A DNA stretch of 64,000 nt from an uncultured Rhodocyclaceae bacterium (lineage in GTDB: Bacteria; Pseudomonadota; Gammaproteobacteria; Burkholderiales; Rhodocyclaceae). The DNA lies in NCBI GenBank assembly GCA_964530115.1, contig CAZGYD010000143.1, positions 46-64,045 on the forward strand. Reading direction: 5' to 3'. Both the position numbers and the translations under genes were made by a program. How positions within the stretch are numbered: the stretch's first letter is position 1; each line of letters opens with the position of its first letter. This document shows positions 1-64,000 of this stretch, in pieces. The notes under the pieces are model-generated. The model searched no databases. It was not told the origin of the DNA and saw only the letters and a program-made list of their open reading frames with translations.

Positions 1-566
1 CCTTCACCCAGCTCGCCCTTGTCCCCTTCCATGGCCTTCAGCGCCGATCCCTTAGTGCTCTGCAGCTCGTCGCCCGGAAAATCGTACTTCGGCAGCAGCT
101 CCCGAACTTCCATCTCGCCCAGCCCGAGCAGTTCGGCATCGTCCACCATGTCGCAGTTGTTCATGAAGCCGATGATGTAGGGCACCCCCACCTGCCGCGC
201 CAGCAGAATGTGTTCCCGCGTCTGCGGCATCGGGCCGTCCGCCGCCGATACCACCAGAATCGCTCCGTCCATCTGCGCCGCACCCGTGATCATGTTCTTC
301 ACATAGTCAGCATGCCCCGGGCAGTCCACGTGCGCATAGTGACGGTTCGCCGTCTCATACTCCACGTGCGCCGTGTTGATCGTAATGCCCCGCGCCTTCT
401 CCTCCGGCGCCGCATCAATCTGGTCGTAGGCCTTCGCCTCCCCTCCAAACTTCGACGCCAGCACCGTCGTGATCGCCGCCGTCAACGTCGTCTTGCCATG
501 ATCCACGTGCCCAATCGTCCCCACATTCACGTTCGGCTTCGTGCGCTCAAACTTGCCTTTTGCCAT
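1..566 (-). CDS. tuf: Elongation factor Tu, 5' part of gene (continues beyond window start)
   Basis: Reverse complement of 541-566 reads ATGGCAAAAGGCAAGTTTGAGCGCACG (MAKGKFERT), followed by [12 protein letters not shown]. It lies downstream of tRNA-Tyr/Gly/Thr, as in tRNA-tuf operons. It is absent from the ORF track because it runs off the window. Confidence 0.95.
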
Positions 567-607
567 GATCGATACCCCAAATCAAAATTAACTGCTGCCA
601 AAATGCC

Positions 608-682
<75 letters not shown>

Positions 683-695
683 AAAACTCGTCGTA

Positions 696-769
696 TGGAG
701 CGGGTGAAGGGAATCGAACCCTCGTCTTAAGCTTGGAAGGCTTCGGCTCTACCATTGAGCTACACCCGC
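696..769 (-). tRNA. tRNA-Gly (anticodon TCC)
   Basis: Reverse complement is GCGGGTGTAGCTCAATGGTAGAGCCGAAGCCTTCCAAGCTT...GGTTCGATTCCCTTCACCCGCTCCA, with anticodon loop CTTCCAA and a T-arm GGTTCGATTCC. Confidence 0.92.
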
Positions 770-851
770 CCGTGACTCACTCAACCCAACTCAATCCAAC
801 TCGTCACCCCCTGCGGCCTCCGAAAAGACCACAGTCCTGCACGACCGAAAT

Positions 852-938
<87 letters not shown>

Positions 939-951
939 AGCGAAACGGCGC

Positions 952-980
952 ATTATGTTCCCGAGACGATTCTCTGTCAA
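952..980 (-). promoter_or_regulatory. Putative sigma70 promoter of the tRNA-Tyr/Gly/Thr-tuf operon
   Basis: The minus strand reads TTGACA (975-980), a 17-nt spacer, then CATAAT (952-957), followed by a GC-rich discriminator GCGCC. It lies about 14 nt upstream of the tRNA-Tyr 5' end. Confidence 0.55.
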
Positions 981-1138
981 TAACTCCCAAGGAATCTCTT
1001 GAGAGCCGTTGCGAGCAGCCCCGGGCGCAAGGAGCCGCGCAGCGAGCGACGAGACATATCAAGAAGATAGGCGAGGAGCGAGCGAGCACGCGACACGGCG
1101 AACGGGGCGCGCAGCAGGTTATTCAGAGGTTCCTTCAA

Positions 1139-1981
1139 TCAGGAAAAGTGCGGGTGGTTGTCGAGTCCCCGGGCCACGAAACCGCGCATGTTCGCAGGCA
1201 GGGCACGCAGCGCTTCCTCGGCGTCGGCTGGCGATCCGAACTCGGCAATGCAGCAGGCGCCGGAACCGGTCATGGCCGCCATTCGTGCGGCACCAAGCTT
1301 CTTCAGCCAATCGAGATGCCGTGCGATTTCCGGGAACAGCCGGCAGGCCACGGGCTCCAGGTCATTGCCGCCCATGCCCGGCCGCCAGTCGGCCGGGCGG
1401 ATTTCCGGCGTATTCCGCCGAAGATCGGGGGCTGAAAAAATCGTTGCCGTCGGGACCGAGACGGGGGGCACCGTCACGAGGTACCAGGCAGGCGGCAGCG
1501 CAACGTCGGTGAATCGCTCGCCCACGCCCTCGGCAAAGCAGGCCCGGCCATGCACGAACACCGGCACGTCCGCACCCAGGCCAAGCGCGATCTCCTGAAG
1601 GCGTTGTCGAGACATGCCACAGTTCCAGAGCTCGTTCAACGCGATGAGCGACGTCGCGGCATCGGAACTGCCACCACCGAGGCCCCCGCCGATGGGCAGA
1701 TTCTTCGTCAGATGGATCGTCACTCCGACATCGATCCCGGCCACCTCACGCAGCCGATGGGTTGCACGAACCGTGAGGTCCGATTCTGCTGGTACGCCGG
1801 GTAACGGCGTGGCGAGCACGATCCGTCCGTCCGAACGCGGCGAGAACCGCAGTTCGTCCCCGTAATCGAGAAAGCGAAACACCGTTTGCAAGAAATGGTA
1901 GCCGTCGGCACGCCGCCCGATGACATGCAGAAAGAGATTGATCTTCGCCGGCGCCAGCCAGACGCGTTCCCAGGGGTTCAT
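1139..1981 (-). CDS. ispE: 4-diphosphocytidyl-2-C-methyl-D-erythritol kinase
   Basis: The ORF translation MNPWERVWLAPAKINLFLHVIGRRADGYH...GGGLGGGSSDAA carries the GHMP kinase motif. The ATG at 1981 overlaps the lolB stop (ATGA). lolB-ispE synteny is conserved. Confidence 0.9.
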   Translation of the reverse strand: MNPWERVWLAPAKINLFLHVIGRRADGYHFLQTVFRFLDYGDELRFSPRSDGRIVLATPLPGVPAESDLTVRATHRLREVAGIDVGVTIHLTKNLPIGGGLGGGSSDAATSLIALNELWNCGMSRQRLQEIALGLGADVPVFVHGRACFAEGVGERFTDVALPPAWYLVTVPPVSVPTATIFSAPDLRRNTPEIRPADWRPGMGGNDLEPVACRLFPEIARHLDWLKKLGAARMAAMTGSGACCIAEFGSPADAEEALRALPANMRGFVARGLDNHPHFS

Positions 1982-2463
1982 CGTGCCGTGATCCATTCAT
2001 CGATTTTCAGGCGCACGGTGATGTCGCCCCGTCCGGCCTCGATGAGCACCGGCAACGCATCGGGCGCGGCGCTCTGGTAGTCGAGATACTCGACCCGCCA
2101 GCCCGAGGCCGCCGGCGGCGGATGCCCGGTAATCCAGGACGGCAGGTCGTCGAGCGGCAGACGGGAGCCGAACAGGCGCTCGGACAGTTCCCCCCAGTCC
2201 CGCGCACGCTCCTCCCGCTGGTCGGCGGTGATCAGTCGTGCGCCAGACGAGTCGCGCCGAAGCTCGGCGAGCCCCTGGCCGAGCGGCGTCTTCAGCAACA
2301 CCTCCTCGGCTCCGGCGGCATGGCGCCAGACGAAACCGGCGAGATGCCGTTCGTCGCCGATGCGGATCGATAGCCGCCCTTCCATTTCGAATTCGGTCAG
2401 CGTGCGCGGCGTCCTGACGATATCCGTCCTTGGTGTCACGCCGGCGCAGGCAGCGAGCAGCAC
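1978..2463 (-). CDS. lolB: Outer-membrane lipoprotein LolB (5' end uncertain)
   Basis: The product is LolB-sized and sits immediately upstream of ispE. The lipobox LLAAC is at the listed N-terminus, so the true start must lie a few codons upstream, in the reading KLPAVRIALPVLAV. Confidence 0.65.
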   Translation of the reverse strand: MLLAACAGVTPRTDIVRTPRTLTEFEMEGRLSIRIGDERHLAGFVWRHAAGAEEVLLKTPLGQGLAELRRDSSGARLITADQREERARDWGELSERLFGSRLPLDDLPSWITGHPPPAASGWRVEYLDYQSAAPDALPVLIEAGRGDITVRLKIDEWITAR

Positions 2464-2501
2464 GGCCAGAACGGGAAGCGCGATGCGTACTGCCGGAAGC
2501 T

Positions 2502-4217
2502 TCAGGGCAGGAACCTCTTGACCGTTCCGACGAGCGTCTCATTGTCGGGATACGCCTTCATGGCATCGCGCCAGGTCTTTTCCGCTTCGTCGCGACGCCC
2601 GAGCGCCCAGAGGACCTCGCCGATGTGCGCGGCGATTTCGGGGTCGGCTCGCAGCGAGAACGCCCTGTTGAGGACGTCGAGCGCGCCGTTGGCATCGCCC
2701 CGCCGGAACATTACCCAGCCCTTGCTGTCGAGAATGAAGGGATCACCCGGCGCGAGCTCGAGGGCCTTGTCGATCAGCCGCTGCGCCTCCTCGAGACGTT
2801 CGTTGCGGTCCGCGAGCGAGTAGCCGAGCGCATTGTAGGCATGGGCATGATTGGGTTTGATCGCGATCAGCCTGCGCAGATTGCTTTCCATGACATCGAG
2901 CTTGCCGAGCTTCTCCGCCATCAGGGCCGCTTCGTAGAGCAGCTCGGGCTGGTCCGGATGGCTGATCAACCCCGCAGCCAGAACGGCGTAGGCTTCCTGG
3001 GTCTGCTGCGCTTCGCGCAACAGCTGCGCTTCGGCGATGAGGAGCTGTGCCCGCTCGTGGCTGTCGAGCGCCACGCTCTCGTGGAGCACCTGCCGCGCGG
3101 CGGCCATTTCGCCCTGCTGGACGAGGGCCTTCGCCATGCGCATGCGCGCCGGGAGGTACTGCGCTCCGGCCGTGACCTCGCCGTAACGGCGGACGGCCTC
3201 GACCCACTGTTTGCGGTCTTCCGCGATCTGGCCGAGATAGAGCCGGGCGTTGTTGGCCTCGGCATGATCCATTCCGACGAGGCGGCCGAACTGCCGCTCG
3301 GCCTCGTCGATGTCCCCCGACTGCAACGAGAGCAGACCGACGGCATAGATCAGGTCGCCGTTGTCGGGCTTGTCGGCAAGCAGCCGGCGGAACTCCCGAC
3401 GAGCGTCGTCGAACCGTTTCTCGTTGATCAGGCTGCGGGCATAGGCGACGCGGGCCTCGTGAGCGCCCGGGTTCGCCTCGACGAAGCGGCCGAGAAACTT
3501 CGTCGCCTCCGATGGATCTGGGGTCATTTGCGCCCTCAACAGCGCCGCCTGCTCCCAGTCCGGCCGCAATGCGATGGCGCGGTCGAGCTCGGCCAGCGCG
3601 GTCGCCGAATCGCGGGCGTTGTGGGCCGCCTGGGAGCGCGCGAAGTGCGCTTCCGAGAGCGACAGGTAGGGTTCGGTGAGACTGTCGACGAGCCGCTGCA
3701 CAACCTTCTTGTCGGGGTTTCGGGCGAGATAGCGGTTGAGCTGCATGAGCAGCGGGCCGACGTTATCGCCCGCGGCGGCGAGCTCCTGGGTAAGCTGTTC
3801 CGTGAGTTCCGCCGTCTGGTTCGTCGCCGCGAGCAGGCCGATCAGCATCTGCCGCGCCGAAGACGAGTTCGGCTCGATCGAAAGCCACAGGCGGGTCGAT
3901 TCGAGCGCCAGCTCGTAACGGCGCGCGAAGATGGCGATCTCGGCGGCCCGCCGTGCCACCCTCGGATCGCGCGTGGTCCTGGCCAGATCCGCGTAGGATT
4001 CCGCCGAGAAAACCGTCTGCCCGCGCGCGCCGGCGATCTCGGCGAGAAGCAGCTGGTAAAGGAGCTGCGGCGTGAGTTCGCGCCTGGGCAGGTTGGAGAA
4101 TTCCGTGGCCGAGGCCGCGCCTGCTTCGCCGTGGACCGCCGCGGGGCCTGGCTCCTCCCCTGCCTGGACGGCGAATGCGCAAGCGGAAAGCAGTGCGGGA
4201 AGGATGCGGTGTTTCAT
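2502..4217 (-). CDS. Tetratricopeptide-repeat protein with signal peptide
   Basis: The ORF 2502..4256 has a likely start MKHRILPALLSACAFA at 4217. Repeated A/L/Y-rich TPR-like helices are present. It sits upstream of lolB, as in many proteobacteria. Confidence 0.7.
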   Translation of the reverse strand: MKHRILPALLSACAFAVQAGEEPGPAAVHGEAGAASATEFSNLPRRELTPQLLYQLLLAEIAGARGQTVFSAESYADLARTTRDPRVARRAAEIAIFARRYELALESTRLWLSIEPNSSSARQMLIGLLAATNQTAELTEQLTQELAAAGDNVGPLLMQLNRYLARNPDKKVVQRLVDSLTEPYLSLSEAHFARSQAAHNARDSATALAELDRAIALRPDWEQAALLRAQMTPDPSEATKFLGRFVEANPGAHEARVAYARSLINEKRFDDARREFRRLLADKPDNGDLIYAVGLLSLQSGDIDEAERQFGRLVGMDHAEANNARLYLGQIAEDRKQWVEAVRRYGEVTAGAQYLPARMRMAKALVQQGEMAAARQVLHESVALDSHERAQLLIAEAQLLREAQQTQEAYAVLAAGLISHPDQPELLYEAALMAEKLGKLDVMESNLRRLIAIKPNHAHAYNALGYSLADRNERLEEAQRLIDKALELAPGDPFILDSKGWVMFRRGDANGALDVLNRAFSLRADPEIAAHIGEVLWALGRRDEAEKTWRDAMKAYPDNETLVGTVKRFLP

Positions 4218-4312
4218 CGGGGATCGCTTGAGTCCTGAAGATGGTCGGCAGCGCACTACAATAGCCGCGACAGCCGGCCGATGTTAGCAGTTTCACTCCG
4301 CGAAAGGCAGCC

Positions 4313-5125
4313 ATGCCCGAACTCCCCGAAGTCGAAGTGACGCGCAAGGGACTCGCCAGCCGCCTCACTGGGCGCCGGGTCGTCGCGGTGACGTCGCGTG
4401 TCCGGGCGCTGCGTTATCCGTTGCCGCCGGATCTGCCGCGGCGGCTCCGCGGCCAGACGCTCGCCGGCATCGGCCGGCGCGGCAAGTATCTGCTTTTCGA
4501 TTTCGGGCACGGTCATCTGCTCATCCATCTGGGCATGTCGGGTAGCCTCCGGCTCATCTCGCCAGGCGAGGATCCCGGCAGGCACGATCACTTCGACCTC
4601 GATTTCGGCGACCGGGTTCTCCGTCTGCGCGACCCGCGCCGCTTCGGCGCGGTGCTCTGGATCGACGGCGACCCCGCCGCCCACCCGCTGCTCTCGCGGC
4701 TGGGCGTGGAGCCGCTGTCGGGGGCCTTCGACGCCGCTTTTCTAAACTCAGCCATGGTAGGACGCCGGCAGGCGATCAAACCGGCGATCATGGATGCCGC
4801 CATCGTCGTCGGCGTGGGCAACATCTATGCCGCGGAAAGCCTCTTCCGGGCCGGCATCGATCCACGTCGACCGGCCGGCAGCATCGCCGCGCACCGCCTG
4901 GCGCAGTTGGTGCCGGCGATCAAGGCGACCCTGCGCGCCGCGATCCGCGCCGGTGGCAGCAGCTTGCGCGACTATGTCGGCTCGGACGGCGCCTGCGGCG
5001 ACTTCCAGTTCCGTCACCGTGTCTATGGCCGCGCCGGCGAACCCTGCTTCGCCTGTGGCACGCCTATCCGCCTGATCCGCCAGAACAACCGGGCCACGTA
5101 CTATTGCCCGCGCTGCCAGCGCTGA
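4313..5125 (+). CDS. mutM: Formamidopyrimidine-DNA glycosylase
   Basis: The N-terminus MPELPEVEV is the catalytic Pro2/Glu3 motif. The C-terminal zinc finger CFACGTPI...YYCPRCQ is present. Length is 270 aa. Confidence 0.93.
   Translation: MPELPEVEVTRKGLASRLTGRRVVAVTSRVRALRYPLPPDLPRRLRGQTLAGIGRRGKYLLFDFGHGHLLIHLGMSGSLRLISPGEDPGRHDHFDLDFGDRVLRLRDPRRFGAVLWIDGDPAAHPLLSRLGVEPLSGAFDAAFLNSAMVGRRQAIKPAIMDAAIVVGVGNIYAAESLFRAGIDPRRPAGSIAAHRLAQLVPAIKATLRAAIRAGGSSLRDYVGSDGACGDFQFRHRVYGRAGEPCFACGTPIRLIRQNNRATYYCPRCQR
4744..4766 (-). repeat. 23-nt dispersed motif copy (degenerate, 20/23)
   Basis: The plus strand reads AAACTCAGCCATGGTAGGACGCC. It lies inside mutM and encodes LNSAMVGR. Confidence 0.6.
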
Positions 5126-5131
5126 ACGCCC

Positions 5132-7066
5132 ATGTCCCTCACGACCCATTTCGAAACCTACCGTACCTGGCGCGAGGGCGTGGCCGCCGCGACACTGCGT
5201 CTTCAGCGCTGGCTTGCCGACAACGATCTCCTGGGTGGCGACGCCGAAGACCGTTTCCATCACCTCCGCGAACGGCTCGCCGAAGACCGGCTCGTCGTCG
5301 CCTTCGTCGCCGAGTTTTCGCGCGGCAAGTCCGAACTCATCAACGCGCTCTTCTTCGCCGACCGGGGCGGCCGCGTGCTGCCCTCTTCGGCCGGCCGCAC
5401 GACCATGTGCCCCACGGAAATCGCCTGGCGGCGCGGCGCCACGCCGAAGATCTCCCTGTTGCCGATCGAGACGCGCGCCGAGGGGACCGGCATCGCCGAG
5501 TTGCGCGGCATGCCGGAGGCATGGATCGATTTCCCGTTCGATCCGGGCGCCCGGGAGGACGTGGTCGCGCTGCTTGGCCGTATCGGCGAGGTCAAGCGCA
5601 TCCCTGCGGAGGCCGCCGCGCGGCTCGGTTTCGCGGTCGGCGACGGCACGGGCGGCAGCCTCGTCGCCGATGCCGACGGCCGGGTCGAGGTGCCGCGCTG
5701 GCGGCATGCGCTGATCCACTTTCCCCATCCGCTGCTCGAGCAGGGGCTCGTCATCCTCGACACGCCCGGCCTCAATGCCATTGGTGCCGAGCCGGAACTG
5801 ACGCTCTCGCTATTGCCCAATGCCCATGCCGTGCTCTTCGTGCTCGCCGCCGACACCGGCGTCACGGAATCCGACCTCACCATCTGGCGCGAGCATGTCG
5901 GCAACGGCGCCGGCCGCCTCGCGGTGCTCAACAAGATCGACGGCCTGTGGGACGAACTGCGGCCGCAGGCCGACGTCGACGCGGAAATCGCCCGACAGGT
6001 GCGTTCGTGCGCGAACATCCTAGGCCTGCCGCCCGAGAGCGTCTTCCCGGTTTCGGCCCGCAAGGCGCTGGTGGCCAAGGTCGGCGGCGACGCGGCGCTG
6101 CTGGCGAAGAGCCGGCTGCCGATACTTGAGGAGGCCCTGGCGCGCGATCTCCTGCCCGCCAGGCGCGAAATCGTCGCCCGGAGCACCGCGGACGAGGCGC
6201 TCAGGTTGGCTGCCGAGGCCCGCGAGCTGCTCCTGACGAAGGAAGCCTCGCTCCGGCGGGAGCTTTCCGAACTGATGGCGCTAAGGGGCAAGAACGAGAG
6301 CATCGTCGCCCAGGCCATCATGAAGGCCAAGACGGAAAAGGATGCCTACGAAAAAGGGCTGCGGGAGTTCCATGCGACCCGCAGCGTGTTTGGGCAGCTC
6401 TCCGAGACCCTTTACGCGCACCTGAGCCTCTCGGCGCTGCGCGTCGAGGTCAGACGGACGAGGGAAGCGATGCGTGATGCGCGCTTCACGCCGCAGCTGC
6501 TCGCAGCGATGGCCGGCCTTTTCGCCGGCGCGCGGGAGAGACTGGCCGCCGCTGAGACGACGGTCACCGAGATTTCGGCGATGATGGCCGCGATGCGCGA
6601 GCGCTTCGGCGCCATGCACGGCATCGCCCTGGAAGCGCCGCCCGCCCATTCGCTCGCCGACCGCAGGCGCCAGATCGACGAACTCGAGGCCCGCGCCCGC
6701 AGCCGTTTCGGCGGCTTCCTCGGCCTGCTCACGCGCGACAAGCAGACGATCACGCGGCAGTTCTTCGAGTCTGTCGCCTCACAACTCCGGCGGGTCTTCG
6801 ATCATGCCAACCGCGACGCGGAGCGCTGGCTGCGCGCGCTGATGTCGCCGCTGGAAAACCAGATCCGCGAAGTCCATCGGCAGCTCCGGCACCGCCTCGA
6901 CGGCGTCAAACGGATCCATGACGCGGCCGGCGAGCTCGAAGAGCGGATCGACGAGCTCTCCCGGGAACGGCAGCTGGTGGAAGACCGCCTGCGGCGGCTC
7001 GCCTTGATCGCCGCCGATCTCGAGGCGGCAATCGGGCGGGAAACGGCCAGAGAGAACGCTGAATAG
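5132..7066 (+). CDS. Dynamin-family GTPase (bacterial dynamin-like protein)
   Basis: The 644-aa product has a P-loop-like FSRGKSELINALF and a DTPGLNA (G3) motif. A long coiled-coil-like C-terminal half is rich in E/R/L/A. Confidence 0.7.
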   Translation: MSLTTHFETYRTWREGVAAATLRLQRWLADNDLLGGDAEDRFHHLRERLAEDRLVVAFVAEFSRGKSELINALFFADRGGRVLPSSAGRTTMCPTEIAWRRGATPKISLLPIETRAEGTGIAELRGMPEAWIDFPFDPGAREDVVALLGRIGEVKRIPAEAAARLGFAVGDGTGGSLVADADGRVEVPRWRHALIHFPHPLLEQGLVILDTPGLNAIGAEPELTLSLLPNAHAVLFVLAADTGVTESDLTIWREHVGNGAGRLAVLNKIDGLWDELRPQADVDAEIARQVRSCANILGLPPESVFPVSARKALVAKVGGDAALLAKSRLPILEEALARDLLPARREIVARSTADEALRLAAEARELLLTKEASLRRELSELMALRGKNESIVAQAIMKAKTEKDAYEKGLREFHATRSVFGQLSETLYAHLSLSALRVEVRRTREAMRDARFTPQLLAAMAGLFAGARERLAAAETTVTEISAMMAAMRERFGAMHGIALEAPPAHSLADRRRQIDELEARARSRFGGFLGLLTRDKQTITRQFFESVASQLRRVFDHANRDAERWLRALMSPLENQIREVHRQLRHRLDGVKRIHDAAGELEERIDELSRERQLVEDRLRRLALIAADLEAAIGRETARENAE

Positions 7067-7102
7067 ATCGCTGCGCGCTTCGCTCGCGGCGTCGTGCGGG
7101 AC

Positions 7103-7360
<258 letters not shown>

Positions 7361-7381
7361 TTACCTTTCTGGAAAACGCCT

Positions 7382-8405
<1,024 letters not shown>

Positions 8406-8406
<1 letters not shown>

Positions 8407-9692
8407 CAGTCGGCGGCGACGATCACCGTCACGAGATGTTCCGCCCGGACGTGACGCGCGAACGCCTCGCGGACATCCTTCGCGGTGACCGCGGCGATGC
8501 GTTTCGGAAAGTCGTCGAGATAAGTGAGCGGCAGGCCGTAGAAGCCGATCGTCGACACGTGGCCGAGCAGCTTGGCGTTGCTGTCGATGCGCAGGGCCAG
8601 CCCGTCGATCAGGTTCTTCTTCGCGGCCGTCAGTTCGGCCGCCGTCGGCCCCGTGCGGATGAAGTCTTCGAGGACCTCGCGGGCGAGCTTGAGCGCCTCG
8701 CCGGCCTGTTCGCGCTTCGTCTGCAGGCCGATCTCGAACGGCCCTTCGAGCCGCTTGGGCGCGAAGTAAGAATAGACGCTGTAGGCATAGCCCCGCTTCT
8801 CGCGCACTTCCTTCATCAGCCGCGAGACGAAGCCGCCGCCGCCCAGCGTGTAATTGCCGACGAGCAGCGCGAAGTAGTCCGGGTCGCCGCGCCTCACCGC
8901 CGGCAGGCCGATGTGGATGTGGCTCTGCGTCGCCGGATGGTCGACCTTGACCGTTTCCGCCTTCGGCAGTGTCACGGCCGGCAGCGGCGATGCGGCCGCA
9001 CCCGGCGGCAGGGCTTCGGTCAGGCGCTGGGCGACGCGCTCGGCCTCGTCGCGCGTCAGGTCGCCGACGATGGCCACCGTCGCCCGGTTCGCCGCGTAGT
9101 GGTCGCGGTGGAAGGCGATGAGGTCGTCACGCGTGATGCTTTCGACCGTCTCGACCGTGGCGACCGTACCGTAAGGATGGCCCGGATAGATCGCCGCCGA
9201 GAAGCGCTTCGCGGCGATCGCGTCGGGCCGGGTGTCGGCCTCGCGGATCGCGGCGATGGAGCGCGCCTTCTCACGGGCGAGCACGGCCTCGGGAAACGTC
9301 GGCCGCGAAGTCACGAGCCGAAGGAGATCGAGCGCAGCATCCCGCTCCTTCGGATAGGACAGCGTTCGCAGCGTGACGGACGCGCGGTCGTCGTCGGCCG
9401 AGCCGCCCAACTTCGCGCCGATGTCGGAGAGCCGCGCCGAAATGGCCTCCTCGTCGAGATCGCCGGCGCCGGCGTCGAGCATCGAGCGCGTCAGCCCGGC
9501 GAGGCCGGCCTTGCCGGCCGGTACGCGGACCCCGCCGGCATCGAAGCTCAGGTCGATGTCGATGATCGGCAGATCATGGGTTTCGACGAAATAGACTCTC
9601 GCCCCCGAGGGCGCGACCCAGTGCTGGATCTTCACGCCCGCGTGGGCCGCGAAGGAGATGGCCCAGACGAGCACGGCAAGCAGTGTTTTCAT
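8406..9692 (-). CDS. M16-family peptidase, non-catalytic partner, secreted
   Basis: The 428-aa product has a signal peptide MKTLLAVLVWAISFAAHA and pitrilysin-like domains but no HxxEH motif. It is paired with the upstream M16 gene. Confidence 0.75.
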
Positions 9693-9705
9693 GTTTTCTT
9701 CTTCC

Positions 9706-11082
9706 TCAGTGGCGTGTTACCACGGCTGAGTTTCGCGGCTGCCGCGCTTTCGCCTGTTCGAGTGGCAACGGGTCGAGCACGGCGACGGTCAGGCGGTCGT
9801 CGCTTTCCTCGCCGAAGTATTTCCTGGCCACGGCCTGCACTTCCGCGGCGGTCACCGAGCGCAGCTTGTCGAGCAGCTTGTCGTAATCGCGCCAGTGGAA
9901 GCCGGCAGCCTCGAAGCCGCCGATCTCCATGGCCTGCGCCATCATCGAGTCGCGCTTGTAGACCTGGCTGGCGACGATCTGGGTCTTGATGCGCGCGAGC
10001 TCCTCTTCCTGCACGCCCTCGTCGCGGATGCGCGCGAGCTCCGCGCGAAGCGCCGCTTCGAGTTCCGCCACCGTGTGGCCCTCGGCGGGCTGGCCGACGA
10101 GCAGGAACATGGCCTCGCCTCGCACCGTGCCGTCGTAGCCGGCGCCGACCGACTGGGCGATCCTGCTGCCGCGGACGAGATGCTTGGGCAGCCGCGCCGA
10201 ATCGGTGCCGTCGAGCACCCCGGCGAGCACCTCGAGGGCATAGATCTCCCGATCGCCATCGACATCGCGCAGTTTTGGCATCTTCCAGGCCATCGCCAGG
10301 TAAGGCAGCTTCGCGGGCGCCTTGACCGTCACGCGCTTGATGCCCCGTTGCTCCGGCTCGTTCTGAGGCTTGCGCTCGGGCAGCGGCCTCGCCTTGACAC
10401 GCCCGTAGGTGCGTTCGGCATCGCGGAACACCTGCCGGTGATCGACATCGCCGACGACGATCAGGTAGGCATTGTTCGGTGCGTACCAGCGGCGGTACCA
10501 GTCCATCGCGTCCTGCCAGGTCATGTGCTCGAGATCGTCCATCCAGCCGATGATCGGCCGGCGGTACGGATGGGCACGGAAGGCCGCTGCGTTGAGCGCC
10601 TCGTGCACCAGCGCCTGCGGATTGTCCTCGGTGCGCATGCGCCGTTCTTCCATGACCACCTTGATCTCGGAGGCGAAGTCTTCCGGCTTGAACGCGAGGT
10701 TCGCCATGCGGTCGGCCTCGAGCGCCATCATCCGCGGCAGCGCCGCCTTCGGCACGATCTGGAAATAGGCCGTGTAGTCGAGGCTCGTGAAGGCATTGTC
10801 GCGGCCGCCGGCCTCGGCGACGACGCGGTTGAACTCGCCGGCCTTCACCGTCTTCGTGCCCTTGAACATCATGTGCTCGAGCACATGGGCGACGCCGGAG
10901 GTGCCGTCCTTCTCGTCCATGGCGCCGGCACGGTACCAGACCATATGGACGGCCGTGGGCGCGCGCCGGTCTTCCTTGACGATCACGCGCATGCCGTTCG
11001 CCAGTTGTTTTTCGTAGGGGTTGGCCAGCAGGCTGCCCGGCACGAGCAAGGCAGCCAGGATCAGGGCTTTTCGCATGTCCAT
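9706..11082 (-). CDS. M16-family zinc peptidase (HxxEH), secreted
   Basis: The start MDMRKALILAALLVPGSLLA is at 11082, and the zinc motif HVLEHMMFKG is present. The listed 766-aa ORF is an artefactual extension antisense to ftsY. The C-terminal 9 codons are encoded by a copy of the 23-nt motif. Confidence 0.85.
   Translation of the reverse strand: MDMRKALILAALLVPGSLLANPYEKQLANGMRVIVKEDRRAPTAVHMVWYRAGAMDEKDGTSGVAHVLEHMMFKGTKTVKAGEFNRVVAEAGGRDNAFTSLDYTAYFQIVPKAALPRMMALEADRMANLAFKPEDFASEIKVVMEERRMRTEDNPQALVHEALNAAAFRAHPYRRPIIGWMDDLEHMTWQDAMDWYRRWYAPNNAYLIVVGDVDHRQVFRDAERTYGRVKARPLPERKPQNEPEQRGIKRVTVKAPAKLPYLAMAWKMPKLRDVDGDREIYALEVLAGVLDGTDSARLPKHLVRGSRIAQSVGAGYDGTVRGEAMFLLVGQPAEGHTVAELEAALRAELARIRDEGVQEEELARIKTQIVASQVYKRDSMMAQAMEIGGFEAAGFHWRDYDKLLDKLRSVTAAEVQAVARKYFGEESDDRLTVAVLDPLPLEQAKARQPRNSAVVTRH
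9711..9733 (+). repeat. 23-nt dispersed motif copy (consensus)
   Basis: GGCGTGTTACCACGGCTGAGTTT. On the minus strand it encodes the last residues, RNSAVVTRH-stop, of the M16 peptidase. Confidence 0.95.
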
Positions 11083-11152
11083 GTAAGCGCTTCTGTTAGA
11101 ATGGTTTTTTGCCGGTGATGATAACCCGGCGCTGCTTCTGACCGCCATCCTC

Positions 11153-12115
<963 letters not shown>

Positions 12116-12224
12116 CCCGCCGCCGGGCCGCCCCAAGGCGGGGCCAGCCAACGACCGGGAGCCGCGCAGCGGCGAACAACCGTCACCCCCTTCCCCGGGA
12201 AGGGGGATGGGGGGAAGGGTCTGC

Positions 12225-12869
12225 ATGATTCGCTTCGACCACGTCAGCAAGCGCTACCCGCCGGGTATCGACGCCCTGACGGATGTCAGCTTCGAAATCG
12301 GCAAGGGCGAACTCGTCACCCTCGGTGGTCATTCGGGCGCCGGCAAGTCGACGCTGCTCAAGCTCGTCGCCGGCATCGAGCGGCCGACCGGCGGTGCCGT
12401 GCTGGTCAATGGCCAGAATGTCGGCAGCATGAAAAGGAGCGCCCTGCCCTTCCTCCGCCGCAACATCGGCCTCGTCTTCCAGGACCAGAAGCTGCTCTTC
12501 GACCGCAGCGTCTTCGACAACGTCATGCTGCCGCTTGCCATCGCCGGCTTCCCGCCCGGCGAGGCGAAGCGCCGCGTGCAGGCGGCGCTCGACAAGGTCG
12601 GCCTGCTCGACCGGCAGAAGGCGATGCCCGTGATGCTCTCGGGCGGCGAACAGCAGCGGCTCGCCATCGCCCGCGCCGTCGTCGGCCGGCCGGGTCTGCT
12701 GCTCGCCGACGAGCCGACCGCTCATCTCGACGACGAAACCGCCGCCGATGTGGCGCGCATCTTCCTCGAATTCCGCGAGGTCGGCGTCACCGTGCTCATC
12801 GCCACCTACGACGACCGCCTGTTCGGCGCGCCGCGCCGGCTGAGTCTCGATCACGGGAGGCTCGTATGA
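12225..12869 (+). CDS. ftsE: Cell-division ABC transporter ATP-binding protein FtsE
   Basis: The translation MIRFDHVSKRYPPG... has Walker A GHSGAGKST, the signature LSGGEQQR and Walker B LLLADEP. It sits in the ftsY-ftsE-ftsX order. Confidence 0.9.
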   Translation: MIRFDHVSKRYPPGIDALTDVSFEIGKGELVTLGGHSGAGKSTLLKLVAGIERPTGGAVLVNGQNVGSMKRSALPFLRRNIGLVFQDQKLLFDRSVFDNVMLPLAIAGFPPGEAKRRVQAALDKVGLLDRQKAMPVMLSGGEQQRLAIARAVVGRPGLLLADEPTAHLDDETAADVARIFLEFREVGVTVLIATYDDRLFGAPRRLSLDHGRLV

Positions 12870-13765
12870 GAAGTTGGGCCGCCCAGCACTGGCACGCCTT
12901 CACGCTCGCGCTGCGCCGCCTGGTCGCGACACCGATCAACACCGTGCTGTCGCTGCTCGCCATCGGCATCGCGCTCGCGCTGCCGGCCGGCGGCCAGATG
13001 CTGCTCGCCAACGCGCTTCAGCTCGCGCGCGACGCCGCGCCGACGCCGCAGATCTCGCTGTTCATGGACGTCGGCGCCGACCGCCGCGCGAGCCAGGACA
13101 TCGAAAGCCGGCTGAAGCACCACCCGGGCGTCAAGGCCGTGCGCTTCATCGCCCGCGAGGACACGCTCGCGCGCATGAAGGCGGGCGAGGGGCTCGCCGA
13201 CGTCATCGAGGCGCTGCCGAAGAACCCCTTCCCCGATGCCTTCACCATCACCCCGGCCGACGACGGCCCGCAGGCGATGGAGCAGCTCGCCGCCGAACTG
13301 CGCAAGCTGCCGAAGGTGGAGCACGTGCAGCTCGATTCGGACTGGGTGCGCCGGCTCGATGCGCTGCTCAAGGTCGGCCGCACGGCCATCCTGCTGCTGG
13401 CGCTGCTGCTCGGCGTCGGGCTCGTCGCCATCACCTTCAACACCATCCGCCTGCAGGTGATGGCGAGCCGCGCCGAGATCGAGCTCTCGCGGCTCCTCGG
13501 CGCGACCGACGCCTGGATCCGCCGGCCCTTCCACTACTTCGGCGTGCTCCTCGGCCTCGCCGGAGGTCTGGTCGCCTGGGCCATCGTCGCCGCCGCGACG
13601 CTCTGGCTCGCCGAGCCGATTGGCGAACTCGCGCGGCTCTACAGCTTCGACTTCGCGCTCAAGCCGCTGTCGCTCACCGATTCGCTCGCCCTGCTCGGCG
13701 CCGCCGCCGCGCTCGGCTGGCTCGGCGCCGGGCTGTCGCTACGGCAGCATCTCGGCGCCAGCTGA
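12866..13765 (+). CDS. ftsX: Cell-division permease-like protein FtsX
   Basis: The 299-aa product overlaps the ftsE stop. It has four predicted TM segments and a periplasmic loop. ftsYEX synteny is conserved. Confidence 0.85.
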   Translation: MRSWAAQHWHAFTLALRRLVATPINTVLSLLAIGIALALPAGGQMLLANALQLARDAAPTPQISLFMDVGADRRASQDIESRLKHHPGVKAVRFIAREDTLARMKAGEGLADVIEALPKNPFPDAFTITPADDGPQAMEQLAAELRKLPKVEHVQLDSDWVRRLDALLKVGRTAILLLALLLGVGLVAITFNTIRLQVMASRAEIELSRLLGATDAWIRRPFHYFGVLLGLAGGLVAWAIVAAATLWLAEPIGELARLYSFDFALKPLSLTDSLALLGAAAALGWLGAGLSLRQHLGAS

Positions 13766-13884
13766 GCCAGGCTCAGAGCGACGATCCGCCGCTTCAAAGC
13801 TTTTCGAGTGGCTCGTATCGCCTCTGCTCGCCGCTCGATCACCCCGCTACCAGCCTCGTACCAGCCCCGATGGTGGCGTTGCGC

Positions 13885-13909
13885 TCCATATCTCCATATG
13901 GCTTTTTTT
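13885..13909 (+). terminator. Weak candidate intrinsic terminator after ftsX
   Basis: The sequence CCATAT-ctcc-ATATGG forms a 6-bp AT-rich stem followed by CTTTTTTT. It is the only T-run in this intergenic region. Confidence 0.3.
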
Positions 13910-13933
13910 AATGCCGAGTGCTAGCCTTCGCTC

Positions 13934-14224
13934 ATGGCTCACGCCCGCTTCGATTGGGACCCCGACAAGGACGCCGAAAATCAGAGGAAGCACGGGGTTT
14001 CATTCATCCGGGCCCAATATGCGTTCGCAGACCCACGGCGCGTGATTGCCAAGGATGTCGCCCACAGCCAAACCGAAGAGCGCTTCTATTGCTTTGGCGA
14101 AGTCGATGGCGGCAGCCTGACGGTGCGATTCACTTATCGCGCTTCGGTCATTCGCATCATCGGCGCCGGTTACTGGCGCAAAGGAAAGGCAATCTATGAG
14201 CAGGCGAATCAAATACACCGATGA
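13934..14224 (+). CDS. brnT: BrnT-family (DUF497) toxin
   Basis: The 96-aa product reads FDWDPDKDAENQRKHGVSF...VIRIIGAGYWRKG, typical of BrnT ribonuclease toxins. It overlaps the downstream antitoxin ORF. Confidence 0.8.
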   Translation: MAHARFDWDPDKDAENQRKHGVSFIRAQYAFADPRRVIAKDVAHSQTEERFYCFGEVDGGSLTVRFTYRASVIRIIGAGYWRKGKAIYEQANQIHR

Positions 14225-14501
14225 GCCTCTTGGCGAGGTCAAGGTAGTCCCCGATTTTCTCCCCTCGCCGGCCGAACTGGCGTTCCGCGAGGAGGGCGTC
14301 AAGGTCACACTGGCGCTGAGCAAAAAAAGCGTCGAGTTCTTCAAATCCGAGGCGGCGCGACATCACACGCAATACCAACGCATGATTCGTCGGCTTCTCG
14401 ACGCCTATGTCGATGCTCAGGTCCGAACCCGCGAATCGACGGAGCCGGGTTCCCGCACGCGGGTGAAGGGACGCGGGGAATCGGCGACTTCGGACACTTG
14501 A
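14196..14501 (+). CDS. brnA: BrnA-family (CopG/RHH-like) antitoxin
   Basis: The 101-aa product reads PDFLPSPAELAFREEGVKVTLALSKKSVEFFKSEAARHHTQYQRMIRRLLDAYV. It overlaps brnT by 29 nt. Confidence 0.75.
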   Translation: MSRRIKYTDEPLGEVKVVPDFLPSPAELAFREEGVKVTLALSKKSVEFFKSEAARHHTQYQRMIRRLLDAYVDAQVRTRESTEPGSRTRVKGRGESATSDT

Positions 14502-14610
14502 TTACCCAAGATCATCGCCGGGCATGTCGCCGCGATCGAGCGCAGGCCAATGGCTGCCGTCTGCCACAACCAGCCCCCCAGCCCGCCAATCGGCCAGTCC
14601 GGGACGCCAC

Positions 14611-14661
14611 GAAGGGGCAGTCCCGAGGATGACGGGAGTTAGGGCGTAGCCCCACAAACGG
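14611..14661 (+). repeat. REP-like GC hairpin unit (GGGC-gta-GCCC) with preceding TCCCG/CGGGA hairpin
   Basis: The sequence is GAAGGGGCAGTCCCGAGGATGACGGGAGTTAGGGCGTAGCCCCACAAACGG. It lies between convergent genes and shares GGCAGTCCCG and GCCCCACA with the copies at 53.0 kb. Confidence 0.6.
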
Positions 14662-14730
14662 TGCGAATACGGTGTCGGTTTGCCGCTCAGGCGGCATCTC
14701 GGCGACGTGCGGGCCGCTGGCCCAGCGCGC

Positions 14731-15261
14731 TCATTCGGCGAGCGTCTCCAGCAGCGCGAACAGGCGCGCGTAGAAGTCGGGGTCGGTCACGGTCTCCTGG
14801 CCGACCTTGATCAGCGCTTCGCTGCCCTCCGGGATCGGCAGCGAGATGGAGCCGATGCCGGCGACACTGACGCCGCTGCTCTGGCTGCCCGCCTTCACTT
14901 CGTAGCGCGTCTGGATCGCGCTGGCGAAGACCACGCTGCCCTTCGCCTCGGACATGCAGACGAGCGTGATCTCGAGCTGCATCTGCTGGTTCCGCTTCGG
15001 ATGGAAGTACTTGCTGCCGCGCACGTTTTCCACAGTGGCCGTCTCGATCTGGTAGCCCTGGCTCAGCAGCGCCCGCCGGCCAAGCCGGCAAGCGATGTCG
15101 GGCGCCACCTCGAGCTGGCGCTGGAACGGCGACTGCGGCACGAACTCCTCCAGCGTGTAGACCGGCGGCGCCTTGGGCGACGAGCTGCAGCCGCCGACGA
15201 GGGCGAGCAGTCCGCAGCATGCCGCCACGGGGAAGGATCTGGCGAATCGCGACATCGGCAA
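14731..15261 (-). CDS. Hypothetical lipoprotein
   Basis: The 176-aa product has a signal peptide and lipobox LALVGGCSSS. I do not recognise a family with confidence; it is possibly DUF2242-like. Confidence 0.6.
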   Translation of the reverse strand: MPMSRFARSFPVAACCGLLALVGGCSSSPKAPPVYTLEEFVPQSPFQRQLEVAPDIACRLGRRALLSQGYQIETATVENVRGSKYFHPKRNQQMQLEITLVCMSEAKGSVVFASAIQTRYEVKAGSQSSGVSVAGIGSISLPIPEGSEALIKVGQETVTDPDFYARLFALLETLAE

Positions 15262-15370
15262 CGTCGGCGCCCCTACCGGCGCCCCCGGATTGGAGATGCT
15301 TGGATTTTACGGGATCGGCACATCAGGCCGGCGTCCGTCGCCGGCACACGGCACGAAGCGACCCGCGGCC

Positions 15371-15393
15371 GGCGTGTTACGACGGCTGAGTTT
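15371..15393 (+). repeat. 23-nt dispersed motif copy
   Basis: GGCGTGTTACGACGGCTGAGTTT. It is intergenic, between the TonB-dependent receptor and the lipoprotein gene. Confidence 0.95.
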
Positions 15394-15467
15394 CGGAACC
15401 GCCAATGAAAAAGCCCCGCCGGGGCGGGGCCTTCGAACACCGGGTGGAGCGCTCTGCGAACGCGGGC

Positions 15468-17732
15468 TCAGAACTTGACGGTCACGCCGGCATAGAGCGA
15501 GCGGCCCGGGCCGGGCACCGCCGTGCCCCACTGCGGGTAGTTGGGCAGCGCCGGGTTGGTCATGGTCGTGCCCTGGCCGACGTAGGCACCGCCGGTCGGC
15601 AGGTAGTAGAGCTTGTCGAACAGGTTCTCGACGCCGAAATCGACGCGCGCCTGCTTCCACGCATAGCTCGCACGCAGGTTGACGAGGCCGTAGCCCGGCG
15701 TCCTGATCTCGTTGCGGACCTTCGAGACGTCCGTCTTCGCCTTGACCGCGACGACCTCGATGCCGTTGTCCCAGCCGCCGAGCCGGTGCGTGAGCGTCAG
15801 CCGGCCGTTCAAGGGCATGATGTTGTAGAGCCCGTCATTGGTGTCGAGGTTCCTGCCGTTCGTGTAATTGACGAGACCCTTGAGCCCGAACTCGCCGGCG
15901 CCGGTCTTCGCCAGCGGCATCTTGCCGGAGAGATCGATGCCGTAGAGCCTCGCCGACTGGTTCATGTACTTGAGCACCGAGAAGCCGTTCACCACCGGTG
16001 TCGTCGCCGGCGCGTTGGTCGTGGCGTTCCACTGCACGGCGTCGATGTAATCGGAAACGCGCGTGTAGTAGGGCGTGGCCTTGAACTCCCAGCCGCGGTC
16101 GGCCGCGTGCCAGTCGAAGGTGGCCGAGAGCGTGTTGGCCTTCTCGGCCTTAAGGTCGAGATTGCCGACGTAGCCGTTGCCGTCGCCGACGAAGTTGTTC
16201 ATCAGCGCCGCCATCTGCCAGGTCGACCACGGATAGAGCTCGTAGAGGCTTGGCGCGCGCTCCTTGTGGGCGAAGCCGAACTCGATCTCCTGCGTCGCGC
16301 TCATCGCGTAGCGGGCGAGCAGCGTCAGGTCCGTGTTGTTGAACGTGCGCTCGTGGCTCTGCGCGTTGAAGAGGTTGGCATCGCGGCCCTGGTTGCCGCC
16401 GCCGGCCGGGTTGTAGCCGACGGCCGTGCCCGCATCGCTCGTCACGCGCTCGTAGCGCAAGCCGGCGAGCGTCATCCACTGCGGGCTGAAGCGCGCCTCC
16501 CATTCGCCGAAGAGCGCCGCGCGGTTGCGCTCGCCGTCCTTGATGTTCCAGAAGGTGCCCGGCCACATGCCGCCGCCGGAGGGCGGCCACCAGTCGTCGA
16601 GCCGGTAGCGATGCAGTTCCATGCCCGTGCGCAGCAGGTCGCGCTGCGAGAGCGGCAGTTCCGCCTTGACGGTCGCGCCGGTCGTCGTGCTCTCGGTGTA
16701 CATCGGCATGCCCGCCGCGCAGGTCGGCCCGAGCGGCGAGCAGGGCGTGCCGTTCAACGCGGTGGGGCCGCCCGAGGCCGAGCCGTACCAGTAGCGCTTG
16801 TCGGCGCCGAAGTCCATGAAGTGGTCGACCTTCTCGTGATACACGCGCGCGTCGAGCCGGCCCCAGTCGAAGGCGCCGAGGTAGCGCAGGTTCACCTTGG
16901 TGCTTTCGTTGTCGAGCATGTCCATGCGCTGGTTCGGCCAGAGCTGGTAGGGCATGTCCTGGTAATTGACCTTCGCCTCGACGAGATGGCTGCCGCCGCG
17001 GAACGCCGCGCCCAGCGTGTGGTTGCGCGTCTTGTAGGCGGTCGAGCCGACTTCGTCGCGATCGAGCGTGCGGTCGGCACGCCCCGTGAACGTGTAGTTC
17101 TTGAAGTCGCCGCCGGCCTTGTAGTTCTCGGACTCGGCCGTCGCGCCGGCGTAACTCAGGCTGAACGACTCGGTGGCGTAGGTGGCGCCGAGGTTGGCGC
17201 CCCAGGCGTCGCCGTTGCTCCGGTAGAAGGCGCCGGCCTCGCCCTTGGCGAGGCTGCCCTGGCCGGGCGCCGCAAACACCGGTGGCGCGCTCTCGACCGC
17301 GATGGTGCCGCCGATCGAATCGCCGCCGGCCGACACAGGCGAGATGCCGGCCCAGACGCTGATCGCGGCGACCTGGCTCGGATCGATGTAGGAGAGCGGC
17401 GTGTTCATGTGGTTCGGGCAGGCCGCGTAGAGGTCCATGCCATCGACCTTGATGCGCAGCCGCTCGTCGGCGAGGCCATGGACGACCGGCAGCGAGGAGA
17501 CGCCGCCGGCACCGTAGAGCGAGACGCCGGGCACGTCGCGCAGCAGCGTGGCGGTGTCGCTGGTCGCCGCGCGCATGCGCGTGACGTCCGCGCTCTCGAC
17601 CTTCTCCGGCCGGGCGGCCTCGTCGATCTTCGCCCCGGTGACGACGACTTCGGACAAGTTCCTTTCCTGCGCATGGAGCGCGAAGGGCATGGCCGCGATG
17701 GCCAGCGCGAGCGGGAGTTTGCGGGTGTTCAT
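15468..17732 (-). CDS. TonB-dependent outer-membrane receptor
   Basis: The 754-aa product has a signal peptide, the plug motifs EVVVTG and DTATLLRDVPGVS, and a C-terminal aromatic residue (...YAGVTVKF). Confidence 0.9.
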   Translation of the reverse strand: MNTRKLPLALAIAAMPFALHAQERNLSEVVVTGAKIDEAARPEKVESADVTRMRAATSDTATLLRDVPGVSLYGAGGVSSLPVVHGLADERLRIKVDGMDLYAACPNHMNTPLSYIDPSQVAAISVWAGISPVSAGGDSIGGTIAVESAPPVFAAPGQGSLAKGEAGAFYRSNGDAWGANLGATYATESFSLSYAGATAESENYKAGGDFKNYTFTGRADRTLDRDEVGSTAYKTRNHTLGAAFRGGSHLVEAKVNYQDMPYQLWPNQRMDMLDNESTKVNLRYLGAFDWGRLDARVYHEKVDHFMDFGADKRYWYGSASGGPTALNGTPCSPLGPTCAAGMPMYTESTTTGATVKAELPLSQRDLLRTGMELHRYRLDDWWPPSGGGMWPGTFWNIKDGERNRAALFGEWEARFSPQWMTLAGLRYERVTSDAGTAVGYNPAGGGNQGRDANLFNAQSHERTFNNTDLTLLARYAMSATQEIEFGFAHKERAPSLYELYPWSTWQMAALMNNFVGDGNGYVGNLDLKAEKANTLSATFDWHAADRGWEFKATPYYTRVSDYIDAVQWNATTNAPATTPVVNGFSVLKYMNQSARLYGIDLSGKMPLAKTGAGEFGLKGLVNYTNGRNLDTNDGLYNIMPLNGRLTLTHRLGGWDNGIEVVAVKAKTDVSKVRNEIRTPGYGLVNLRASYAWKQARVDFGVENLFDKLYYLPTGGAYVGQGTTMTNPALPNYPQWGTAVPGPGRSLYAGVTVKF

Positions 17733-17793
17733 GATGTCGGAGGATGAAGTGAAATGAGTGACGGGAATTCTAGGAAGCGGTCTCTCGCGGCTC

Positions 17794-17812
17794 GTGCGAC
17801 ACGTTGTCGCAC
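17794..17812. promoter_or_regulatory. Palindromic operator candidate, GTGCGACA-cgt-TGTCGCAC
   Basis: The arms are a perfect 8 bp. The site lies 62 nt upstream of the TonB-dependent receptor ATG (17732) and just upstream of a minus-strand TAGAAT -10-like hexamer (17767-17772). Confidence 0.6.
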
Positions 17813-17846
17813 GCGGGCGGAAATCCGCATCGGCGCTTGACGACGA

Positions 17847-18539
17847 TCAAGCGATCGAGAATGCCAGCGCCAACCGGCGAAGGCCGAGGACGATCAGCAC
17901 GCCCGCCGCCGCGAGATTGAGCCAGCGCGCGAGCCACGGCCGGCCGACGCGCAGCTCGCGGCCCAGACGTCCCGCGAGCGGCACGAGGACGAGCAGCGGC
18001 GTCATCGCCGCGCCGAGGCCGAAGGCGAGCCCGTACGCCGCGCCCTGCGCGAGGCCGCCGGCCTGCGCCGCGAGCGCGAGCAGCGAGGCGAGCGGCACGC
18101 AGGGCGTGAGCGACAGCGCGGCGCCGAGGAAGAGCGGCGGCAGGCCATCGCGCCGGCGATGGAAGCGGAGCGGTTGAGCCGCGCCAAGACTCAGCCGTGG
18201 TAACACGCCAGCGCATCGCCGGGGCGACCGCAAGAGCCACAGCCCGGCCGCGATACTGGCGCCGCCGATGGCGACGTTGCCCCAGGCGCCGCCCAAGGCT
18301 TGCGTCAGCCCGGCACCGACGCCGGCCGCGAGCGTCGCGAGCAGCGTGTAGGTGGCGATGCGACCGGCGAGGAAGATGCCCGTGTGCACGAAGGCTTCGC
18401 TCCGCCCGCTCGCGCGGCCGAGCGCCCAGGTGCCCATGAACGGCAGGCAGGTCACCGTGCAGGCCGTGAGCCCCATCGAGACGCCGAGGAGCCAGATGGT
18501 CGCCAGCGTCACCTGGCCGGCAGCGAGCGCGTCAGGCAT
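17847..18539 (-). CDS. DsbD_2/CcdA-like multi-pass membrane protein (cysteine pair in TM1)
   Basis: The 230-aa product has about 6 TM segments and LTACTVTCLPF near the N-terminus. Its start overlaps the stop of the upstream 4Fe-4S gene. The central loop contains a 23-nt motif copy. Confidence 0.6.
   Translation of the reverse strand: MPDALAAGQVTLATIWLLGVSMGLTACTVTCLPFMGTWALGRASGRSEAFVHTGIFLAGRIATYTLLATLAAGVGAGLTQALGGAWGNVAIGGASIAAGLWLLRSPRRCAGVLPRLSLGAAQPLRFHRRRDGLPPLFLGAALSLTPCVPLASLLALAAQAGGLAQGAAYGLAFGLGAAMTPLLVLVPLAGRLGRELRVGRPWLARWLNLAAAGVLIVLGLRRLALAFSIA
18187..18209 (-). repeat. 23-nt dispersed motif copy (22/23)
   Basis: The plus strand reads AGACTCAGCCGTGGTAACACGCC. It lies inside the DsbD_2-like gene and encodes GVLPRLSL in the central loop. 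Confidence 0.9.
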
Positions 18540-19593
18540 CGGCGGAGCGGACGTTCCCGCGCTTGACGAACCTGACCGGCTTCACCATGCCATCGGGCAG
18601 TTCGCCCTTGACGCGCCGCTTGTAGTAGTCGCGGCTCGACGAGAAGACGGCCCACGGCCCCCACTTGAGGCTGATGACGCCGTCCTGCGGACAATACTCG
18701 GCGCAGCGCCCGCAGAGCGTGCAGTCCTCGTTGTAGGCCTTGCGCCCGGCCTGCTGCGAGATCTCGGGGATGTCCATCGGGCAGGCGTCGGTGCAGATGT
18801 GGCACTTGCCGCACTGCTCGGCGCTCGGCTTGGCGAGCCGCATCGGCGAGAGCCGCTGGAACAGGGCGTTGAACGACAGCAGCGGACAGATGCGGCAGAA
18901 CGGCTGGCGGATGGCGAGCGCGCCGACGACGGTGAAGCCGACGAGCACGTTCGCGATCGCGCCGAGCGCGAAGCTCCAGCCGTCGCCGGTGCGCAGCGCG
19001 AGCTGCTCCGTGTCGCCCGTCAGTAGCGTCGTCGCGACCCGCGACGGACAGACGTCGCAGTAGGGATTGCCGAGCGAATGCGGCGTGACACCGAGGCCTG
19101 TCAAGAGCGGCAGCAGGAAGACCAGCGCGAGCAGCATCAGCCACTTGACCGGCCGCACGCGCCTTGTCTCGACGAGGTCGCCCTTCTGGAAGCGGCGCAG
19201 ATCGATGCCGAAGCGGCGGCCGACCCGGCCGATCCACTCCTGGATCGTGCCGAGCGGGCAGACCCAGCCGCAGAAGGCCTTGCCGATGACGAAGAAGAAG
19301 GCGAAGAAGCTCAGGAGCGTCATCAAGAGCGGCAGGACCATCTGGAAGGTGAGCTGCTGCGCGCGGACGATCGCCTCGCCGACGCGGTGATGCAGCTGGT
19401 GCTGCGTCGGCACGAGCACGCAGTAGGCGGCGTTCTGCTTGTCGTAGGCGCACGAGAGGGCCGGCAGCGCGCCGCTGATCTTCTCGGCCGAATAGTGGCC
19501 GACGATGCTGCTGCCATAGACGGTCAAAAGGAGCATCAAGAGCTGGACGACGAAGCGCAGCCGGCCCAGGGTGGGGAAAAGCGCCTTAAGCAT
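18532..19593 (-). CDS. NapH/MauN/CcoG-like membrane-bound 4Fe-4S protein
   Basis: The likely start MLKALFPTLG is at 19593. The product has TM segments and the Cys motifs CGWVCPLG, CDVCPSRV, CRICPL, CGKCHICTDACP and CTLCGRCAEYCP. Confidence 0.7.
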   Translation of the reverse strand: MLKALFPTLGRLRFVVQLLMLLLTVYGSSIVGHYSAEKISGALPALSCAYDKQNAAYCVLVPTQHQLHHRVGEAIVRAQQLTFQMVLPLLMTLLSFFAFFFVIGKAFCGWVCPLGTIQEWIGRVGRRFGIDLRRFQKGDLVETRRVRPVKWLMLLALVFLLPLLTGLGVTPHSLGNPYCDVCPSRVATTLLTGDTEQLALRTGDGWSFALGAIANVLVGFTVVGALAIRQPFCRICPLLSFNALFQRLSPMRLAKPSAEQCGKCHICTDACPMDIPEISQQAGRKAYNEDCTLCGRCAEYCPQDGVISLKWGPWAVFSSSRDYYKRRVKGELPDGMVKPVRFVKRGNVRSADA

Positions 19594-20470
19594 GGTTCGT
19601 CTCCGCAGACTCAGCCGTGGTGGCACGCCGGCGCAACAGGGGCAGCGCCGCGATCATGCCGACCAGCCCGAACGCCGCGCCCCAGCCGAGGCTGCGGTCG
19701 CGGTCCGGGTCCGGCGAGTAGCCGTAGTTGAAGGCCGTGAGGTAGCGCCGGCCGGAATCTTCCTTCTCGGTGGCAAGCACGAATTTCGCGCGGCGCGGGC
19801 CGCCGTGGCCGCCCGGCTCGCCTTCGCGCGGCGGGCGAAAGTCGCGGGGAAAGACGACCATCGCGTAGCCTTCGGCGTTCGTGAGCACGCTCGACCGGCT
19901 GCCGAACTCGGTTTCCATGACCAGCGGCTGGTTCGCGAGCGGCCTGCCCTGCCAGCGGACGAGGAAGCGCCACTTTTCGCTTTCCCGGTAGTTGCCGTGT
20001 TCCCTCGGCAGCGGATCGGGGATGATCTCGAGCTCGTGGCGCGATTGCGCGAGCAGCGCCGTGGGCGCCTCGCCGGGATTGCTGAAGTACCAGGCGGTGG
20101 AGGCCACGCGCACCTCGGCATCGGACTCCTGACGCGCGATCACCCAGTGGTAGTTGCCGACCCGCGGCGCGGCCGACTGGAACTTTGCGCCCTCGGGGCC
20201 GACGGGATAGGCGACACGCTTTCGCTCTTCTGGCCCGTCGGCCGCGAAGACGACGATCTCGCCGGCCTCGATGCCGACGGGCCGCACGGCGGCACTGGCG
20301 CGGTCGCCGCGCTGGCCCATGACCGGCACGAGCAGCGGCTGCTTCGTCCATTCGCGCGCGGCCGGCCGTGCGGGCGGCGGCGCGGCCTGCGCCATGGCCG
20401 CATGATCGTGCTGCGCGTGGGCGGGCGCTCCGCACAGGACGAGGAGCGCGATGAAACTCAGCCGTCGCAT
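19586..20470 (-). CDS. DUF4198-like (NikM-like) periplasmic protein with C-terminal TM anchor
   Basis: The 294-aa product has a signal peptide MRRLSFIALLVLCGAPAHA and a beta-rich body, and follows a TonB-dependent receptor gene. The family assignment is tentative. Confidence 0.5.
   Translation of the reverse strand: MRRLSFIALLVLCGAPAHAQHDHAAMAQAAPPPARPAAREWTKQPLLVPVMGQRGDRASAAVRPVGIEAGEIVVFAADGPEERKRVAYPVGPEGAKFQSAAPRVGNYHWVIARQESDAEVRVASTAWYFSNPGEAPTALLAQSRHELEIIPDPLPREHGNYRESEKWRFLVRWQGRPLANQPLVMETEFGSRSSVLTNAEGYAMVVFPRDFRPPREGEPGGHGGPRRAKFVLATEKEDSGRRYLTAFNYGYSPDPDRDRSLGWGAAFGLVGMIAALPLLRRRATTAESAETNHA
19607..19629 (-). repeat. 23-nt dispersed motif copy (CC variant, 22/23)
   Basis: The plus strand reads AGACTCAGCCGTGGTGGCACGCC. 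It encodes the C-terminal tail RRATTAES of the DUF4198-like gene, 14 nt upstream of the next gene's ATG. Confidence 0.9.
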
Positions 20471-20476
20471 GACGCC
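20454..20476 (-). repeat. 23-nt dispersed motif copy (20/23)
   Basis: The plus strand reads AAACTCAGCCGTCGCATGACGCC. It contains the ATG and first codons (MRRLSF) of the DUF4198-like gene. Confidence 0.8.
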
Positions 20477-20481
20477 GTCTC

Positions 20482-22566
20482 CTAGCGGAAATCGTAGCGG
20501 TAGGTCAGCATGACGCTGCGCGGCGCCGCGGCCGTGTAGGTGACCTTGCCGGCGGTGTCCTTCTTCACCTCGAAGGCGTAGCGATCATCGAACAGGTTGT
20601 CGGCGTTGAGCGTCAGCGAGTGCGGACCCCACTCGTAACCGACCGAGAGATTCGTCACCCATTCCCAGCCCGGATACTTCTCGGTGTTGGCGTTGTCTAG
20701 CCAGTATTCGCCCCAGCTGTTCGACGACAGCCGCACGCGCCAGCCGCCGCCCCGCCAGCCGACGAAGACGCCGTACTGGTGCTTCGGGATGAAGGGCAGC
20801 GCCTTGCCGGCACGGTCGACGTTGACCGTCGTGGTGCCGACGCGCACCGGCTCGGTGAAGTCTGTGTAGGTGTAGTCGGCGTAGCCGTAATGGCCGCCGA
20901 GTTCCCAGCCGCCGCCGAGCCCGAAGGCGCCGGCCAGCTCGAAGCCGAGCTTGCGGGTCTTGCCGGCGTTGAGATAGGTCGTCACGCCGCCGTTGCTCTG
21001 CTGGACGATCTCGTCGCGCACGTCGGTGCGATAGACGCTGGTGTCGAGCGTCCAGCCGGCACCGCGGCCCTTGAGACCGATCTCGTGGTTGCGCGCGACC
21101 GGTGCATCGAGCGATGGATTGGTCGAGATCTCCGAGCCCGAGGGAATCTGCCCGGCCTGCGCGACCATGGCGAAGACGTGGAACGCATCGCCGAGCCTGT
21201 AGCTCGCGGCGAGCTTCGGCGCCGGCAGGTTGAAGGTCTTTTCGAGCGAGGTGTCGCCGGCGCCGGCGACGTAGCGGCCGCTGGCGTAGTCGTAGCGCCA
21301 GATCTGGTGGTTGTTGTCCTTGAAACGGACGACGTCGTAGCGGCCGCCGACGTCGATGATCCAGCGGTCCGACGGCCGCCACGACTCCTGCAGATAGAGG
21401 CCGGTGAGGAGCGTCGACGAATCGTCGATCTCGGCGAGCGTGCCCTTCTCGTCCGAGCGCGTGGCGACGATGCGGCCGGCCACGAGCGTCACGTCGCGGT
21501 ACTGGTACTTGCGCGAATCGGGCTGGCGCTCCTGCCGCACGGTGATGCCGCCGACCAGCGAGCCGCCGGCATGCCGGTACTGGCCTTCGAGATCGGTCCC
21601 CAGGTTCCAGACCCAGCTGTTGCTCTCGTTGATCATGCCGGTGACCGGGTGATAGTGGTACCAGGTGTTGTAGTAGAGGCGCGGCTTGAAGGTGAAGTCG
21701 CCGCGCTGCATCTCGAGCTTGGAATTGAGGAACCAGACCTTCGAATAGCGGCCCGAATGCTTCCAGGCTTCGGAGGTGCCCGTCTGCTTGCCGGTCGCGA
21801 GGAACTGGTCGTAGAGCGTTCTGTCCATCACGCCCGGCAGCTGCACGTTGGCCTCGGCGTAGGACAGCTCGCTCTCGATGACATCGCCCGTTCCGAGGAT
21901 CAGGCCGTGCTTGAGCGACGTTTGCGTCGTGTCGAACTTGTTCCACCAGCGCCAGTCGTTGTCCATCCTGCGGTGGGTCGCGGTGATCGCGAGGGCCTGG
22001 TTGCCGGTGACGTTGCCGCCGTAGCGGAGGTGGTAGTTCTGCGTGTCCTCGTTGCCGTAGCCGATCCTGAGGTTGTTGGCGGTCTTGTCGAAAACGGACT
22101 TCGAGAAGATCTGGATCGCGCCGCCGGAACTGCCGGTGGCGAATAGGTTGCCCGGACCCTTGGCGACCTCGATGCGCTCGATGTCGAGCGTGTCGACGAA
22201 GTCGAGCCGCGTGAAGCTGTCCGGGTCGGTGAGCGGCACGCCGTCGCGCAGCACCATGATCTCGCGGATGCCGTAGGCCGCCTTGAGTCCCGCGCCGCGG
22301 ATGATCAGCCGCGCGTCGAAGCCGCCGTTCTTGCTGTCGATGAGCACGCCGGGGATTTCCTGCAGCGCCTCCTTGACGTTGAACATCTTCCGCTGGTCCA
22401 TCGTCTCCTTGCCGACGACGGAGATCGCCTGCGGCACTTCGGCGGTCGCGCGCGCCTCGCGCGTCGCCGTGACGCTGACATCCGACAGCACCTTCTCCTC
22501 GGCGCCTGCAGACAGTGTTGCGGCCGCGCCGATGAGGCCGGCCAGCGCTTTCCGCTTTCTCGACAC
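20482..22566 (-). CDS. TonB-dependent outer-membrane receptor
   Basis: The probable GTG start at 22566 (VSRKRKALAGLIGAAATLSAGA) is preceded by GGAGGAAAG. The plug motifs VSVTATRE and ALQEIPGV are present, and the C-terminus reads ...LTYRYDFR. Confidence 0.88.
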   Translation of the reverse strand: MSRKRKALAGLIGAAATLSAGAEEKVLSDVSVTATREARATAEVPQAISVVGKETMDQRKMFNVKEALQEIPGVLIDSKNGGFDARLIIRGAGLKAAYGIREIMVLRDGVPLTDPDSFTRLDFVDTLDIERIEVAKGPGNLFATGSSGGAIQIFSKSVFDKTANNLRIGYGNEDTQNYHLRYGGNVTGNQALAITATHRRMDNDWRWWNKFDTTQTSLKHGLILGTGDVIESELSYAEANVQLPGVMDRTLYDQFLATGKQTGTSEAWKHSGRYSKVWFLNSKLEMQRGDFTFKPRLYYNTWYHYHPVTGMINESNSWVWNLGTDLEGQYRHAGGSLVGGITVRQERQPDSRKYQYRDVTLVAGRIVATRSDEKGTLAEIDDSSTLLTGLYLQESWRPSDRWIIDVGGRYDVVRFKDNNHQIWRYDYASGRYVAGAGDTSLEKTFNLPAPKLAASYRLGDAFHVFAMVAQAGQIPSGSEISTNPSLDAPVARNHEIGLKGRGAGWTLDTSVYRTDVRDEIVQQSNGGVTTYLNAGKTRKLGFELAGAFGLGGGWELGGHYGYADYTYTDFTEPVRVGTTTVNVDRAGKALPFIPKHQYGVFVGWRGGGWRVRLSSNSWGEYWLDNANTEKYPGWEWVTNLSVGYEWGPHSLTLNADNLFDDRYAFEVKKDTAGKVTYTAAAPRSVMLTYRYDFR

Positions 22567-22643
22567 GATGTCTTTCCTCCCCTGAAACGAGCGGTGCGAG
22601 TCTAGGGCGGGGGACGATGCCGGGCCTGCGACCCGCGGTCGCA

Positions 22644-22660
22644 TGCGACAACGTGTCGCG
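22644..22660. promoter_or_regulatory. Palindromic operator candidate, TGCGACA-acg-TGTCGCG
   Basis: The core arms GCGACA/TGTCGC are 6 bp. The site lies 78 nt upstream of the second TonB-dependent receptor start (22566). Confidence 0.55.
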
Positions 22661-22710
22661 CCGCGCCCGGGGGCCTGCGCGGCGTGGAATGGAAACGATC
22701 CGTCGATACC

Positions 22711-22733
22711 GGCGTATTACGACGGCTGAGTTT
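22711..22733 (+). repeat. 23-nt dispersed motif copy (22/23)
   Basis: GGCGTATTACGACGGCTGAGTTT. It is intergenic, followed by a REP-like hairpin. Confidence 0.92.
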
Positions 22734-22777
22734 CAGGCCGACGGGCGCAGGCCCCATGGCGGCCCCGGGCAAGGCAA

Positions 22778-22800
22778 GGGACGGGGCTATTGCCCCACGG
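22778..22800 (+). repeat. REP-like hairpin unit
   Basis: GGGACGGGGCTATTGCCCCACGG. It is intergenic, downstream of a 23-nt motif copy. Confidence 0.55.
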
Positions 22801-22802
22801 TT

Positions 22803-24827
22803 TCACTCGAACCGCAGCGGATCGGCGAGAAGCGGCGAATAGTCCGGGTTGTAGGTGCCGCCGGCGGTGTAGGGCTTGTCCTCGTCGATGAGGGTCTTCG
22901 CGTTGCCGAGACGGTAATCCATCGAGGTCGGGTCATCGAGATGCACCGGCCGCTCGGTGATCACCTCGCCGGTCTGCCAGGCGCTGCCGTCGAGGCGCGT
23001 GAAGGCCTGCCGCGGTGTGCGGAAGTAGCGGAAGGTGACCGGCGTTTCGGGGAACACGTCCTTGCCGAGCGTATAGCTTTGCGTGGCCACGACCTGGCGG
23101 TAGCGGCGCGCGGCCGCAAGCGCATCCTTCGCCGGCGGGAACAGCAGCGCCGCCTCCAAGCTGCCGTCGGCGCGCAGATGCGCGCGCCGCGCGGTGAATT
23201 CGCGCATCAGTCTCTGCCGCAGTGCCTGGCCGGCCTGAAACGCTTCGGCGCTCGAGGTGTCGAGTACGGCCGGCCAGGCGGCGCTGTAGCCGTCCGCCGG
23301 AACGATGCGCGTCGCGAAGTGGCGGTTCATCGCCTCGGGCATGTCGCCGTAGAGGCTCGCGCCGACGACCGTCTCGAGGAAGTGGCGTAATTCGCCGCGG
23401 TTCATGCGCCGGTTGATGGGGTCGCCCATCGTGGCGCGTCCCGGTGTCGCCTCGGCCGTCGCCGCGCGGTCGGCGCGGTAGCCGAGATAGTCCATCTCCT
23501 TCCAGCCGGCGGCACCCGCGAACTTTCGCGGCAGCGACCAGGTGCTGTCGACGGTGTTGCCGGTGCCGGACGTGAACGTGGGGAATTCGCTCCGGCGCAC
23601 GGCGCTGTGGCAGCCGAGGCATTGCATCAGCTCCTCGCGCTTCTGCGGCCGCAGCACGCCTTGGGCGTCCTCGATCCAGCCGGCGAGATACCAGCCGGCA
23701 CCGTTGTCGATCCAGCCCTGGGCGTCATTGCCGTAGATCGAACGGCCCTCCTCCTTGTCGCCCGGGCGGAACTGGGCGTGCCGGAAGTCCCACCATTTGT
23801 ACAGGTAGCGGATTTCCTTGACCCGGCGGGCGCGGGTGCCGGGGAAGGGGCTTGGCGCAGCATCGGTGCCGTCGGCGCCGACATCGACGTAGTGCAGCGG
23901 ATGGGCGAATTCGGTGCCGACCGGATAGACACCTTTCTCCAGCGGCACGTCCTTCGCGCCGCCGAGATAGGTCTTGCCGTCTTCCGCCGCGAGCCGGTTC
24001 TGGATGGCCTTTTCGAGCAGCTCGAGATTGGCGGCGTAGGTCGCGAGGTCGTAGCGGCCATCCTCGGTCTTCATGAAGGCCGAGGGCAGCCGAACGTAGA
24101 TGCCGGAGACCGAGCCCGTCATGGGCGTGAAGATGCCGTAGGGCATGAAGTTGATCGCGCGCCAGCCGGTGATCCAGCGATCGCCGTCCTTGAAGAACCC
24201 GTTGGCCTCGCGCGCCGAGCGCACGAAGCCGTCGGCCCCGGCCGGCAGGTCGGCCGGATCGAGGCCGGGAAAGAGCCGCCAGTCGCCCGTGCCGCCTTCC
24301 CAGCGGCGAGGATCACCCTTGCGCTTCGCAAAGGCGGGCGCCCAGTTGTCCTCGCGGATCCACGCGGCCATGTCCCAGGCCGCCGGGTCCTGGCCGAGCG
24401 CCCTGACGCGGGCGAGGAGCTTTTCTGGAAAGAGCGTGTTCTCCCAGCGGTTGAGGGTCGCGAGCGGCGCCGTGGTGTCGAGCGGCGCGAAGCTGTAGTC
24501 GGTCTGGAGGTTGCCGATGTTGTCGGCGAGTCCGGCCTGCGGGTTGTTGCCCATGCCCTCGAGATAAAGGCCGTTGTTGTGGCAGTACTGGCAGGCGTTC
24601 TGCGTGCCGGCCGAAGTCTCGATGTAGCACTGGGCGGGGACGTGGGCGTAGGGGTTGGAAAACGCGAGCGGGCTGACGCGGTCGCCGGCGAGCGAGGCGG
24701 GCGCAGCCGTCTCGCCCGCCTCGGCCACCGCGCCGCCCCCGCCGCTGCCGCAGCCGAACAGCGCGGCCGCGAGCCCGCCGGCGGCAGCGAGGACCGTCAT
24801 GGCGACGCCCGGAAATCGGAAACGCAT
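22803..24827 (-). CDS. Hypothetical lipoprotein with two CXXCH heme-c motifs
   Basis: The start MRFRFPGVAMTVLAAAGGLAAALFGCGSG is at 24827 with a lipobox. The motifs CQYCH and CLGCH are about 330 residues apart. I do not recognise the family. Confidence 0.6.
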   Translation of the reverse strand: MRFRFPGVAMTVLAAAGGLAAALFGCGSGGGGAVAEAGETAAPASLAGDRVSPLAFSNPYAHVPAQCYIETSAGTQNACQYCHNNGLYLEGMGNNPQAGLADNIGNLQTDYSFAPLDTTAPLATLNRWENTLFPEKLLARVRALGQDPAAWDMAAWIREDNWAPAFAKRKGDPRRWEGGTGDWRLFPGLDPADLPAGADGFVRSAREANGFFKDGDRWITGWRAINFMPYGIFTPMTGSVSGIYVRLPSAFMKTEDGRYDLATYAANLELLEKAIQNRLAAEDGKTYLGGAKDVPLEKGVYPVGTEFAHPLHYVDVGADGTDAAPSPFPGTRARRVKEIRYLYKWWDFRHAQFRPGDKEEGRSIYGNDAQGWIDNGAGWYLAGWIEDAQGVLRPQKREELMQCLGCHSAVRRSEFPTFTSGTGNTVDSTWSLPRKFAGAAGWKEMDYLGYRADRAATAEATPGRATMGDPINRRMNRGELRHFLETVVGASLYGDMPEAMNRHFATRIVPADGYSAAWPAVLDTSSAEAFQAGQALRQRLMREFTARRAHLRADGSLEAALLFPPAKDALAAARRYRQVVATQSYTLGKDVFPETPVTFRYFRTPRQAFTRLDGSAWQTGEVITERPVHLDDPTSMDYRLGNAKTLIDEDKPYTAGGTYNPDYSPLLADPLRFE

Positions 24828-24898
24828 CGAACTTCCCTCGCGTGAACGGGAAAAACCGCAGACCGGGGATGCCCGGCCTGCGGCGTTCTTCGGCAAGC

Positions 24899-26770
24899 TT
24901 ACTTGATGCCCGGCAGGCCGCCGATATAGCCGACTGGCGCGTGGAAGCGGTCGATCTTCGACAGCAGCTGCGCCTTGAGGTCCGCCGGCACGCTGCCGGG
25001 CAGATCGCCCCAGTGCTGGGAGTTGCTCATGATGTAGGCGTGGCCGTTGAGGTTGTCGATCACCTGCAGCCCCGTATGCTCGGCACCGGCGACGGCGCTG
25101 AGAACGCGCGTCAGCTTCTTCGTATCGACGTTGTAGGCCCAGAGGAAGTTGTTGACGTGCATGCCCGAGTCCTCACCGATGAAGAGCGTGCGCATCTTCT
25201 CCGAGAAGAACAGGTTGTCCGGGTTGGCGATCTTCTTCGGGTTGGCCGTGTTGCCCTGGGCGTCCTTGGCGATGTCCTCGCCGAGCAGCGCGGACTCGAC
25301 GTACATCTTGGTCGCCACATAATCCGAAGCGATCGCCTCGCCGCCGTTGGCCGTCTTCTGGCCGCCCGAAAGCTCGGCCGTGTAGGTCGCCCCGGCGGAC
25401 AGTTTCGCCAGCTTGATGTGGTCGGCCGGCTCGTTGGTCATGCTGGTCATGCTGTCGCGGATCGAGGACATGGCGATGTAGATCTTCTTGTCCTTGGCGT
25501 TGAAGGCGATGCCTTCCATCTTGGTGAATTCCGTCGTCGCGCCGACGATCGCGGCGTAGCGGCGGGTTTCGAGGAAGGCGGCGGCCTTCTCCATGCCCGG
25601 CTTCACCGCCAGGCACTCGTCGGCCGTCGACCCGGCGCGCACGCGCACGTGCGTCGCCGGGCAGGCACCGGCCGAGGGCGCCACGGCATCGAAGATGTCG
25701 GTGAAGGTGACGCCGCTGTCGATGATGGCCTTGATCTCGGCGTCGGTGGCGTGCCCCAGCTTGTACCAGGTCAGGTCGGCGGCGCCGCCGCCCGTCGCCG
25801 AAGTCTGGTTCCACTTCGCCGCGTAGAGCGTGCCGGCCGAAAGATCGCGCGCCTTGTCGGCGACGAACATCGTCATCAGGCCATGGGTGCCGTCATCGCC
25901 GAAGTAGGCGGTCTTCTCGTCGGCCAGGACCTTGGCCTGCTCCCAGGTACCGCGACCCATCGCGTAATGCTTGACGACGGTGGTCGTGCCGTCCTTGCCG
26001 ACCGTGACTTCGGGGATGAAGCCATAGTGGTAGGGGTTGGCGGTCCTGGTGTTCTTCCAGTAGAGCTCGGTCATCGCCTTGATGCCGGCGGTCGTGGTGC
26101 TATAGCCGCTGGTCAGCGGGTTGTATTGCAGGTCGTAGTCTTCTTCCGAGCCGAGGTGGGTGTTCCACGGCGTCTGCGAGCCGAAGCAGTTGATCCAAGT
26201 GCCATTGACGGAGGAGAAGTCGATCGGCCGCTGCGACTTGACCGAGAGCGCCCCGCCGTTACCCTGCGTCAGGCCGGTGAGCACCATGCCGGTCGGCGTG
26301 CGCGTATACCAGCCCGGCGTCGTCCAGGCTTCGGAACCGTCCGAGAGCAGCCAGTCATACTCGAAATGGGTGACGAGGAACAGATTGCCGTCGACCACGA
26401 GCAGGCTGTTGGCATCGGGGGTTTCCAAAACGACCGGCTTGCCGGCGGGATCCATCAGCGGCGTCATCGTGTGATCGTAGGCCTGCCCCGCCGGATTCGC
26501 GTTGCCGCCGACCTTGTCCTTGACACCAAACAACGTGTAGTAAGTCAGCGGATATTCCTTCTTGGCGCCGGTGTCGAAGGTCACCACTGCCTTGGCCATG
26601 ATCTTGGTCGTCGCCATGTCGTCGGCCGTCGTCGGCGTGTCGGAAGTCTCGACGAACTCGACCGACTTGATCTTCGCGTCCTCGATGTTGCCCGAGCCGC
26701 CGCAAGCAGCCGCGGCGGCACCGACGCAGAGCGCCGCGCCGACCGCGCGGGAAATCGCTGTCTTCTTCAT
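24899..26770 (-). CDS. PhoX-like (DUF839) beta-propeller lipoprotein
   Basis: The start MKKTAISRAVGAALCVGAAAAACGG is at 26770. The sequence WINCFGSQTPWNTHLGSEEDYD resembles the PhoX NCxGGxTPWGT..EE motif, and the C-terminus contains NPDNLFFSE...FIGEDSG. Confidence 0.6.
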   Translation of the reverse strand: MKKTAISRAVGAALCVGAAAAACGGSGNIEDAKIKSVEFVETSDTPTTADDMATTKIMAKAVVTFDTGAKKEYPLTYYTLFGVKDKVGGNANPAGQAYDHTMTPLMDPAGKPVVLETPDANSLLVVDGNLFLVTHFEYDWLLSDGSEAWTTPGWYTRTPTGMVLTGLTQGNGGALSVKSQRPIDFSSVNGTWINCFGSQTPWNTHLGSEEDYDLQYNPLTSGYSTTTAGIKAMTELYWKNTRTANPYHYGFIPEVTVGKDGTTTVVKHYAMGRGTWEQAKVLADEKTAYFGDDGTHGLMTMFVADKARDLSAGTLYAAKWNQTSATGGGAADLTWYKLGHATDAEIKAIIDSGVTFTDIFDAVAPSAGACPATHVRVRAGSTADECLAVKPGMEKAAAFLETRRYAAIVGATTEFTKMEGIAFNAKDKKIYIAMSSIRDSMTSMTNEPADHIKLAKLSAGATYTAELSGGQKTANGGEAIASDYVATKMYVESALLGEDIAKDAQGNTANPKKIANPDNLFFSEKMRTLFIGEDSGMHVNNFLWAYNVDTKKLTRVLSAVAGAEHTGLQVIDNLNGHAYIMSNSQHWGDLPGSVPADLKAQLLSKIDRFHAPVGYIGGLPGIK

Positions 26771-26906
26771 GGGGGTCTCCGTAGGAATGAAAATCGCGCG
26801 CCCGTAGGCTCGGCCGCGATTCTTGCCGCGGAGTATTTCAGGGCGTTGACGGACGGGTGACGCGCGAACCGTGGCGCCGAAGACGCCCCGCATCCGCCAG
26901 GGCCCC

Positions 26907-27323
26907 TCAGTGCGCCGCCGGCTCGGTGACGAAGGCGATCTTGACGATGCCGGCCCGCTGGGCCGCGGCCATCACTTCGGCGACACGCTCGTAGCGGGTG
27001 CCGCGGTCGGCGCGCAGGTGCAGCTCGGGACTGCCGGCGCGCGCGGCCTCGAGGTGCGCGGGCAAGGCGGCGGTGTCGATGGCCTCGCCGTTCCAAAAGA
27101 GCTGCCCCTGCGCATCGATGGCGACCTGGATCACCGCCGGCTTGTCGTCGAGCTTCGTCGCATCGACCCGCGGCAGGTCGATGGGCACCGCCTGATGGAA
27201 GAGCGGCGTGGTGATGATGAAGATCACCAAGAGCACGAGCATCACGTCGACGAGCGGCGTGGTGTTGATCTCGGCCATCGGCTGGACGGGACCGTCCTCG
27301 TTGAAGGAGCCGAAGGCCATCAT
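26907..27323 (-). CDS. exbD: Biopolymer transport protein ExbD/TolR
   Basis: The 138-aa product has INTTPLVDVMLVLLVIFIITTP, the typical single TM segment of the ExbD family. It overlaps the exbB stop. Confidence 0.88.
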   Translation of the reverse strand: MMAFGSFNEDGPVQPMAEINTTPLVDVMLVLLVIFIITTPLFHQAVPIDLPRVDATKLDDKPAVIQVAIDAQGQLFWNGEAIDTAALPAHLEAARAGSPELHLRADRGTRYERVAEVMAAAQRAGIVKIAFVTEPAAH

Positions 27324-28021
27324 GCCCTCCCGGCGCCAACGGGGCTCTTCGCGCCGGTGGTCAGGAAGGCGTGCAGGTCATGGGCGAAGCCGTCGAGCTG
27401 CACGAGGACGATGCGGTTGCCGCGCACCAGCGCGTTGTAGGCGAGCACCGCGGGGATGGCGACGAACAGGCCGCCCGCGGTCATGATCAGCGCCTCGCCG
27501 ACCGGCCCGGCCACCTTGTCGAGTACGACCTGCGTCGCGCCCGAGAGGCCGACCAGCGCGTGATAGATGCCCCAGACGGTGCCGAAGAGGCCGATGAACG
27601 GCGCGGTCGAACCGACCGAGGCGAGGAAGGTCAGCCCGCGCTCGATGCCAGCCTGGGTCTGGACGATCTGCGTGCGCAGCGCGCGGGTGACGAAGTCACT
27701 GTGATCGACGTCGGCACCAATGCCACGGGCGCCGTTACGGGCGAGCGACGCCTGCGCCTGCGCGCCGGCCACCGCCAGCCGGGCGAACACGCCGCTCCTG
27801 TCGGCGGCCCTCAACGCCTCGATGCCCTGGGAGAGACTTTCCGCGGACCAGAAGGCGTTCATCGCCCGCTCGTAGCAACGACTCGTCTTCCATTGCCAGC
27901 TGCCCCGGCCGAGGATCACCATCCAGGAGCCGACCGACAGCAGCAAGAGCAGGATGGCCACCGCGTGGGTGACGAAGTCGCCCTGCGACCAGAAGTGGGC
28001 GAGACCCAGTTTCGAAGGCAT
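27320..28021 (-). CDS. exbB: MotA/TolQ/ExbB proton-channel protein
   Basis: The start MPSKLGLAHFW is at 28021. The conserved sequence LASVGSTAPFIGLFGTVWGI...GEALIMTAGGLFVAIPAVLAYN is present. Confidence 0.88.
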   Translation of the reverse strand: MPSKLGLAHFWSQGDFVTHAVAILLLLLSVGSWMVILGRGSWQWKTSRCYERAMNAFWSAESLSQGIEALRAADRSGVFARLAVAGAQAQASLARNGARGIGADVDHSDFVTRALRTQIVQTQAGIERGLTFLASVGSTAPFIGLFGTVWGIYHALVGLSGATQVVLDKVAGPVGEALIMTAGGLFVAIPAVLAYNALVRGNRIVLVQLDGFAHDLHAFLTTGAKSPVGAGRA

Positions 28022-28031
28022 GCCAAGACTC

Positions 28032-28718
28032 CTACGACGCGTGCAATGAAAAGACGATGGGCACGGACACCCAGGATTCGATCGGCTCGTCGCCGCGGCG
28101 CGCGGGCACGAAGTGCCACTGCTCGACCGCGGCCCGGGCCGCCTCGTCGAGGCGCGCGAAGCCGCTCGACTGCCGGATCTCCACCGCCAGCGGCGTGCCA
28201 CCGCGGCTGACTTTCACGCGCAGGACGACCTTGCCCTCCTCGCCGAGCCGGCGCGAGGCGACGGGATAGGCCGGCTTGGGATTCGAGAGGTAATCGGCGT
28301 CGAAGCGGGCTTCGGTCACCGGCGGCGGCGCGGGCGGCGGCACGGCCTCGATCGGCGGTGGCGCCGGCGGTGCGGGCGGCTGGGGCGGCACGGTGAAGGC
28401 CGGGACGGCCAATGGCGTTTCCGCCGCCGCCAGCACCGGCAAAGGCGGCGGCTCCTGCGGCATGAGCTTGCGCACCGGCTGGGGCCGCGCGGGCGGCGGA
28501 GGCGGCATCGGCGCTTCCGCCTTCGGTTCCGGTTTGGACAGTTCCACCAGTCTGACCATGACTTCCGTCGCCGCCTGGCGGACCTCCGGTCGGGTCGCCA
28601 GCTCCGCGGCCAACCACAGGACGCCCAGGTGGGCAGCGAACACGATGGTGAAACGGAGCGCCCGCCGGCCGACGGGCTCGGTGGGCGCGAACGGGTCGAG
28701 CGGTGGCAGCGCGGACAT
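28032..28718 (-). CDS. tonB: Energy transducer TonB
   Basis: The start MSALPP is at 28718. The product has an N-terminal TM segment, a Pro-rich linker (PPPPPARPQP...PPAPPAPPP) and a C-terminal TonB domain (YPVASRRLGEEGKVVLRV...). Confidence 0.88.
   Translation of the reverse strand: MSALPPLDPFAPTEPVGRRALRFTIVFAAHLGVLWLAAELATRPEVRQAATEVMVRLVELSKPEPKAEAPMPPPPPARPQPVRKLMPQEPPPLPVLAAAETPLAVPAFTVPPQPPAPPAPPPIEAVPPPAPPPVTEARFDADYLSNPKPAYPVASRRLGEEGKVVLRVKVSRGGTPLAVEIRQSSGFARLDEAARAAVEQWHFVPARRGDEPIESWVSVPIVFSLHAS
28192..28214 (+). repeat. 23-nt dispersed motif copy (CC variant, 21/23)
   Basis: GGCGTGCCACCGCGGCTGACTTT. It lies inside the tonB C-terminal domain and encodes KVSRGGTPL. Confidence 0.7.
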
Positions 28719-28781
28719 CGTCACGACAGGTTTCCGTCCAGAGCAGGACCGGCATTGTCGGAGATTCCGCGCCTGCGCACC

Positions 28782-28797
28782 TGCGACAATTTGTCGC
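28782..28797. promoter_or_regulatory. Palindromic operator candidate, TGCGACA-att-TGTCGC
   Basis: The site lies in the divergent region, 64 nt from the tonB ATG (28718) and 61 nt from the first plus-strand ORF (28858). Confidence 0.55.
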
Positions 28798-28857
28798 TTC
28801 CCCGTGCCGCGCCAATGACTATGATTCACCGCAGAGATCGACAGAAAGGCCGCCGCC

Positions 28858-29052
28858 ATGGACACGCAAGCCAAGACCGATGCCGCGAGCCGGGAGACCG
28901 AAGGCTCCGAACTGCCGGCGCTCCTATTGGGGGCCGGATTCGCGCTGGCCTCGCTCATTCTCCTGCCTGCCGTCGCGCAACGTGTCGGCCTAGGCTCCAG
29001 CCTGACCATCGCCCTGCGCGGCGCCCTGATGCGAGCCGCCAACCGGGTCTGA
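28858..29052 (+). CDS. Hypothetical small membrane protein (speculative)
   Basis: The 64-aa ORF has one hydrophobic segment, LPALLLGAGFALASLILLPAV. It is the first ORF of the plus-strand unit divergent from tonB. Confidence 0.3.
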   Translation: MDTQAKTDAASRETEGSELPALLLGAGFALASLILLPAVAQRVGLGSSLTIALRGALMRAANRV

Positions 29053-29111
29053 GAAATCCACGGTAAAGTAGCTTCCCGCCGCACCATCGTGCCGGGGCGG
29101 CAAGCCAGTCG

Positions 29112-29456
29112 TTGCCGCCATCCATGAGTATCCGTCCTTCCGCGTCGGCTGCCGCAGTGCTCGGCCTGCTCGTCGCCGCCTTCGCCGCGACCTGGGTCGA
29201 TGCGCGCATGCTTGCCCTTGCGCGTGCCGCCGACCTCGAGGCGATGCGCGTGCTCGCCGGGCGCCTCGGGCTGACCGACATCGCCCTGTTCACGGAAGCG
29301 CGCTACACGCGCCACCCGAGCCAGGCCGATCTGCATTCGGCCTTCCAGGACCACCCGGTCGCACTCGAACACTTTCCCAGCGGCTCGCTGATCCTGCCGC
29401 GCGAGGCCGATCCCCGACGCGCCACACCCTGGAATATTGCGGAGGATCGCCCATGA
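29112..29456 (+). CDS. Hypothetical exported protein
   Basis: The 114-aa product has a signal-like N-terminus, SAAAVLGLLVAAFAA. Its stop overlaps the start of the ABC permease gene (ATGA). Confidence 0.45.
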   Translation: MPPSMSIRPSASAAAVLGLLVAAFAATWVDARMLALARAADLEAMRVLAGRLGLTDIALFTEARYTRHPSQADLHSAFQDHPVALEHFPSGSLILPREADPRRATPWNIAEDRP

Positions 29457-30589
29457 AGGCCTGGCTGGAAAAGCAGCGGCACCTGATCGATTTCATGCTC
29501 GCCTCCCTGGCGCGGCGGAAGATGAAGAACGCCGGGCTGCTCGCCGTGTTCACGCTGCTCGTCTTCGTGCTCGCCTCGGTGATGTTGTTCACACACGCGC
29601 TGCGCCACGAGGCCACCACCGTCCTCGCCGACGCGCCGGAAATCGTGCTCCAGCGGCTGGTCGCCGGGCGCCACGACCTGATCCCTCCGGGATACCTCGA
29701 CAGGATCGGCCGCATCCGCGGCGTGCAGAAGATCGAAGGCCGGCTCTGGGGCTACTACTACGACTCGGTGGTCAAGGCCAACTACACGTTCATGGTGCCG
29801 CCCGAGGGCGGCATCGAGAAGGGCACCATCGTCGTCGGCCCGGCGCTCGAGCGCGAGCGCGGCATCGCCGAAAACAACGGCATCTCGTTCCGCTCGTACA
29901 ACGGCGAGCTGTTTTCCTTCATCGTCGCCGGCGTGCTGCCGAAGAGTTCCGAACTCGTGAGCGCCGACCTGGTGCTCATGAACGAGGGGGACTTCCGCGC
30001 CTTCTTCACCTACCCCGAGGGGCATTACACCGACATCGCCCTCTCGATCGCCAACCCGCAGGAAGTCCGCAACGTCGCCCGGAAGCTGATGACCGCGCTG
30101 CCCGACTCGCGGCCGATCCTGCGTGAAGAGGTGGCGCGCACCTATCAGTCGATCTTCGACTGGCGCGAGGGCCTGATGCTCGCGCTGCTCTCCGCGGCGA
30201 TCCTCGCCTTCGCGATCCTCGCCTGGGAAAAGGCCTCCGGCCTCTCGGCCGAGGAAAAGCGCGAGATCGGCATCCTCAAGGCCGTCGGCTGGGAAACCGG
30301 CGACGTGATCAAAATGAAGCTCTGGGAGGGCGGGCTGATCTCGCTGACCGCCTTCCTCGCCGGCTATGTCGCCGCCTATGTCCAGGTCTTCCATTTCCAG
30401 GCGCCGCTGTTCGAGCACGTCCTTCGCGGCTGGTCGGTGATCTATCCGCACTTCGAACTGGTCCCGGTGATCGACGGCCTCCAGGTCGCGACGCTCTTTT
30501 TCTTCACGGTCTTCCCCTACATGGCCGCCGTGCTCGTGCCGATCTGGCGCGCCGCGGTAACCGACCCCGACGCGGTGATGAGAGCGTGA
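29453..30589 (+). CDS. ABC transporter permease, FtsX/MacB-like
   Basis: The 378-aa product has an N-terminal TM segment, a large periplasmic domain and three C-terminal TM segments (FtsX-like fold). An ABC ATPase gene follows. Confidence 0.75.
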   Translation: MKAWLEKQRHLIDFMLASLARRKMKNAGLLAVFTLLVFVLASVMLFTHALRHEATTVLADAPEIVLQRLVAGRHDLIPPGYLDRIGRIRGVQKIEGRLWGYYYDSVVKANYTFMVPPEGGIEKGTIVVGPALERERGIAENNGISFRSYNGELFSFIVAGVLPKSSELVSADLVLMNEGDFRAFFTYPEGHYTDIALSIANPQEVRNVARKLMTALPDSRPILREEVARTYQSIFDWREGLMLALLSAAILAFAILAWEKASGLSAEEKREIGILKAVGWETGDVIKMKLWEGGLISLTAFLAGYVAAYVQVFHFQAPLFEHVLRGWSVIYPHFELVPVIDGLQVATLFFFTVFPYMAAVLVPIWRAAVTDPDAVMRA

Positions 30590-30651
30590 TTCCTTTACCG
30601 GCGTTCCCTTCACGGGGAGGTCTTCGGCGGAACCGCCAAGATTGAACAGCG

Positions 30652-31323
30652 ATGATTGAACTGCGTGAGATTAGGAAAATTTTCAACCAGGGCCAGCACA
30701 ACGAGTATGCGGCGCTGTCGGGCATCACGCTCGCCATCGAGCCGCACCGGATCACGGCGCTGCGCGGCCCGAGCGGCTCGGGCAAGACGACGCTGCTGAC
30801 GATCATCGGCTGCCTGGCGAGGCCGACCAGCGGCCGGGTCAGCCTGCACGGCCGCGACATCTCCGGCCTGCCCGAGCGCTTCCTCACCGAGATCCGGCGC
30901 AGGACCTTCGGCTTCGTCTTCCAGCAGTTCAACCTGATCAAGGGCATGAGCGCGATCGAGAACGTGATGCTGCCCGCCTATCCGACCGGCCGGCCGCACC
31001 GGGAACTGAAGCGGAAGGCCGAGTCGCTGCTCGAGCGGCTGAAGCTCGCCCACCGCCGCGATGCCCGCGTCGAATGGCTCTCCGGCGGTGAGCAGCAGCG
31101 CGTCGCCATCGCCCGCGCGCTGATCAACGATCCCGAGGTGCTGATCGCGGACGAACCGACCGCCAACCTCGACACGGCGCTGGCCAAAGAATTCCTGGCG
31201 CTTCTCGAAGGCTTCCGCGAGGAAGGCCGCACCGTGATCCTGACGAGCCACGACCCCCTGGTCGTCGAATCGCCAGCCGTGCACCGCGTGGTGAGCATGC
31301 GCGACGGAAGGATCGTCGAATGA
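30652..31323 (+). CDS. ABC transporter ATP-binding protein (LolD/MacB-type)
   Basis: Walker A GPSGSGKTT, the Q-loop, the signature LSGGEQQR and Walker B LIADEP are present. Length is 223 aa. Confidence 0.88.
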   Translation: MIELREIRKIFNQGQHNEYAALSGITLAIEPHRITALRGPSGSGKTTLLTIIGCLARPTSGRVSLHGRDISGLPERFLTEIRRRTFGFVFQQFNLIKGMSAIENVMLPAYPTGRPHRELKRKAESLLERLKLAHRRDARVEWLSGGEQQRVAIARALINDPEVLIADEPTANLDTALAKEFLALLEGFREEGRTVILTSHDPLVVESPAVHRVVSMRDGRIVE

Positions 31324-31345
31324 AACTCAGCCGTCGTAACACGCC
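31323..31345 (-). repeat. 23-nt dispersed motif copy
   Basis: The plus strand reads AAACTCAGCCGTCGTAACACGCC. It starts at the last base of the ABC ATPase stop codon. Confidence 0.95.
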
Positions 31346-31423
31346 AGCCAGAACGCCGGATCCGCCATACCCTGCGCGGGGCCCCTCCCCCGCGAAGGGG
31401 AAGCCGGGAAGAGGCGGGGCATC

Positions 31424-32425
31424 ATGATCTTCCAGCCGGCCATCCTCGCCCTGCTGCTCGCCTCGATCCTCGCCGTGGCGATGCTGGCCGCGGCCGCGCC
31501 TTTTTCCGTCCAGGTCATCCGTCACTGGGACATCACGAGCGGCTCCGAGCGCCAGCTGCGGCTGGAACGCCGCACCTATCTCTTCTCGACGCTGACCGCC
31601 TTCGTCATGGCGACCCAGCTCGCCGCGCTGCTGCTGTTCGTCTTCAACGCCGACAAGATGTCGATCATGTTCGTCGGCGCCATGTGCGCGGTCGGCACGC
31701 TCAACGTCAACGGTTACGGCTTTCCCGCGCTGATTGCGCAGATGGCCGTTTTCTTCCTCGCCGCCGCCTGGCTCGCGATCAACCATGTCGACACCCGCGC
31801 CCCAGACTATCCGCTGGTGCGCATCAAGTACGGCGTGCTGCTTGCGCTGCTGCCGGCCGTGGCGGTGACGCTCTGGCTCCAGCTGTCCTACTTCCTCAAC
31901 CTCAGGGCGGACGTGATCACCTCGTGCTGCGGCAGCATGTTCACCGAGGACGCCAAGGGCGTCACGGCGGAAATGGCGGGGCTGCCACCGCTGCCGGCCA
32001 TGATCGGCTTCTACGCGGCTTTGGGCATCGCCTTCGCCACCTCGGCTTTCCACGCCCAGACGAGCCGGGCCGGTTACTGGGTGGGCATCACGGGCATCGC
32101 CGCCTTCGTCGTCGCCATCGCCGGCATCATCGCCTTCGTCTCGCTCTACATCTACGAGCACCCGCACCATCACTGCCCGTTCTGCATCCTCAAGCCGGAA
32201 TACGACTACCGGGGCTACGCGCTCTACGTCCCGCTCTTCGCCGCCACCGCGGCGGCGGTCGGCGCCGGCGCGATCCAGCCCTTTCGCCGCGTCCCGACCC
32301 TAACCGACGTCGTGCCGCGAACCTCGGTGCGCCTGGCGAAAGTCGCCGCAGCCGGCTTCCTCGTCTTCGCCATGGTCGCCACGGTCTTCGTGGTGAAATC
32401 GAACCTCATCCTCGTGGAGTTCTGA
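31424..32425 (+). CDS. Hypothetical polytopic membrane protein
   Basis: The 333-aa product has about 8-9 TM segments and a conserved-looking HPHHHCPFCILKPEYDY near the C-terminal third. I do not recognise the family. Confidence 0.55.
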   Translation: MIFQPAILALLLASILAVAMLAAAAPFSVQVIRHWDITSGSERQLRLERRTYLFSTLTAFVMATQLAALLLFVFNADKMSIMFVGAMCAVGTLNVNGYGFPALIAQMAVFFLAAAWLAINHVDTRAPDYPLVRIKYGVLLALLPAVAVTLWLQLSYFLNLRADVITSCCGSMFTEDAKGVTAEMAGLPPLPAMIGFYAALGIAFATSAFHAQTSRAGYWVGITGIAAFVVAIAGIIAFVSLYIYEHPHHHCPFCILKPEYDYRGYALYVPLFAATAAAVGAGAIQPFRRVPTLTDVVPRTSVRLAKVAAAGFLVFAMVATVFVVKSNLILVEF

Positions 32426-32426
32426 C

Positions 32427-32915
32427 GTGCGCCTGCTCGCGTTCATGATCGTCCTGCTGGTCGCCGCCTGCGGTGGCGAGCCGCCCGCCAGGCTCAACGT
32501 CGGCGACATCGCGCCGACTTTCCAGACGGTCCGGCTCGATGGCATGCCGGCGCATTTCCCGGCCGCCTGGGCGGGGCAGCCCGTGGTGATCCGCTTCTGG
32601 GCCGACTGGTGCCGGTTCTGCGAAGGCGAGATGAAGGCCATCGAATCGGTCTGGCAGCGGCACAGGGCGACGGGGCTCGAGGTGATCGCGATCAACGCCG
32701 GCCAGGAGCGCAAGACCGCCGCCGCCTTCATCGCCAAAATCGGCGTCAGCTATCCGGTGCTGCTCGACGAGCGCTCGAAGATCGCGAAGAGCTACGGCGT
32801 GGTCGGCCTGCCGACGACCTACTTCGTCGATGCCAAGGGTGTCGTGCGTGCCAAGCTGATCGGCGAAGCCGACGAGGCGACCTTCGAGCGCCATGCGCTG
32901 GAACTGTTGAAATGA
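32427..32915 (+). CDS. TlpA-family thiol:disulfide oxidoreductase lipoprotein
   Basis: The 162-aa product has the lipobox LLVAACGG, the thioredoxin motif FWADWCRFCEGEM and GVVGLPTTYFVD. Confidence 0.85.
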   Translation: MRLLAFMIVLLVAACGGEPPARLNVGDIAPTFQTVRLDGMPAHFPAAWAGQPVVIRFWADWCRFCEGEMKAIESVWQRHRATGLEVIAINAGQERKTAAAFIAKIGVSYPVLLDERSKIAKSYGVVGLPTTYFVDAKGVVRAKLIGEADEATFERHALELLK

Positions 32916-33112
32916 GCGGGGCCGACCGCCCCTGCGACCTCTGCTCGCTGCCGGTGGGCGTGAAGCCCTTTCGTCTCGATCTGCCCGGTCAGACCCTCGA
33001 ATTCTGCTGCGAAGGCTGCCTGGGCATCTACCAGATGTTGCACGACATCAAGGAACTCGCGCCCGATCCCGGGCAAACTGCCGCCAACGCCACCCCAAGG
33101 AGCTCACGATGA
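32912..33112 (+). CDS. Stand-alone ATPase-cat_bd-like Cys-rich metal-binding domain protein
   Basis: The 66-aa ORF MSGADRPCDLCSLPVG...LEFCCEGCLGIYQML has the Cys pattern (CxxC...CCxxC) of the N-terminal domain of CcoI/FixI-type ATPases. Its ATG overlaps the TlpA stop. Confidence 0.6.
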   Translation: MSGADRPCDLCSLPVGVKPFRLDLPGQTLEFCCEGCLGIYQMLHDIKELAPDPGQTAANATPRSSR

Positions 33113-33477
33113 TGACCGAAGAGATGATGAAGCAGATGCCGCACATGATGGGCGGCAGCCCCATGGGCTCGATGATGGGCAGCCCGCTCGCGCATGGCGC
33201 CATGCTCGCGTCGGCCGGCTTCGCCGCCGGCCGGGGACTCATCGGCGCAAGCCTGCTTCGCAACCCGTTCGTGCTGGTGGGCGCCGGCATCGTCGCCGGC
33301 TACCTGATCCACAAGTACGAGAAGGAGATCGTCGCCGCGATCTCGAAAGTGACGGGCATCGGCAAGGACTTCGTGCTCCAGCAGAAGGAGAACCTGGAAG
33401 ACCTGGTCGCCGAAGCCCAGGAAAAGGAGGCGCGACAGGCCGCGGCGCCCGCCGCCGGCAGCACGCCGCAGGGCTGA
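33109..33477 (+). CDS. Hypothetical Met/His-rich membrane protein
   Basis: The 122-aa product begins MMTEEMMKQMPHMMGGSPMGSMMGSPLAHGAM, followed by a TM-like segment. Confidence 0.5.
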   Translation: MMTEEMMKQMPHMMGGSPMGSMMGSPLAHGAMLASAGFAAGRGLIGASLLRNPFVLVGAGIVAGYLIHKYEKEIVAAISKVTGIGKDFVLQQKENLEDLVAEAQEKEARQAAAPAAGSTPQG

Positions 33478-33487
33478 GGAACCCGAC

Positions 33488-34108
33488 ATGGACGCCGCCA
33501 CGCTCGCGCGGAGAATCGTCGTCCGGCACAAGGAGGACGGGCATCTGCGCCTCGAACTGCCCCCCGAACTCGGCGGGCCCGCGGCGCGCGCGCACTTCGA
33601 GGCCGGCCTGCGCCGGCGCCCCGGCGTCTGGCGCGTGAGCTTCGAGCCGCAGCATCGGCTGTCGATCCGTTTCGAGCCGCTGCAATGCTCGCTCGCCGAC
33701 GTCGCCCGAGATCTTCGATCGTTGCTCGCCGACCTTCCCGCCGAATCCGCGACGCCGGCGCCTGCCGCCACGCCCGCCGTCGATCCGCTCGCCGGATTGC
33801 GGCAGCGCTTCGAGAGCACGGCCCGACAGGTCCGCTCCCGCATCGACCGCGTGATCGAGCAGCTGCGCAGGCCCGGGGCTCCCGGCTCGCTGCAATCGCG
33901 GCTGCAGCCCGCGCTGCAGAACGCGCTCACCGAGCAGGCGGCGATCAACTTCTTGAACGACGTGCTGGTGTTCTATCTGATCAAGGTGCACTGGGACCTG
34001 ATCACCAGGCGCTGGATGAAGGATCCGGTCGCCCATGCCGACGCCTGGCTGGCGACCTTCTATCTCGTCTTCCTGCTCGTGCGCTACCGCAAGTCGCTCG
34101 CCAAGTGA
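33488..34108 (+). CDS. Hypothetical protein, degenerate HMA-like N-domain plus C-terminal TM segments
   Basis: The 206-aa product has an N-terminal about 80 aa resembling the first domain of the downstream ATPase ([18 protein letters not shown]... versus [17 protein letters not shown]...). Its stop overlaps the ATPase GTG start. Confidence 0.5.
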
Positions 34109-36534
34109 AGCATTTCCGCGTCGTCCATCGCCTGACACGCCGCGTCCGCCTGGTCTCGCCGGCGCTCGCCAAACAGCCGGAGCGCTGCTACCTGCTCGAG
34201 ATCCTGCTGCGCAAGCACCCGGCCGTCACCGGCGTGCGCAGCGTGCCGGAGATCGGCTCGGTCGTCGTCTTCTACGACTCCGAGCGGCTCGCCGAGGAAA
34301 GGCTGCTGGCGACGATCGACGCCGTGATCGGCAACCTCGCGGCCGCGCCGCCGCCGCAGCCCGCGGCGCCGTCGGCGATGCCCGACGGGCCGCTCCAGGA
34401 GTGCCACGCCGCCGTCGAGGGCATGACCTGCGCCTCCTGTGCGGCGCTGATCGAAATGTCGCTCGCCCGGGATCCGCGCGTCGCCTCGGCGGCCGTCAAT
34501 TACGCGGCGCAGACGGTGACCGTGAAGGGCAGCCTCACCCGCGAGGAGCTGTTCGCCTCGGTGAAGAAGCTCGGCTACGAGGCGCGGCCGATGGACACGC
34601 TGGCGCAGCGGCGGCTCCTGATCGAGCGCGAGAAGGAGCGCCTGGCACTGGCGAAGAAGAAGTTCTGGCAGGCGGCGCTGATGACGGCGCCCGTGATGCT
34701 CTCGGGCATGCTGATGCACCGCGACCCGCTGCTGCGCCTCGTCGAGTTCGCGCTGTCGACGGCAACGGTGTTCGGCCCCGGCAGCGACATCTTCCGCAAA
34801 GCCTGGGCGCTGGCGAAGCAGCGCGAGGCCAACATGGACACCCTGATCGCCGTCGGCGCCGGCGCGGCCTGGGCCTACAGCCTGCCGGGCGTCCTGCGGC
34901 CGCACCACCACGTCTATTTCGAATCGGCCGCCGGCATCCTCGCTTTCGTGCTCGCCGGCCGCTACATGGAGGAGAAGGCCAAGGGCCGCGCCTCGGAGGC
35001 GATACGCAAGCTGATCGAGCTGCAGCCGGAAACGGCGGTCCGCCTCCGGGACGGCCGAGAGGAAACCGTGGGCATCGACGAGGTCGCCATCGGCGACCTC
35101 CTGCGCGTGCGTCCCGGCGACCGCGTGCCGACCGACGGCGTCGTCGTCGAGGGCGGCTCGTCGGTCGACGAATCACTGCTCACCGGCGAATCGCTGCCGG
35201 TGGCCAAGGGCGTCGGCGATGCCGTGGTCGGCGGCTGCATCAACGGCAACGGCGCCTTCGTCATGCGTGTCACCGCCGTCGGCGGCGACACCGTGCTCTC
35301 GGGCATCGTCAAGCTGGTCGATCACGCGCAGGGGGCCAAGCTGCCGGTGCAGAAGCTCGCCGACCGCATCTCGGCGCGTTTCGTGCCGGCCGTCGGCGCG
35401 GTCGCCGGCCTCACCCTGGCGGGCTGGCTCGCGGCCGGGCATCCGCTGGCGCGGGCGCTCTCGCACGCGGTGGCCGTGCTGCTCATCGCCTGTCCCTGCG
35501 CGCTCGGCCTGGCGACGCCGACCGCGATCATGGTCGGCACCGGCCAGGCGGCGAAGCGCGGCATCTACATCCGAAACGGCGAGGCCTTGGAGACCGCGGC
35601 CGGGCTCACGACCCTGGTCTTCGACAAGACCGGCACGGTCACCGAGGGCCGGCCGGTGGTCACGGACTTCATCGCCGTCGCCGACGTCGACGAGGCCGAT
35701 GTCCTCGCGCTCGTCGCCGGCACGGAAAGCCACTCCGAGCACTTCCTCGCCCGCGCCATCGACGCCTACTGCAAGGCGCGCGGCGTGCCGCCGGCACTGA
35801 GTTTCGATTTCGAGTCCCTGCCCGGCCGCGGCGTGCGCGCGCTTAGCGACGACGGCGAGATCCTGATCGGCAACGCCGAACTGATGACCGGCAACGGCAT
35901 CGACATCGCCGCGCCCGCGGCGATGGCCGGCGCCTTCGCCGCCCAAGGCAAGACGCCGGTGTTCGTCGCCCTGGAAGGCCGCTGCATCGCGCTCTTCGCC
36001 ATCGCCGACCGGCCGCGCGACGGGGCGAAGGAGGCGATCGCGCTCCTGCACCGGCTCGGCCTCACGACGGTGATGGCCACCGGCGACGTCGAGGCCGTGG
36101 CCAACCACGTCGCCCGCGAGATCGGCATCGACCGCGTCATCGCCCGCGCCACGCCGGCCGACAAGCTCGAACTGGTGAGGAAGCTCCAGGCCGGGGGCGC
36201 GAAGGTCGGCATGGTCGGCGACGGCATCAACGACGCGCCGGCGCTCGCCGCGGCCGACGTCGGCTTCGCCATCGGCGGCGGCGCCGACATCGCCGTCGAG
36301 GCCGCCGACGTGACGGTCGTCGGCGGCGACATCGCCCGCGTCGCCGCGGGCATCCGCCTGTCGCGCGACACCATGCGCGTGATCCGCCAGAACCTGTTCT
36401 GGGCGCTCGGCTACAACGTCGTCGCCATCCCCGTCGCCGCCGCCGGGCGGCTCAACCCGATGATCGCCGCCGCGGCGATGGGCATGAGCTCGATCTCGGT
36501 GCTCACCAACTCGCTGCGCCTGCAGCGGGGTTGA
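34105..36534 (+). CDS. Copper-translocating P1B-type ATPase (CcoI/CopA-like)
   Basis: The GTG start is at 34105 ([10 protein letters not shown]). The motifs are the HMA motif GMTCASC, TGES, the TM6 CPC (LIACPCALG), DKTGT, the HP dipeptide ([11 protein letters not shown] region) and GDGINDAP. Confidence 0.9.
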
Positions 36535-36553
36535 CCGGCGGATCGGCCGGGCT

Positions 36554-36895
36554 ATGCTTCGTCACATGCGCACATGCCACGCCCTGCTCGCTTCGGCCCT
36601 GCTCTGTGCCGCCGCGCACTGCGCGGCCGCCAGCCCGCCCGACCCGGCGATGCTCGAGCTCGCCGACAAGAGCCGCTGCTTCAACTGCCACGACGTCGAC
36701 CAGAAGATCCGCGGGCCGGCCTGGCGTGACGTCGCCCGCCGCTACCGCGGCGACCCGACCGCCGAGGAGCGGCTCGTGCAGAAGGTCTACGAGGGCGGCA
36801 GCGGCGTCTGGGGCGACGACTACATGTCGGCGAACCGGCGCGCCGGCCTCGACAACATCCGCACCCTCGTGCGCTGGATCCTCACGCTCGAGTGA
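36554..36895 (+). CDS. Cytochrome c551/c552-family (class I) c-type cytochrome
   Basis: The 113-aa product has a signal peptide and CFNCHDVDQKIRGPAWRDVARRY...GGSGVWG...M, the typical c8 pattern. Confidence 0.8.
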   Translation: MLRHMRTCHALLASALLCAAAHCAAASPPDPAMLELADKSRCFNCHDVDQKIRGPAWRDVARRYRGDPTAEERLVQKVYEGGSGVWGDDYMSANRRAGLDNIRTLVRWILTLE

Positions 36896-37020
36896 GATCA
36901 GCGGCCGGCGTACGCAGCCAAACGCGGGAAAGTTCAGATGATTCCGGAGTCGTGCCGATTCTCCCGGTGACGACCGTCGGCGTCTTGCCGCAAAAAGGGT
37001 ACGGGGCTATCCTTGCCCGC

Positions 37021-37335
37021 ATGGATGCCATCGACGTCATCGACGAAGTCCGCCGGCGCCTGGTGCAGTCCCTGCGCCCGGAGCGCATCGTGCTGTTCGG
37101 CTCCCATGCCTGGGGCATGCCGGGGCCGGACAGCGATCTGGATTTGCTGGTGATCGTCGCCGACTCCGACCTGCCGCCCCACAAGCGCGCACAGGTCGCC
37201 TACCGTTCCTTGTCGGGTCTTGGCGTCCCCTGCGATGTGATCGTCCATACCCGTGCCGAGGCCGAACGTCTCGACCGTGTGCCGACTTCGCTGACCCACC
37301 GGGTTCTGCGCGAAGGCCGGGTTCTGCATGGATGA
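37021..37335 (+). CDS. MNT-type nucleotidyltransferase (antitoxin of HEPN/MNT module)
   Basis: The translation MDAIDVIDEVRRRLV...IVLFGSHAWGMPGPDSDLDLLV carries the GSxxxG...DxD motif. It overlaps the downstream HEPN ORF. Confidence 0.8.
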   Translation: MDAIDVIDEVRRRLVQSLRPERIVLFGSHAWGMPGPDSDLDLLVIVADSDLPPHKRAQVAYRSLSGLGVPCDVIVHTRAEAERLDRVPTSLTHRVLREGRVLHG

Positions 37336-37729
37336 GGCGACGCGCGGCGAGGTTGCCGCCTGGCTTGCCATCGCCCGCCGCGATCTCGATTCGGCCAAAC
37401 GGCTGCTCGCCGGCGATCCGCCCTATCGCGACACCGCGGCTTACCACTGCCAGCAGGCCGCCGAAAAAGCGCTGAAGTGCTTCCTGACGGCGACCGGCAC
37501 CCCGTTTCCGAAAACCCACGACCTGACGGCCCTCGTCACGCTCGCCGCGGCAACGGACACCAGCGCGAAAGGCTGGGAGGAAGCCGCCATTCTCCTGACG
37601 CCGTATGCCACCGTGTATCGCTATCCGGACGCCTTTCCCGAGCCCGGCGAAGACGATTTGGCCGAAGCCGTCGCGAGCGCGGAGAACCTGCTGAAGGAAA
37701 TCGAGGAAAGGGTGTCGAGGCTTCGATAA
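37328..37729 (+). CDS. HEPN-domain protein (toxin of HEPN/MNT module)
   Basis: The 133-aa helical product reads AWLAIARRDLDSAKRLL...YHCQQAAEKALKCFL...THDL. It is paired with the MNT gene by an 8-nt overlap. Confidence 0.75.
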   Translation: MDEATRGEVAAWLAIARRDLDSAKRLLAGDPPYRDTAAYHCQQAAEKALKCFLTATGTPFPKTHDLTALVTLAAATDTSAKGWEEAAILLTPYATVYRYPDAFPEPGEDDLAEAVASAENLLKEIEERVSRLR

Positions 37730-37810
37730 TGAGGCCCCCGGCGGTACGTTACGACGACTGGCCAGCGCGAAGGGCCCAAGATGCTGCGACGCGGCAGTTC
37801 CGGGCGAAGC

Positions 37811-37860
37811 GAGGGATGGGGCGTAGCCCCACGAGCGGGGAATGGGGCGAAGCCCCACAG
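37811..37860 (+). repeat. REP-like hairpin dimer
   Basis: GAGGGATGGGGCGTAGCCCCAC and GGGGAATGGGGCGAAGCCCCACAG are in direct orientation, between convergent HEPN and Sel1 genes. Confidence 0.75.
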
Positions 37861-37890
37861 TTGCGGGGACGCCAGGGCGCACGCCGAAAA

Positions 37891-38490
37891 TCAGTTCCGC
37901 GCGGTATCGGGCCCGGACATCGCCACCGCGGGTTGGGCGGCTTCTCCGCCGGCGGCCAGCCCGGCCCGCCGCTGAAGCTCGGCGACGACGGCCGCGCCGC
38001 TCTGCCGTGAGGCGGCGAGCGACTCGCGCATGTCGCGCGCCCAGATGAGTTCGGCCGCCTCCTTCCGCCATTTCTGCAGCTTCGGGTCGTGCCGGTGATG
38101 GGCGTGGTGCTGCCGCGGGGCGACGAACCAGCGGTGCGCCTCCGCCGCGTCGGCGGGCACGCCGTCGCCGTTCTGGTAGATCAGGCCGATCTGGTAGTGC
38201 GCGGTCTTGTCGCCGCGTTCGGCCGCGAGCTTGTACCACTTGATCGCCTCGCGCGTGTCCTTCGCCACGCCGTCGCCGTAATGGTGGATGACGCCGAGGT
38301 TGTAGGCGGCATCGGCATCGCCCCGGGCCGCCCATGTCTGCCAGATGGCCATGGCCTGCCCCGTCTCGCCGATGCGGTGGCGCTTGGCCGCCTCGCGCAG
38401 ATCTTCGTCGACGCCCCCCGCATGCGCGCCGGCCGCTGCCAGAGATGCCGCGAGAACGGCGACCGCTTTCGTCCGCTGCATCGACTTCAT
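37891..38490 (-). CDS. Sel1-repeat (TPR-like) secreted protein
   Basis: The start MKSMQRTKAVAVLAASLAAAGAHA is at 38490. Repeated units AAYNLGVIHHYGDGVAKDTREAIKWYKLAAERGD and AHYQIGLIYQNGDGVPAD are present. Confidence 0.8.
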   Translation of the reverse strand: MKSMQRTKAVAVLAASLAAAGAHAGGVDEDLREAAKRHRIGETGQAMAIWQTWAARGDADAAYNLGVIHHYGDGVAKDTREAIKWYKLAAERGDKTAHYQIGLIYQNGDGVPADAAEAHRWFVAPRQHHAHHRHDPKLQKWRKEAAELIWARDMRESLAASRQSGAAVVAELQRRAGLAAGGEAAQPAVAMSGPDTARN

Positions 38491-38616
38491 CGGCTTCCTC
38501 CGTGAAGGGGGCGCGGCCACGATGGCGGCCGCTGCCCTGCCCGCTTGATTCGGATCGATTCCACGGCCCGAATGCTAGGGCCCGCGGCGGCACCCGGGAA
38601 TGCGGCATGGCGTCGC

Positions 38617-38631
38617 GCGACCGATTGTCGC
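38617..38631. promoter_or_regulatory. Palindromic operator candidate (one mismatch), GCGACC-gat-TGTCGC
   Basis: The site lies 33 nt upstream of the DsbD_2-family gene start (38664). It overlaps a second palindrome, GTCGCGCGAC, so the assignment is weaker. Confidence 0.4.
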
Positions 38632-38663
38632 GGCCGGACGGCGACCGGCCGCGCGGCCCTGCT

Positions 38664-39371
38664 ATGCTCGCGCCCATGGAGCAGACGCCTTCCGCCGCGG
38701 AGTTTTCCTACGCGCTCGCCTTCATGACCGGCATCCTCGGCAGCGGCCACTGCCTGGGCATGTGCGGCGGGCTGGTGTCGGCCTTCTTCGCCAAACTCAG
38801 CCGTGGTGGCACGCCGGCGTATCTCGCCTATCACGCGGCGCGGCTGTCGGTCTATGCGCTCGTCGGCCTCGTCGCCGCGGTGGCGGGCGCGGTGATCGTC
38901 GCCAGCGGCGGCGTCGGCCTTGCGCAGGGCGTACTGCAGATCGTCGCCGGGCTCGTCGTCATCCTGCTCGGCTTCGATCTGCTCGGCGTCTCGCCGGTCC
39001 GCAACACGATCGGTTTCGCGCCGATCGCCTGGCTGCGCCGGCAGTTCATGGCCGCGACGCAAAAGGGCCCGGTGCTCGGCGCGGCGATCGCCGGCGCGGT
39101 CAACGGCATGATGCCCTGCTCGATGACCATGGCCATGGCCGTCAAGGCGACCACCGCGCCCTCGGTGCCGGAGGGCATGCTGCTGATGCTCGCCTTCGGC
39201 GCCGGCACGCTGCCGTCGATGATGTCGGCGACGGTGCTGTTCGGCCGGCTCGGGCCGAGCCTGCGCGGCTGGCTGCTCAGGGGCGCGGCGCTCTTCGTCA
39301 TCGCGCTGGGCGTGTCGACGCTCTGGCAGGGCGTGAGCTTCTACCTGGTGATGTACCGGCTGGTGGCTTGA
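38664..39371 (+). CDS. DsbD_2-family (TauE/CcdA-like) membrane protein
   Basis: The N-terminal TM segment carries GSGHCLGMCGG, and MMPCSMTMAM occurs mid-protein. There are about 6 TM segments. The start could be 38664 or 38676. Confidence 0.65.
   Translation: MLAPMEQTPSAAEFSYALAFMTGILGSGHCLGMCGGLVSAFFAKLSRGGTPAYLAYHAARLSVYALVGLVAAVAGAVIVASGGVGLAQGVLQIVAGLVVILLGFDLLGVSPVRNTIGFAPIAWLRRQFMAATQKGPVLGAAIAGAVNGMMPCSMTMAMAVKATTAPSVPEGMLLMLAFGAGTLPSMMSATVLFGRLGPSLRGWLLRGAALFVIALGVSTLWQGVSFYLVMYRLVA
38793..38815 (-). repeat. 23-nt dispersed motif copy (CC variant)
   Basis: The plus strand reads AAACTCAGCCGTGGTGGCACGCC. It lies inside the DsbD_2-family gene and encodes KLSRGGTP after TM1. Confidence 0.93.
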
Positions 39372-39439
39372 GGAGCGCAAGTCCCGGCGCTTGATCCCGC
39401 TCATTCGGCGGCGGGCCGCCGGCGCCTAGACTGCCGGAG

Positions 39440-40054
39440 ATGAACCCCGCCCCCGCCACCCCTCCCGATGCCGGCGCGTTACCACGGCTGAGTTTGGTCC
39501 ACGGCCGCGTGCCCGGCAACACGGGCATCTGGGTCGGCATCTTCTGCGTGCTCGTCGAGTTCCTGCTGCTCTTCTGCGTCTATTTCATCGCCAAGGCGCA
39601 CCACCGCGAAGCCTTCCTCACCGGCCCGGACAAGCTCGCCACCATCGCCGGCGTGACCATCACCGTACTGCTGCTGTCGAGCGGCTACTGCATGGTCAAG
39701 GCCGTGGAGACGATCCGCCGCGACGCCAAATGGGCGACGGCGCGCTGGGTGCTCGCGGCGATCGCGCTCGGGCTCGGCTATCCGGTCGTCAAATTCTTCG
39801 AGATCCGCTGGAACATCGCCCATGGCATCGACGGCGAGGCCGGCATCTTCTACACGACCTACTACTACCTGACGCTCAATCACCTGGTCCATGTGAGCTG
39901 GGGGCTGCTCGGCCTCGGCTGGGTCGCGGTGCGGACGATGATGGGCTACTACTCGTCGAAGGACTACGGCGGGCTCGAGGCGGCGGCCGTCTATTGGCAC
40001 ACCACCGACGTGATCTGGCTGGTGATCTTTCCTTTCTTCTACGTGCTGAGGTGA
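39440..40054 (+). CDS. Heme-copper oxidase subunit III-family protein (NorE-like)
   Basis: The 204-aa product has 5 TM segments and reads ...YYYLTLNHLVHVSWGL...AAAVYWHTTDVIWLVIFPFFYVL, typical of the subunit III/NorE C-terminus. Confidence 0.75.
   Translation: MNPAPATPPDAGALPRLSLVHGRVPGNTGIWVGIFCVLVEFLLLFCVYFIAKAHHREAFLTGPDKLATIAGVTITVLLLSSGYCMVKAVETIRRDAKWATARWVLAAIALGLGYPVVKFFEIRWNIAHGIDGEAGIFYTTYYYLTLNHLVHVSWGLLGLGWVAVRTMMGYYSSKDYGGLEAAAVYWHTTDVIWLVIFPFFYVLR
39473..39495 (+). repeat. 23-nt dispersed motif copy (22/23)
   Basis: GGCGCGTTACCACGGCTGAGTTT. It lies inside the N-terminal extension of the NorE-like gene and encodes GALPRLSL. Confidence 0.92.
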
Positions 40055-40416
40055 TGATGGCTGGTCGCCCACGCCCGCAAGACCATCCCGCTGCCCCCCA
40101 CGGGGAGGCGCAAGGTGCCCGGGGCGGCCCTTCGCACCTCGGCCACGCGGAAAGGATCTGGCTGCTGCTCCTCGCGCTCACGGCGGCGGGCGCCTTCTTC
40201 GCCGAGACCGGGCACGCGGGCTGGTTCCTGGCGCTCGTCGTCGCCGGGCTCATCGCCGTCAAGGGCCGGCTGGTCATCGATCACTACATGGAGATGACGA
40301 CGGCCAATTCGCGCATCCGCCGCGTGCTGCATCTCTTCGTCACCATCGTGCCGCTCCTGGTGCTCGCCAGCCACGGCTGGAGCGACGTGATCCGGCGGCT
40401 CACGACCCTCCACTGA
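40054..40416 (+). CDS. Small membrane protein, prokaryotic cytochrome oxidase subunit IV-like (tentative)
   Basis: The 120-aa ORF has an ATG overlapping the NorE-like stop (TGATG). It has three hydrophobic segments (WLLLLALTAAGAFF, FLALVVAGLIAV, HLFVTIVPLLVLA). Confidence 0.45.
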   Translation: MMAGRPRPQDHPAAPHGEAQGARGGPSHLGHAERIWLLLLALTAAGAFFAETGHAGWFLALVVAGLIAVKGRLVIDHYMEMTTANSRIRRVLHLFVTIVPLLVLASHGWSDVIRRLTTLH

Positions 40417-40418
40417 GT

Positions 40419-41123
40419 TCAGTGGCGCGCGGCCCGCGCCCTCTTCGTGCGCTCGGCGATGGCGAGGAGCTCGTCGAGTTCCTCGCCGCCGATTTCGAGC
40501 GGATGGCCGTATTCGTCGAGGATCGCGGCGAGCTCCTCATGGGAAAAGCCCGAGAGCGTCGGCACCTGGGGGATCTCGGCCTGGCGCTCGACCCGTTCCG
40601 GATGCGGCCGCGGATAGCGCCGGCCCGGCGCCAGGTTGTTGTAGAGAAGCCCGGCGAGGACGAGCATCACAGCGTTCGCTGCGACCGGCGAAAGCACGTA
40701 GGAATAACCAAGCTCGCGGACGGTCTCGCCGCCGATCACGGCGAAAAGCGCCACCGCGCCGGCCGGGGCGTGCAGACACTTCAGCGTGAGCATCACGACG
40801 ATCGCCAGGCCGACCGCGAGTCCTGCCGCGAGCACCTCCTGCGGCACCCAGCGGGCGACGGTGACGCCGACCGCGGCACTCACGACATAGCCGCCGAACA
40901 CCGACCATGGCTGGGCCAGCGGACTCGCCGGCAGCGCGAAGATCAGCACCGACGAGGCGCCGATCGCGGCGATGACGTAAAAGGGCGCCGGCAGCAGCGA
41001 CGTCGAAACACCGACGGTCGCGGCGATCGCCAGCAAAGCGCCGGAACCCGAAACCAGGCGCTCCCGCCAGTGCACATTCCCCGGCTCGGGCAGGAAGTCG
41101 TGGAGGAATTCTCGCAGCCGCAT
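40419..41123 (-). CDS. HPP-family membrane protein (tentative)
   Basis: The 234-aa product has 4-5 TM segments with LKCLHAPAGAVALF, resembling the HPPAGA signature. It is adjacent to the nitrate/nitrite assimilation genes. Confidence 0.5.
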   Translation of the reverse strand: MRLREFLHDFLPEPGNVHWRERLVSGSGALLAIAATVGVSTSLLPAPFYVIAAIGASSVLIFALPASPLAQPWSVFGGYVVSAAVGVTVARWVPQEVLAAGLAVGLAIVVMLTLKCLHAPAGAVALFAVIGGETVRELGYSYVLSPVAANAVMLVLAGLLYNNLAPGRRYPRPHPERVERQAEIPQVPTLSGFSHEELAAILDEYGHPLEIGGEELDELLAIAERTKRARAARH

Positions 41124-41175
41124 GTCGGCCCTTTCTCGCGAAAAGGCGACATTCGACGGGAAACCGCGCGAAGTT

Positions 41176-43893
41176 TCAAGCCGCCCGGCGCAAGGCGGCG
41201 AGCATCCTTTCCAGTTCCGGCAGGCAGGCGCCGCAGCCGGTGCCGCAGCCGGTGCGCTCCGCGATGGCCTCGCGGGTCGTCGCGCCCCCTTCGATCGCGG
41301 CGAGGATCTCGGACTCTGACACGTTCCGGCAGTTGCAGACGATGCGGCCGCGATGACGGACCAGGTTCGCCGACGGCGTCGCCGCCGGCAGGAAGAGCCA
41401 GGGACGCAGCGGCTCGACCGGCTGGCCGGCCAGCATCGCCTCCTTGAGCCAGCCGCCGGCCGCCGTTTCGCCGAAGAACGCCAGCCCCGCGAGCACGCCG
41501 TCCTCGACCAGCGCGCGCTTGGCGATGCCGCGCCCGGCGTCGGCGAAGTTCAGGGCATGCCCGGCGTCGAGCCCGACGATGGCGACGATGCGCGACAGCA
41601 GCGCGGCGTCGGGCGCCGCCGCCGCCGCGAGCTGCAAGGACAGCACGGTCGTCTCGCGTCCGGCCAGTGAGAGCGCGGCGTAGCCGAAGCCGCCGAGCAG
41701 CGGCGCGAGGTCGCGGCTCCAGCGCAGGCTCTCGTCGGGGTCGGCGGTCCGGCGCAAGAGCAGGCCGCGCCAGGGCAGGTTCGCGGGCTCGATGCGGATC
41801 GCCGCGTGCTTGAACTCCGGCTGCTTCGAAAGAGGATCGAGCGCGGCGATGGTGAGTTCGTTGGCCCCGGCGGAGTTCAGCCGTCGCCGGCCCCAGTGCA
41901 TGGGCACGAACACGTGTCCCGGCTTCTGGCTAGGGTCGGCCGTGGCCGGCAGGACGATCGCGCCGCGCCGGCTTTCGATGCGCACGAGGTCTCCGCATGC
42001 GATGCCGCGCCGCTGCAGGTCGTCGGGATGACATGCCGCGACGGGAAACTCGGCGTGGTTGTACAGACGCGCGGCAAGACCGGTGCGGCTCATGCCGTGC
42101 CACTGGTCGCGCAGCCGGCCGGTGTTGAGATGCAGCGGATGGCGCGCGTCCGTCGGCTCGGCGACGGTCGCGTGGCGGACGGCGACGAATCGCGCCCGGC
42201 CGTCTTCCGTGGCGAAGCGCCGGTCCTCGTAGAGCCGCGCGCTGCCGGCCGTCGCGCCTTTCGGGAAGGGCCACTGCTGCGGCCCGTCGCGCTCGAGGAG
42301 GGCATGGTCGAGGCCGGAGATGTCGAGGTCGCGTCCGGCCGTGAGCGCCGCGTACTCGGCGAAGATTTCCGCCGGGCCTTCCCAGCCGAAGAGCCGCGGC
42401 GTGTCACCACGGCACAGTTTCGCGCCGAGACGCAAGGCGAAGTCTCGCGCGATCCGCAAGTCGGCGCGCGCCTCGCCCGGCGGCGGCACGGCGGCGCGCA
42501 CGCGGGAGATGCGCCGCTCGGAGTTGGTGACCGTGCCCTCCTTCTCGCCCCAGGTGGCGGCCGGCAGCAGCAGGTCGGCGCAGGCCGCCGTCTCCGTATC
42601 GGCGAACGCTTCCTGGAGGACGACCAGTTCCGCGCGTTCGAGCGCCGCGCGCACGCGCGCCTGGTCGGGCAGCGATTGCGCGGGATTGGTGCAGGCGATC
42701 CAGATGGCCTTGATCTCGCCCTTCCCCAGCGCCTCGAACAGCTCGACGGCCGTCCTGCCGGGCCGCTCGGGCAGCGCCGGCACGCCCCAGAATTTCGCCA
42801 CCTCGGTGCGATCCGCCTCGCTCGCGGGATCGCGGTGGCCGGGCAGGAGCGTCGCCATGGTGCCGGTCTCGCGGCCGCCCATGGCGTTGGGCTGGCCGGT
42901 CAGCGAGAAAGGCCCGGTGCCCGGCCGGCCGATCTGGCCGGTGGCGAGATGCAGGTGGATGAGCGCGGCGCCGTTGTCCGAGCCGTGCTGCGACTGGTTG
43001 AGTCCCTGGCACCAGAGCGACAGCGCCGCCCTGGCCTGCCCGAACCAGCGTGCGGCGGTGACGATGTCCCCGGCGCGGACGCCGCAGACGCGCGCGGCGG
43101 CCTCGGGAGTCAGTTCGCGCACCGCGTCGCGGGCGGCGTCGAAGCCGGCGGTGTGGGCGTCGATGAAGCGGCGGTCGATGAATCCTTCCCAGATCAGCAC
43201 GTGGAGCATGGCGCCTAGGAGGATGGTGTCCGTGCCCGGCTCGATGGCGAGGTGCAGGTCGGCGGCCGCCGCGGTGTCGGTGGCGCGCGGATCGACGACG
43301 ATCAGCTTGAGATCGGGATTCGCCGTCTTGGCGTCCATCACCCTGCGGAAGACGATGGGGTGAGCCCAGGCCGGGTTGGCGCCGGCGATCAGGATGCAGT
43401 CGGCAAGCGCGATGTCCTCGTAGCCGCAGGGCGGCGCGTCGGCGCCGAGCGTGCGCTTGTAGGCCGAGACGGCCGAGGACATGCACAGCCGCGAATTGGA
43501 GTCGATGTTGTTCGTGCCGATGAGCGCCCGCGCCAGCTTGTTGAAGACGTAGTAGTCCTCGGTCAGGAGCTGCCCGGAAACGTAGAAGGCGACGGCGTCC
43601 GGGCCATGCTCGCGGATGATGGCGGCGAACTTTTCCGCGGCGTAATCGAGCGCCTCGTCCCAGCCGGCGTGCCGCCACGGCTGAGTTTTCTCGCTGCGTA
43701 GTTGCGGCTGCAGTGCGCGTGTCGTCATCAGCGTCGTCAGATCCAGCGTCGCGCCCTTGCTGCACAGCCGGCCGAAGTTGGCCGGATGCGCCTCGTCGCC
43801 CTCCACTCGGACGATGCGGCCGTCCTCGGTCGTCACCACGACACCGCAGCCGGTGCCGCAATAGGGGCAGGTGGTGCTGGTGCGGACGGACAT
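41176..43893 (-). CDS. nasA: Assimilatory nitrate reductase catalytic subunit with C-terminal BFD-like 2Fe-2S domain
   Basis: The start MSVRTSTTCPYCGTGCGVVV is at 43893, carrying the N-terminal 4Fe-4S motif of Mo-bisMGD enzymes. The product is 905 aa with C-terminal CNCRNVSESEI...CGTGCGACLPE. The listed 1051-aa ORF is over-extended. Confidence 0.9.
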   Translation of the reverse strand: MSVRTSTTCPYCGTGCGVVVTTEDGRIVRVEGDEAHPANFGRLCSKGATLDLTTLMTTRALQPQLRSEKTQPWRHAGWDEALDYAAEKFAAIIREHGPDAVAFYVSGQLLTEDYYVFNKLARALIGTNNIDSNSRLCMSSAVSAYKRTLGADAPPCGYEDIALADCILIAGANPAWAHPIVFRRVMDAKTANPDLKLIVVDPRATDTAAAADLHLAIEPGTDTILLGAMLHVLIWEGFIDRRFIDAHTAGFDAARDAVRELTPEAAARVCGVRAGDIVTAARWFGQARAALSLWCQGLNQSQHGSDNGAALIHLHLATGQIGRPGTGPFSLTGQPNAMGGRETGTMATLLPGHRDPASEADRTEVAKFWGVPALPERPGRTAVELFEALGKGEIKAIWIACTNPAQSLPDQARVRAALERAELVVLQEAFADTETAACADLLLPAATWGEKEGTVTNSERRISRVRAAVPPPGEARADLRIARDFALRLGAKLCRGDTPRLFGWEGPAEIFAEYAALTAGRDLDISGLDHALLERDGPQQWPFPKGATAGSARLYEDRRFATEDGRARFVAVRHATVAEPTDARHPLHLNTGRLRDQWHGMSRTGLAARLYNHAEFPVAACHPDDLQRRGIACGDLVRIESRRGAIVLPATADPSQKPGHVFVPMHWGRRRLNSAGANELTIAALDPLSKQPEFKHAAIRIEPANLPWRGLLLRRTADPDESLRWSRDLAPLLGGFGYAALSLAGRETTVLSLQLAAAAAPDAALLSRIVAIVGLDAGHALNFADAGRGIAKRALVEDGVLAGLAFFGETAAGGWLKEAMLAGQPVEPLRPWLFLPAATPSANLVRHRGRIVCNCRNVSESEILAAIEGGATTREAIAERTGCGTGCGACLPELERMLAALRRAA
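42398..42420 (+). repeat. 23-nt dispersed motif copy (degenerate, 20/23)
   Basis: GGCGTGTCACCACGGCACAGTTT. It lies inside nasA and encodes KLCRGDTP. Confidence 0.55.
43666..43688 (+). repeat. 23-nt dispersed motif copy (CC variant, 22/23)
   Basis: GGCGTGCCGCCACGGCTGAGTTT. It lies inside nasA and encodes KTQPWRHAG, a third reading frame. Confidence 0.88.
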
Positions 43894-43898
43894 GGCGT

Positions 43899-44210
43899 TC
43901 AGAGCGCGAGCAGCACCCGCCCGGCCTCGACGCGGGCCTCGACGGTGCGCGCGCAGCCCTGGTCGGGCGCCACCGCCTCGCCGGTGGCGAGGTCGATCTT
44001 CCAGGCATGCATCGGGCAGGTCACGACTTTGCCGGCGACGATGCCCTGCGACAGCGGTCCGCCCTTGTGCGGGCACTTGTCGCGCACGGCGAAGATCGCG
44101 TCGTCCGCGGTGCGAAAGACCGCGATGTCGCCGTCGCCGTGCTTCACCACCCGGCTGCCCAGGCGCGGGATGTCGCCGAGCCCGCAGATGTCTTTCCAGT
44201 TTCCCATCAT
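43899..44210 (-). CDS. nirD: Nitrite reductase (NADH) small subunit
   Basis: The 103-aa product has a Rieske-like fold (FAVRDKCPHKGGPLSQGIV...VTCPMHAW). It overlaps the nirB stop. Confidence 0.9.
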   Translation of the reverse strand: MMGNWKDICGLGDIPRLGSRVVKHGDGDIAVFRTADDAIFAVRDKCPHKGGPLSQGIVAGKVVTCPMHAWKIDLATGEAVAPDQGCARTVEARVEAGRVLLAL

Positions 44211-46648
44211 GCCTCCAGCTTTTCGTATTCACGCCGCGCCGCGGGTTCGCTCGCCGCCCTGGCCCACGGGTCCTCGTAGCCCTGCAAGGCGTAGAGCAGA
44301 CGTTCGTGGAGCGCCTTGCGGTTCCCGGCATCCTCGACCACCCGCTTTTTCACGTGATCGAGGCCGACGCGGGCGACGTAATGGCAGGTGCGCTCGAGAT
44401 ACCAGCCCTCCTCGCGGTAGAGCTGCAGGAAGGCGCCCGCGTATTCCTTCACCTCCTCGTCGCTCTTCACCTTGCAGAGGAATTGCGCGACCTCGGTCTT
44501 GATGCCGCCGTTGCCGGCGACGTAGAGCTCGTAGCCGGAATCGACGCCGATCACGCCGACGTCCTTGATGCCCGCCTCGGCGCAGTTGCGCGGACAGCCG
44601 GACACCGCGAGCTTGACCTTGTGCGGCGCCCACATGCCGAACAGCATCTTCTCCAGCTTGACGCCCATGGCCATCGATTTCTGGGTGCCGAAGCGGCAGT
44701 GCTCGGCGCCGACGCAGGTCTTCACCGTGCGAATGCTCTTGCCATAGGCATGTCCCGATACCAGGCCGGCGGCGCCGAGATCGGCCCAGACCGCCGGCAG
44801 CTTTTCCTTCGGAATGCCGAGCAGATCGATGCGCGCGCCGCCGGTCATCTTCACGGTCGGCACCCGGTACTTCTCGGCGACTTCGGCGATCGCGCGCAAT
44901 TCAGCCGGCGTGGTCAGCCCGCCCCACAGGCGCGGCACCACCGAGTACGTCCCGTCCTTCTGGATGTTGGCATGCGCCCGCTCGTTGATGAAACGCGATT
45001 GCGGGTCGTCCCCGGCCTCGTGCGGCCAGGTCGAGATCAGGTAGTAATTGAGCGCCGGCCGGCAGGTGGCGCAGCCGTTGGGCGTCTTCCACTCGAGGAA
45101 ACGCATCACGTCCGGGATGCTCAGGAGCTTCCGCTCGCGGATCGCGGCACGCACTTCGCCGTGCGAGCGCTCGGTGCAGCCGCAGACCGGCTTGTCCTTC
45201 GTCTCGGCCGGCTGGTAGGCGCCGCCGACGGTGGAGGCGAGGATCTGCTCGACGAGGCCGGTGCACGAACCGCAGGAAGAGGACGCCTTGGTGTGCTTCC
45301 TCACGTCTTCGAGCGTAAACAGGCCGTGGGTCTTGATCGCGCGGACGATGTCGCCCTTGCAGACGCCGTTGCAGCCGCAGACTTCGGCATCGTCGGGCAT
45401 CGCGGCGGCACGGTTCGTACCGGCGTGGCCGACGTCGCCGAGATGGTGCGGACCGAACATCAGGTGGTCGCGGATTTCCGCGACGTTCTGGCCGTCCTTG
45501 AGCAGCTGGAAGTACCAGGCGCCGTCGGCGGTGTCCCCGTAGAGCACCGCGCCGACCAGCCTGTCCTCCCGGATTACCAGCTTCTTGTACACGCCGCCGG
45601 CCGGATCGTGCAGGACGATCTCGTCGGCGTCCTTGCCGCCCATGAAGTCGCCGGCCGAGAAGACGTCGATGCCGGTGACCTTGAGCTTGGTCGAGGTCAC
45701 CGACCCTTGGTAGCGGCCGATGCCCATCTGCGCCAGATGGTTGGCGCAGACCCTGGCCTGCTCGAACAGCGGCGCAACGAGTCCGTAGGCGATGCCCCGG
45801 TGGGCGACGCATTCGCCGACCGCATAGATCCTCGGATCGTAGGTCTGCAGCGTGTCATTCACCACGATGCCCCGCTCGCAGTGGATGCCGGCCTTCTGCG
45901 CCAGTTCGATGTTCGGCCTGATGCCGACCGCCATCACCACCAGTTCGGCGGGAATCTCGTCGCCGTCCTTGAAGCGGACCGTGCCGACGCGGCCGTTGAC
46001 GCCAGGCTTGAGCATCTCGGTCTGTCGGCCGAGCAGGAACTTGAGGCCCCTGGCTTCCAGCGACTTCTGCAGGAGATCGGCGGCCGTCTTGTCGAGCTGG
46101 CGTTCCATGATCCAGTCGGCGAGATGCACGACGGTGACGTCCATGCCGCGCAGGCGCAGGCCGTTCGCGGCTTCGAGGCCCAAGAGGCCGGCGCCGATCA
46201 CCACCGCGTGCCGGTAGCTGTCGGCCGCCGAGATCATCGCCTCGGTATCGGCGATGTCGCGGTAGGCGATGACGCCCGGCAGGTCCCTGCCGGGAATCGG
46301 CACGATCACCGGCGAGGAGCCCGTGGCCAGCAGCAGGCGGTCGTATTCGGCCTCCGTGCCATCCGCGGCGATCACCCTGCGCCTCGCGCGATCGATCATG
46401 GTCACACGTTTGCCGGCGTGGAGCGTGATGCCGTGGTCCCGGTACCAGTCGAGGCTGTTGAGGACGATGTCGGCAAAGTTCATCTCGCCCGCCAGCACCG
46501 GCGAAAGCAGGATGCGGTTGTAGTTGGGATGCGGCTCGGCGCCGAACACGGTGATCTCGTACATGTCCGGCGCGAGCTTCAGCAGTTCTTCGAGGGTGCG
46601 GCAGCCGGCCATGCCGTTGCCGACCATCACCAGTTTCTGTTTCTTCAT
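44207..46648 (-). CDS. nirB: Nitrite reductase (NAD(P)H) large subunit
   Basis: The start MKKQKLVMVGNGMAGCRTLEELL is at 46648 with an FAD/NAD Rossmann fold. A BFD-like CGCNGVCKGDI and the siroheme/4Fe-4S region (TCVGAEHCRFG, SGCPRNCAEA) are present. Confidence 0.92.
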   Translation of the reverse strand: MKKQKLVMVGNGMAGCRTLEELLKLAPDMYEITVFGAEPHPNYNRILLSPVLAGEMNFADIVLNSLDWYRDHGITLHAGKRVTMIDRARRRVIAADGTEAEYDRLLLATGSSPVIVPIPGRDLPGVIAYRDIADTEAMISAADSYRHAVVIGAGLLGLEAANGLRLRGMDVTVVHLADWIMERQLDKTAADLLQKSLEARGLKFLLGRQTEMLKPGVNGRVGTVRFKDGDEIPAELVVMAVGIRPNIELAQKAGIHCERGIVVNDTLQTYDPRIYAVGECVAHRGIAYGLVAPLFEQARVCANHLAQMGIGRYQGSVTSTKLKVTGIDVFSAGDFMGGKDADEIVLHDPAGGVYKKLVIREDRLVGAVLYGDTADGAWYFQLLKDGQNVAEIRDHLMFGPHHLGDVGHAGTNRAAAMPDDAEVCGCNGVCKGDIVRAIKTHGLFTLEDVRKHTKASSSCGSCTGLVEQILASTVGGAYQPAETKDKPVCGCTERSHGEVRAAIRERKLLSIPDVMRFLEWKTPNGCATCRPALNYYLISTWPHEAGDDPQSRFINERAHANIQKDGTYSVVPRLWGGLTTPAELRAIAEVAEKYRVPTVKMTGGARIDLLGIPKEKLPAVWADLGAAGLVSGHAYGKSIRTVKTCVGAEHCRFGTQKSMAMGVKLEKMLFGMWAPHKVKLAVSGCPRNCAEAGIKDVGVIGVDSGYELYVAGNGGIKTEVAQFLCKVKSDEEVKEYAGAFLQLYREEGWYLERTCHYVARVGLDHVKKRVVEDAGNRKALHERLLYALQGYEDPWARAASEPAARREYEKLEA

Positions 46649-46650
46649 GG

Positions 46651-47445
<795 letters not shown>

Positions 47446-47455
47446 GATGGGCTCC

Positions 47456-48238
47456 TCAACGTGTCTCGTAGCTGAAGCGGCGGGCCAGGAACAGCAGGAT
47501 CTGCTCGAGGATCAGGCCAGTGAAGCCGATGACGAAGATGGCGATGACGATGTGCTCGACCTTCAGGTTGTTCCATTCGTCCCAGACCCAGAAGCCGATG
47601 CCGACGCCGCCGGTGAGCATCTCGGCCGCGACGATCACCAGCCAGGCGGTGCCGATGGACAGGCGGATGCCGGTCAGCATGTAAGGCAGCACGGCGGGGA
47701 AGAGGATCTTCGTGACCACCTTCGATTCCGGCAGGCCGAGCACGCGGGCGACGTTGAGATAGTCCTGCGGCACGCGGCGCACGCCCTCGGCCGTGTTGAG
47801 GATCATCGGCCAGATCGAGCAGATGAAGATCGTCCAGGTCGCCGCCGGATCCGCCTTCTTGAGCACCAAGAGTCCGATCGGCAGCCAGGCCAGCGGACTG
47901 ACCGGGCGCAGCAGGCTGATGATCGGATCCAGCATGCGGCTCATGAAGGCGAAGCGGCCGAGCAGGAAGCCGAGCGGAATGCCCACCGCCGCGGCGATGC
48001 CGAAGCCGACGCCCACGCGCTTCAGCGACGAGAGCACGTTCCAGCCGATGCCCTGGTCGTTGGGGCCGTTGCGGTAGAAGGGGTCGGCGAACAGCTTCGC
48101 CGCCGCGTCCCAGGTCTGCCCCGGCCCGGGGATGCTGCCGCCCTTGAGCGTGGCGAGGTGCCAGATGCCGATCAACAGCACGAGGCCCATGATCGGCGGC
48201 AGGGCCTGGCGGGCCAGTCCATGGATCCTGTCGTTCAT
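47456..48238 (-). CDS. nrtB: Nitrate/nitrite ABC transporter permease
   Basis: The 260-aa product is a BPD-type inner-membrane component (EAA-like loop VPQDYLNVARVLGLPE). Confidence 0.85.
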   Translation of the reverse strand: MNDRIHGLARQALPPIMGLVLLIGIWHLATLKGGSIPGPGQTWDAAAKLFADPFYRNGPNDQGIGWNVLSSLKRVGVGFGIAAAVGIPLGFLLGRFAFMSRMLDPIISLLRPVSPLAWLPIGLLVLKKADPAATWTIFICSIWPMILNTAEGVRRVPQDYLNVARVLGLPESKVVTKILFPAVLPYMLTGIRLSIGTAWLVIVAAEMLTGGVGIGFWVWDEWNNLKVEHIVIAIFVIGFTGLILEQILLFLARRFSYETR

Positions 48239-48242
48239 GATC

Positions 48243-49496
48243 TCAGCCCTTCACCTTGAAGCCGTCGGCGTACTTCTTCGGGTCCTTGCCGTCCCAGACC
48301 ACACCATCGATCAGCTTGTGCGTGCGCATCTCGCCCTTCGGCAGCGCCACGCCCGCGGCGGCGGCGGCCTGCTTGTAGATGTCGATGCGGTTGACCTGCT
48401 TCGCCACCGCCAGGTAGTCGGGGTGGTCCTTGAGCAGGCCCCAGCGCTTGTGCTGGGTCATGAACCACATGCCGTCGGACAGGTAAGGGAAATTCACCGC
48501 GCCGTCGTTGAAGAACTTCATGTGGTTCTTGTCGTCCCAGCTCTTGCCGAGGCCGCCATCCAGCCCATTTGTGTAGCGGCCGAGCATGCGGGCGACGATC
48601 ACGTCGGTGTCGGTGTTCACGTAGGCCTTGCTCGCGATGGTCTCGGCGGTCTTCTGCTTGTTGGACAGCGAGGCGTCGATCCAGCGGCCGGCTTCGAGGA
48701 TGGCGGCGGTCATGGCGCGTGCCGTGTTCGGGTTCTTCTGCACGAACTCGGCCGTAGTTCCGAGCACCTTCTCGGGATGGTCGGTCCAGATGTCCTGCGT
48801 CGTCACGGCCGTGAAGCCGATCCTGTCGATGATCGCGCGGTTGTTCCAGGGCTCGCCGACGCAGTAGCCGTCCATGTTGCCGACGCGCATGTTGGCCACC
48901 ATCTGCGGCGGCGGCACGGTGATCACCTTGACGTCTTTCATCGGGTTGATGCCGTTGGCCGCCAGCCAGTAATAGAGCCACATGGCGTGGGTGCCCGTAG
49001 GGAAGGTCTGGGCGAAGGTGTATTCGCGCTCCTTCTTCGCGATCAGCGCGGCGAGCGAGGCGCCATCGGTCGCGCCCTTGTCCTTGATCTGGTTGGAGAG
49101 CGTGATCGCCTGGCCATTGTTGTTGAGCGACATGAGAACGGCCATGTCCTTCTTCGGACCACCGATGCCGAGCTGCACGCCATAGACGAGTCCGTAGAGC
49201 ACGTGGGCGGCGTCGAGCTCTCCGTTCACCAGCTTGTCGCGCACCGAAGCCCAGGAAGCTTCCTTGGTCGGGATGATCTTGATGCCGTACTTTTCGTCGA
49301 ACTTGTTCACCGCCGCCATGACCACCGAGGCGCAGTCGGTGAGCGGAATGAAGCCGATCTTCACTTCCTTCTTTTCCGGCGCGTCGGAACCCGCCGCGAA
49401 TGCATTCACCCCCGTCATGCCTGCCATCGCCGCTCCTCCCAGTACCATCGAGTGGCGCAGGAACTCGCGCCGGTTGATTCCAGATTTCCCGTCCAT
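48243..49496 (-). CDS. nrtA: Nitrate/nitrite ABC transporter substrate-binding protein (Tat signal)
   Basis: The likely start MDGKSGINRREFLRHSMVLGGAAMAG is at 49496 with a twin-arginine signal, preceded by GGAGAG. The domain is NrtA/SsuA-like. The listed 466-aa ORF extends through the leader. Confidence 0.85.
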   Translation of the reverse strand: MDGKSGINRREFLRHSMVLGGAAMAGMTGVNAFAAGSDAPEKKEVKIGFIPLTDCASVVMAAVNKFDEKYGIKIIPTKEASWASVRDKLVNGELDAAHVLYGLVYGVQLGIGGPKKDMAVLMSLNNNGQAITLSNQIKDKGATDGASLAALIAKKEREYTFAQTFPTGTHAMWLYYWLAANGINPMKDVKVITVPPPQMVANMRVGNMDGYCVGEPWNNRAIIDRIGFTAVTTQDIWTDHPEKVLGTTAEFVQKNPNTARAMTAAILEAGRWIDASLSNKQKTAETIASKAYVNTDTDVIVARMLGRYTNGLDGGLGKSWDDKNHMKFFNDGAVNFPYLSDGMWFMTQHKRWGLLKDHPDYLAVAKQVNRIDIYKQAAAAAGVALPKGEMRTHKLIDGVVWDGKDPKKYADGFKVKG

Positions 49497-49517
49497 GATT
49501 GCTCTCCATCGCATGCC

Positions 49518-49562
49518 AAAAAAATAGGCGTCGCGCGCCTCCTTGCGGAAGCGCGGACGCCT
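49518..49562 (-). terminator. Intrinsic terminator inside the nrtA 5' leader (candidate NasT antitermination target)
   Basis: The minus strand reads AGGCGTCCGCGC-ttccgcaaggag-GCGCGCGACGCCT-A-TTTTTTT, ending about 22 nt before the nrtA ATG. The ANTAR regulator gene lies immediately upstream. Confidence 0.7.
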
Positions 49563-49667
49563 GTGTCCTTCACCGGAGCGCCGTTGCCCCGGCTTCAACA
49601 AGCCGGTATCAATTCGCGTGCCAGGCAGCGAGCCATGACTCAATCATCTGCGGAATCAGTTGCTTGG

Positions 49668-49690
49668 AAACTCAGCCGTGGTAACACGCC
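49668..49690 (-). repeat. 23-nt dispersed motif copy (consensus)
   Basis: The plus strand reads AAACTCAGCCGTGGTAACACGCC. It lies in the nasT-nrtA intergenic leader. Confidence 0.95.
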
Positions 49691-49752
49691 GACACCGTCG
49701 GGGCCCGGCGCCTGCACCGGCGCGGTGCGCGGCCCTTACTCGGCGCACAATC

Positions 49753-50346
49753 TCAGAGCAGCAGGCCGGCCATGTCGAGGACATCCTGCGCGACCGCCGC
49801 GAGCGGCTTGCCACGATCCATGGCCAGCTTGCGCAGGGCGGCGTAGGCCGATGCTTCGTCGAGCCCACGCGCCTTCATCAGGATGCCCTTGGCCTTCTCG
49901 ATGCGCTTGCGCTCGGAGAGTTTCCGCGTCGCCTCGCTGAGTTCGGCTTTGAGCGCCTGGTGTTCCTCGAAACGCGCGACGGCGACATCGATGATCGACC
50001 TGAGCCGGGCAGGATCGAGGCCATCGACCACGTAGGCGGATACGCCGGCGCGGATGGCGGCGCGGATCTGGTCGTTGTCCGATTCCCGCGCGAACATCAC
50101 CACCGGGCGCGGCGCGGCACGGTCCATCGCCGCGAGGTGTTCGAGCGTGTCGCGGGAGGGGGAGTCTGTGCCGATCAAGATCACGTCGGGGCCGATTTCG
50201 GCCACGCGCCCGGCGAGATCGTGCGCCGAGGCAAGCACCGCCGCGACCTGGTGGCCGGCCATGGCCAACCCGCCGCAGACGGCCGTCGCACGGACCCGGG
50301 ATTCGTCGATCACCAGAACTTTCAGCATCGCTGGCGGGCGATGCAA
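49753..50346 (-). CDS. nasT: ANTAR-domain response regulator (NasT-like antiterminator)
   Basis: The product has a receiver domain (KVLVIDES...) and a C-terminal ANTAR helix pattern, RKRIEKAKGILMKARGLDEASAYAALRKLAMDRGKPL. It is adjacent to the nitrate assimilation operon. Confidence 0.85.
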   Translation of the reverse strand: MHRPPAMLKVLVIDESRVRATAVCGGLAMAGHQVAAVLASAHDLAGRVAEIGPDVILIGTDSPSRDTLEHLAAMDRAAPRPVVMFARESDNDQIRAAIRAGVSAYVVDGLDPARLRSIIDVAVARFEEHQALKAELSEATRKLSERKRIEKAKGILMKARGLDEASAYAALRKLAMDRGKPLAAVAQDVLDMAGLLL

Positions 50347-50376
50347 ACATCGGACCAGAGTCGGCCGGAGATTCCG

Positions 50377-51144
50377 CTAGCGGGGCCGCGGCCGCATCCT
50401 CGCCAGGATCCGGGCATCGGCCGCATCGAAGAACCACACGTCGGTCAGCCGGCCGACAAGATAGCGCTTGAAGAGCGTTTCATCCACCGGGGAATTGGCG
50501 TTCGCCCGCCAGAAGGTCGTGCTGCGCGCGAGGCAGTTCGCGGCGAGCCGCCCGCGCAGGGCCAGACGCACGCCGTGGGCGGCGATCTCGCGGGCCTCGT
50601 CGGCCGGCAGGCTCAGCTCGGCGTCGAAGCCCATCGCATCGCCCGCCTCGCGCGAATAGAAGTCGTAGGGGTTGTCGAAGGCGAAAAAGTAGTCGGTGCG
50701 GACGCGCACCGCGTCGCCTTCGGCGTGCCCCGACGGCCCGCCGGCCCGGGACACGGGCGACGGCTGGCGTGTTACGACGGCTGAGTTTCGCGAGGCCGCA
50801 CTCTCTTCGACGCGGGAAGCGAGCGGCAGGAACTTAAAGAGGTAATAGTCGCGGCCGGCGGCTGCCTCCTCGGGGTGCCAGTTCCAGCCCTCGGTGAGGT
50901 CGTTGAAGAACATGCCGTAATGCAGGTGCAGCCGGCCGCTCGCGGCGTCGTAGCGCACCTCGACCGGCGGATCGGCGGCGACCGGCAGCGTCACCGCCTC
51001 GCCGGCGACGCAGGGCATGGCTGCTGCCGCCCGGCGCTCGTACTCGCCGACCGGATCCCCGAGCACCGGCCTTGCGTCGTCCGCGGCGCGCGCGGCCGGC
51101 AGCGAGGCCAGCGCGAGCGCCAGCGACAGGACGGTGGCCCGCAC
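50377..51144 (-). CDS. Hypothetical secreted protein
   Basis: The 255-aa product has a signal peptide MRATVLSLALALASLPAARA. I do not recognise the family. It contains an in-frame 23-nt motif copy. Confidence 0.55.
   Translation of the reverse strand: MRATVLSLALALASLPAARAADDARPVLGDPVGEYERRAAAAMPCVAGEAVTLPVAADPPVEVRYDAASGRLHLHYGMFFNDLTEGWNWHPEEAAAGRDYYLFKFLPLASRVEESAASRNSAVVTRQPSPVSRAGGPSGHAEGDAVRVRTDYFFAFDNPYDFYSREAGDAMGFDAELSLPADEAREIAAHGVRLALRGRLAANCLARSTTFWRANANSPVDETLFKRYLVGRLTDVWFFDAADARILARMRPRPR
50766..50788 (+). repeat. 23-nt dispersed motif copy
   Basis: GGCGTGTTACGACGGCTGAGTTT. It lies inside the secreted hypothetical gene and encodes RNSAVVTRQ. Confidence 0.95.
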
Positions 51145-51155
51145 CTCGCGCCCCT

Positions 51156-51455
51156 TCAGCGCCTGATGAAATCGATCATCACGCCGCCCGGCTCGCGCTG
51201 CCGGTAGGCGACCTCGACCCGCTCGCCGTAGCGCGCCTGCATCTGCTGCAGCAGCGGGATCGGGTCGTGGTCGTTGACGAAGCGCATGACCTCGCCGGGG
51301 TTGAGCGCGTCGAGCGCACCGAAGATCGCGGCGTGGCGGAAACGCTTGGCGATGCCGCGCGCGTCGAAGAAATAGAGGCCTTCGGGGTTGCTGTGATCGT
51401 GGATCGGGATCTGGGGCATGGTCCGCTCTCGGTGGCTGTGGGGAGCGCGGATCAT
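51156..51455 (-). CDS. DUF2249-like small protein
   Basis: The product is 87-99 aa, with an alternative start MPQIPIH at 51419. The sequence FDARGI...FGALDALNPGEVMRFVNDHDPIPLLQQMQARYG fits the DUF2249 pattern (DH.P.PL). Confidence 0.55.
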   Translation of the reverse strand: MIRAPHSHRERTMPQIPIHDHSNPEGLYFFDARGIAKRFRHAAIFGALDALNPGEVMRFVNDHDPIPLLQQMQARYGERVEVAYRQREPGGVMIDFIRR

Positions 51456-51513
51456 GGCCGGGCGCGGCGGCCGCGGCCTTGACCTGGATCAGGCCAGGAC
51501 CGCCGCGAGCACG

Positions 51514-52686
51514 TCAGGGCATGATCTCGACGTATTCGTAGACCTCGTTGTCGGTGAGCCGCTTGCGGACGGGCACCGGCAGCCGCGCGTACCAGGCGTG
51601 CGGGTCGTGGCGGTCGATCTCGCGGCCCATGTAGCGCAGCAGCTCGCAGATCGGTTCGACGACGTTTTGCCGATAGCGCTCGTCCTTCTTCACGTAGCCG
51701 AGCCAGAGGTTCTTCATGCAGTTGCGGCGGCACCAGGCGAAGGCCTCGCAGCCCTCGCAGGGCATCTCTGCCGTGGGTTGCAGCGGGCTCTTCTTCAACC
51801 AGTTGCCCTGGATCTCGCCCATCTTCATTTGCTGCGCGTACATCATGTCCGGGCAGGGATAGATCTCGCCGCTGGGCATGACGTTGATGAGGTGCGTCGA
51901 CACGCGGCACTGGGTGAGCCCCGCATAGAGCTCGGTGCCGCGGTTGGGAAGGAGCTTGTTGCGGACGATGCCCATGATCGGGATGAACGGGTAGAGCGTG
52001 TCGGTCCGCGAGAAGAACTTGTCGATGAGCTTCACGAGCACGGCCTTGCGCTTGGCGACCGAATCGCCGAAGTACATCTCGTCGGCGACGAACTGCCAGT
52101 AGACATAGTCGATCGCCTCGAAGGCCGTGGCCAGCTCGTCGAGCTCTTCGAAGGTGGTATCGGGGTTGCCCCAGGTGACGCGCGCGGTGATGGTGCCGCC
52201 GACCTTCTCGTGCACCTTGTGCAGGTTGTCGATCACCTGCCGCCAGATGCCGCGGCCGCGGTAGCCGTCGGTGATCGTCTCGCCGCCGTCGATCGAGACG
52301 AGGATGTTCGAGAGCTTGCCGAGCACCCAGTCCGGCAGATCGTCGAGCAGCGTGCCGTTGGTCTGGAGCTGGTAGCGGAATTCCGGGAAGCGCCGCATCA
52401 CGTCTTCCATCATGCGCCGGTTCAGGGTCGGCTCGCCGCCGTAGAAGGTGACGTAGATCTCCTTGCCTTTGAGGTGGGTGTCGATGAAGCGGGCGAGCTG
52501 GTCGATGTCGTACTCGAGCTCGGTCTGCGAGCCGAGCACGTCACCGACGCCGAGCGAGCAGTAGGTGCATTTGAGGTTGCACTTGAGCGTGGTCAGCAGT
52601 TGCAGTTCGACGCGGCCGCCGACGATGGGGTCGGCATCGGCGACGGGCGTCACCGCGGGAACGAATTCGAGGGCATGCGCGTTCAT
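51514..52686 (-). CDS. Radical SAM / SPASM-domain protein
   Basis: The 390-aa product has the CX3CX2C motif (KCNLKCTYCS), GGEPTL, and a C-terminal Cys-rich SPASM-like region (CRVS...YPCPD...CEGCEAFAWCRRNC). GGAAGGAAG precedes the ATG. Confidence 0.8.
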   Translation of the reverse strand: MNAHALEFVPAVTPVADADPIVGGRVELQLLTTLKCNLKCTYCSLGVGDVLGSQTELEYDIDQLARFIDTHLKGKEIYVTFYGGEPTLNRRMMEDVMRRFPEFRYQLQTNGTLLDDLPDWVLGKLSNILVSIDGGETITDGYRGRGIWRQVIDNLHKVHEKVGGTITARVTWGNPDTTFEELDELATAFEAIDYVYWQFVADEMYFGDSVAKRKAVLVKLIDKFFSRTDTLYPFIPIMGIVRNKLLPNRGTELYAGLTQCRVSTHLINVMPSGEIYPCPDMMYAQQMKMGEIQGNWLKKSPLQPTAEMPCEGCEAFAWCRRNCMKNLWLGYVKKDERYRQNVVEPICELLRYMGREIDRHDPHAWYARLPVPVRKRLTDNEVYEYVEIMP

Positions 52687-52950
52687 GGGGCTTCCTTCCG
52701 GATGAAGATGACGAGCGCCGGACCGGGGGCGGCCGGCGAACCACGGTCAGAGCGGGAAGGAAACGCGGGGCGGGGCGGTCTTGGGCAGGGCCACGACGCC
52801 GAAGCGCAGCCAGCCGGTCGCGGCGTCGGGGTCGATGCCGGCGACGAGGTGGCGGAATCGTTGCGCAAGGCGGTCGGCGCTCATGGAGGCGCACAGTCTA
52901 GCCGTCCGGCCGGCGGGGTCAAGCGCGATGGTGCGCGGCTGCCAGCCGCT

Positions 52951-52973
52951 GGCGCATTGCGACGGCTGACCAG
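52951..52973 (+). repeat. Degenerate relative of the 23-nt motif (16/23), adjacent to a REP dimer
   Basis: GGCGCATTGCGACGGCTGACCAG. It is intergenic. A similar degenerate version, GTTACGACGACTGGCCAG, occurs at 37748-37765, also next to a REP dimer. Confidence 0.4.
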
Positions 52974-53025
52974 CCCGCCACCCGGCGGGCGCAGGACGCC
53001 ACGGAGTGGCGGTCCCGAGCAACGC

Positions 53026-53093
53026 GAGGGATGGGGCGAAGCCCCACAAGTGGCAGTCCCGGGCGCAGGACGGAATGGGGCTGCGCCCCACAG
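53026..53093 (+). repeat. REP-like hairpin dimer
   Basis: GAGGGATGGGGCGAAGCCCCAC and GGAATGGGGCTGCGCCCCACAG. The first unit is near-identical to 37811-37832, with a single T/A difference in the loop. Confidence 0.75.
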
Positions 53094-53101
53094 TTCGCCG
53101 G

Positions 53102-53120
53102 CTGCGACAAGATGTCGCAG
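53102..53120. promoter_or_regulatory. Palindromic operator candidate, CTGCGACA-aga-TGTCGCAG
   Basis: The arms are a perfect 8 bp. The site lies 68 nt upstream of the Tat-NosL-like gene ATG (53188). Confidence 0.6.
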
Positions 53121-53187
53121 CCTTGGCAGGGTACGGCCGCCTAAACTTGGCAGCGGAGGAAAACTGGTTTCCGAAAGGAGTCGTGAC

Positions 53188-53817
53188 ATGAACCGCCGTG
53201 ATGCCCTGAAACTTTCCCTGCTCGCCGGTGCCGGCCTCGCCGCCGGCACTGCCCGCGCCGCCCAGTGCGAGGGCGACGGTACGCCGATGCAGTTCATTCC
53301 GAAAAAGCCGGCCGATCCCAAGGCTTACGAAAACGACATCGAGAAGTATCCGAAGTGCCCCTACTGCGGCATGGACCGCAAGCAGTACCACCACTCGCGC
53401 ATGCTGATCCAGTACAGCGACGATCTCGCCGACGGCGTCTGCTCGCTGCACTGCGCCGCGATTTCGCTTTCGCTCAACATCGACCGCGATCCCAAGACGA
53501 TCTGGGTCGGCGACAACGCGGCGGCGGGTGACGTCAAGCCGCTCGTCGAGGTCGACAAGGCGACCTTCCTCGTCGGCAGCAAGATCCCGGGCGTGATGAC
53601 GGCGAACAGCAAGGTCGCCTACGGCAACACCGATGCGGCCAAGGCCGCTCAGGCGGCGCAGGGTGGCGAGCTGACCAACTTCGACGGCGCGCTGCTCGCG
53701 GCCTATACCGACATGTCGAAGGATGTCAGCCGTATCCGCAAGATGCGCGCCGAGCGGCGCAGGAAGATGATGGAGGCCCAGCAGGGCGCCGCCAAGCCGA
53801 TGGAGCACAAGCACTGA
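53188..53817 (+). CDS. NosL-like protein with twin-arginine signal and basic C-terminal tail
   Basis: The translation MNRRDALKLSLLAGAGLAAGTARA carries a Tat signal. The sequences CPYCGMDRKQY and GVCSLHC are present, and AAGGAG precedes the ATG. The C-terminus reads RKMRAERRRKMMEAQQ. Confidence 0.65.
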   Translation: MNRRDALKLSLLAGAGLAAGTARAAQCEGDGTPMQFIPKKPADPKAYENDIEKYPKCPYCGMDRKQYHHSRMLIQYSDDLADGVCSLHCAAISLSLNIDRDPKTIWVGDNAAAGDVKPLVEVDKATFLVGSKIPGVMTANSKVAYGNTDAAKAAQAAQGGELTNFDGALLAAYTDMSKDVSRIRKMRAERRRKMMEAQQGAAKPMEHKH

Positions 53818-54293
53818 TGCGCCGGCTCTTCGCGGCCCTTGCCCTTGCGCTCTGGGCCACGCTCGCCGTGGCCCAGATGCCGCCGAAGCCGGGGCCGAAG
53901 GATCTCTGCCCCGTCTGCGGCATGCTCGTCGCCAAATACCCGAACTGGGTGGCGACGATCGTGTACAAGGACGGCCATGCGCACCATTTCGACGGTGCCA
54001 AGGACATGTTCAAGTTCTGGTTCGACCCGCCGAAGTATGCGGCCGGCCACAGCCGCGAGATGATGGCCTCGATCTGGGTCACCGACTTCTACAACCTGCA
54101 GCGAATCGACGCGAAGAAGGCCTGGTACGTCACCGGCTCGGACGTGCTCGGCCCGATGGGCCACGAGTTCATCCCGCTCGCGAGCAAGGCCGACGCCGAA
54201 GAGTTCCTGAAGGAACACAAGGGCGTGAGAATCCTCACCTTCGATCAGGTCACGGCCGACATGCCGGCCAAGCTCGACGCCGGGAAATTCTGA
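53817..54293 (+). CDS. NosL-family copper-chaperone-like protein
   Basis: The 158-aa product has a signal peptide and CPVCGMLVAKYPNW...YKDGHAHHFDGAKDMFKF...GPMGHEFIPLASKADAEEF, the typical NosL pattern. Its ATG overlaps the upstream stop. Confidence 0.8.
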   Translation: MRRLFAALALALWATLAVAQMPPKPGPKDLCPVCGMLVAKYPNWVATIVYKDGHAHHFDGAKDMFKFWFDPPKYAAGHSREMMASIWVTDFYNLQRIDAKKAWYVTGSDVLGPMGHEFIPLASKADAEEFLKEHKGVRILTFDQVTADMPAKLDAGKF

Positions 54294-54297
54294 GTAA

Positions 54298-54331
54298 GGC
54301 GCCCGGCCGGACAGGCTCCGGCCGGTGCGCC
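54298..54331 (+). other. GC-rich stem-loop after the NosL pair (possible terminator without U-tract)
   Basis: The sequence GGCGCCCGGCCGG-acaggct-CCGGCCGGTGCGCC forms about 13 bp of pairing with one bulge. No T-run follows. Confidence 0.3.
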
Positions 54332-54392
54332 GTGCCCCGCCTGCCGCGAACGCGTATCATGCAGGCGACACGCACGCGGACAGGAGGCGGGG

Positions 54393-54674
54393 ATGGGCAT
54401 CGAAGGGCTTTCCAAGGAACAACGCATCCTGCGCGTGCTGCGCAAGGTGCTCGGCAACATCGTCAAGGACACCACGCCCGCGCCCGGCATGCTGCATCCC
54501 CTGAGCGAGGCCACCCGCCGCGACATCAAGGAGCTCTTCGCGCTGATCGCCGAGCGCGAGCGCGAGCTGGCCGCCGAAGCGGGCATGACCCGGCGCGCAC
54601 GGCCCCATTTCAGCGACGAGCCGCGGCCGACCAACGTCATCGCCTTCCACAAGCCGGAAAAGAAGCCGGACTGA
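54393..54674 (+). CDS. Hypothetical protein
   Basis: The 93-aa ORF has gene-like codon bias and a charged helical sequence. I do not recognise the family. Confidence 0.45.
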   Translation: MGIEGLSKEQRILRVLRKVLGNIVKDTTPAPGMLHPLSEATRRDIKELFALIAERERELAAEAGMTRRARPHFSDEPRPTNVIAFHKPEKKPD

Positions 54675-54807
54675 GGCCGGGTGCGAGGGGCGCCGGCCCG
54701 GCGCCCCGCCCCGGGCCCGGCCTGGGAGCTACCACCGCCCGCCCGGAGCCGCATGACATTTCCCGAAACAATTCCCTACCTTAGCCGTCGGGAACTTTGC
54801 TAGACTG

Positions 54808-54837
54808 TTAGCACTCTCAATGCGCGAGTGCTAAAAT
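54808..54837 (+). promoter_or_regulatory. Candidate sigma70 promoter for rpoH
   Basis: TTAGCA (54808-54813), an 18-nt spacer, then TAAAAT (54832-54837). The spacer contains the inverted repeat AGCACTC-N9-GAGTGCT. The SD AAGGAGG precedes the ATG at 54861, and the region is locally AT-rich. Confidence 0.35.
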
Positions 54838-54860
54838 TTCGAGCAAGGAGGACGTGATCC

Positions 54861-55733
54861 ATGAGCCATGCCCTGACGTTGAGCCAGTTCCCCGTTCCGT
54901 CGGCCGTCGGCAGCCTGGAAGCCTACATCCAGGCGGCCAACCGCGTGCCGATGCTGAGCGAGGAAGAGGAGTTCGCCCTGGCGCGGCGCTTCCGCGAGGA
55001 AAACGACCTCGAAGCTGCGCGCCGGCTGGTGCTGTCGCACCTGCGCCTCGTCATCGCCGTCGCCCGCGGCTATCTCGGCTACGGCCTGCCGCATGCCGAC
55101 CTGATCCAGGAAGGCAACATCGGCCTGATGAAGGCGGTCAAGCGCTTCGACCCGGACCGCGGCGTGCGCCTGGTGTCGTTCGCCATGCACTGGATCAAGG
55201 CCGAGATCCATGAGTACATCCTGAGGAACTGGCGACTGGTCAAGATCGCCACGACGAAGGCGCAGCGCAAGCTCTTCTTCAACCTGCGCAGTCTCAAGCA
55301 GAGTTTCGCCGCGCTCGGCCCCGCCGAGGTCAGGGAGGTCGCCCGGACGCTCGGCGTCAAGCCCGAGGAGGTCGTCGAGATGGAAACCCGCATGAGCGGC
55401 GGCGACGTCTCCCTCGAACCGACGACGGACGACGACGAGGACCACTACGCGCCGATCGCCTATCTCGCAGCCGAAAGCAGCAGCGAGCCCTCGATGCAGA
55501 TCGAACGCAAGGAGTACGACCGGCTCCAGGACGAGGGGCTGCGTACCGCGCTGGAAAAGCTCGACGAGCGCAGCCGCGCGATCATCCGCCGGCGCTGGCT
55601 GGTCGAGGAAGGCGAGGAGGCGGCGACGCTGCACGAGCTCGCCGCCGAATACGGCGTCTCGGCCGAGCGCATCCGCCAGATCGAGGCCAAGGCCATGCAG
55701 AAGATGCGCGGTACCCTGGCCGCGATGGCCTGA
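54861..55733 (+). CDS. rpoH: RNA polymerase sigma-32 (heat-shock sigma factor)
   Basis: The 290-aa product contains the RpoH box QRKLFFNLR, region 2 DLIQEGNIGLMKAVKRFDP and region 4 LAAEYGVSAERIRQIE. Confidence 0.93.
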   Translation: MSHALTLSQFPVPSAVGSLEAYIQAANRVPMLSEEEEFALARRFREENDLEAARRLVLSHLRLVIAVARGYLGYGLPHADLIQEGNIGLMKAVKRFDPDRGVRLVSFAMHWIKAEIHEYILRNWRLVKIATTKAQRKLFFNLRSLKQSFAALGPAEVREVARTLGVKPEEVVEMETRMSGGDVSLEPTTDDDEDHYAPIAYLAAESSSEPSMQIERKEYDRLQDEGLRTALEKLDERSRAIIRRRWLVEEGEEAATLHELAAEYGVSAERIRQIEAKAMQKMRGTLAAMA

Positions 55734-55754
55734 CCAAAGCGGGCATCCATGGGG

Positions 55755-55780
55755 AACGGGCGGCGCTGCCGCCCGTTTTT
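55755..55780. terminator. Bidirectional intrinsic terminator between rpoH and mpl
   Basis: The sequence AACGGGCGGC-gct-GCCGCCCGTT is followed by TTT on the plus strand. It lies between convergent genes, and the mpl stop overlaps the T-run. Confidence 0.75.
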
Positions 55781-57135
55781 CATTGCGCCCTGCCGCCGAG
55801 GGCGTCGAGCAGCTTCTGGTGGATGCCGCCGAAGCCGCCGTTGCTCATGATCAGCACGTGGTCGCCCTCGCGCGCCTCCGCGGCGATTGCGGCGACGAGC
55901 GTCGGCAGGTCGTCGAAGACGCTCGCCTTGCCGCCCAGCGGGGCCAGGGCTGCGCCGGCATCCCAGCCGAGACCGGCCGCGTAGCAGAAGACGCGGTCCG
56001 CACCGGCGAGGCTGCCGGGCAACTGCGCCTTCATGGTACCGAGCTTCATCGTGTTCGAGCGCGGCTCGAGCACGGCGACGATGCGTGCGTGGCCGACACA
56101 GCCCCTTAACCCTTCGATGGTCGCCGCGATCGCGGTCGGGTGGTGGGCGAAATCGTCATAGACCGTCACCCCGCGCACCGTACCGCGGATTTCCAGCCGG
56201 CGCTTGACGCCGCGAAAAGTCGCCAGCGCCGACAGCCCGGCTTCCAGCGGCACGCCCGCATGGCGGGCCGCGAGAAGCGCCGCGACGGCATTGGCGCGGT
56301 TGTGGGCGCCGGGAGAATCGAGTCGCACTTCTCCGGCTGGCGCATTACCGCGGCTGAGTTTGAAGACGCCGGCGCCATCGGGCTCGCCCGCGTGCCAGCC
56401 GTCGGCGACGTTGAAGCGCTCCACGGGCGTCCAGCAGCCGCGCGCGAGCACCCGCTCGATCGAGGCCTCCGCGCCGTTGGCGACGATCAGGCCGTTTCTC
56501 GGCAACGTCCGCACGAGATGATGGAATTGCGTCTCGATCGCCGCGAGATCTGGAAAGATGTCGGCATGATCGAACTCCAGATTATTGAGGATCGCCGTCC
56601 TCGGCCGGTAATGGACGAACTTGGAACGCTTGTCGCAAAAGGCCGTGTCGTACTCGTCGGCCTCGATGACGAAAAACGGCGATTCCGTCAGCCGGGCCGA
56701 GACACCGAAGCCTTGCGGCACGCCGCCGACGAGGAAGGAGGGCGACAGGCCCGCCTCCTCGAGGATCCAGGCGAGCATCGAGGTCGTCGTCGTCTTGCCG
56801 TGCGTGCCGGCGACCGCCAGCACCCATTTTCCGCGCAGGATGTGCTCCGCGAGCCACTGCGGGCCGGATACGTAGGAAAGATTGCGGTCGAGGATCTCCT
56901 CGAGCAGCGGATTGCCGCGGGAGATCGCGTTGCCGACTACGAACAGGTCGGGCGCCAGCGCCACCTGCCCGGCATCGTAGCCTTCGATGAGCTCGATGCC
57001 CTGCGCCTCGAGCTGGGTGCTCATCGGCGGATAGACGTTGGCGTCGCAGCCCGTGACCCGGTGACCGGCCGAACGCGCCAGGAGTGCGATACCGCCCATG
57101 AAGGTGCCGCAGATGCCGAGGATGTGGATGTGCAT
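55780..57135 (-). CDS. mpl: UDP-N-acetylmuramate:L-alanyl-gamma-D-glutamyl-meso-DAP ligase
   Basis: The 451-aa product starts MHIHILGICGTFMGGIALLA...GCDANVYPPMS, the typical Mpl N-terminus. It has Mur ligase central and C-terminal domains (GTHGKTTTTSM). Confidence 0.88.
   Translation of the reverse strand: MHIHILGICGTFMGGIALLARSAGHRVTGCDANVYPPMSTQLEAQGIELIEGYDAGQVALAPDLFVVGNAISRGNPLLEEILDRNLSYVSGPQWLAEHILRGKWVLAVAGTHGKTTTTSMLAWILEEAGLSPSFLVGGVPQGFGVSARLTESPFFVIEADEYDTAFCDKRSKFVHYRPRTAILNNLEFDHADIFPDLAAIETQFHHLVRTLPRNGLIVANGAEASIERVLARGCWTPVERFNVADGWHAGEPDGAGVFKLSRGNAPAGEVRLDSPGAHNRANAVAALLAARHAGVPLEAGLSALATFRGVKRRLEIRGTVRGVTVYDDFAHHPTAIAATIEGLRGCVGHARIVAVLEPRSNTMKLGTMKAQLPGSLAGADRVFCYAAGLGWDAGAALAPLGGKASVFDDLPTLVAAIAAEAREGDHVLIMSNGGFGGIHQKLLDALGGRAQ
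56339..56361 (+). repeat. 23-nt dispersed motif copy (20/23)
   Basis: GGCGCATTACCGCGGCTGAGTTT. It lies inside mpl and encodes KLSRGNAP. Confidence 0.75.
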
Positions 57136-57186
57136 GTCAGGATGCGCGTGCCATAATGGCCCGGCATTCTATCCCGGGAGCCCGCC

Positions 57187-57780
57187 ATGCCCCGCCGCAA
57201 ACCCGCGCCCCAAGGCCCCTCCCATCTGAGGCTCTCCATCGCCAGCACGGCCGCCCGGCTCATGGCGCAGGACGGCATCACCGACTATGGCCTGGCCAAG
57301 CGCAAGGCGGCGAAGATCCTCGGTGCCCCCGAAGGCGAGGCGCTGCCGAGCAACGAGGAGGTCGAGACCGAGCTGCGAGCTTACCAGGCCCTGTTCCAGG
57401 ACGAGGAACACACCGAGCGCCTGCGCGCCCTGCGCGAGGCCGCGCTGGCGGCGATGGATTTCCTCGCCGCTTTCCGACCCTATCTAACCGGATCCGTGCT
57501 CGACGGCACCGCGGGCCGCTACGCCGAGATCGAGCTCGACCTCTTTGCCGACAGCGCCAAAGATGTCGAGATCTTCCTGCTATCCCACGGCATCCCCTAC
57601 GAACACGCTGACAACCGTCAGCAAGGCGCCGATGCGCCCGAAGCGCGGCTGAGGATGGCCTGGGACGGCGCCGAGGCGCTGCTGTCGATCTATCCCCATC
57701 AGGCAGAACGGCGCCAGCGCAAGGACGACCGCGGTGGCCGGGCCCGCGCCGCAACCGTGGCCGCGCTGCTCGGCGGATGA
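57187..57780 (+). CDS. Hypothetical conserved protein
   Basis: The 197-aa ORF has good codon bias and sits between mpl and aroQ. I do not recognise the family with confidence. Confidence 0.5.
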   Translation: MPRRKPAPQGPSHLRLSIASTAARLMAQDGITDYGLAKRKAAKILGAPEGEALPSNEEVETELRAYQALFQDEEHTERLRALREAALAAMDFLAAFRPYLTGSVLDGTAGRYAEIELDLFADSAKDVEIFLLSHGIPYEHADNRQQGADAPEARLRMAWDGAEALLSIYPHQAERRQRKDDRGGRARAATVAALLGG

Positions 57781-57857
57781 ACCGAAACCGGTCCCGGGGT
57801 GGGGCCGAGTGCCCTGCCTCTGGACAAATTGCGGCGATTTGAGGCAAACTTGCGCCC

Positions 57858-58361
57858 ATGTCGAACCGAACCGGCACCAAATCCAAAACAGCATCGTCGG
57901 GCACCGAGGGGGCGCGGCGCGCCCGCATCCTCGTTCTCCACGGACCGAACCTGAATCTGCTCGGCCGGCGCGAGCCGGAAATCTACGGCCGCGCCACGCT
58001 CGCCGACATCCACGCCGCGATGGAGGCCCGGGCACGGGCACGCGGCGTCCAGATCGAAAGCTTCCAGAGCAATTCCGAGGGCGAACTGATCGACCGCATC
58101 CAGGCGGCGGCCAGCGAAGGCATCGAGTTCATCATCATCAATCCGGGCGCCTACAGTCACACCAGCATCGCCATCCCCGACGCGCTGCGGGCCGTGGCGA
58201 TCCCCTACATCGAGGTGCACATCTCGAACATCCACGCCCGCGAGCCATTCCGGCACCACTCGCATTTTTCCGCCAGCGCGATCGGCGTCATCTGCGGGCT
58301 CGGCCTCCAAGGCTACGAACTCGCCCTCGATGCCGCACTCGCGCGCATCGGCCAGTCCTGA
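57858..58361 (+). CDS. aroQ: Type II 3-dehydroquinate dehydratase
   Basis: The translation reads [21 protein letters not shown]...[13 protein letters not shown]...[17 protein letters not shown]. The N-terminal start is uncertain by a few codons. Confidence 0.92.
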
Positions 58362-58412
58362 TCGAACAACCCGCGGCGGGAATCCACCCGCCCGACACGA
58401 AGGGAGCACAGC

Positions 58413-58874
58413 ATGGACCTGAGAAAGCTCAAGACCCTGATCGACCTCGTCCAGAACTCGGGCATCTCCGAGCTTGAAATCAGCGAGGGCGAGGAAAAGA
58501 TCCGCATCGCCAAGCACGTCGCCGCGGCGCCCTCGACCACGACCGTGATGATGGGCGCGCCGATGATGCCCGCGGCTCCCGCCGCCCCGACGGCCGCCGC
58601 CGCGCCGGCGCCTGCCGCGGAAAAGCCCGCCGAGCCCGAGGGCCACGTCGTCAAGGCGCCGATGGTCGGCACCTTCTACCGCGCCGGCAGCCCGGGCGCA
58701 CCGGCCTTCGTCGAAGTGGGCCAGGCCGTCAAACAGGGCGACACCCTCTGCATCATCGAGGCCATGAAACTGATGAACGAGATCGAAGCCGACGTCTCGG
58801 GCACGATCAAGGCCATCCTCGTCGAGAACGGCCAACCGGTCGAATTCGACCAACCGCTGTTCATCATCGGTTAA
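58413..58874 (+). CDS. accB: Acetyl-CoA carboxylase biotin carboxyl carrier protein
   Basis: The 153-aa product has a Pro/Ala linker and the biotinylation motif [13 protein letters not shown]. Confidence 0.93.
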
Positions 58875-58883
58875 CCTGCCGCC

Positions 58884-59157
58884 ATGTTCGAGAAAATCCT
58901 GATCGCCAGCCGCGGCGACCAGCCGCCGCGAGGCGGCGCAGCGGCGAAGCCAAATCGCCGGGCGGCCGCAGGCCGCAAGGGCGATTTTGCCGCGGAGATA
59001 GCGCATGTTTGAAAAGATCCTGATTGCGAACCGCGGCGACCAGCCGCCGCGAGGCGGCGCAGCGGCGAAGCCGAATCGCCTTGCGGCCGCTGGCTGCAAG
59101 GGCGATTTTGCCGCGGAGATAGCGCATGTTTGAAAAGATCCTGATTGCAAACCGCGG
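58884..59157 (+). repeat. 121-bp tandem repeat (2.26 units) duplicating the first 32 nt of accC plus an 89-nt structured insert
   Basis: ATGTT(C/T)GA(G/A)AA(A/G)ATCCTGAT... recurs at 58884, 59005 and 59126, exactly 121 nt apart. Units 1 and 2 differ at 11 of 121 positions. Only the third copy continues into accC. Confidence 0.95.
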
Positions 59158-60484
59158 AGAGATCGCCCTGCGCGTCCTGCGCGCCTGCCGTGAACTGGGC
59201 ATCCGCACGGTCGCCGTGCATTCCACGGCCGACGCCGAGGCCAAGTACGTCAAGCTCGCCGACGAATCGGTCTGCATCGGCCCGCCCGCCTCGGCGCAGA
59301 GCTATCTCAACGTGCCGGCCATCATCTCCGCGGCCGAAGTCACCGACGCCGAGGCCATCCACCCGGGCTATGGCTTCCTTTCGGAGAATGCCGACTTCGC
59401 CGAGCGGGTCGAGAAATCGGGCTTCGTCTTCATCGGCCCGAAGGCCGAAACCATCCGCCTGATGGGCGACAAGGTCTCGGCCAAGGACGCGATGAAGGCC
59501 GCCGGTGTGCCCTGCGTTCCCGGCTCCGACGGCGCGTTGCCCGAAGATCCCAAGGAGATCGTGAAAATTGCGCGTGCGATCGGCTATCCGGTGATCATCA
59601 AGGCCGCGGGCGGCGGCGGCGGCCGGGGCATGCGCGTCGTCCATACCGAGGCGGCGCTGATCAACGCCGTGACCATGACCCGGGCCGAAGCGCAGGCGGC
59701 CTTCGGCAACCCGATGGTGTACATGGAGAAGTTCCTCGAGAACCCGCGTCACATCGAGATCCAGGTGATGGCCGACAACTACCGGAACGCGGTCTGGCTC
59801 TCGGAGCGCGACTGCTCGATGCAGCGCCGGCACCAGAAGGTCATCGAGGAGGCGCCCGCGCCCGGCATCAACCGCCGGCTGATCACGCGCATCGGCGACC
59901 GCTGCGCCGAGGCCTGCCGGAAGATCGGCTACCGGGGCGCCGGCACTTTCGAGTTCCTCTACGAGAACGGCGAGTTCTACTTCATCGAGATGAACACGCG
60001 CGTCCAGGTCGAGCACCCGGTCACCGAACTCGTCACCGGCATCGACATCGTCCAGGCGCAGATCCGCGTCGCCGCCGGGGAGAAGCTGTGGTTCCGCCAG
60101 CGCGACGTGCAGATCCGCGGCCACGCGATGGAATGCCGCATCTGCGCCGAAGATCCGTTCAAGTTCACGCCTTCTCCAGGCAAGATCCAGAACTGGCATC
60201 CGCCGGGCGGCCCGGGCATCCGCGTCGATTCGCACGTCTATTCGGGCTACACGGTGCCGCCGCACTACGACTCGATGATCGCCAAGCTGATCTCCTACGG
60301 CGACACCCGCGACCAGGCGATCCGGCGCATGCGCATCGCGCTTTCGGAAATGATGGTCGACGGCATCAAGACCAACATCCCGCTGCACCAGGAACTGATG
60401 CTCGACGACCGGTTCATCAAGGGCGGCACCAGCATCCATTACCTCGAAGAAAAGCTGGCGGCCCGCGAGAAGGTCCAGGGCTGA
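59126..60484 (+). CDS. accC: Acetyl-CoA carboxylase biotin carboxylase subunit
   Basis: The 452-aa product starts [26 protein letters not shown] and has an ATP-grasp domain ([10 protein letters not shown]). Confidence 0.95.
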
Positions 60485-60497
60485 CGGGCGGACGCGC

Positions 60498-61394
60498 GTG
60501 TGGATCAGCGCCTCGATCACGACTGACGCCGCGCTCGCCGCGGCGCTCTCCGACGCGCTGCTGGAAGCCGGCGCCGTCTCGGTCTCGGTCGAGGACGCCG
60601 ATGCCGGCACCCAGTTCGAGACGCCCCAGTTCGGCGAGCCGGGCAGCGGCGCCGATCCTTCGGAGGCACCGCTATGGAACCGCTCCCGCGTCACGGCGCT
60701 GTTCGAGCCGCAGGAGGGCCTCGAAGCCCGTCTCGCCGAGGTCGCCGCGAAACTCAGCCTCGGTGGCACGCCAGCCGAACTCGCGGAAGTCGCCGATCAG
60801 GACTGGGTCCGGCTCACCCAGTCCCAGTTCGAGCCCATCCGCATCGACGAGCGGCTGTGGATCGTGCCCTCGTGGTTTGAACCGCCCGATCCGGGCGCCG
60901 TGAATCTCGTCGTCGATCCCGGCCTCGCCTTCGGCACCGGCTCGCACCCGACCACACGCCTCTGCCTCGAATGGCTGTGCGCCGAAGTCCGCCCCGGTGA
61001 CACCCTGCTCGACTACGGCTGCGGCTCGGGCATCCTGGCGCTGGCCGCTGCCAGGCTCGGCGCCGCCGACGTGCTCGGCGTCGACATCGACGAGCGGGCG
61101 CTCGAGGCGGCCGCCGAAAACGCCCGGAAGAACCGGGTCGCACTGCGGCTCGCCCACTCGCGCGAGCCGCTCGCCGAAACCTTCGATCTCGTCGTCGCCA
61201 ACATCCTCACCAATCCCCTGTGCCTGCTCGCGCCGCTTCTGGCCGGACGGCTGAAGCCCGGCGGCCGCATCGCGCTCTCGGGCGTGCTCGACACGCAGGC
61301 CGGCGAGGTCATCGACGCCTACGCGCCCCACCTCGAGCTCGCCGTCGGCGCGACGCTCGACGGCTGGGTCCGGCTGGAGGGCCGCCGGCCATGA
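60498..61394 (+). CDS. prmA: Ribosomal protein L11 methyltransferase
   Basis: The 298-aa product has [21 protein letters not shown] and [10 protein letters not shown]. accC-prmA synteny is conserved. Confidence 0.9.
60750..60772 (-). repeat. 23-nt dispersed motif copy (CC variant, 21/23)
   Basis: The plus strand reads AAACTCAGCCTCGGTGGCACGCC. It lies inside the prmA inter-domain linker and encodes KLSLGGTP. Confidence 0.75.
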
Positions 61395-62707
61395 TCCTGA
61401 CGCGCTGCCCGAATTGCAGCACCGTCTTCCGCGTGACGCCGGAGCAGCTGCGCGTCCGCCACGGCCAAGTCCGCTGCGGCAGCTGCTACGCGACCTTCAA
61501 CGCGCTTTCCGAACTCAGCGAGGATCTGCCGCCGCCGCGGGCGACGCCGGATGCGCGTGACATGGCGGCCGCGGCCCCCTTTGGCGACGGGCAGGCGGAA
61601 GCGCCCACCGTCAGCGACATCCTGCCCCCGGTGGCGGCTCCGCCGGAGCCCGGGAGCGCATGGTCCGGCGAGGAGATCGAATACATCGACATCGGCAGCG
61701 CCGCCCCGGCCGAACCCGACATCAGCCTCACGGAAGCCGCTTCGGCGGCGCAGGCGAAGCCGGTCGAACCGGCCGACGCCTCGACTGGGGACGTTGCCGG
61801 CGGAGCCGCAGGCGATGCCGAGCCGACCATGGCGGAACAACACCCGGCGGCGCCCGACGGCGGAGCGCCGGTCATCGAAACCGCACCGCCCACGGAGGAG
61901 GCGTCCCCGGCCGCCGACGAAGCGACGGGGGCGGCCCTCGAGGCCGCTGTCGGAGAGACCACGGTGCCGGAATCCCCGGAACCGCCTGCCGAACCCCCGT
62001 TCGAGGCCGAGCCCCCGGCCCACACTGACGCCGAGACCCCCGCCATCATCGACTTCCCGCCGGCGGAAACCGCCGCACGAGGAGCAGAACACGCCGCTGA
62101 ACACCCCGCGGAATCCCCCACCCCCGGCGATGCCCTTCCCGAGCCTCCGGCAAGCCCCGAGCCTCCGGACGTCAAGCCGGCGATCGCGCCAGGCCCGCCG
62201 CCGCCCGGCTTCGGCGCGGACGCGCGGCCGCCGAGTCAGTGGCCGTGGTGGGCGGGTGCTGCGCTCGCGCTCGTCGCCCTGGCCGCGCAGGCGGTAATCC
62301 ATTTCCGCACCGAGCTCGCCGTCCGCCACCCCGATGCCCGGCCGGCGCTGGAAGCCCTGTGCGCGCCGTTCGGCTGCGACATCCCGCTGCCGGCGAAGAT
62401 CGGCCTCATCGAGATCGAACACTCGGACCTCGTTCCCCACGAGAAGAACGCCAGCCGGCTGCTGCTCACGGCCACGCTGCGCAATCTCGCCGGCCACCCG
62501 CAGGCCTGGCCGCACCTGGAACTGACCTTGACCGACGCCCACGACCGGCCGCTCACGCGCCGCGCGCTCGCGCCACAGGACTACCTGGCCCCGGCCGAGC
62601 TCGCCGCCGCCGGCTTCCCCGCGCGCAGCGAGCAGGTCGTATCGCTCGAAGTCCGCGCCACCGGCGTGCCCGCGGTCGGCTACCGGCTCTATCTCTTCTA
62701 CCCCTGA
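61391..62707 (+). CDS. Zinc-ribbon (MJ0042-type) / DUF3426 protein with long Pro/Ala/Glu-rich linker
   Basis: The start [39 protein letters not shown] is at 61391 and overlaps the prmA stop. The product has a single TM segment and a C-terminal DUF3426-like beta domain. Confidence 0.8.
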
Positions 62708-62715
62708 AAGCACCG

Positions 62716-63648
62716 ATGCGCACACTCATCTGCGGCTCGCTCGCCTACGACACCATCATGGTCTTCCACGACCGCTTCCGGCACCACATCCTGCCGGAGC
62801 AGATCCACATCCTCAACGTCTCCTTCCTGGTGCCGGACATGCGCCGCGAGTACGGCGGCTGCGCCGGCAACATCGCCTACAACCTGAAACTCCTCGGCGG
62901 CGAGCCCGTGATCATGGCCACCGTCGGCGACGACTCGGGGCTCTACATGCAGCGTCTCGCCCACCTCGGCCTCGAAGCCGGCCACGTCCGCCACGTGCCC
63001 GGCACCTTCACGGCCCAGGCCTTCATCACCACCGATGTCGACGACAACCAGATCACCGCCTTCCACCCGGGGGCGATGAACCATTCGCACGAAAACCGCA
63101 TCGCCGACGCCCGCGACATCGTCCTCGGCATCGTCTCGCCGGACGGCCGCGAGGGCATGATGACGCACGCGCGCCAGTTCCATGAGGCCGGCATCCCCTT
63201 CGTCTTCGATCCGGGCCAGGGGCTGCCCATGTTCAACGGCGACGAACTGCTCGAATTCCTTCGTCTCGCCGACTGGTGCACGGTCAACGACTACGAGGCC
63301 AAGCTGCTCTGCGAGCGCACCGGGCGCAGCATCGGGGAGCTTGCCCGCGAAGTCCGCGCCCTCGTCGTCACGCTCGGGGCCCAGGGCTCGCAGATCCACG
63401 TCGACGGCGGGCGGATCGACATCCCCGGCGTCGAACCCGAAGCCGTCGTCGACCCCACCGGCTGCGGCGACGCCTACCGCGCCGGCCTGCTCTACGGCCT
63501 CGGCCAGGGCTGGGCCTGGGAAAAGATCGGCCGGCTCGCCTCGCTGATGGGTTCGATCAAGATCGCCCACCGCGGCGGCCAGAACCACAAGCCGACGCGT
63601 GCCCAGATCGCCGCGCGTTTCGAACAGGCCTTCGGCGAACCGCTCTGA
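62716..63648 (+). CDS. PfkB-family carbohydrate/nucleoside kinase
   Basis: The start MRTLICGSLAYDTIM is at 62716. The sequences GGCAGNIAYNL and the C-terminal DPTGCGDAYRAGLLYG (PfkB signature) are present. Confidence 0.85.
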   Translation: MRTLICGSLAYDTIMVFHDRFRHHILPEQIHILNVSFLVPDMRREYGGCAGNIAYNLKLLGGEPVIMATVGDDSGLYMQRLAHLGLEAGHVRHVPGTFTAQAFITTDVDDNQITAFHPGAMNHSHENRIADARDIVLGIVSPDGREGMMTHARQFHEAGIPFVFDPGQGLPMFNGDELLEFLRLADWCTVNDYEAKLLCERTGRSIGELAREVRALVVTLGAQGSQIHVDGGRIDIPGVEPEAVVDPTGCGDAYRAGLLYGLGQGWAWEKIGRLASLMGSIKIAHRGGQNHKPTRAQIAARFEQAFGEPL

Positions 63649-63650
63649 CG

Positions 63651-64000
63651 ATGATCGTTCCCGCCCGCGCGGCCTTCCGCCTGGCACGCACGGCGCTCCA
63701 CCTTCTCTGGGGCGTGGCCACCGCGGCCACCGTCTTCCCCTGGCTGCCGCTTTCCGCCCAGCTCTGGCTCAAGCGCCGCTGGTCGAAGCAGCTGCTCGAA
63801 GTCCTCGGCGTCCGCCTGCGGATCTCGGGCACGCCGCTTTCCGGCGGCCTCTTCGTCGCCAACCACATCTCCTGGCTCGACATCTTCGCCATCAATGCCG
63901 CCGCCCCGACCACCTTCCTATCGAAGGACGACGTGCGCCGCTGGCCCGTGATCGGCTGGCTGGCCACGCGCGTCGGCACGCTATACCTCGAACGCGGCTC
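63651..64000 (+). CDS. Lysophospholipid (1-acyl-sn-glycerol-3-phosphate) acyltransferase, 5' part
   Basis: Manual translation from the ATG at 63651 gives MIVPARAAFRLARTALHLLWG...GGLFVANHISWLDIFAI...FLSKDDVRRWPVIGWLA, with the HX4D acyltransferase motif. The gene runs off the window end. Confidence 0.75.
   Translation, partial: MIVPARAAFRLARTALHLLWGVATAATVFPWLPLSAQLWLKRRWSKQLLEVLGVRLRISGTPLSGGLFVANHISWLDIFAINAAAPTTFLSKDDVRRWPVIGWLATRVGTLYLERG

Follow-up and report, generated by a model that had tools for sequence, protein, structure and literature searches.

Palindromes predicted to bind a RegB/RegA-family regulator at TonB-dependent receptor, TonB and copper-handling genes of an uncultured Rhodocyclaceae bacterium

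RegB/RegA-family systems and respiratory copper supply

RegB/RegA of Rhodobacter capsulatus, PrrB/PrrA of R. sphaeroides and RegS/RegR of Bradyrhizobium japonicum are tied to photosynthesis, nitrogen fixation and carbon fixation, and likewise to respiratory oxidases, denitrification and the Sco-type copper chaperone SenC/PrrC. Their sites, such as the RegR box GNGRCRTTNNGNCGC and the PrrA site YSCGGC(5)GWCRMA (PMC5506826), are degenerate and variable in spacing and position. For SpdR, the RegA orthologue of Caulobacter crescentus (SpdS/SpdR), the optimum CTGCGAC-N5-GTCGCAG was defined by EMSA (PMC4830024); few near-perfect sites occur there (cspD and CC0517 among them), these are tied to stationary phase, and neither a copper/TonB regulon nor a fixed -42 geometry is described in the literature covered.

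Outside the alphaproteobacteria, the RegBA homologue RoxS/RoxR of Pseudomonas is switched on in the absence of haem-copper oxidases and activates CIO, an oxidase that needs no copper (PMC5436846). Control of copper-uptake receptors by RoxR was not found in the literature searched. In the gammaproteobacterium Methylomonas sp. DH-1, according to binding and expression data, RegA upregulates a TonB-dependent receptor, tonB-exbB-exbD and feo (PMC13274454, 2026). Its authors interpret this as iron acquisition set off by NADH stress from methanol, and we found no motif in the text searched.

A related theme, outer-membrane copper import for respiratory oxidases, is represented by the TonB-dependent transporters OprC/NosA, CrtA and TccA, with which PCuAC, Sco, PepSY_TM and ExbBD/TonB genes share operons (PMC12914433, PMC12617631). 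The Bordetella crtA operon differs in being controlled post-transcriptionally by the upstream ORF CruR, no transcriptional RegA control being described there.

The palindrome and the genes it precedes

The window analysed here is a stretch of 64,000 nucleotides from an uncultured Rhodocyclaceae bacterium. A first-pass annotation had reported five intergenic palindromes of one architecture; each of them was recovered and all five are intergenic, one (38617) carrying a mismatch, while a weaker second copy lying 15-17 bp away at two of the five had been overlooked. The sites, with their distances to the start codons, are:

17794-17812: palindrome GTGCGACACGTTGTCGCAC; core box 17795..17811, minus strand, TGCGACAACGTGTCGCA, a perfect palindrome; promoter of TonB-dependent receptor 1; 61 nt
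22644-22660: palindrome TGCGACAACGTGTCGCG, minus-strand reading CGCGACACGTTGTCGCA; distal member of the tandem 22627..22660, minus strand; 74 nt
22627-22643, minus strand: weaker proximal box TGCGACCGCGGGTCGCA, 17 bp from the distal box
28782-28797: palindrome TGCGACAATTTGTCGC; single box 28782..28798, no strand, TGCGACAATTTGTCGCT; divergent tonB/ABC intergenic region; 59 nt (tonB side 63)
38617-38631: palindrome GCGACCGATTGTCGC, one mismatch; distal box 38616-38632 of the weak tandem 38601..38632, minus strand; 44 nt
38601-38617, minus strand: weak proximal box, three mismatches
53102-53120: palindrome CTGCGACAAGATGTCGCAG; core box 53103..53119, plus strand, TGCGACAAGATGTCGCA; 67 nt

Promoter regions of the window hold four exact copies and one near-exact copy of GCGACA-N3-TGTCGC (0.55 expected by chance). 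When GCGACANNNTGTCGC was scanned for with at most one mismatch, six matches were obtained against an expectation of 0.55, an approximately 11-fold excess, and this count was reached in none of 100 dinucleotide shuffles; the sixth match, at 20211, is intragenic, lacks promoter geometry and is probably due to chance. Fortuitous matches, or a structural or repetitive (REP-like or terminator-like) intergenic element devoid of regulatory role, would be in keeping with the GC-richness of the window and with a separate family of REP-like hairpins that it contains near some of the sites. Such an origin has a negligible probability, given that excess, the retention of the box at orthologous promoters across families while the central N3 and flanks vary, its constant distance to a -10 element, its occurrence in contigs of 33-72% GC, and a stem of just 7 bp without a T-run. 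Taken with the linkage to regBA described below, the shuffles, cross-family conservation and spacing effectively refute this reading, and the palindrome is a true cis-regulatory element under conservation.

The gene identities of the downstream units were confirmed with Pfam, supplemented by NCBIfam for the receptor 2 operon and the ABC unit:

15468..17732, minus strand: TonB-dependent receptor 1, OprC-like (Plug and barrel)
17847..22569, minus strand: receptor 2 operon
20482-22569, minus strand: TonB-dependent receptor 2, first gene of the operon, closest PDB relatives YncD/PqqU
19586-20470, minus strand: 294-aa protein without assigned identity
18532-19626, minus strand: NapH-like Fer4_5 membrane ferredoxin
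17847-18539, minus strand: DsbD_2
22803..28718, minus strand: tonB unit
28032-28718, minus strand: tonB
27320-28201, minus strand: exbB
26907-27323, minus strand: exbD
24899-26893, minus strand: PhoX-like protein
22803-24896, minus strand: protein without assigned identity
28858..36895, plus strand: ABC/TlpA/Cu-ATPase unit, beginning with a small ORF
29112-29456, plus strand: cluster-37 protein
29453-30589, plus strand: FtsX-like permease
30652-31323, plus strand: ABC ATPase
31424-32425, plus strand: protein without assigned identity
32427-32915, plus strand: TlpA-like thioredoxin
33109-33477, plus strand: protein without assigned identity
33685-36534, plus strand: Cu-type P1B ATPase
36554-36895, plus strand: cytochrome c
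37891-38520, minus strand: Sel1-repeat protein
38676..40054, plus strand: DsbD_2/NorE-like unit
38676-39371, plus strand: DsbD_2
39440-40054, plus strand: COX3/NorE-like protein
53188-53817, plus strand: Tat-signal NosL-like protein (NosL)
53817-54293, plus strand: NosL

Receptor 1 has OprC copper transporters as its sole PDB relatives, a likeness confined to the plug region, and is 61% identical to a Thiobacillus receptor encoded in one operon with PCuAC and divergently from regBA; judged by such homology, it is probably a copper receptor.

Conservation and promoter geometry

Footprinting in relatives, which the first-pass annotation had proposed, covered 55 related loci; in about 36, spanning Rhodocyclaceae, Thiobacillus, Competibacter and Gallionellaceae, the orthologous TonB-dependent receptor operon is preceded by the box at 55-120 nt. 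The gene order of the receptor 2 operon is kept in about 40 related loci, of which about 36 have the box at this distance. The 17-mer TGCGACAACGTGTCGCA recurs identically upstream of an orthologous receptor adjoining regBA (metagenome locus L119), and TGCGACAAGATGTCGCA upstream of a NosL orthologue (L164). FtsX permease orthologues adjoin the box in L091, L107, L108, L138 and L168, NosL genes lie downstream of it in L082, L164 and L173, and Sel1-like genes are met again in two related neighbourhoods, L003 and L028.

An unbiased metagenome scan, with box plus -10 as the query, returned 120 stretches (716 kb in total). Downstream of the box we found TonB-dependent receptors (14), Phenol_MetA_deg (5), PCuAC, Sco and NosL (2 each), and one each of MbnP, YcnI-like DUF1775, PepSY_TM, ExbB, TonB and cytochrome bd subunit I, the last of these paralleling the RoxSR-CIO link. 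The proposal of a single regulon is supported for the NosL pair, both receptors, the ABC/TlpA/Cu-ATPase unit and tonB-exbBD.

At all five window promoters a -10-like hexamer stands 30-32 nt from the box centre:

17767..17772, minus strand: TAGAAT, 31 nt
22599..22604, minus strand: TAGACT, 31 nt from the proximal box centre
28820..28825, plus strand: TATGAT, 30 nt, towards the ABC/TlpA/ATPase unit
28754..28759, minus strand: GACAAT, weaker, 31 nt, towards tonB
38572..38577, minus strand: TAGCAT, 32 nt from the proximal box centre, towards the Sel1-repeat gene
53142..53147, plus strand: TAAACT, 31 nt

The TAGAAT element seen at 17794, and the abutment of the box on the -35 position, thus stand as first described, except that such an element is by no means limited to that site. 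In the related loci, 34 of 74 sites have a TANNNT hexamer at a distance of 31-32 nt from the centre of the box, and lesser peaks, at 48 and at 63 nt, correspond to tandem boxes. Tandems at 15/17 bp are found also in L004, L005, L008, L012, L013 and L019, and single boxes flanked by promoters on both sides in the metagenome loci L059, L099, L114 and L115. By this conserved spacing the 38601/38616 boxes probably act on the minus-strand Sel1-repeat gene. Their earlier assignment to the DsbD_2/NorE-like unit is questionable and control of that unit uncertain, since the nearest -10-like element on that side (TATGCT) stands at 40 nt from the centre of the distal box, off the conserved spacing.

No recognisable -35 element or consensus was found at the box promoters, and a box centred 30-32 nt from the -10 in its place suggests class-II-type activation. 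A site overlapping the -35 position could alternatively be an operator at which RegA or another dimer blocks RNA polymerase, with derepression for example under copper limitation; RoxSR represses coxB in Pseudomonas (PMC5436846), and tandem boxes could form a repressive array. We hold such repression to be improbable, since promoters lacking a recognisable -35 hexamer should be weak unless activated, the 31-32 nt spacing is as strict as at class-II activator promoters, and two divergent promoters share one box, each at the same distance from it. Moreover, Caulobacter genes with SpdR boxes are mostly activated (PMC6530869), as are the receptor and tonB targets of Methylomonas RegA (PMC13274454).

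A RegA-type regulator as the probable ligand

The first-pass annotation had left the regulator unnamed and matched no known operator, a view that no longer holds. With its flanks, the 53102-53120 box is identical to the published SpdR optimum (PMC4830024), from which the other window sites deviate at one or two positions; the core TGCGAC-N5-GTCGCA equals that of the best SpdR site, fits the RegR and PrrA consensus, and has the same half-sites and 5-bp spacer as the RegBA, PrrBA and RegSR sites. The comparison once drawn with CopY/BlaI boxes is not needed.

Searches that included tblastn detected no RegA-like or other plausible DNA-binding regulator encoded in the window, as had been stated before. 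Among the 120 metagenome stretches, 17 encode regB and/or regA homologues (about 0.2 expected by chance), with the box typically some 100 bp upstream of regB, and RegB-type kinases make up 4 of 59 first downstream ORFs scanned, so that a regulator gene with its own site is indeed found. In Competibacter (L031, L053, L026) regBA is divergent from receptor orthologues, in Thiobacillus (L179-L182) it lies opposite receptor and PCuAC, and in both the boxes occupy the shared intergenic DNA; L119 likewise has a box between regBA and a divergent receptor orthologue. One regBA locus, L058, had no good box. The recognition helix MHRRTLQR is invariant in 22 of 22 RegA homologues beside the box and identical to that of PrrA (PDB 1UMQ), which would explain the constancy of the motif across contigs of 41-72% GC, and the adjoining kinases carry the RegB quinone-site motif GGxxNPF; helix, quinone motif and autoregulation are all shared with RegBA, PrrBA and RegSR. 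The best full-length NCBIfam matches of these neighbours are the ActR/PrrA/RegA and ActS/PrrB/RegB models, the beta- and gammaproteobacterial homologues scoring below the equivalog cut-offs (186.5 vs 250 and 227.5 vs 350 bits). We therefore consider, with good confidence, that the palindromes are predicted binding sites of a response regulator of the RegA/PrrA/ActR/RegR/SpdR/RoxR family. As neither regA nor regB lies in the window, such a regulator would be encoded elsewhere in the source organism.

Could another regulator, for instance a dedicated copper-responsive factor encoded elsewhere, bind the palindrome, its RegA likeness reflecting a shared or overlapping site? The window encodes no regulator, and the distribution of RegBA among Rhodocyclaceae is patchy: it has been reported as a lateral acquisition of Accumulibacter and as missing from two Dechloromonas MAGs (PMC11361876), despite which Dechloromonas and Azonexus loci carry the box. 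The boxes also show much stronger conservation and a much stricter placement than the degenerate, variably placed RegA sites of alphaproteobacteria, a point that counts against RegA, and one study ascribed the Caulobacter motif GCGNC-N5-GNCGC to SciP (PMC4287350). Nevertheless, this alternative is unlikely: no different regulator gene recurs beside the box in the 55 related loci or the 120 stretches, whereas regBA does so 17 + 7 times and carries the box in its promoter; the motif matches exactly a RegA-family site defined by EMSA, and the invariant helix accounts for its constancy. SciP is not known outside the alphaproteobacteria.

Under the RegA reading, a dimer of this receiver and Fis-type helix-turn-helix protein, partner of the redox-sensing kinase RegB, would sit on TGCGAC-N5-GTCGCA some 42 bp upstream of the transcription start, overlap the missing -35 and activate sigma-70 promoters whose sole core element is a TAGAAT-like -10, with one or two extra boxes 15-17 bp upstream at some promoters and a single box able to serve two divergent ones. 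The trigger may be an over-reduced respiratory chain, e.g., under low oxygen or when haem-copper oxidases or N2O reductase are short of copper, whereupon RegB would phosphorylate RegA, and RegA would raise its own operon together with the copper-supply genes. These would comprise outer-membrane uptake (OprC-like and YncD/PqqU-like receptors with a dedicated TonB-ExbBD) and periplasmic or membrane handling (NapH-like reductase, DsbD_2, ABC system, TlpA, Cu-ATPase, NosL).

Two of the three target classes of Methylomonas RegA match the window. In contrast to the iron reading given there, partners such as the OprC-like receptor, PCuAC, Sco, NosL and Cu-ATPase point by homology to copper as the most probable metal. 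The palindrome is of an already known type, here at TonB-dependent receptor, TonB and copper-handling genes, and the products of this regulon, mostly TonB-dependent uptake systems and copper chaperones, probably feed respiratory enzymes.

Palindromes and genes of the window

Pattern search and reading of the sequence confirmed the five palindromes of the form TGCGACA-N3-TGTCGCA (equivalently TGCGAC-N5-GTCGCA; here, the box) that the first-pass annotation had placed at 17794, 22644, 28782, 38617 and 53102, and TGCGAC-N5-GTCGC is exact at four window sites. With up to one mismatch allowed, GCGACANNNTGTCGC matched six times in the window, whose GC content is 68%, against 0.55 matches expected, and none of 100 dinucleotide-preserving shuffles yielded six. 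The sixth match (20211) is intragenic and lacks the features of a box promoter. The identities that the annotation had given to the flanking genes were likewise supported by Pfam, NCBIfam and the reading of ORFs, NCBIfam having no subfamily for the receptors or the proteins without assigned family.

Features of the window
15468-17732 (-), TonB-dependent receptor 1, OprC-like (Pfam, NCBIfam, ORF reading)
20482-22569 (-), TonB-dependent receptor 2, YncD/PqqU-like (Pfam, NCBIfam, ORF reading)
17847-20470, 3' of receptor 2: 294-aa protein without assigned family, NapH-like Fer4_5 protein, DsbD_2
tonB-exbB-exbD, then a PhoX-like protein and a protein without assigned family
Strand opposite tonB: unit with FtsX-like permease, ABC ATPase, TlpA-like thioredoxin, copper-type P1B ATPase and cytochrome c
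Sel1-repeat gene, divergent from a DsbD_2 / COX3-like pair
Tat-signal NosL-like protein, then NosL
Remainder: housekeeping genes, nitrate-assimilation cluster, ANTAR response regulator, rpoH

The annotation had also seen no gene for a fitting regulator here, and indeed the 64-kb window offers no plausible DNA-binding partner, with no RegA homologue by tblastn and no regBA in these 64 kb of genome.

Several further features of the window deserve mention. At the head of the ABC/TlpA/ATPase unit, an ORF of 64 aa (28858-29052) directly follows the box promoter and is accompanied by a 114-aa conserved protein (29112-29456; cluster 37, motif FTEARYTRHP..DLQSAFQDHP); the upstream-ORF (CruR) copper control known from Bordetella copper receptor operons provides a comparison for these small ORFs (28858-29456). 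Between the box-bearing units lies the box-free nitrate-assimilation cluster (40419-50346), with an HPP-family protein, a NasA-like nitrate reductase, a NirB-like nitrite reductase, an ABC transporter and a NasT-like ANTAR response regulator, and a radical-SAM gene (51514-52686) stands immediately 5' of the NosL promoter. A family of intergenic REP-like hairpins, GGGGC-NNN-GCCCCAC (14641-14655, ~22783-22800, 37816-37858 and 53031-53091), gives 9 strand-matches in the window versus 1.5 expected. Copies are found directly 5' of two boxes (22644 and 53103) and on the 3' side of the Sel1-repeat gene, and the stretches 22690-22812 and 52955-53100 share 69% identity.

Conservation and promoter geometry of the box

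Receptor 2, used as the query with one genome per species, led to 55 related loci (62-79% protein identity) spanning Rhodocyclaceae, Azonexus/Dechloromonas, Azoarcus, Methyloversatilis, Thiobacillus, Gallionellaceae, Competibacter and others. The gene order receptor / unassigned protein / NapH-like protein / DsbD_2 is kept in about 40 of them, and phylogenetic footprinting, which the annotation had advised, recovered the palindrome (at most one mismatch) 55-120 nt 5' of the receptor start in about 36. GCGACA/TGTCGC is nearly invariant among these loci while flanks and central triplet differ from locus to locus, and such constancy of the half-sites amid drift of centre and flanks is the signature of a protein-binding site rather than of inherited sequence. 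Many of the related promoters have more than one box (two or three, spaced 15 or 17 bp apart), and tandem boxes also occur in the window (22627/22644 and 38601/38616).

The position of the box relative to the promoter proved to be rigid. Of 74 related sites, 34 have a TANNNT hexamer (consensus TAGAAT) at 31-32 nt from the centre of the box; secondary peaks appear at 48 and 63 nt, which are accounted for by the upstream members of tandem arrays, and other distances are almost empty. No -35-like signal was seen in the 22 bp between box and hexamer of the related sites. All five window promoters agree, the box centre standing 30-32 nt from the first base of a TAGAAT-like hexamer: 17795 with TAGAAT, 22627 with TAGACT, 28782 with TATGAT, 38601 with TAGCAT and 53103 with TAAACT. 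On its other side, the 28782 box has GACAAT at equal distance, facing tonB, and single boxes with promoters on both sides are also present in four metagenome loci (L059, L099, L114, L115). The classical class-II arrangement combines an activator site centred near -41.5 (about -42 for the box) with a -10 element and a poor or absent -35. The box promoters are predicted to be of this class-II, activator-dependent sigma-70 type, and their start sites, and activation rather than repression, are predictions likewise. One target has to be reassigned, however. The 38617 site had been given to the DsbD_2/NorE-like unit, where 40 nt separate the distal box centre from the closest -10-like hexamer; on the conserved box-to-hexamer spacing, we judge the Sel1-repeat gene to be the likelier target of the 38601/38616 pair.

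The motif is conserved, its spacing is fixed and orthologous units are found again beside boxes; the annotation was right to propose a regulon. Across the 55 loci, no regulator gene is conserved beside the receptor operon except regBA in Competibacteraceae. Two recurrent neighbours, the hybrid histidine kinases (cluster 5) and a DUF4154/YfiR-like protein (cluster 16), were rejected as regulators, both being without a DNA-binding domain. The kinases (CHASE/PAS/HisKA/REC, ~900 aa) adjoin the receptor operon in L003, L005, L008, L009, L013, L015-L017, L024, L048 and L056, and in loci of the Dechloromonas/Azonexus type the DUF4154/YfiR-like protein recurs together with a second divergent receptor.

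Probable RegA-family sites and linkage to regBA

The annotation had left the regulator unidentified, yet the box matches a published site of the RegA family, the response regulators of the RegB/RegA redox two-component system and its relatives, and in other lineages it is linked to regBA itself. The sites reported for this family are GNGRCRTTNNGNCGC for RegR, YSCGGC(5)GWCRMA for PrrA and SSGNVRDNHYSNCSS for RegA (PMC5506826), and the best SpdR site is CTGCGAC-N5-GTCGCAG (PMC4830024). We defined the RegA-type site as the inverted repeat GCGNC-N5-GNCGC, with the extended optimum (C)TGCGAC-N5-GTCGCA(G). Window positions 53102-53120 are identical to the SpdR optimum in every letter, and the window boxes fit the PrrA 3' half-site GWCRMA and the fixed RegR positions except TT. 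In one Caulobacter study, GCGNC-N5-GNCGC was credited to SciP (PMC4287350). A literature search with the two box heptamers returned only primers and unrelated sequences.

Other operators were weighed as well. The loose likeness to CopY/BlaI boxes (TACA-N2-TGTA) remarked on at first does not hold, since the spacer of the box is N3 and the half-sites differ; moreover, no BlaI/CopY-type gene was found in the window and none recurs in the related loci. Operators of Fur/Zur, CueR/MerR, CsoR, NsrR/IscR, FNR/CRP and CooA were considered, as were those of the LacI family, LysR (T-N11-A), LuxR, the CusR/CopR boxes and mycobacterial BlaI (TACGAC-N5-GTCGTA). Most of these types were dropped because of an AT-rich site, an even-length spacer or a different half-site, and all were then overtaken by the linkage of the box to regBA.

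That linkage was seen in several lineages. When the PrrA DNA-binding domain (PDB 1UMQ) was used as a tblastn query against the 55 related loci, RegA homologues turned up inside two. In Competibacter denitrificans, the receptor operon and regB-regA run in opposite directions from a shared intergenic region of 150 bp, in which a single box lies 32 nt 5' of TACAAT. A metagenome scan with the pattern TGCGACANNNTGTCGCA, then 22-24 nt, then TANNNT returned at least 120 stretches (716 kb, 33-72% GC). Homologues of regB and/or regA occur in 17 of the 120 stretches listed, the box lying nearly always ~100 bp 5' of regB, whereas ~0.2 such coincidences are expected, given an operon of ~1.8 kb and a genome size of several megabases. 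The box is also present in the regB promoter of two Competibacter loci (L031, L053) and of the Thiobacillus-type loci L179-L182. The annotation had suggested looking for a regulator gene that carries its own site, and the regBA operon has such a site in its promoter in both related and metagenome loci. One regBA locus, L058, reached through its RegA homologue, has no good box and stands as a negative example.

Thiobacillus and Thiobacillaceae proteins are among the best 120 RegA matches listed from the protein database, and regBA and a receptor-PCuAC operon diverge in one Thiobacillus genome and in three related contigs. The receptor of that operon shares 61% identity with window receptor 1 over its full length. 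Two boxes occupy the Thiobacillus intergenic region: the receptor-facing one has TAACAT at the conserved distance, and the regB-facing one has TACAAT, 7 nt before the start codon.

In L053 (Candidatus Competibacter sp., 16725-17600), a perfect box-plus-TACAAT promoter is separated from regB by two small minus-strand genes, which may be a toxin-antitoxin-like insertion, and a weaker second box (TGCGGCATATCGCCGCA) sits directly 5' of regB with equal spacing to TATACT. About half of the exact box-plus-hexamer matches in the 120 stretches listed fall on contigs of 33-50% GC. Chance is very unlikely to yield a 14-base palindrome rich in GC on such contigs, and the triplet at its centre is AT-rich there (AATAT, AATTT); RegA homologues were also seen on contigs of 41-42% GC (L078, L116). 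The matches on low-GC contigs indicate that the box is apparently used well beyond high-GC Betaproteobacteria.

The proteins encoded beside the box agree with this family. The RegA homologues, annotated by JGI as RegA, have 178-185 aa with PF00072 and PF02954 and follow the RegA/ActR/PrrA plan of a receiver plus a C-terminal Fis-type HTH_8, without a sigma-54 AAA+ domain, in ~180 aa. As a family criterion we used the near-invariant recognition helix NMHRRTLQR(I/K)LAKR: MHRRTLQR, identical in PrrA (1UMQ) and the Burkholderia regulator 3RQI, is present in 21 of 22 homologues, with LHRRTLQR in the outlier L128. So constant a helix would explain a constant DNA motif across differing base compositions. 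The best full-length NCBIfam match of a RegA homologue was ActR/PrrA/RegA (NF033791, a curated, mainly alphaproteobacterial equivalog set) at 186.5 bits, below the cut-off of 250, and that of the adjacent kinase was ActS/PrrB/RegB (NF033792) at 227.5 bits, below 350; these scores mark them as family-level RoxR/RegA-type homologues rather than curated equivalog members. The adjacent kinases carry 6TM_PilS, HisKA and HATPase_c (Pfam) and the quinone-site motif GGxxNPF, as GGASNPF in the Competibacter loci L031, L053 and L026 and GGYANPF in the metagenome stretch L119. RegB-type kinases have a redox-active cysteine C-terminal to the H-box; judged by eye, unaligned to R. capsulatus RegB, a Cys occurs in the Competibacter kinases (VCKTIL, NTCKVIL) and not at the equivalent place in L119.

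We therefore consider it probable that the box is recognized by a response regulator of the RegA/PrrA/SpdR/RoxR family, and RegA would be expected to bind it in the present organism too. RegBA is patchy in Rhodocyclaceae: Accumulibacter has it, reportedly by lateral acquisition, and two Dechloromonas MAGs are reported to be without it (PMC11361876), although Dechloromonas and Azonexus loci do carry boxes. Two homology searches gave no Rhodocyclaceae RegA among the best 120 matches listed, which came from Competibacteraceae, Thiobacillaceae and unnamed Betaproteobacteria.

Regulon content and presumed copper supply

To describe what the box precedes, 83 first ORFs 3' of box-plus-hexamer in the metagenome stretches listed were scanned for families. 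They comprise 14 TonB-dependent receptors, 5 Phenol_MetA_deg outer-membrane proteins, 4 RegB-type kinases, two each of PCuAC, Sco/SenC and NosL, and one each of MbnP, YcnI-like DUF1775, YtkA-like, PepSY_TM, cytochrome bd subunit I, ExbB and TonB. Beside boxes in other stretches stand orthologues of genes in the window, namely receptor 1 (L067, L072, L119, L156, L169), the FtsX permease (L091, L107, L108, L138, L168), NosL (L082, L164, L173) and TonB/ExbB (L080, L096). Phenol_MetA_deg proteins, which make up 5 of the 83, are absent from the window, and one lies directly 3' of regA in L058 (3346-3360).

Among solved structures, OprC copper transporters are the only relatives of receptor 1, while receptor 2 is closest to YncD and the PQQ transporter PqqU (E ~1e-36), not to copper or siderophore receptors; the conserved partners of receptor 2 are the 294-aa protein without family match, the NapH-like Fer4_5 protein and DsbD_2. 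The theme of the regulon appears to be outer-membrane uptake, periplasmic copper chaperones and reductase-like membrane proteins, and homology suggests that it would serve copper supply for haem-copper oxidases and N2O reductase, copper being the presumed substrate. Frangipani et al., in 2008, reportedly found the oxidase CIO to be induced by copper starvation via RoxSR in P. aeruginosa. Pseudomonas RoxSR is active without haem-copper oxidases and turns on CIO, which is copper-free (PMC5436846). TonB-dependent copper transporters for respiratory oxidases have been described in operons with PCuAC, Sco, PepSY_TM and ExbBD/TonB (PMC12914433, PMC12617631), a cupric reductase role of CcoG-type Fer4 proteins is cited in PMC13038864, and copper binding by R. 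capsulatus RegA is reported (PMC9147068). RegA of Methylomonas directly raises expression of three targets, a TonB-dependent receptor, tonB-exbBD and feo; the authors of that study read them as iron uptake (PMC13274454).

As to mechanism, RegB would respond to poor oxidase flux or to an over-reduced quinone pool by phosphorylating RegA, whose dimers would occupy the box at about -42, to which upstream boxes are sometimes added, and recruit RNA polymerase to promoters that have a -10 element only. RegA may thereby raise regBA itself, in positive feedback, together with uptake and delivery genes. One tentative reading, which we hold to be possible rather than probable, goes further: RegB/RegA would be a copper-need sensor of many beta- and gammaproteobacteria, activating a dedicated uptake and delivery chain from the rigid -42 box. 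Shortage would then be felt indirectly, as poor electron flow through haem-copper oxidases or N2O reductase and an over-reduced quinone pool, to which direct sensing via the reported copper binding of RegA might add. The chain would run from the OprC-like and PqqU-like receptors with a private TonB-ExbBD through the NapH-like reductase and DsbD_2 to the ABC system, TlpA, Cu-ATPase, PCuAC, Sco and NosL.

The well-known bacterial copper regulators CueR, CopRS and CsoR act in detoxification; far less is understood of how proteobacteria turn on the import of copper for their respiratory enzymes. The RegA-type site itself is already known, and the fresh points are its rigid, class-II-like architecture and its breadth across uncultured beta- and gammaproteobacteria, in many of which one box is common to TonB-dependent receptors, TonB-ExbBD, PCuAC, Sco, NosL and regBA. 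An apparent orphan regulon thereby gains a named regulator family, and a well-delimited box at a constant place in the promoter can now be assigned, with the probability stated, to the RegB/RegA redox system. The pattern TGCGACA-N3-TGTCGCA, then 22-24 nt, then TANNNT may be used to search for RegA regulons, including those of denitrifiers in wastewater and groundwater, whose N2O reduction is limited by the copper available. The findings suggest a link between respiratory redox sensing and copper acquisition and provide a testable model in which the redox state of the respiratory chain is coupled to copper supply; copper-need sensing, if true, would fill a long-standing gap in how Gram-negative bacteria control the acquisition of copper as opposed to its detoxification.

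Follow-up and report, generated by a model that had tools for sequence, protein, structure and literature searches.

A probable translational relay cassette at the 5' end of betaproteobacterial biotin-carboxylase genes

A 121-nt tandem repeat lies between accB and accC in a 64,000-nt stretch of DNA (hereafter the window) from an uncultured Rhodocyclaceae bacterium. We think it probable that the 121-nt unit is a conserved cassette of biotin-carboxylase genes, present here as two tandem copies in an imported array, and that the masked true start of accC would be reached through a relay of leader ORFs. Leader-ORF translational coupling is known; what is apparently new is an order-wide RNA cassette of biotin-carboxylase genes. 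A literature search found no description of the cassette, and its structured insert, B, gave no match in Rfam 15 better than E = 1.9, those matches being to unrelated families. The cassette is apparently undescribed so far. A GeneTack 'Biotin carboxylase' +1 cluster (PMC3711429) was considered as a prior description and set aside, as it appears to be ordinary accB/accC coupling.

The gene order in the window is aroQ (57858-58361), accB (58413-58874), accC (59126-60484) and prmA (60498-61394). On the plus strand, accB encodes the biotin carboxyl carrier protein (an ORF with a Pfam Biotin_lipoyl match), and its TAA lies 9 nt 5' of A1 (58884-58915), a putative relic accC start consisting of the ATG and codons 2-11. 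A1 occupies the native position behind accB, its codons resemble same-genus native starts, and it opens pseudo-ORF 1 (58884-59012, plus strand), whose 42 codons end in a TGA at +5 to +7 of the A2 start codon. A1 is followed by B1 (58916-59004, plus strand), an 89-nt structured insert matching our covariance model at 106.4 bits, with helices that covary family-wide. B1 is made up of a first hairpin, HP1 (58922-58937), a junction (58938-58951), a second hairpin, HP2 (58952-58987, with an inner hairpin at 58962-58976), a 3' arm (58980-58995) and a tail containing GGAG (58994-59004). The second accC-like start, A2 (59005-59036, plus strand), is internal to the array and opens pseudo-ORF 2 (59005-59133, plus strand), also of 42 codons, whose TGA overlaps the true accC start (ATGTTTGA). 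The second insert copy, B2 (59037-59125, plus strand; 108.4 bits), differs from B1 at 5 positions and adjoins the true gene. Its 3' arm (AGGGCGATTTTGCCGCGG, 59099-59116, plus strand) forms the 5' strand of a predicted long-range helix with accC nt +27 to +44 (CCGCGGAGAGATCGCCCT, 59152-59169, plus strand), and the final GG of the arm begins the SD GGAG at 59115-59118. The accC gene itself, which begins with the true start A3 on the plus strand, is intact despite the insert array: it encodes a 452-aa biotin carboxylase with a Pfam match and a match to the NCBIfam accC equivalog TIGR00514 at 759.6 bits, against a cut-off of 626.5. Neither pseudo-ORF has a Pfam match. On the minus strand, ORFs of 483 and 632 aa (57699-59150 and 58871-60769) lie opposite aroQ-accB-accC; these are typical high-GC artefacts and not genes. 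The source assembly (G000) is a 206-contig draft of 2.98 Mb with an estimated completeness of 99.99% and an estimated contamination of 8%, which should be borne in mind when copy number is considered.

Tandem Repeats Finder places the array at 58883-59157, with a period of 121, 2.3 copies and 92% matches, and the order 3' of accB is A1-B-A2-B-A3. A first-pass annotation of this DNA had described the first 32 nt of accC as occurring three times. The positions (58884, 59005 and 59126) and the spacing of exactly 121 nt hold; identity of the copies does not, since they are similar and none is identical to another. A2 and the true start A3 are 1 nt apart (GCG/GCA). Between the two units there are, as had been reported, 11 differences; 5 of them are in B, and the 6 in A, which separate A1 from A2, comprise five synonymous changes and AGC/AAC. 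We also recovered the two chained 42-codon ORFs, each with its TGA within the next ATGTTTGA, and both predicted hairpins: GCCGCC-GCGA-GGCGGC at 58922-58937, and AAATCGCC...GGCGATTT at 58952-58987. The repeat region is more stable than shuffled sequence (fold z = -3.07).

Other suggestions made for the repeat did not survive. No promoter or terminator was found inside the unit, and the absence of a terminator-like site on its plus strand speaks against a transcription attenuator. The proposal of a multi-copy insertion element was likewise rejected: a search of the 2.98-Mb draft for further copies of the 89-nt insert returned none, so that the two in the window are the sole B copies of this genome, and covariance-model searches of ~1,200 genomes found no B outside biotin-carboxylase genes. 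The same results exclude a multi-copy MITE or REP sequence.

The insert was found well beyond this genome. In all fetched loci, the covariance model of B, built from 34 copies, gave 103 matches to inserts of 86-89 nt, 99 of them usable. Carriers belong to at least 10 betaproteobacterial families, with two Oceanospirillales genomes in addition, and B occurs in roughly 5-10% of betaproteobacterial genomes. Among 40 relatives of the window's source, an other-genus genome (G017) shows accB-A1-B-A2-accC with the same 121-nt period. A BLAST survey found B near full length in ~40 of 401 genomes of the family, in many genera, while the covariance model found it in 23 of 401 genomes of the order, from at least 10 families, and not in ~400 genomes covering the rest of the class. 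One locus (L130, genome G154) that had been chosen as element-free for its weak BLAST match carries a diverged B, with the arm GGCGATTTCGACGCGGGGGCACGGC 5' of the ATG; because such a copy was missed, the BLAST-based prevalence is an underestimate. An exact-pattern scan of GTDB identified carriers in Gallionella/Ferrigenium, Sulfuritalea, Thiobacillus, Hydrogenophilus, Methylobacillus and Nitrosomonadales, as well as Aromatoleum buckelii U120, several cultured Variovorax (one with a complete genome; among the carriers are V. paradoxus DS1452, Variovorax sp. Root318D1 and the two-unit strain MHTC-1) and two Oceanospirillales. The same cassette architecture is present in more than 80 independent genomes.

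The position of the insert is invariant: in each of the 99 usable copies, B starts immediately 3' of codon 11 (AACCGCGG; ...GCCAACCGCGG), which belongs to the ANRGEIA motif of a biotin-carboxylase gene. The sequence 3' of these copies is accC in 48 cases, an acyl-CoA carboxylase alpha gene in 37 and a pyruvate carboxylase gene in 1; a further 10 are internal units and 3 are mis-registered. The acyl-CoA carboxylase alpha hosts lie 3' of PccB-like, LiuB-like or LiuC-like genes. Every copy has a gene-specific relic start in the native position on its 5' side, and on its 3' side B is followed by GGAG-N6-7 and then a re-created true start joined to the intact gene. A genome has 1-3 such loci, which never depart from this codon and gene family. 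The subtype of B goes with the type of gene and often also with the genus; the acyl-CoA carboxylase type, for example, has a shorter HP1 and GCAGCGACGAAGTC. Two-unit arrays were found at 10 of 76 loci, one of them in an isolate, so that copy number varies among loci.

Several loci depart from this layout. At L064 (genome G097) an extra spacer of ~20 nt separates B from the true start, and the pseudo-ORF stop lies 26 nt beyond the model's end. B at L102 (Motiliproteus sediminis) is 104 nt long with an enlarged HP2 region and keeps the +5 stop. L091, in a Methylobacillus MAG, has two units whose periods measure 122 and 125 nt and whose starts read ATGTTGTTCGAA; its pseudo-ORF stop is 5 nt 5' of the next ATG rather than past it, an exception to the 3n+1 period. 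At L006 (G020), the 101-nt accB-accC spacer has an incomplete accC-like start (ATGTTCGAGA) 7 nt 3' of the accB stop and then a structured insert of ~85 nt without clear similarity to B; this may be a similar event that has since degenerated or that arose independently. Finally, the element-free loci L013 (G002, same genus as the window) and L128 (G185) have another structured spacer, 100-189 nt long, between accB and accC, with an anti-SD:SD hairpin (CCUCC...GGAGG) at its 3' end, adjoining the accC start. In this family the accC ribosome-binding site seems to be masked repeatedly, by different means.

The cassettes carry strong signatures of translation. In 79 of 80 units no stop interrupts the pseudo-ORF frame between A1 and the next start, whereas the other two frames are open in 12/80 and 15/80; within B, the pseudo-ORF frame has 1 stop and the others 63 and 34. 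The period is 3n+1 in 92 of the 99 units, most often 121 nt (62 units) or 118 nt (21 units); 121 nt is the accC period and 118 nt that of the carboxylase-alpha genes. In 89 of 99 units the pseudo-ORF terminates just inside the next start, at position +5 or +8; both units of the window use the +5 position. All 43 element-bearing accC genes have a -1-frame stop in the first four codons, compared with 13 of 37 element-free genes (Fisher p = 2e-11). At accC codon 2, TTT is used in 95% of element-bearing but 35% of element-free genes, and A1 has TTC where A2 has TTT in 30 cases with no case of the reverse (p = 2e-9). An SD 4-mer is present in 82 of 99 units at a spacing of 6-7 nt; the remaining 17 lack a canonical one. 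From the open frame, the 3n+1 period and the stop on the true start, we infer that ribosomes read through B and stop there, which is the basis of the relay model.

The peptide itself does not appear to matter. Differences within B are distributed over codon positions as [34,54,41], and this lack of codon periodicity indicates that the B-encoded peptide is not selected. Selection on the 42-aa product, which the first-pass annotation had offered to explain the synonymous differences between the units, is further contradicted by stem changes that freely alter the peptide and by A1 changes at otherwise invariant residues in 15 of 43 loci. Directional synonymous selection was also rejected as the source of the A1/A2 differences, since the only systematic shift is at codon 2 (TTT).

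The secondary structure of B is conserved. The four local helices (HP1, inner and outer HP2 and the closing stem) covary: 93.4% of cells are paired, against 34-49% when the alignment is slid, and 14 of 28 pairs have changed on both sides. The outer HP2 stem is the weakest of them, with 86% paired. In sequence, too, B is conserved, 2-4 times more strongly than the neighbouring coding sequence; three Variovorax species share an identical B although their genes differ at 17-18% of third positions.

The B 3' arm is the reverse complement of host gene nt +27 to +44. It tracks host-specific synonymous variants, CGT GGT occurring with CCACGA, CGC AGC with GCTGCG, ATA with TAT, and CGG GGC GAG ATC with GATCTCGCCCCGG. 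It tracks gene type as well, CT pairing AG in accC and TG pairing CA in carboxylase-alpha genes. Across 71 terminal units, 94.1% of cells in this 18-bp helix are paired, against 39-44% when slid, and 128 cells show double changes, compared with 35 +/- 10 in shuffles (0 of 500 shuffles). The compensations in the arm face synonymous sites at nt 30, 33, 36, 39 and 42. In 67 of 69 loci the helix is part of the minimum-free-energy fold, and the alternative in which the arm pairs upstream is on average ~10 kcal/mol worse (6.3 kcal/mol in the window). Where A1 and the gene differ at nt 27-35, the arm matches the gene in 8 of 10 cases and A1 in 2. The window's own helix is also in the minimum-free-energy fold; its 16-nt core has 13 Watson-Crick and 2 G-U pairs, versus 14-16 in most other genomes. 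The arm of an internal unit can form only ~10 of 16 pairs with the sequence 3' of that unit. An apparent host-specific likeness of the B tail to accC nt 33-41 held in two genomes only and was dropped as not general. Taken over the 99 copies, the open pseudo-ORF, the 3n+1 period, the stop-start overlap, the SD and the covarying helix over the true start give strong comparative support to the earlier idea of translational coupling.

These features suggest how the cassette may work. In the resting mRNA, the arm would pair with gene nt +27 to +44 and close the SD/AUG region in a loop bounded by the 18-bp helix; because the helix would enclose the SD and AUG, we propose that free ribosomes start poorly at the true AUG. 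Ribosomes would instead start at A1, either coupled to accB or using the native RBS, and translate the 42-codon pass-through ORF, unwinding B and the arm as they go. They would then terminate at the UGA or UAA 5 nt into the true start (AUGUUUGA) and reinitiate there with the aid of the SD. In two-unit arrays, the relay would occur twice. The predicted net result is that accC translation remains slaved to upstream translation in spite of the insert. Some independent initiation at the true AUG is possible, since the helix takes up only ~4.5 of the 7 SD nt and leaves the AUG in the loop. A simple relay leaves unexplained both the strong conservation of HP1 and the junction GCGCAGCGGCGMAGCC and the coding-like evolution of A1, where differences in close A1-A1 pairs show a third-position excess ([10,7,75]). 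That HP1 and the junction are so conserved leaves room for a gate responsive to a ligand or protein. The cassette may either benefit its host as a translational gate or merely neutralise its own insertion.

The differences between the A copies bear on how the cassette evolved. A1 and A2 differ at 52, 28 and 244 first, second and third codon positions, and changes at otherwise invariant residues are found in A1 at 15 of 43 loci and in A2 at none of 43. On these comparisons, A1 is a decaying relic. Duplication in situ followed by neutral decay of A1 is contradicted by the third-position excess, both between A1 and A2 and among A1 copies; together with the A1 residue changes, this excess means that neither such decay nor peptide selection fits. 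The pattern suggests instead that one A copy has been supplied repeatedly from another allele by recombination, which is consistent with the stronger correlation of B with A2 than with A1 (Mantel r = 0.29 vs 0.105). The presence of the cassette is patchy within genera, and one filled/empty pair with flanks 96% identical differs by exactly 121 nt. B copies in different paralogues of one genome are divergent, so jumps between paralogues must be old. B lies between CCGCGGYGA and TCRCCGCGG, of which the left one belongs to the coding sequence of the host; 32 nt are duplicated, and the CCGCGG at the flanks could be taken for a 6-bp duplication. Copy number probably shifts by unequal exchange between the A repeats.

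The array in the window seems to have come from another genus. Its accC as a whole is closest to its own genus, and the cassette occurs in 1 of 17 sampled genomes of that genus. Diagnostic sites at the accB 3' end are of own-genus type in 15 of 16 cases, with 1 of the other type. Within accC nt 1-240, 11 sites are of other-genus and 3 of own-genus type, against 18 and 44 downstream (Fisher p = 0.0014), a comparison of 14 + 62 sites with a donor group that we defined ourselves. Additionally, the window arm fits a gene reading GGC GAA ATC better than the resident GGA GAG ATC. These data suggest that the array and ~240 nt of the accC 5' end (approximately 58884-59365, plus strand) were imported by homologous recombination from an other-genus donor, with the left junction between accB -79 and A1 nt 13. 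An origin from a different allele, raised earlier, is therefore supported for this genome, in which accB is of own-genus type and the first ~240 nt of accC of other-genus type. No close donor was found for the window B, the best B identity being ~83%. A native A1 with a foreign A2 is not a general rule: compared with element-free starts of the same genus, A1 was closer in 5 cases and A2 in 7, with 6 ties. By the diagnostic-site test, that description would apply to the window only.

Other explanations assign B a more active role or none at all. It is possible, if unlikely, that B is a signal-responsive riboregulator, either a protein operator or an aptamer-like three-way junction of HP1, HP2 and P1, the last formed between the end of A1 and the arm. 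A bound ligand or protein (a BC/BCCP subunit, biotin, bicarbonate and ATP are examples) would then set the pairing of the arm, upstream for an open start and with gene +27 to +44 for a closed one, and the relay would be only the expression platform. Such a role would account for junction and hairpins conserved beyond the needs of a relay and for a B more conserved than synonymous sites; the two mutually exclusive arm pairings are both supported, the association is exclusive to BC genes of four pathways, and B subtypes track gene type. However, ribosomes translating the ORF would unfold the putative aptamer contained in it, and P1 covariation may merely mirror the similarity of A1 to the gene, the arm following the gene in 8 cases and A1 in 2 where they differ. 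The outer HP2 stem is also the weakest helix (86% paired), a distribution patchy even within genera is unusual for a core regulator, B has no Rfam match, and any effector is hypothetical. We regard as distinctly unlikely the broader proposal of a 'mobile riboregulator', in which B is a signal-responsive gate of all betaproteobacterial BC paralogues (accC, pccA/mccA and pyc) that also homes by recombination to the ANRGEIA-coding block. Its three-way junction would bind a metabolite or the carboxylase/BCCP and so set carboxylase synthesis, the gene start being rebuilt at each homing.

At the other extreme, B could be an inert selfish or neutral insert, with a true start made self-sufficient by the cassette's SD and pseudo-ORFs that are by-products; it would persist only through horizontal recombination at the ultra-conserved ANRGEIA-coding block, balanced by precise loss. 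We find this very doubtful. The patchy distribution and the filled/empty pair (96% flank identity, exactly 121 nt inserted) agree with it, as do the import evidence in the window, the decay of A1 at invariant residues (15/43 loci), the closer correlation of B with A2 (r = 0.29 vs 0.105) and the variation in copy number (two units in 10/76 loci). Yet an inert insert would not hold one frame open (79/80), keep a 3n+1 period and place a stop on the true start in 43 of 43 genes, nor would it compensate the gene's synonymous changes. Recombination between direct repeats 89 nt apart would be expected to remove the insert easily, yet the cassette is order-wide and strongly conserved; it has no copies at non-BC sites, and within a genome it has not recently spread from paralogue to paralogue. 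A highly improbable alternative is that A1 is still productive, with ribosomes or an RNA-level event skipping exactly one period (B + A2), as in programmed translational bypassing, to join A1 in frame to the gene. The third-position bias of A1 ([10,7,75]) would fit, a 121-nt skip from any A1 codon reaches the identical A2 codon in frame, and a hairpin lies 3' of the putative take-off site. But no stop follows take-off, codon 11 being followed by GAC CAG ..., and the gap of 121 nt (242 nt here) compares with 50 nt in T4 gene 60. The Gly-11 codons of A1 and the gene agree in only ~19 of 29 loci, the radical A1 changes at invariant residues in 15 of 43 loci would be intolerable in a productive N-terminus, and the conserved SD, AUG and overlapping stop favour reinitiation. 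Lastly, the draft state of the assembly (206 contigs, 8% estimated contamination) invites the suspicion of an assembly artefact, or of a private recent tandem duplication without wider meaning, and we find this pair of explanations scarcely credible. An artefact is an unlikely source of the repeat: 11 sites distinguish the two units, and the more than 80 independent genomes with this architecture include isolate and complete ones as well as further cases of two-copy arrays.

accC is an essential gene, and the dosage of AccB to AccC is under tight control. If the relay reading is correct, the cassette would add to accC and its paralogues an unrecognised layer of translational control, or of self-compensation, in many Betaproteobacteria, environmental as well as cultured. 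The cassette is a candidate for a new RNA family, backed by covariation, that would base-pair with coding sequence of its own gene and be traversed by translating ribosomes. It would also illustrate an unusual evolutionary route, in which a gene's own 5' end is re-used as a leader ORF and spread horizontally at a very conserved DNA block of a protein family. In practical terms, it is an annotation hazard: gene callers may place the accC start at the relic ATG, report a frameshift or predict the 42-aa ORFs.

Coupling by termination-reinitiation, with the RBS masked by long-range structure, is familiar from the overlapping UGAUG of trp operons, from rpmI-rplT (L35-L20) and from the MS2 coat/replicase and lysis genes. 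As in those systems, no more than a few nt lie between the end of the cassette's upstream ORF and the downstream AUG, which has an SD in front of it, and a helix lies at the downstream start region, which in the relay model would be opened only by ribosomes arriving from upstream. Unlike them, the upstream ORF is no gene and consists of a relic of the downstream gene's first 11 codons plus a conserved 86-89-nt insert; the cassette can be repeated in tandem, occupies the same codon of paralogues and is apparently horizontally mobile. Leader-peptide switches such as trpL attenuation, the ermC leader and secM-secA also have a short leader ORF overlapping alternative RNA pairings that govern access to a downstream start. 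The cassette, in contrast, has no regulatory codons, arrest motif, terminator or peptide selection, and its leader opens with sequence copied from the very gene it would regulate.

A second point of reference is provided by integrating elements that bring along a substitute for the end of the gene they enter, such as e14 and phage 21 in icd and islands in tRNA genes. There, as here, an insert lies between direct repeats of a gene end, with copies that here differ mostly synonymously (52/28/244), and the gene is left intact. The cassette differs in being only 89-121 nt long, without an integrase or coding capacity, in targeting a 5' end and in its possible tandem arrangement. The small structured repeats, including REP/BIME, ERIC, Neisseria Correia elements and other MITEs, are likewise short, hairpin-forming, patchy and transcribed with their neighbours, and REP/MITE sequences can alter expression. 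Those repeats occupy many loci per genome, whereas the cassette occupies 1-3, at one codon of one gene family.

Functionally, the closest parallel may lie outside bacteria. As described in the cited accounts, the TURBS (termination upstream ribosomal binding site) of caliciviruses, like related viral RNAs that stimulate reinitiation, is a structured element of ~80 nt just 5' of an overlapping stop/start, with a motif complementary to small-subunit rRNA, and promotes reinitiation once a long ORF has been translated (PMC6393290, PMC11921876). The cassette, too, is a predicted structured RNA 5' of a stop/start overlap with an rRNA-complementary motif. According to the same accounts, TURBS are eukaryotic-viral, tether the 40S subunit through 18S rRNA and reside inside a real coding ORF; the cassette is bacterial and chromosomal, would use an ordinary SD and would also pair with the downstream coding region. 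By this analogy, TURBS would be the nearest functional analogue found, and the nearest bacterial ones would be ordinary coupled genes with masked ribosome-binding sites.
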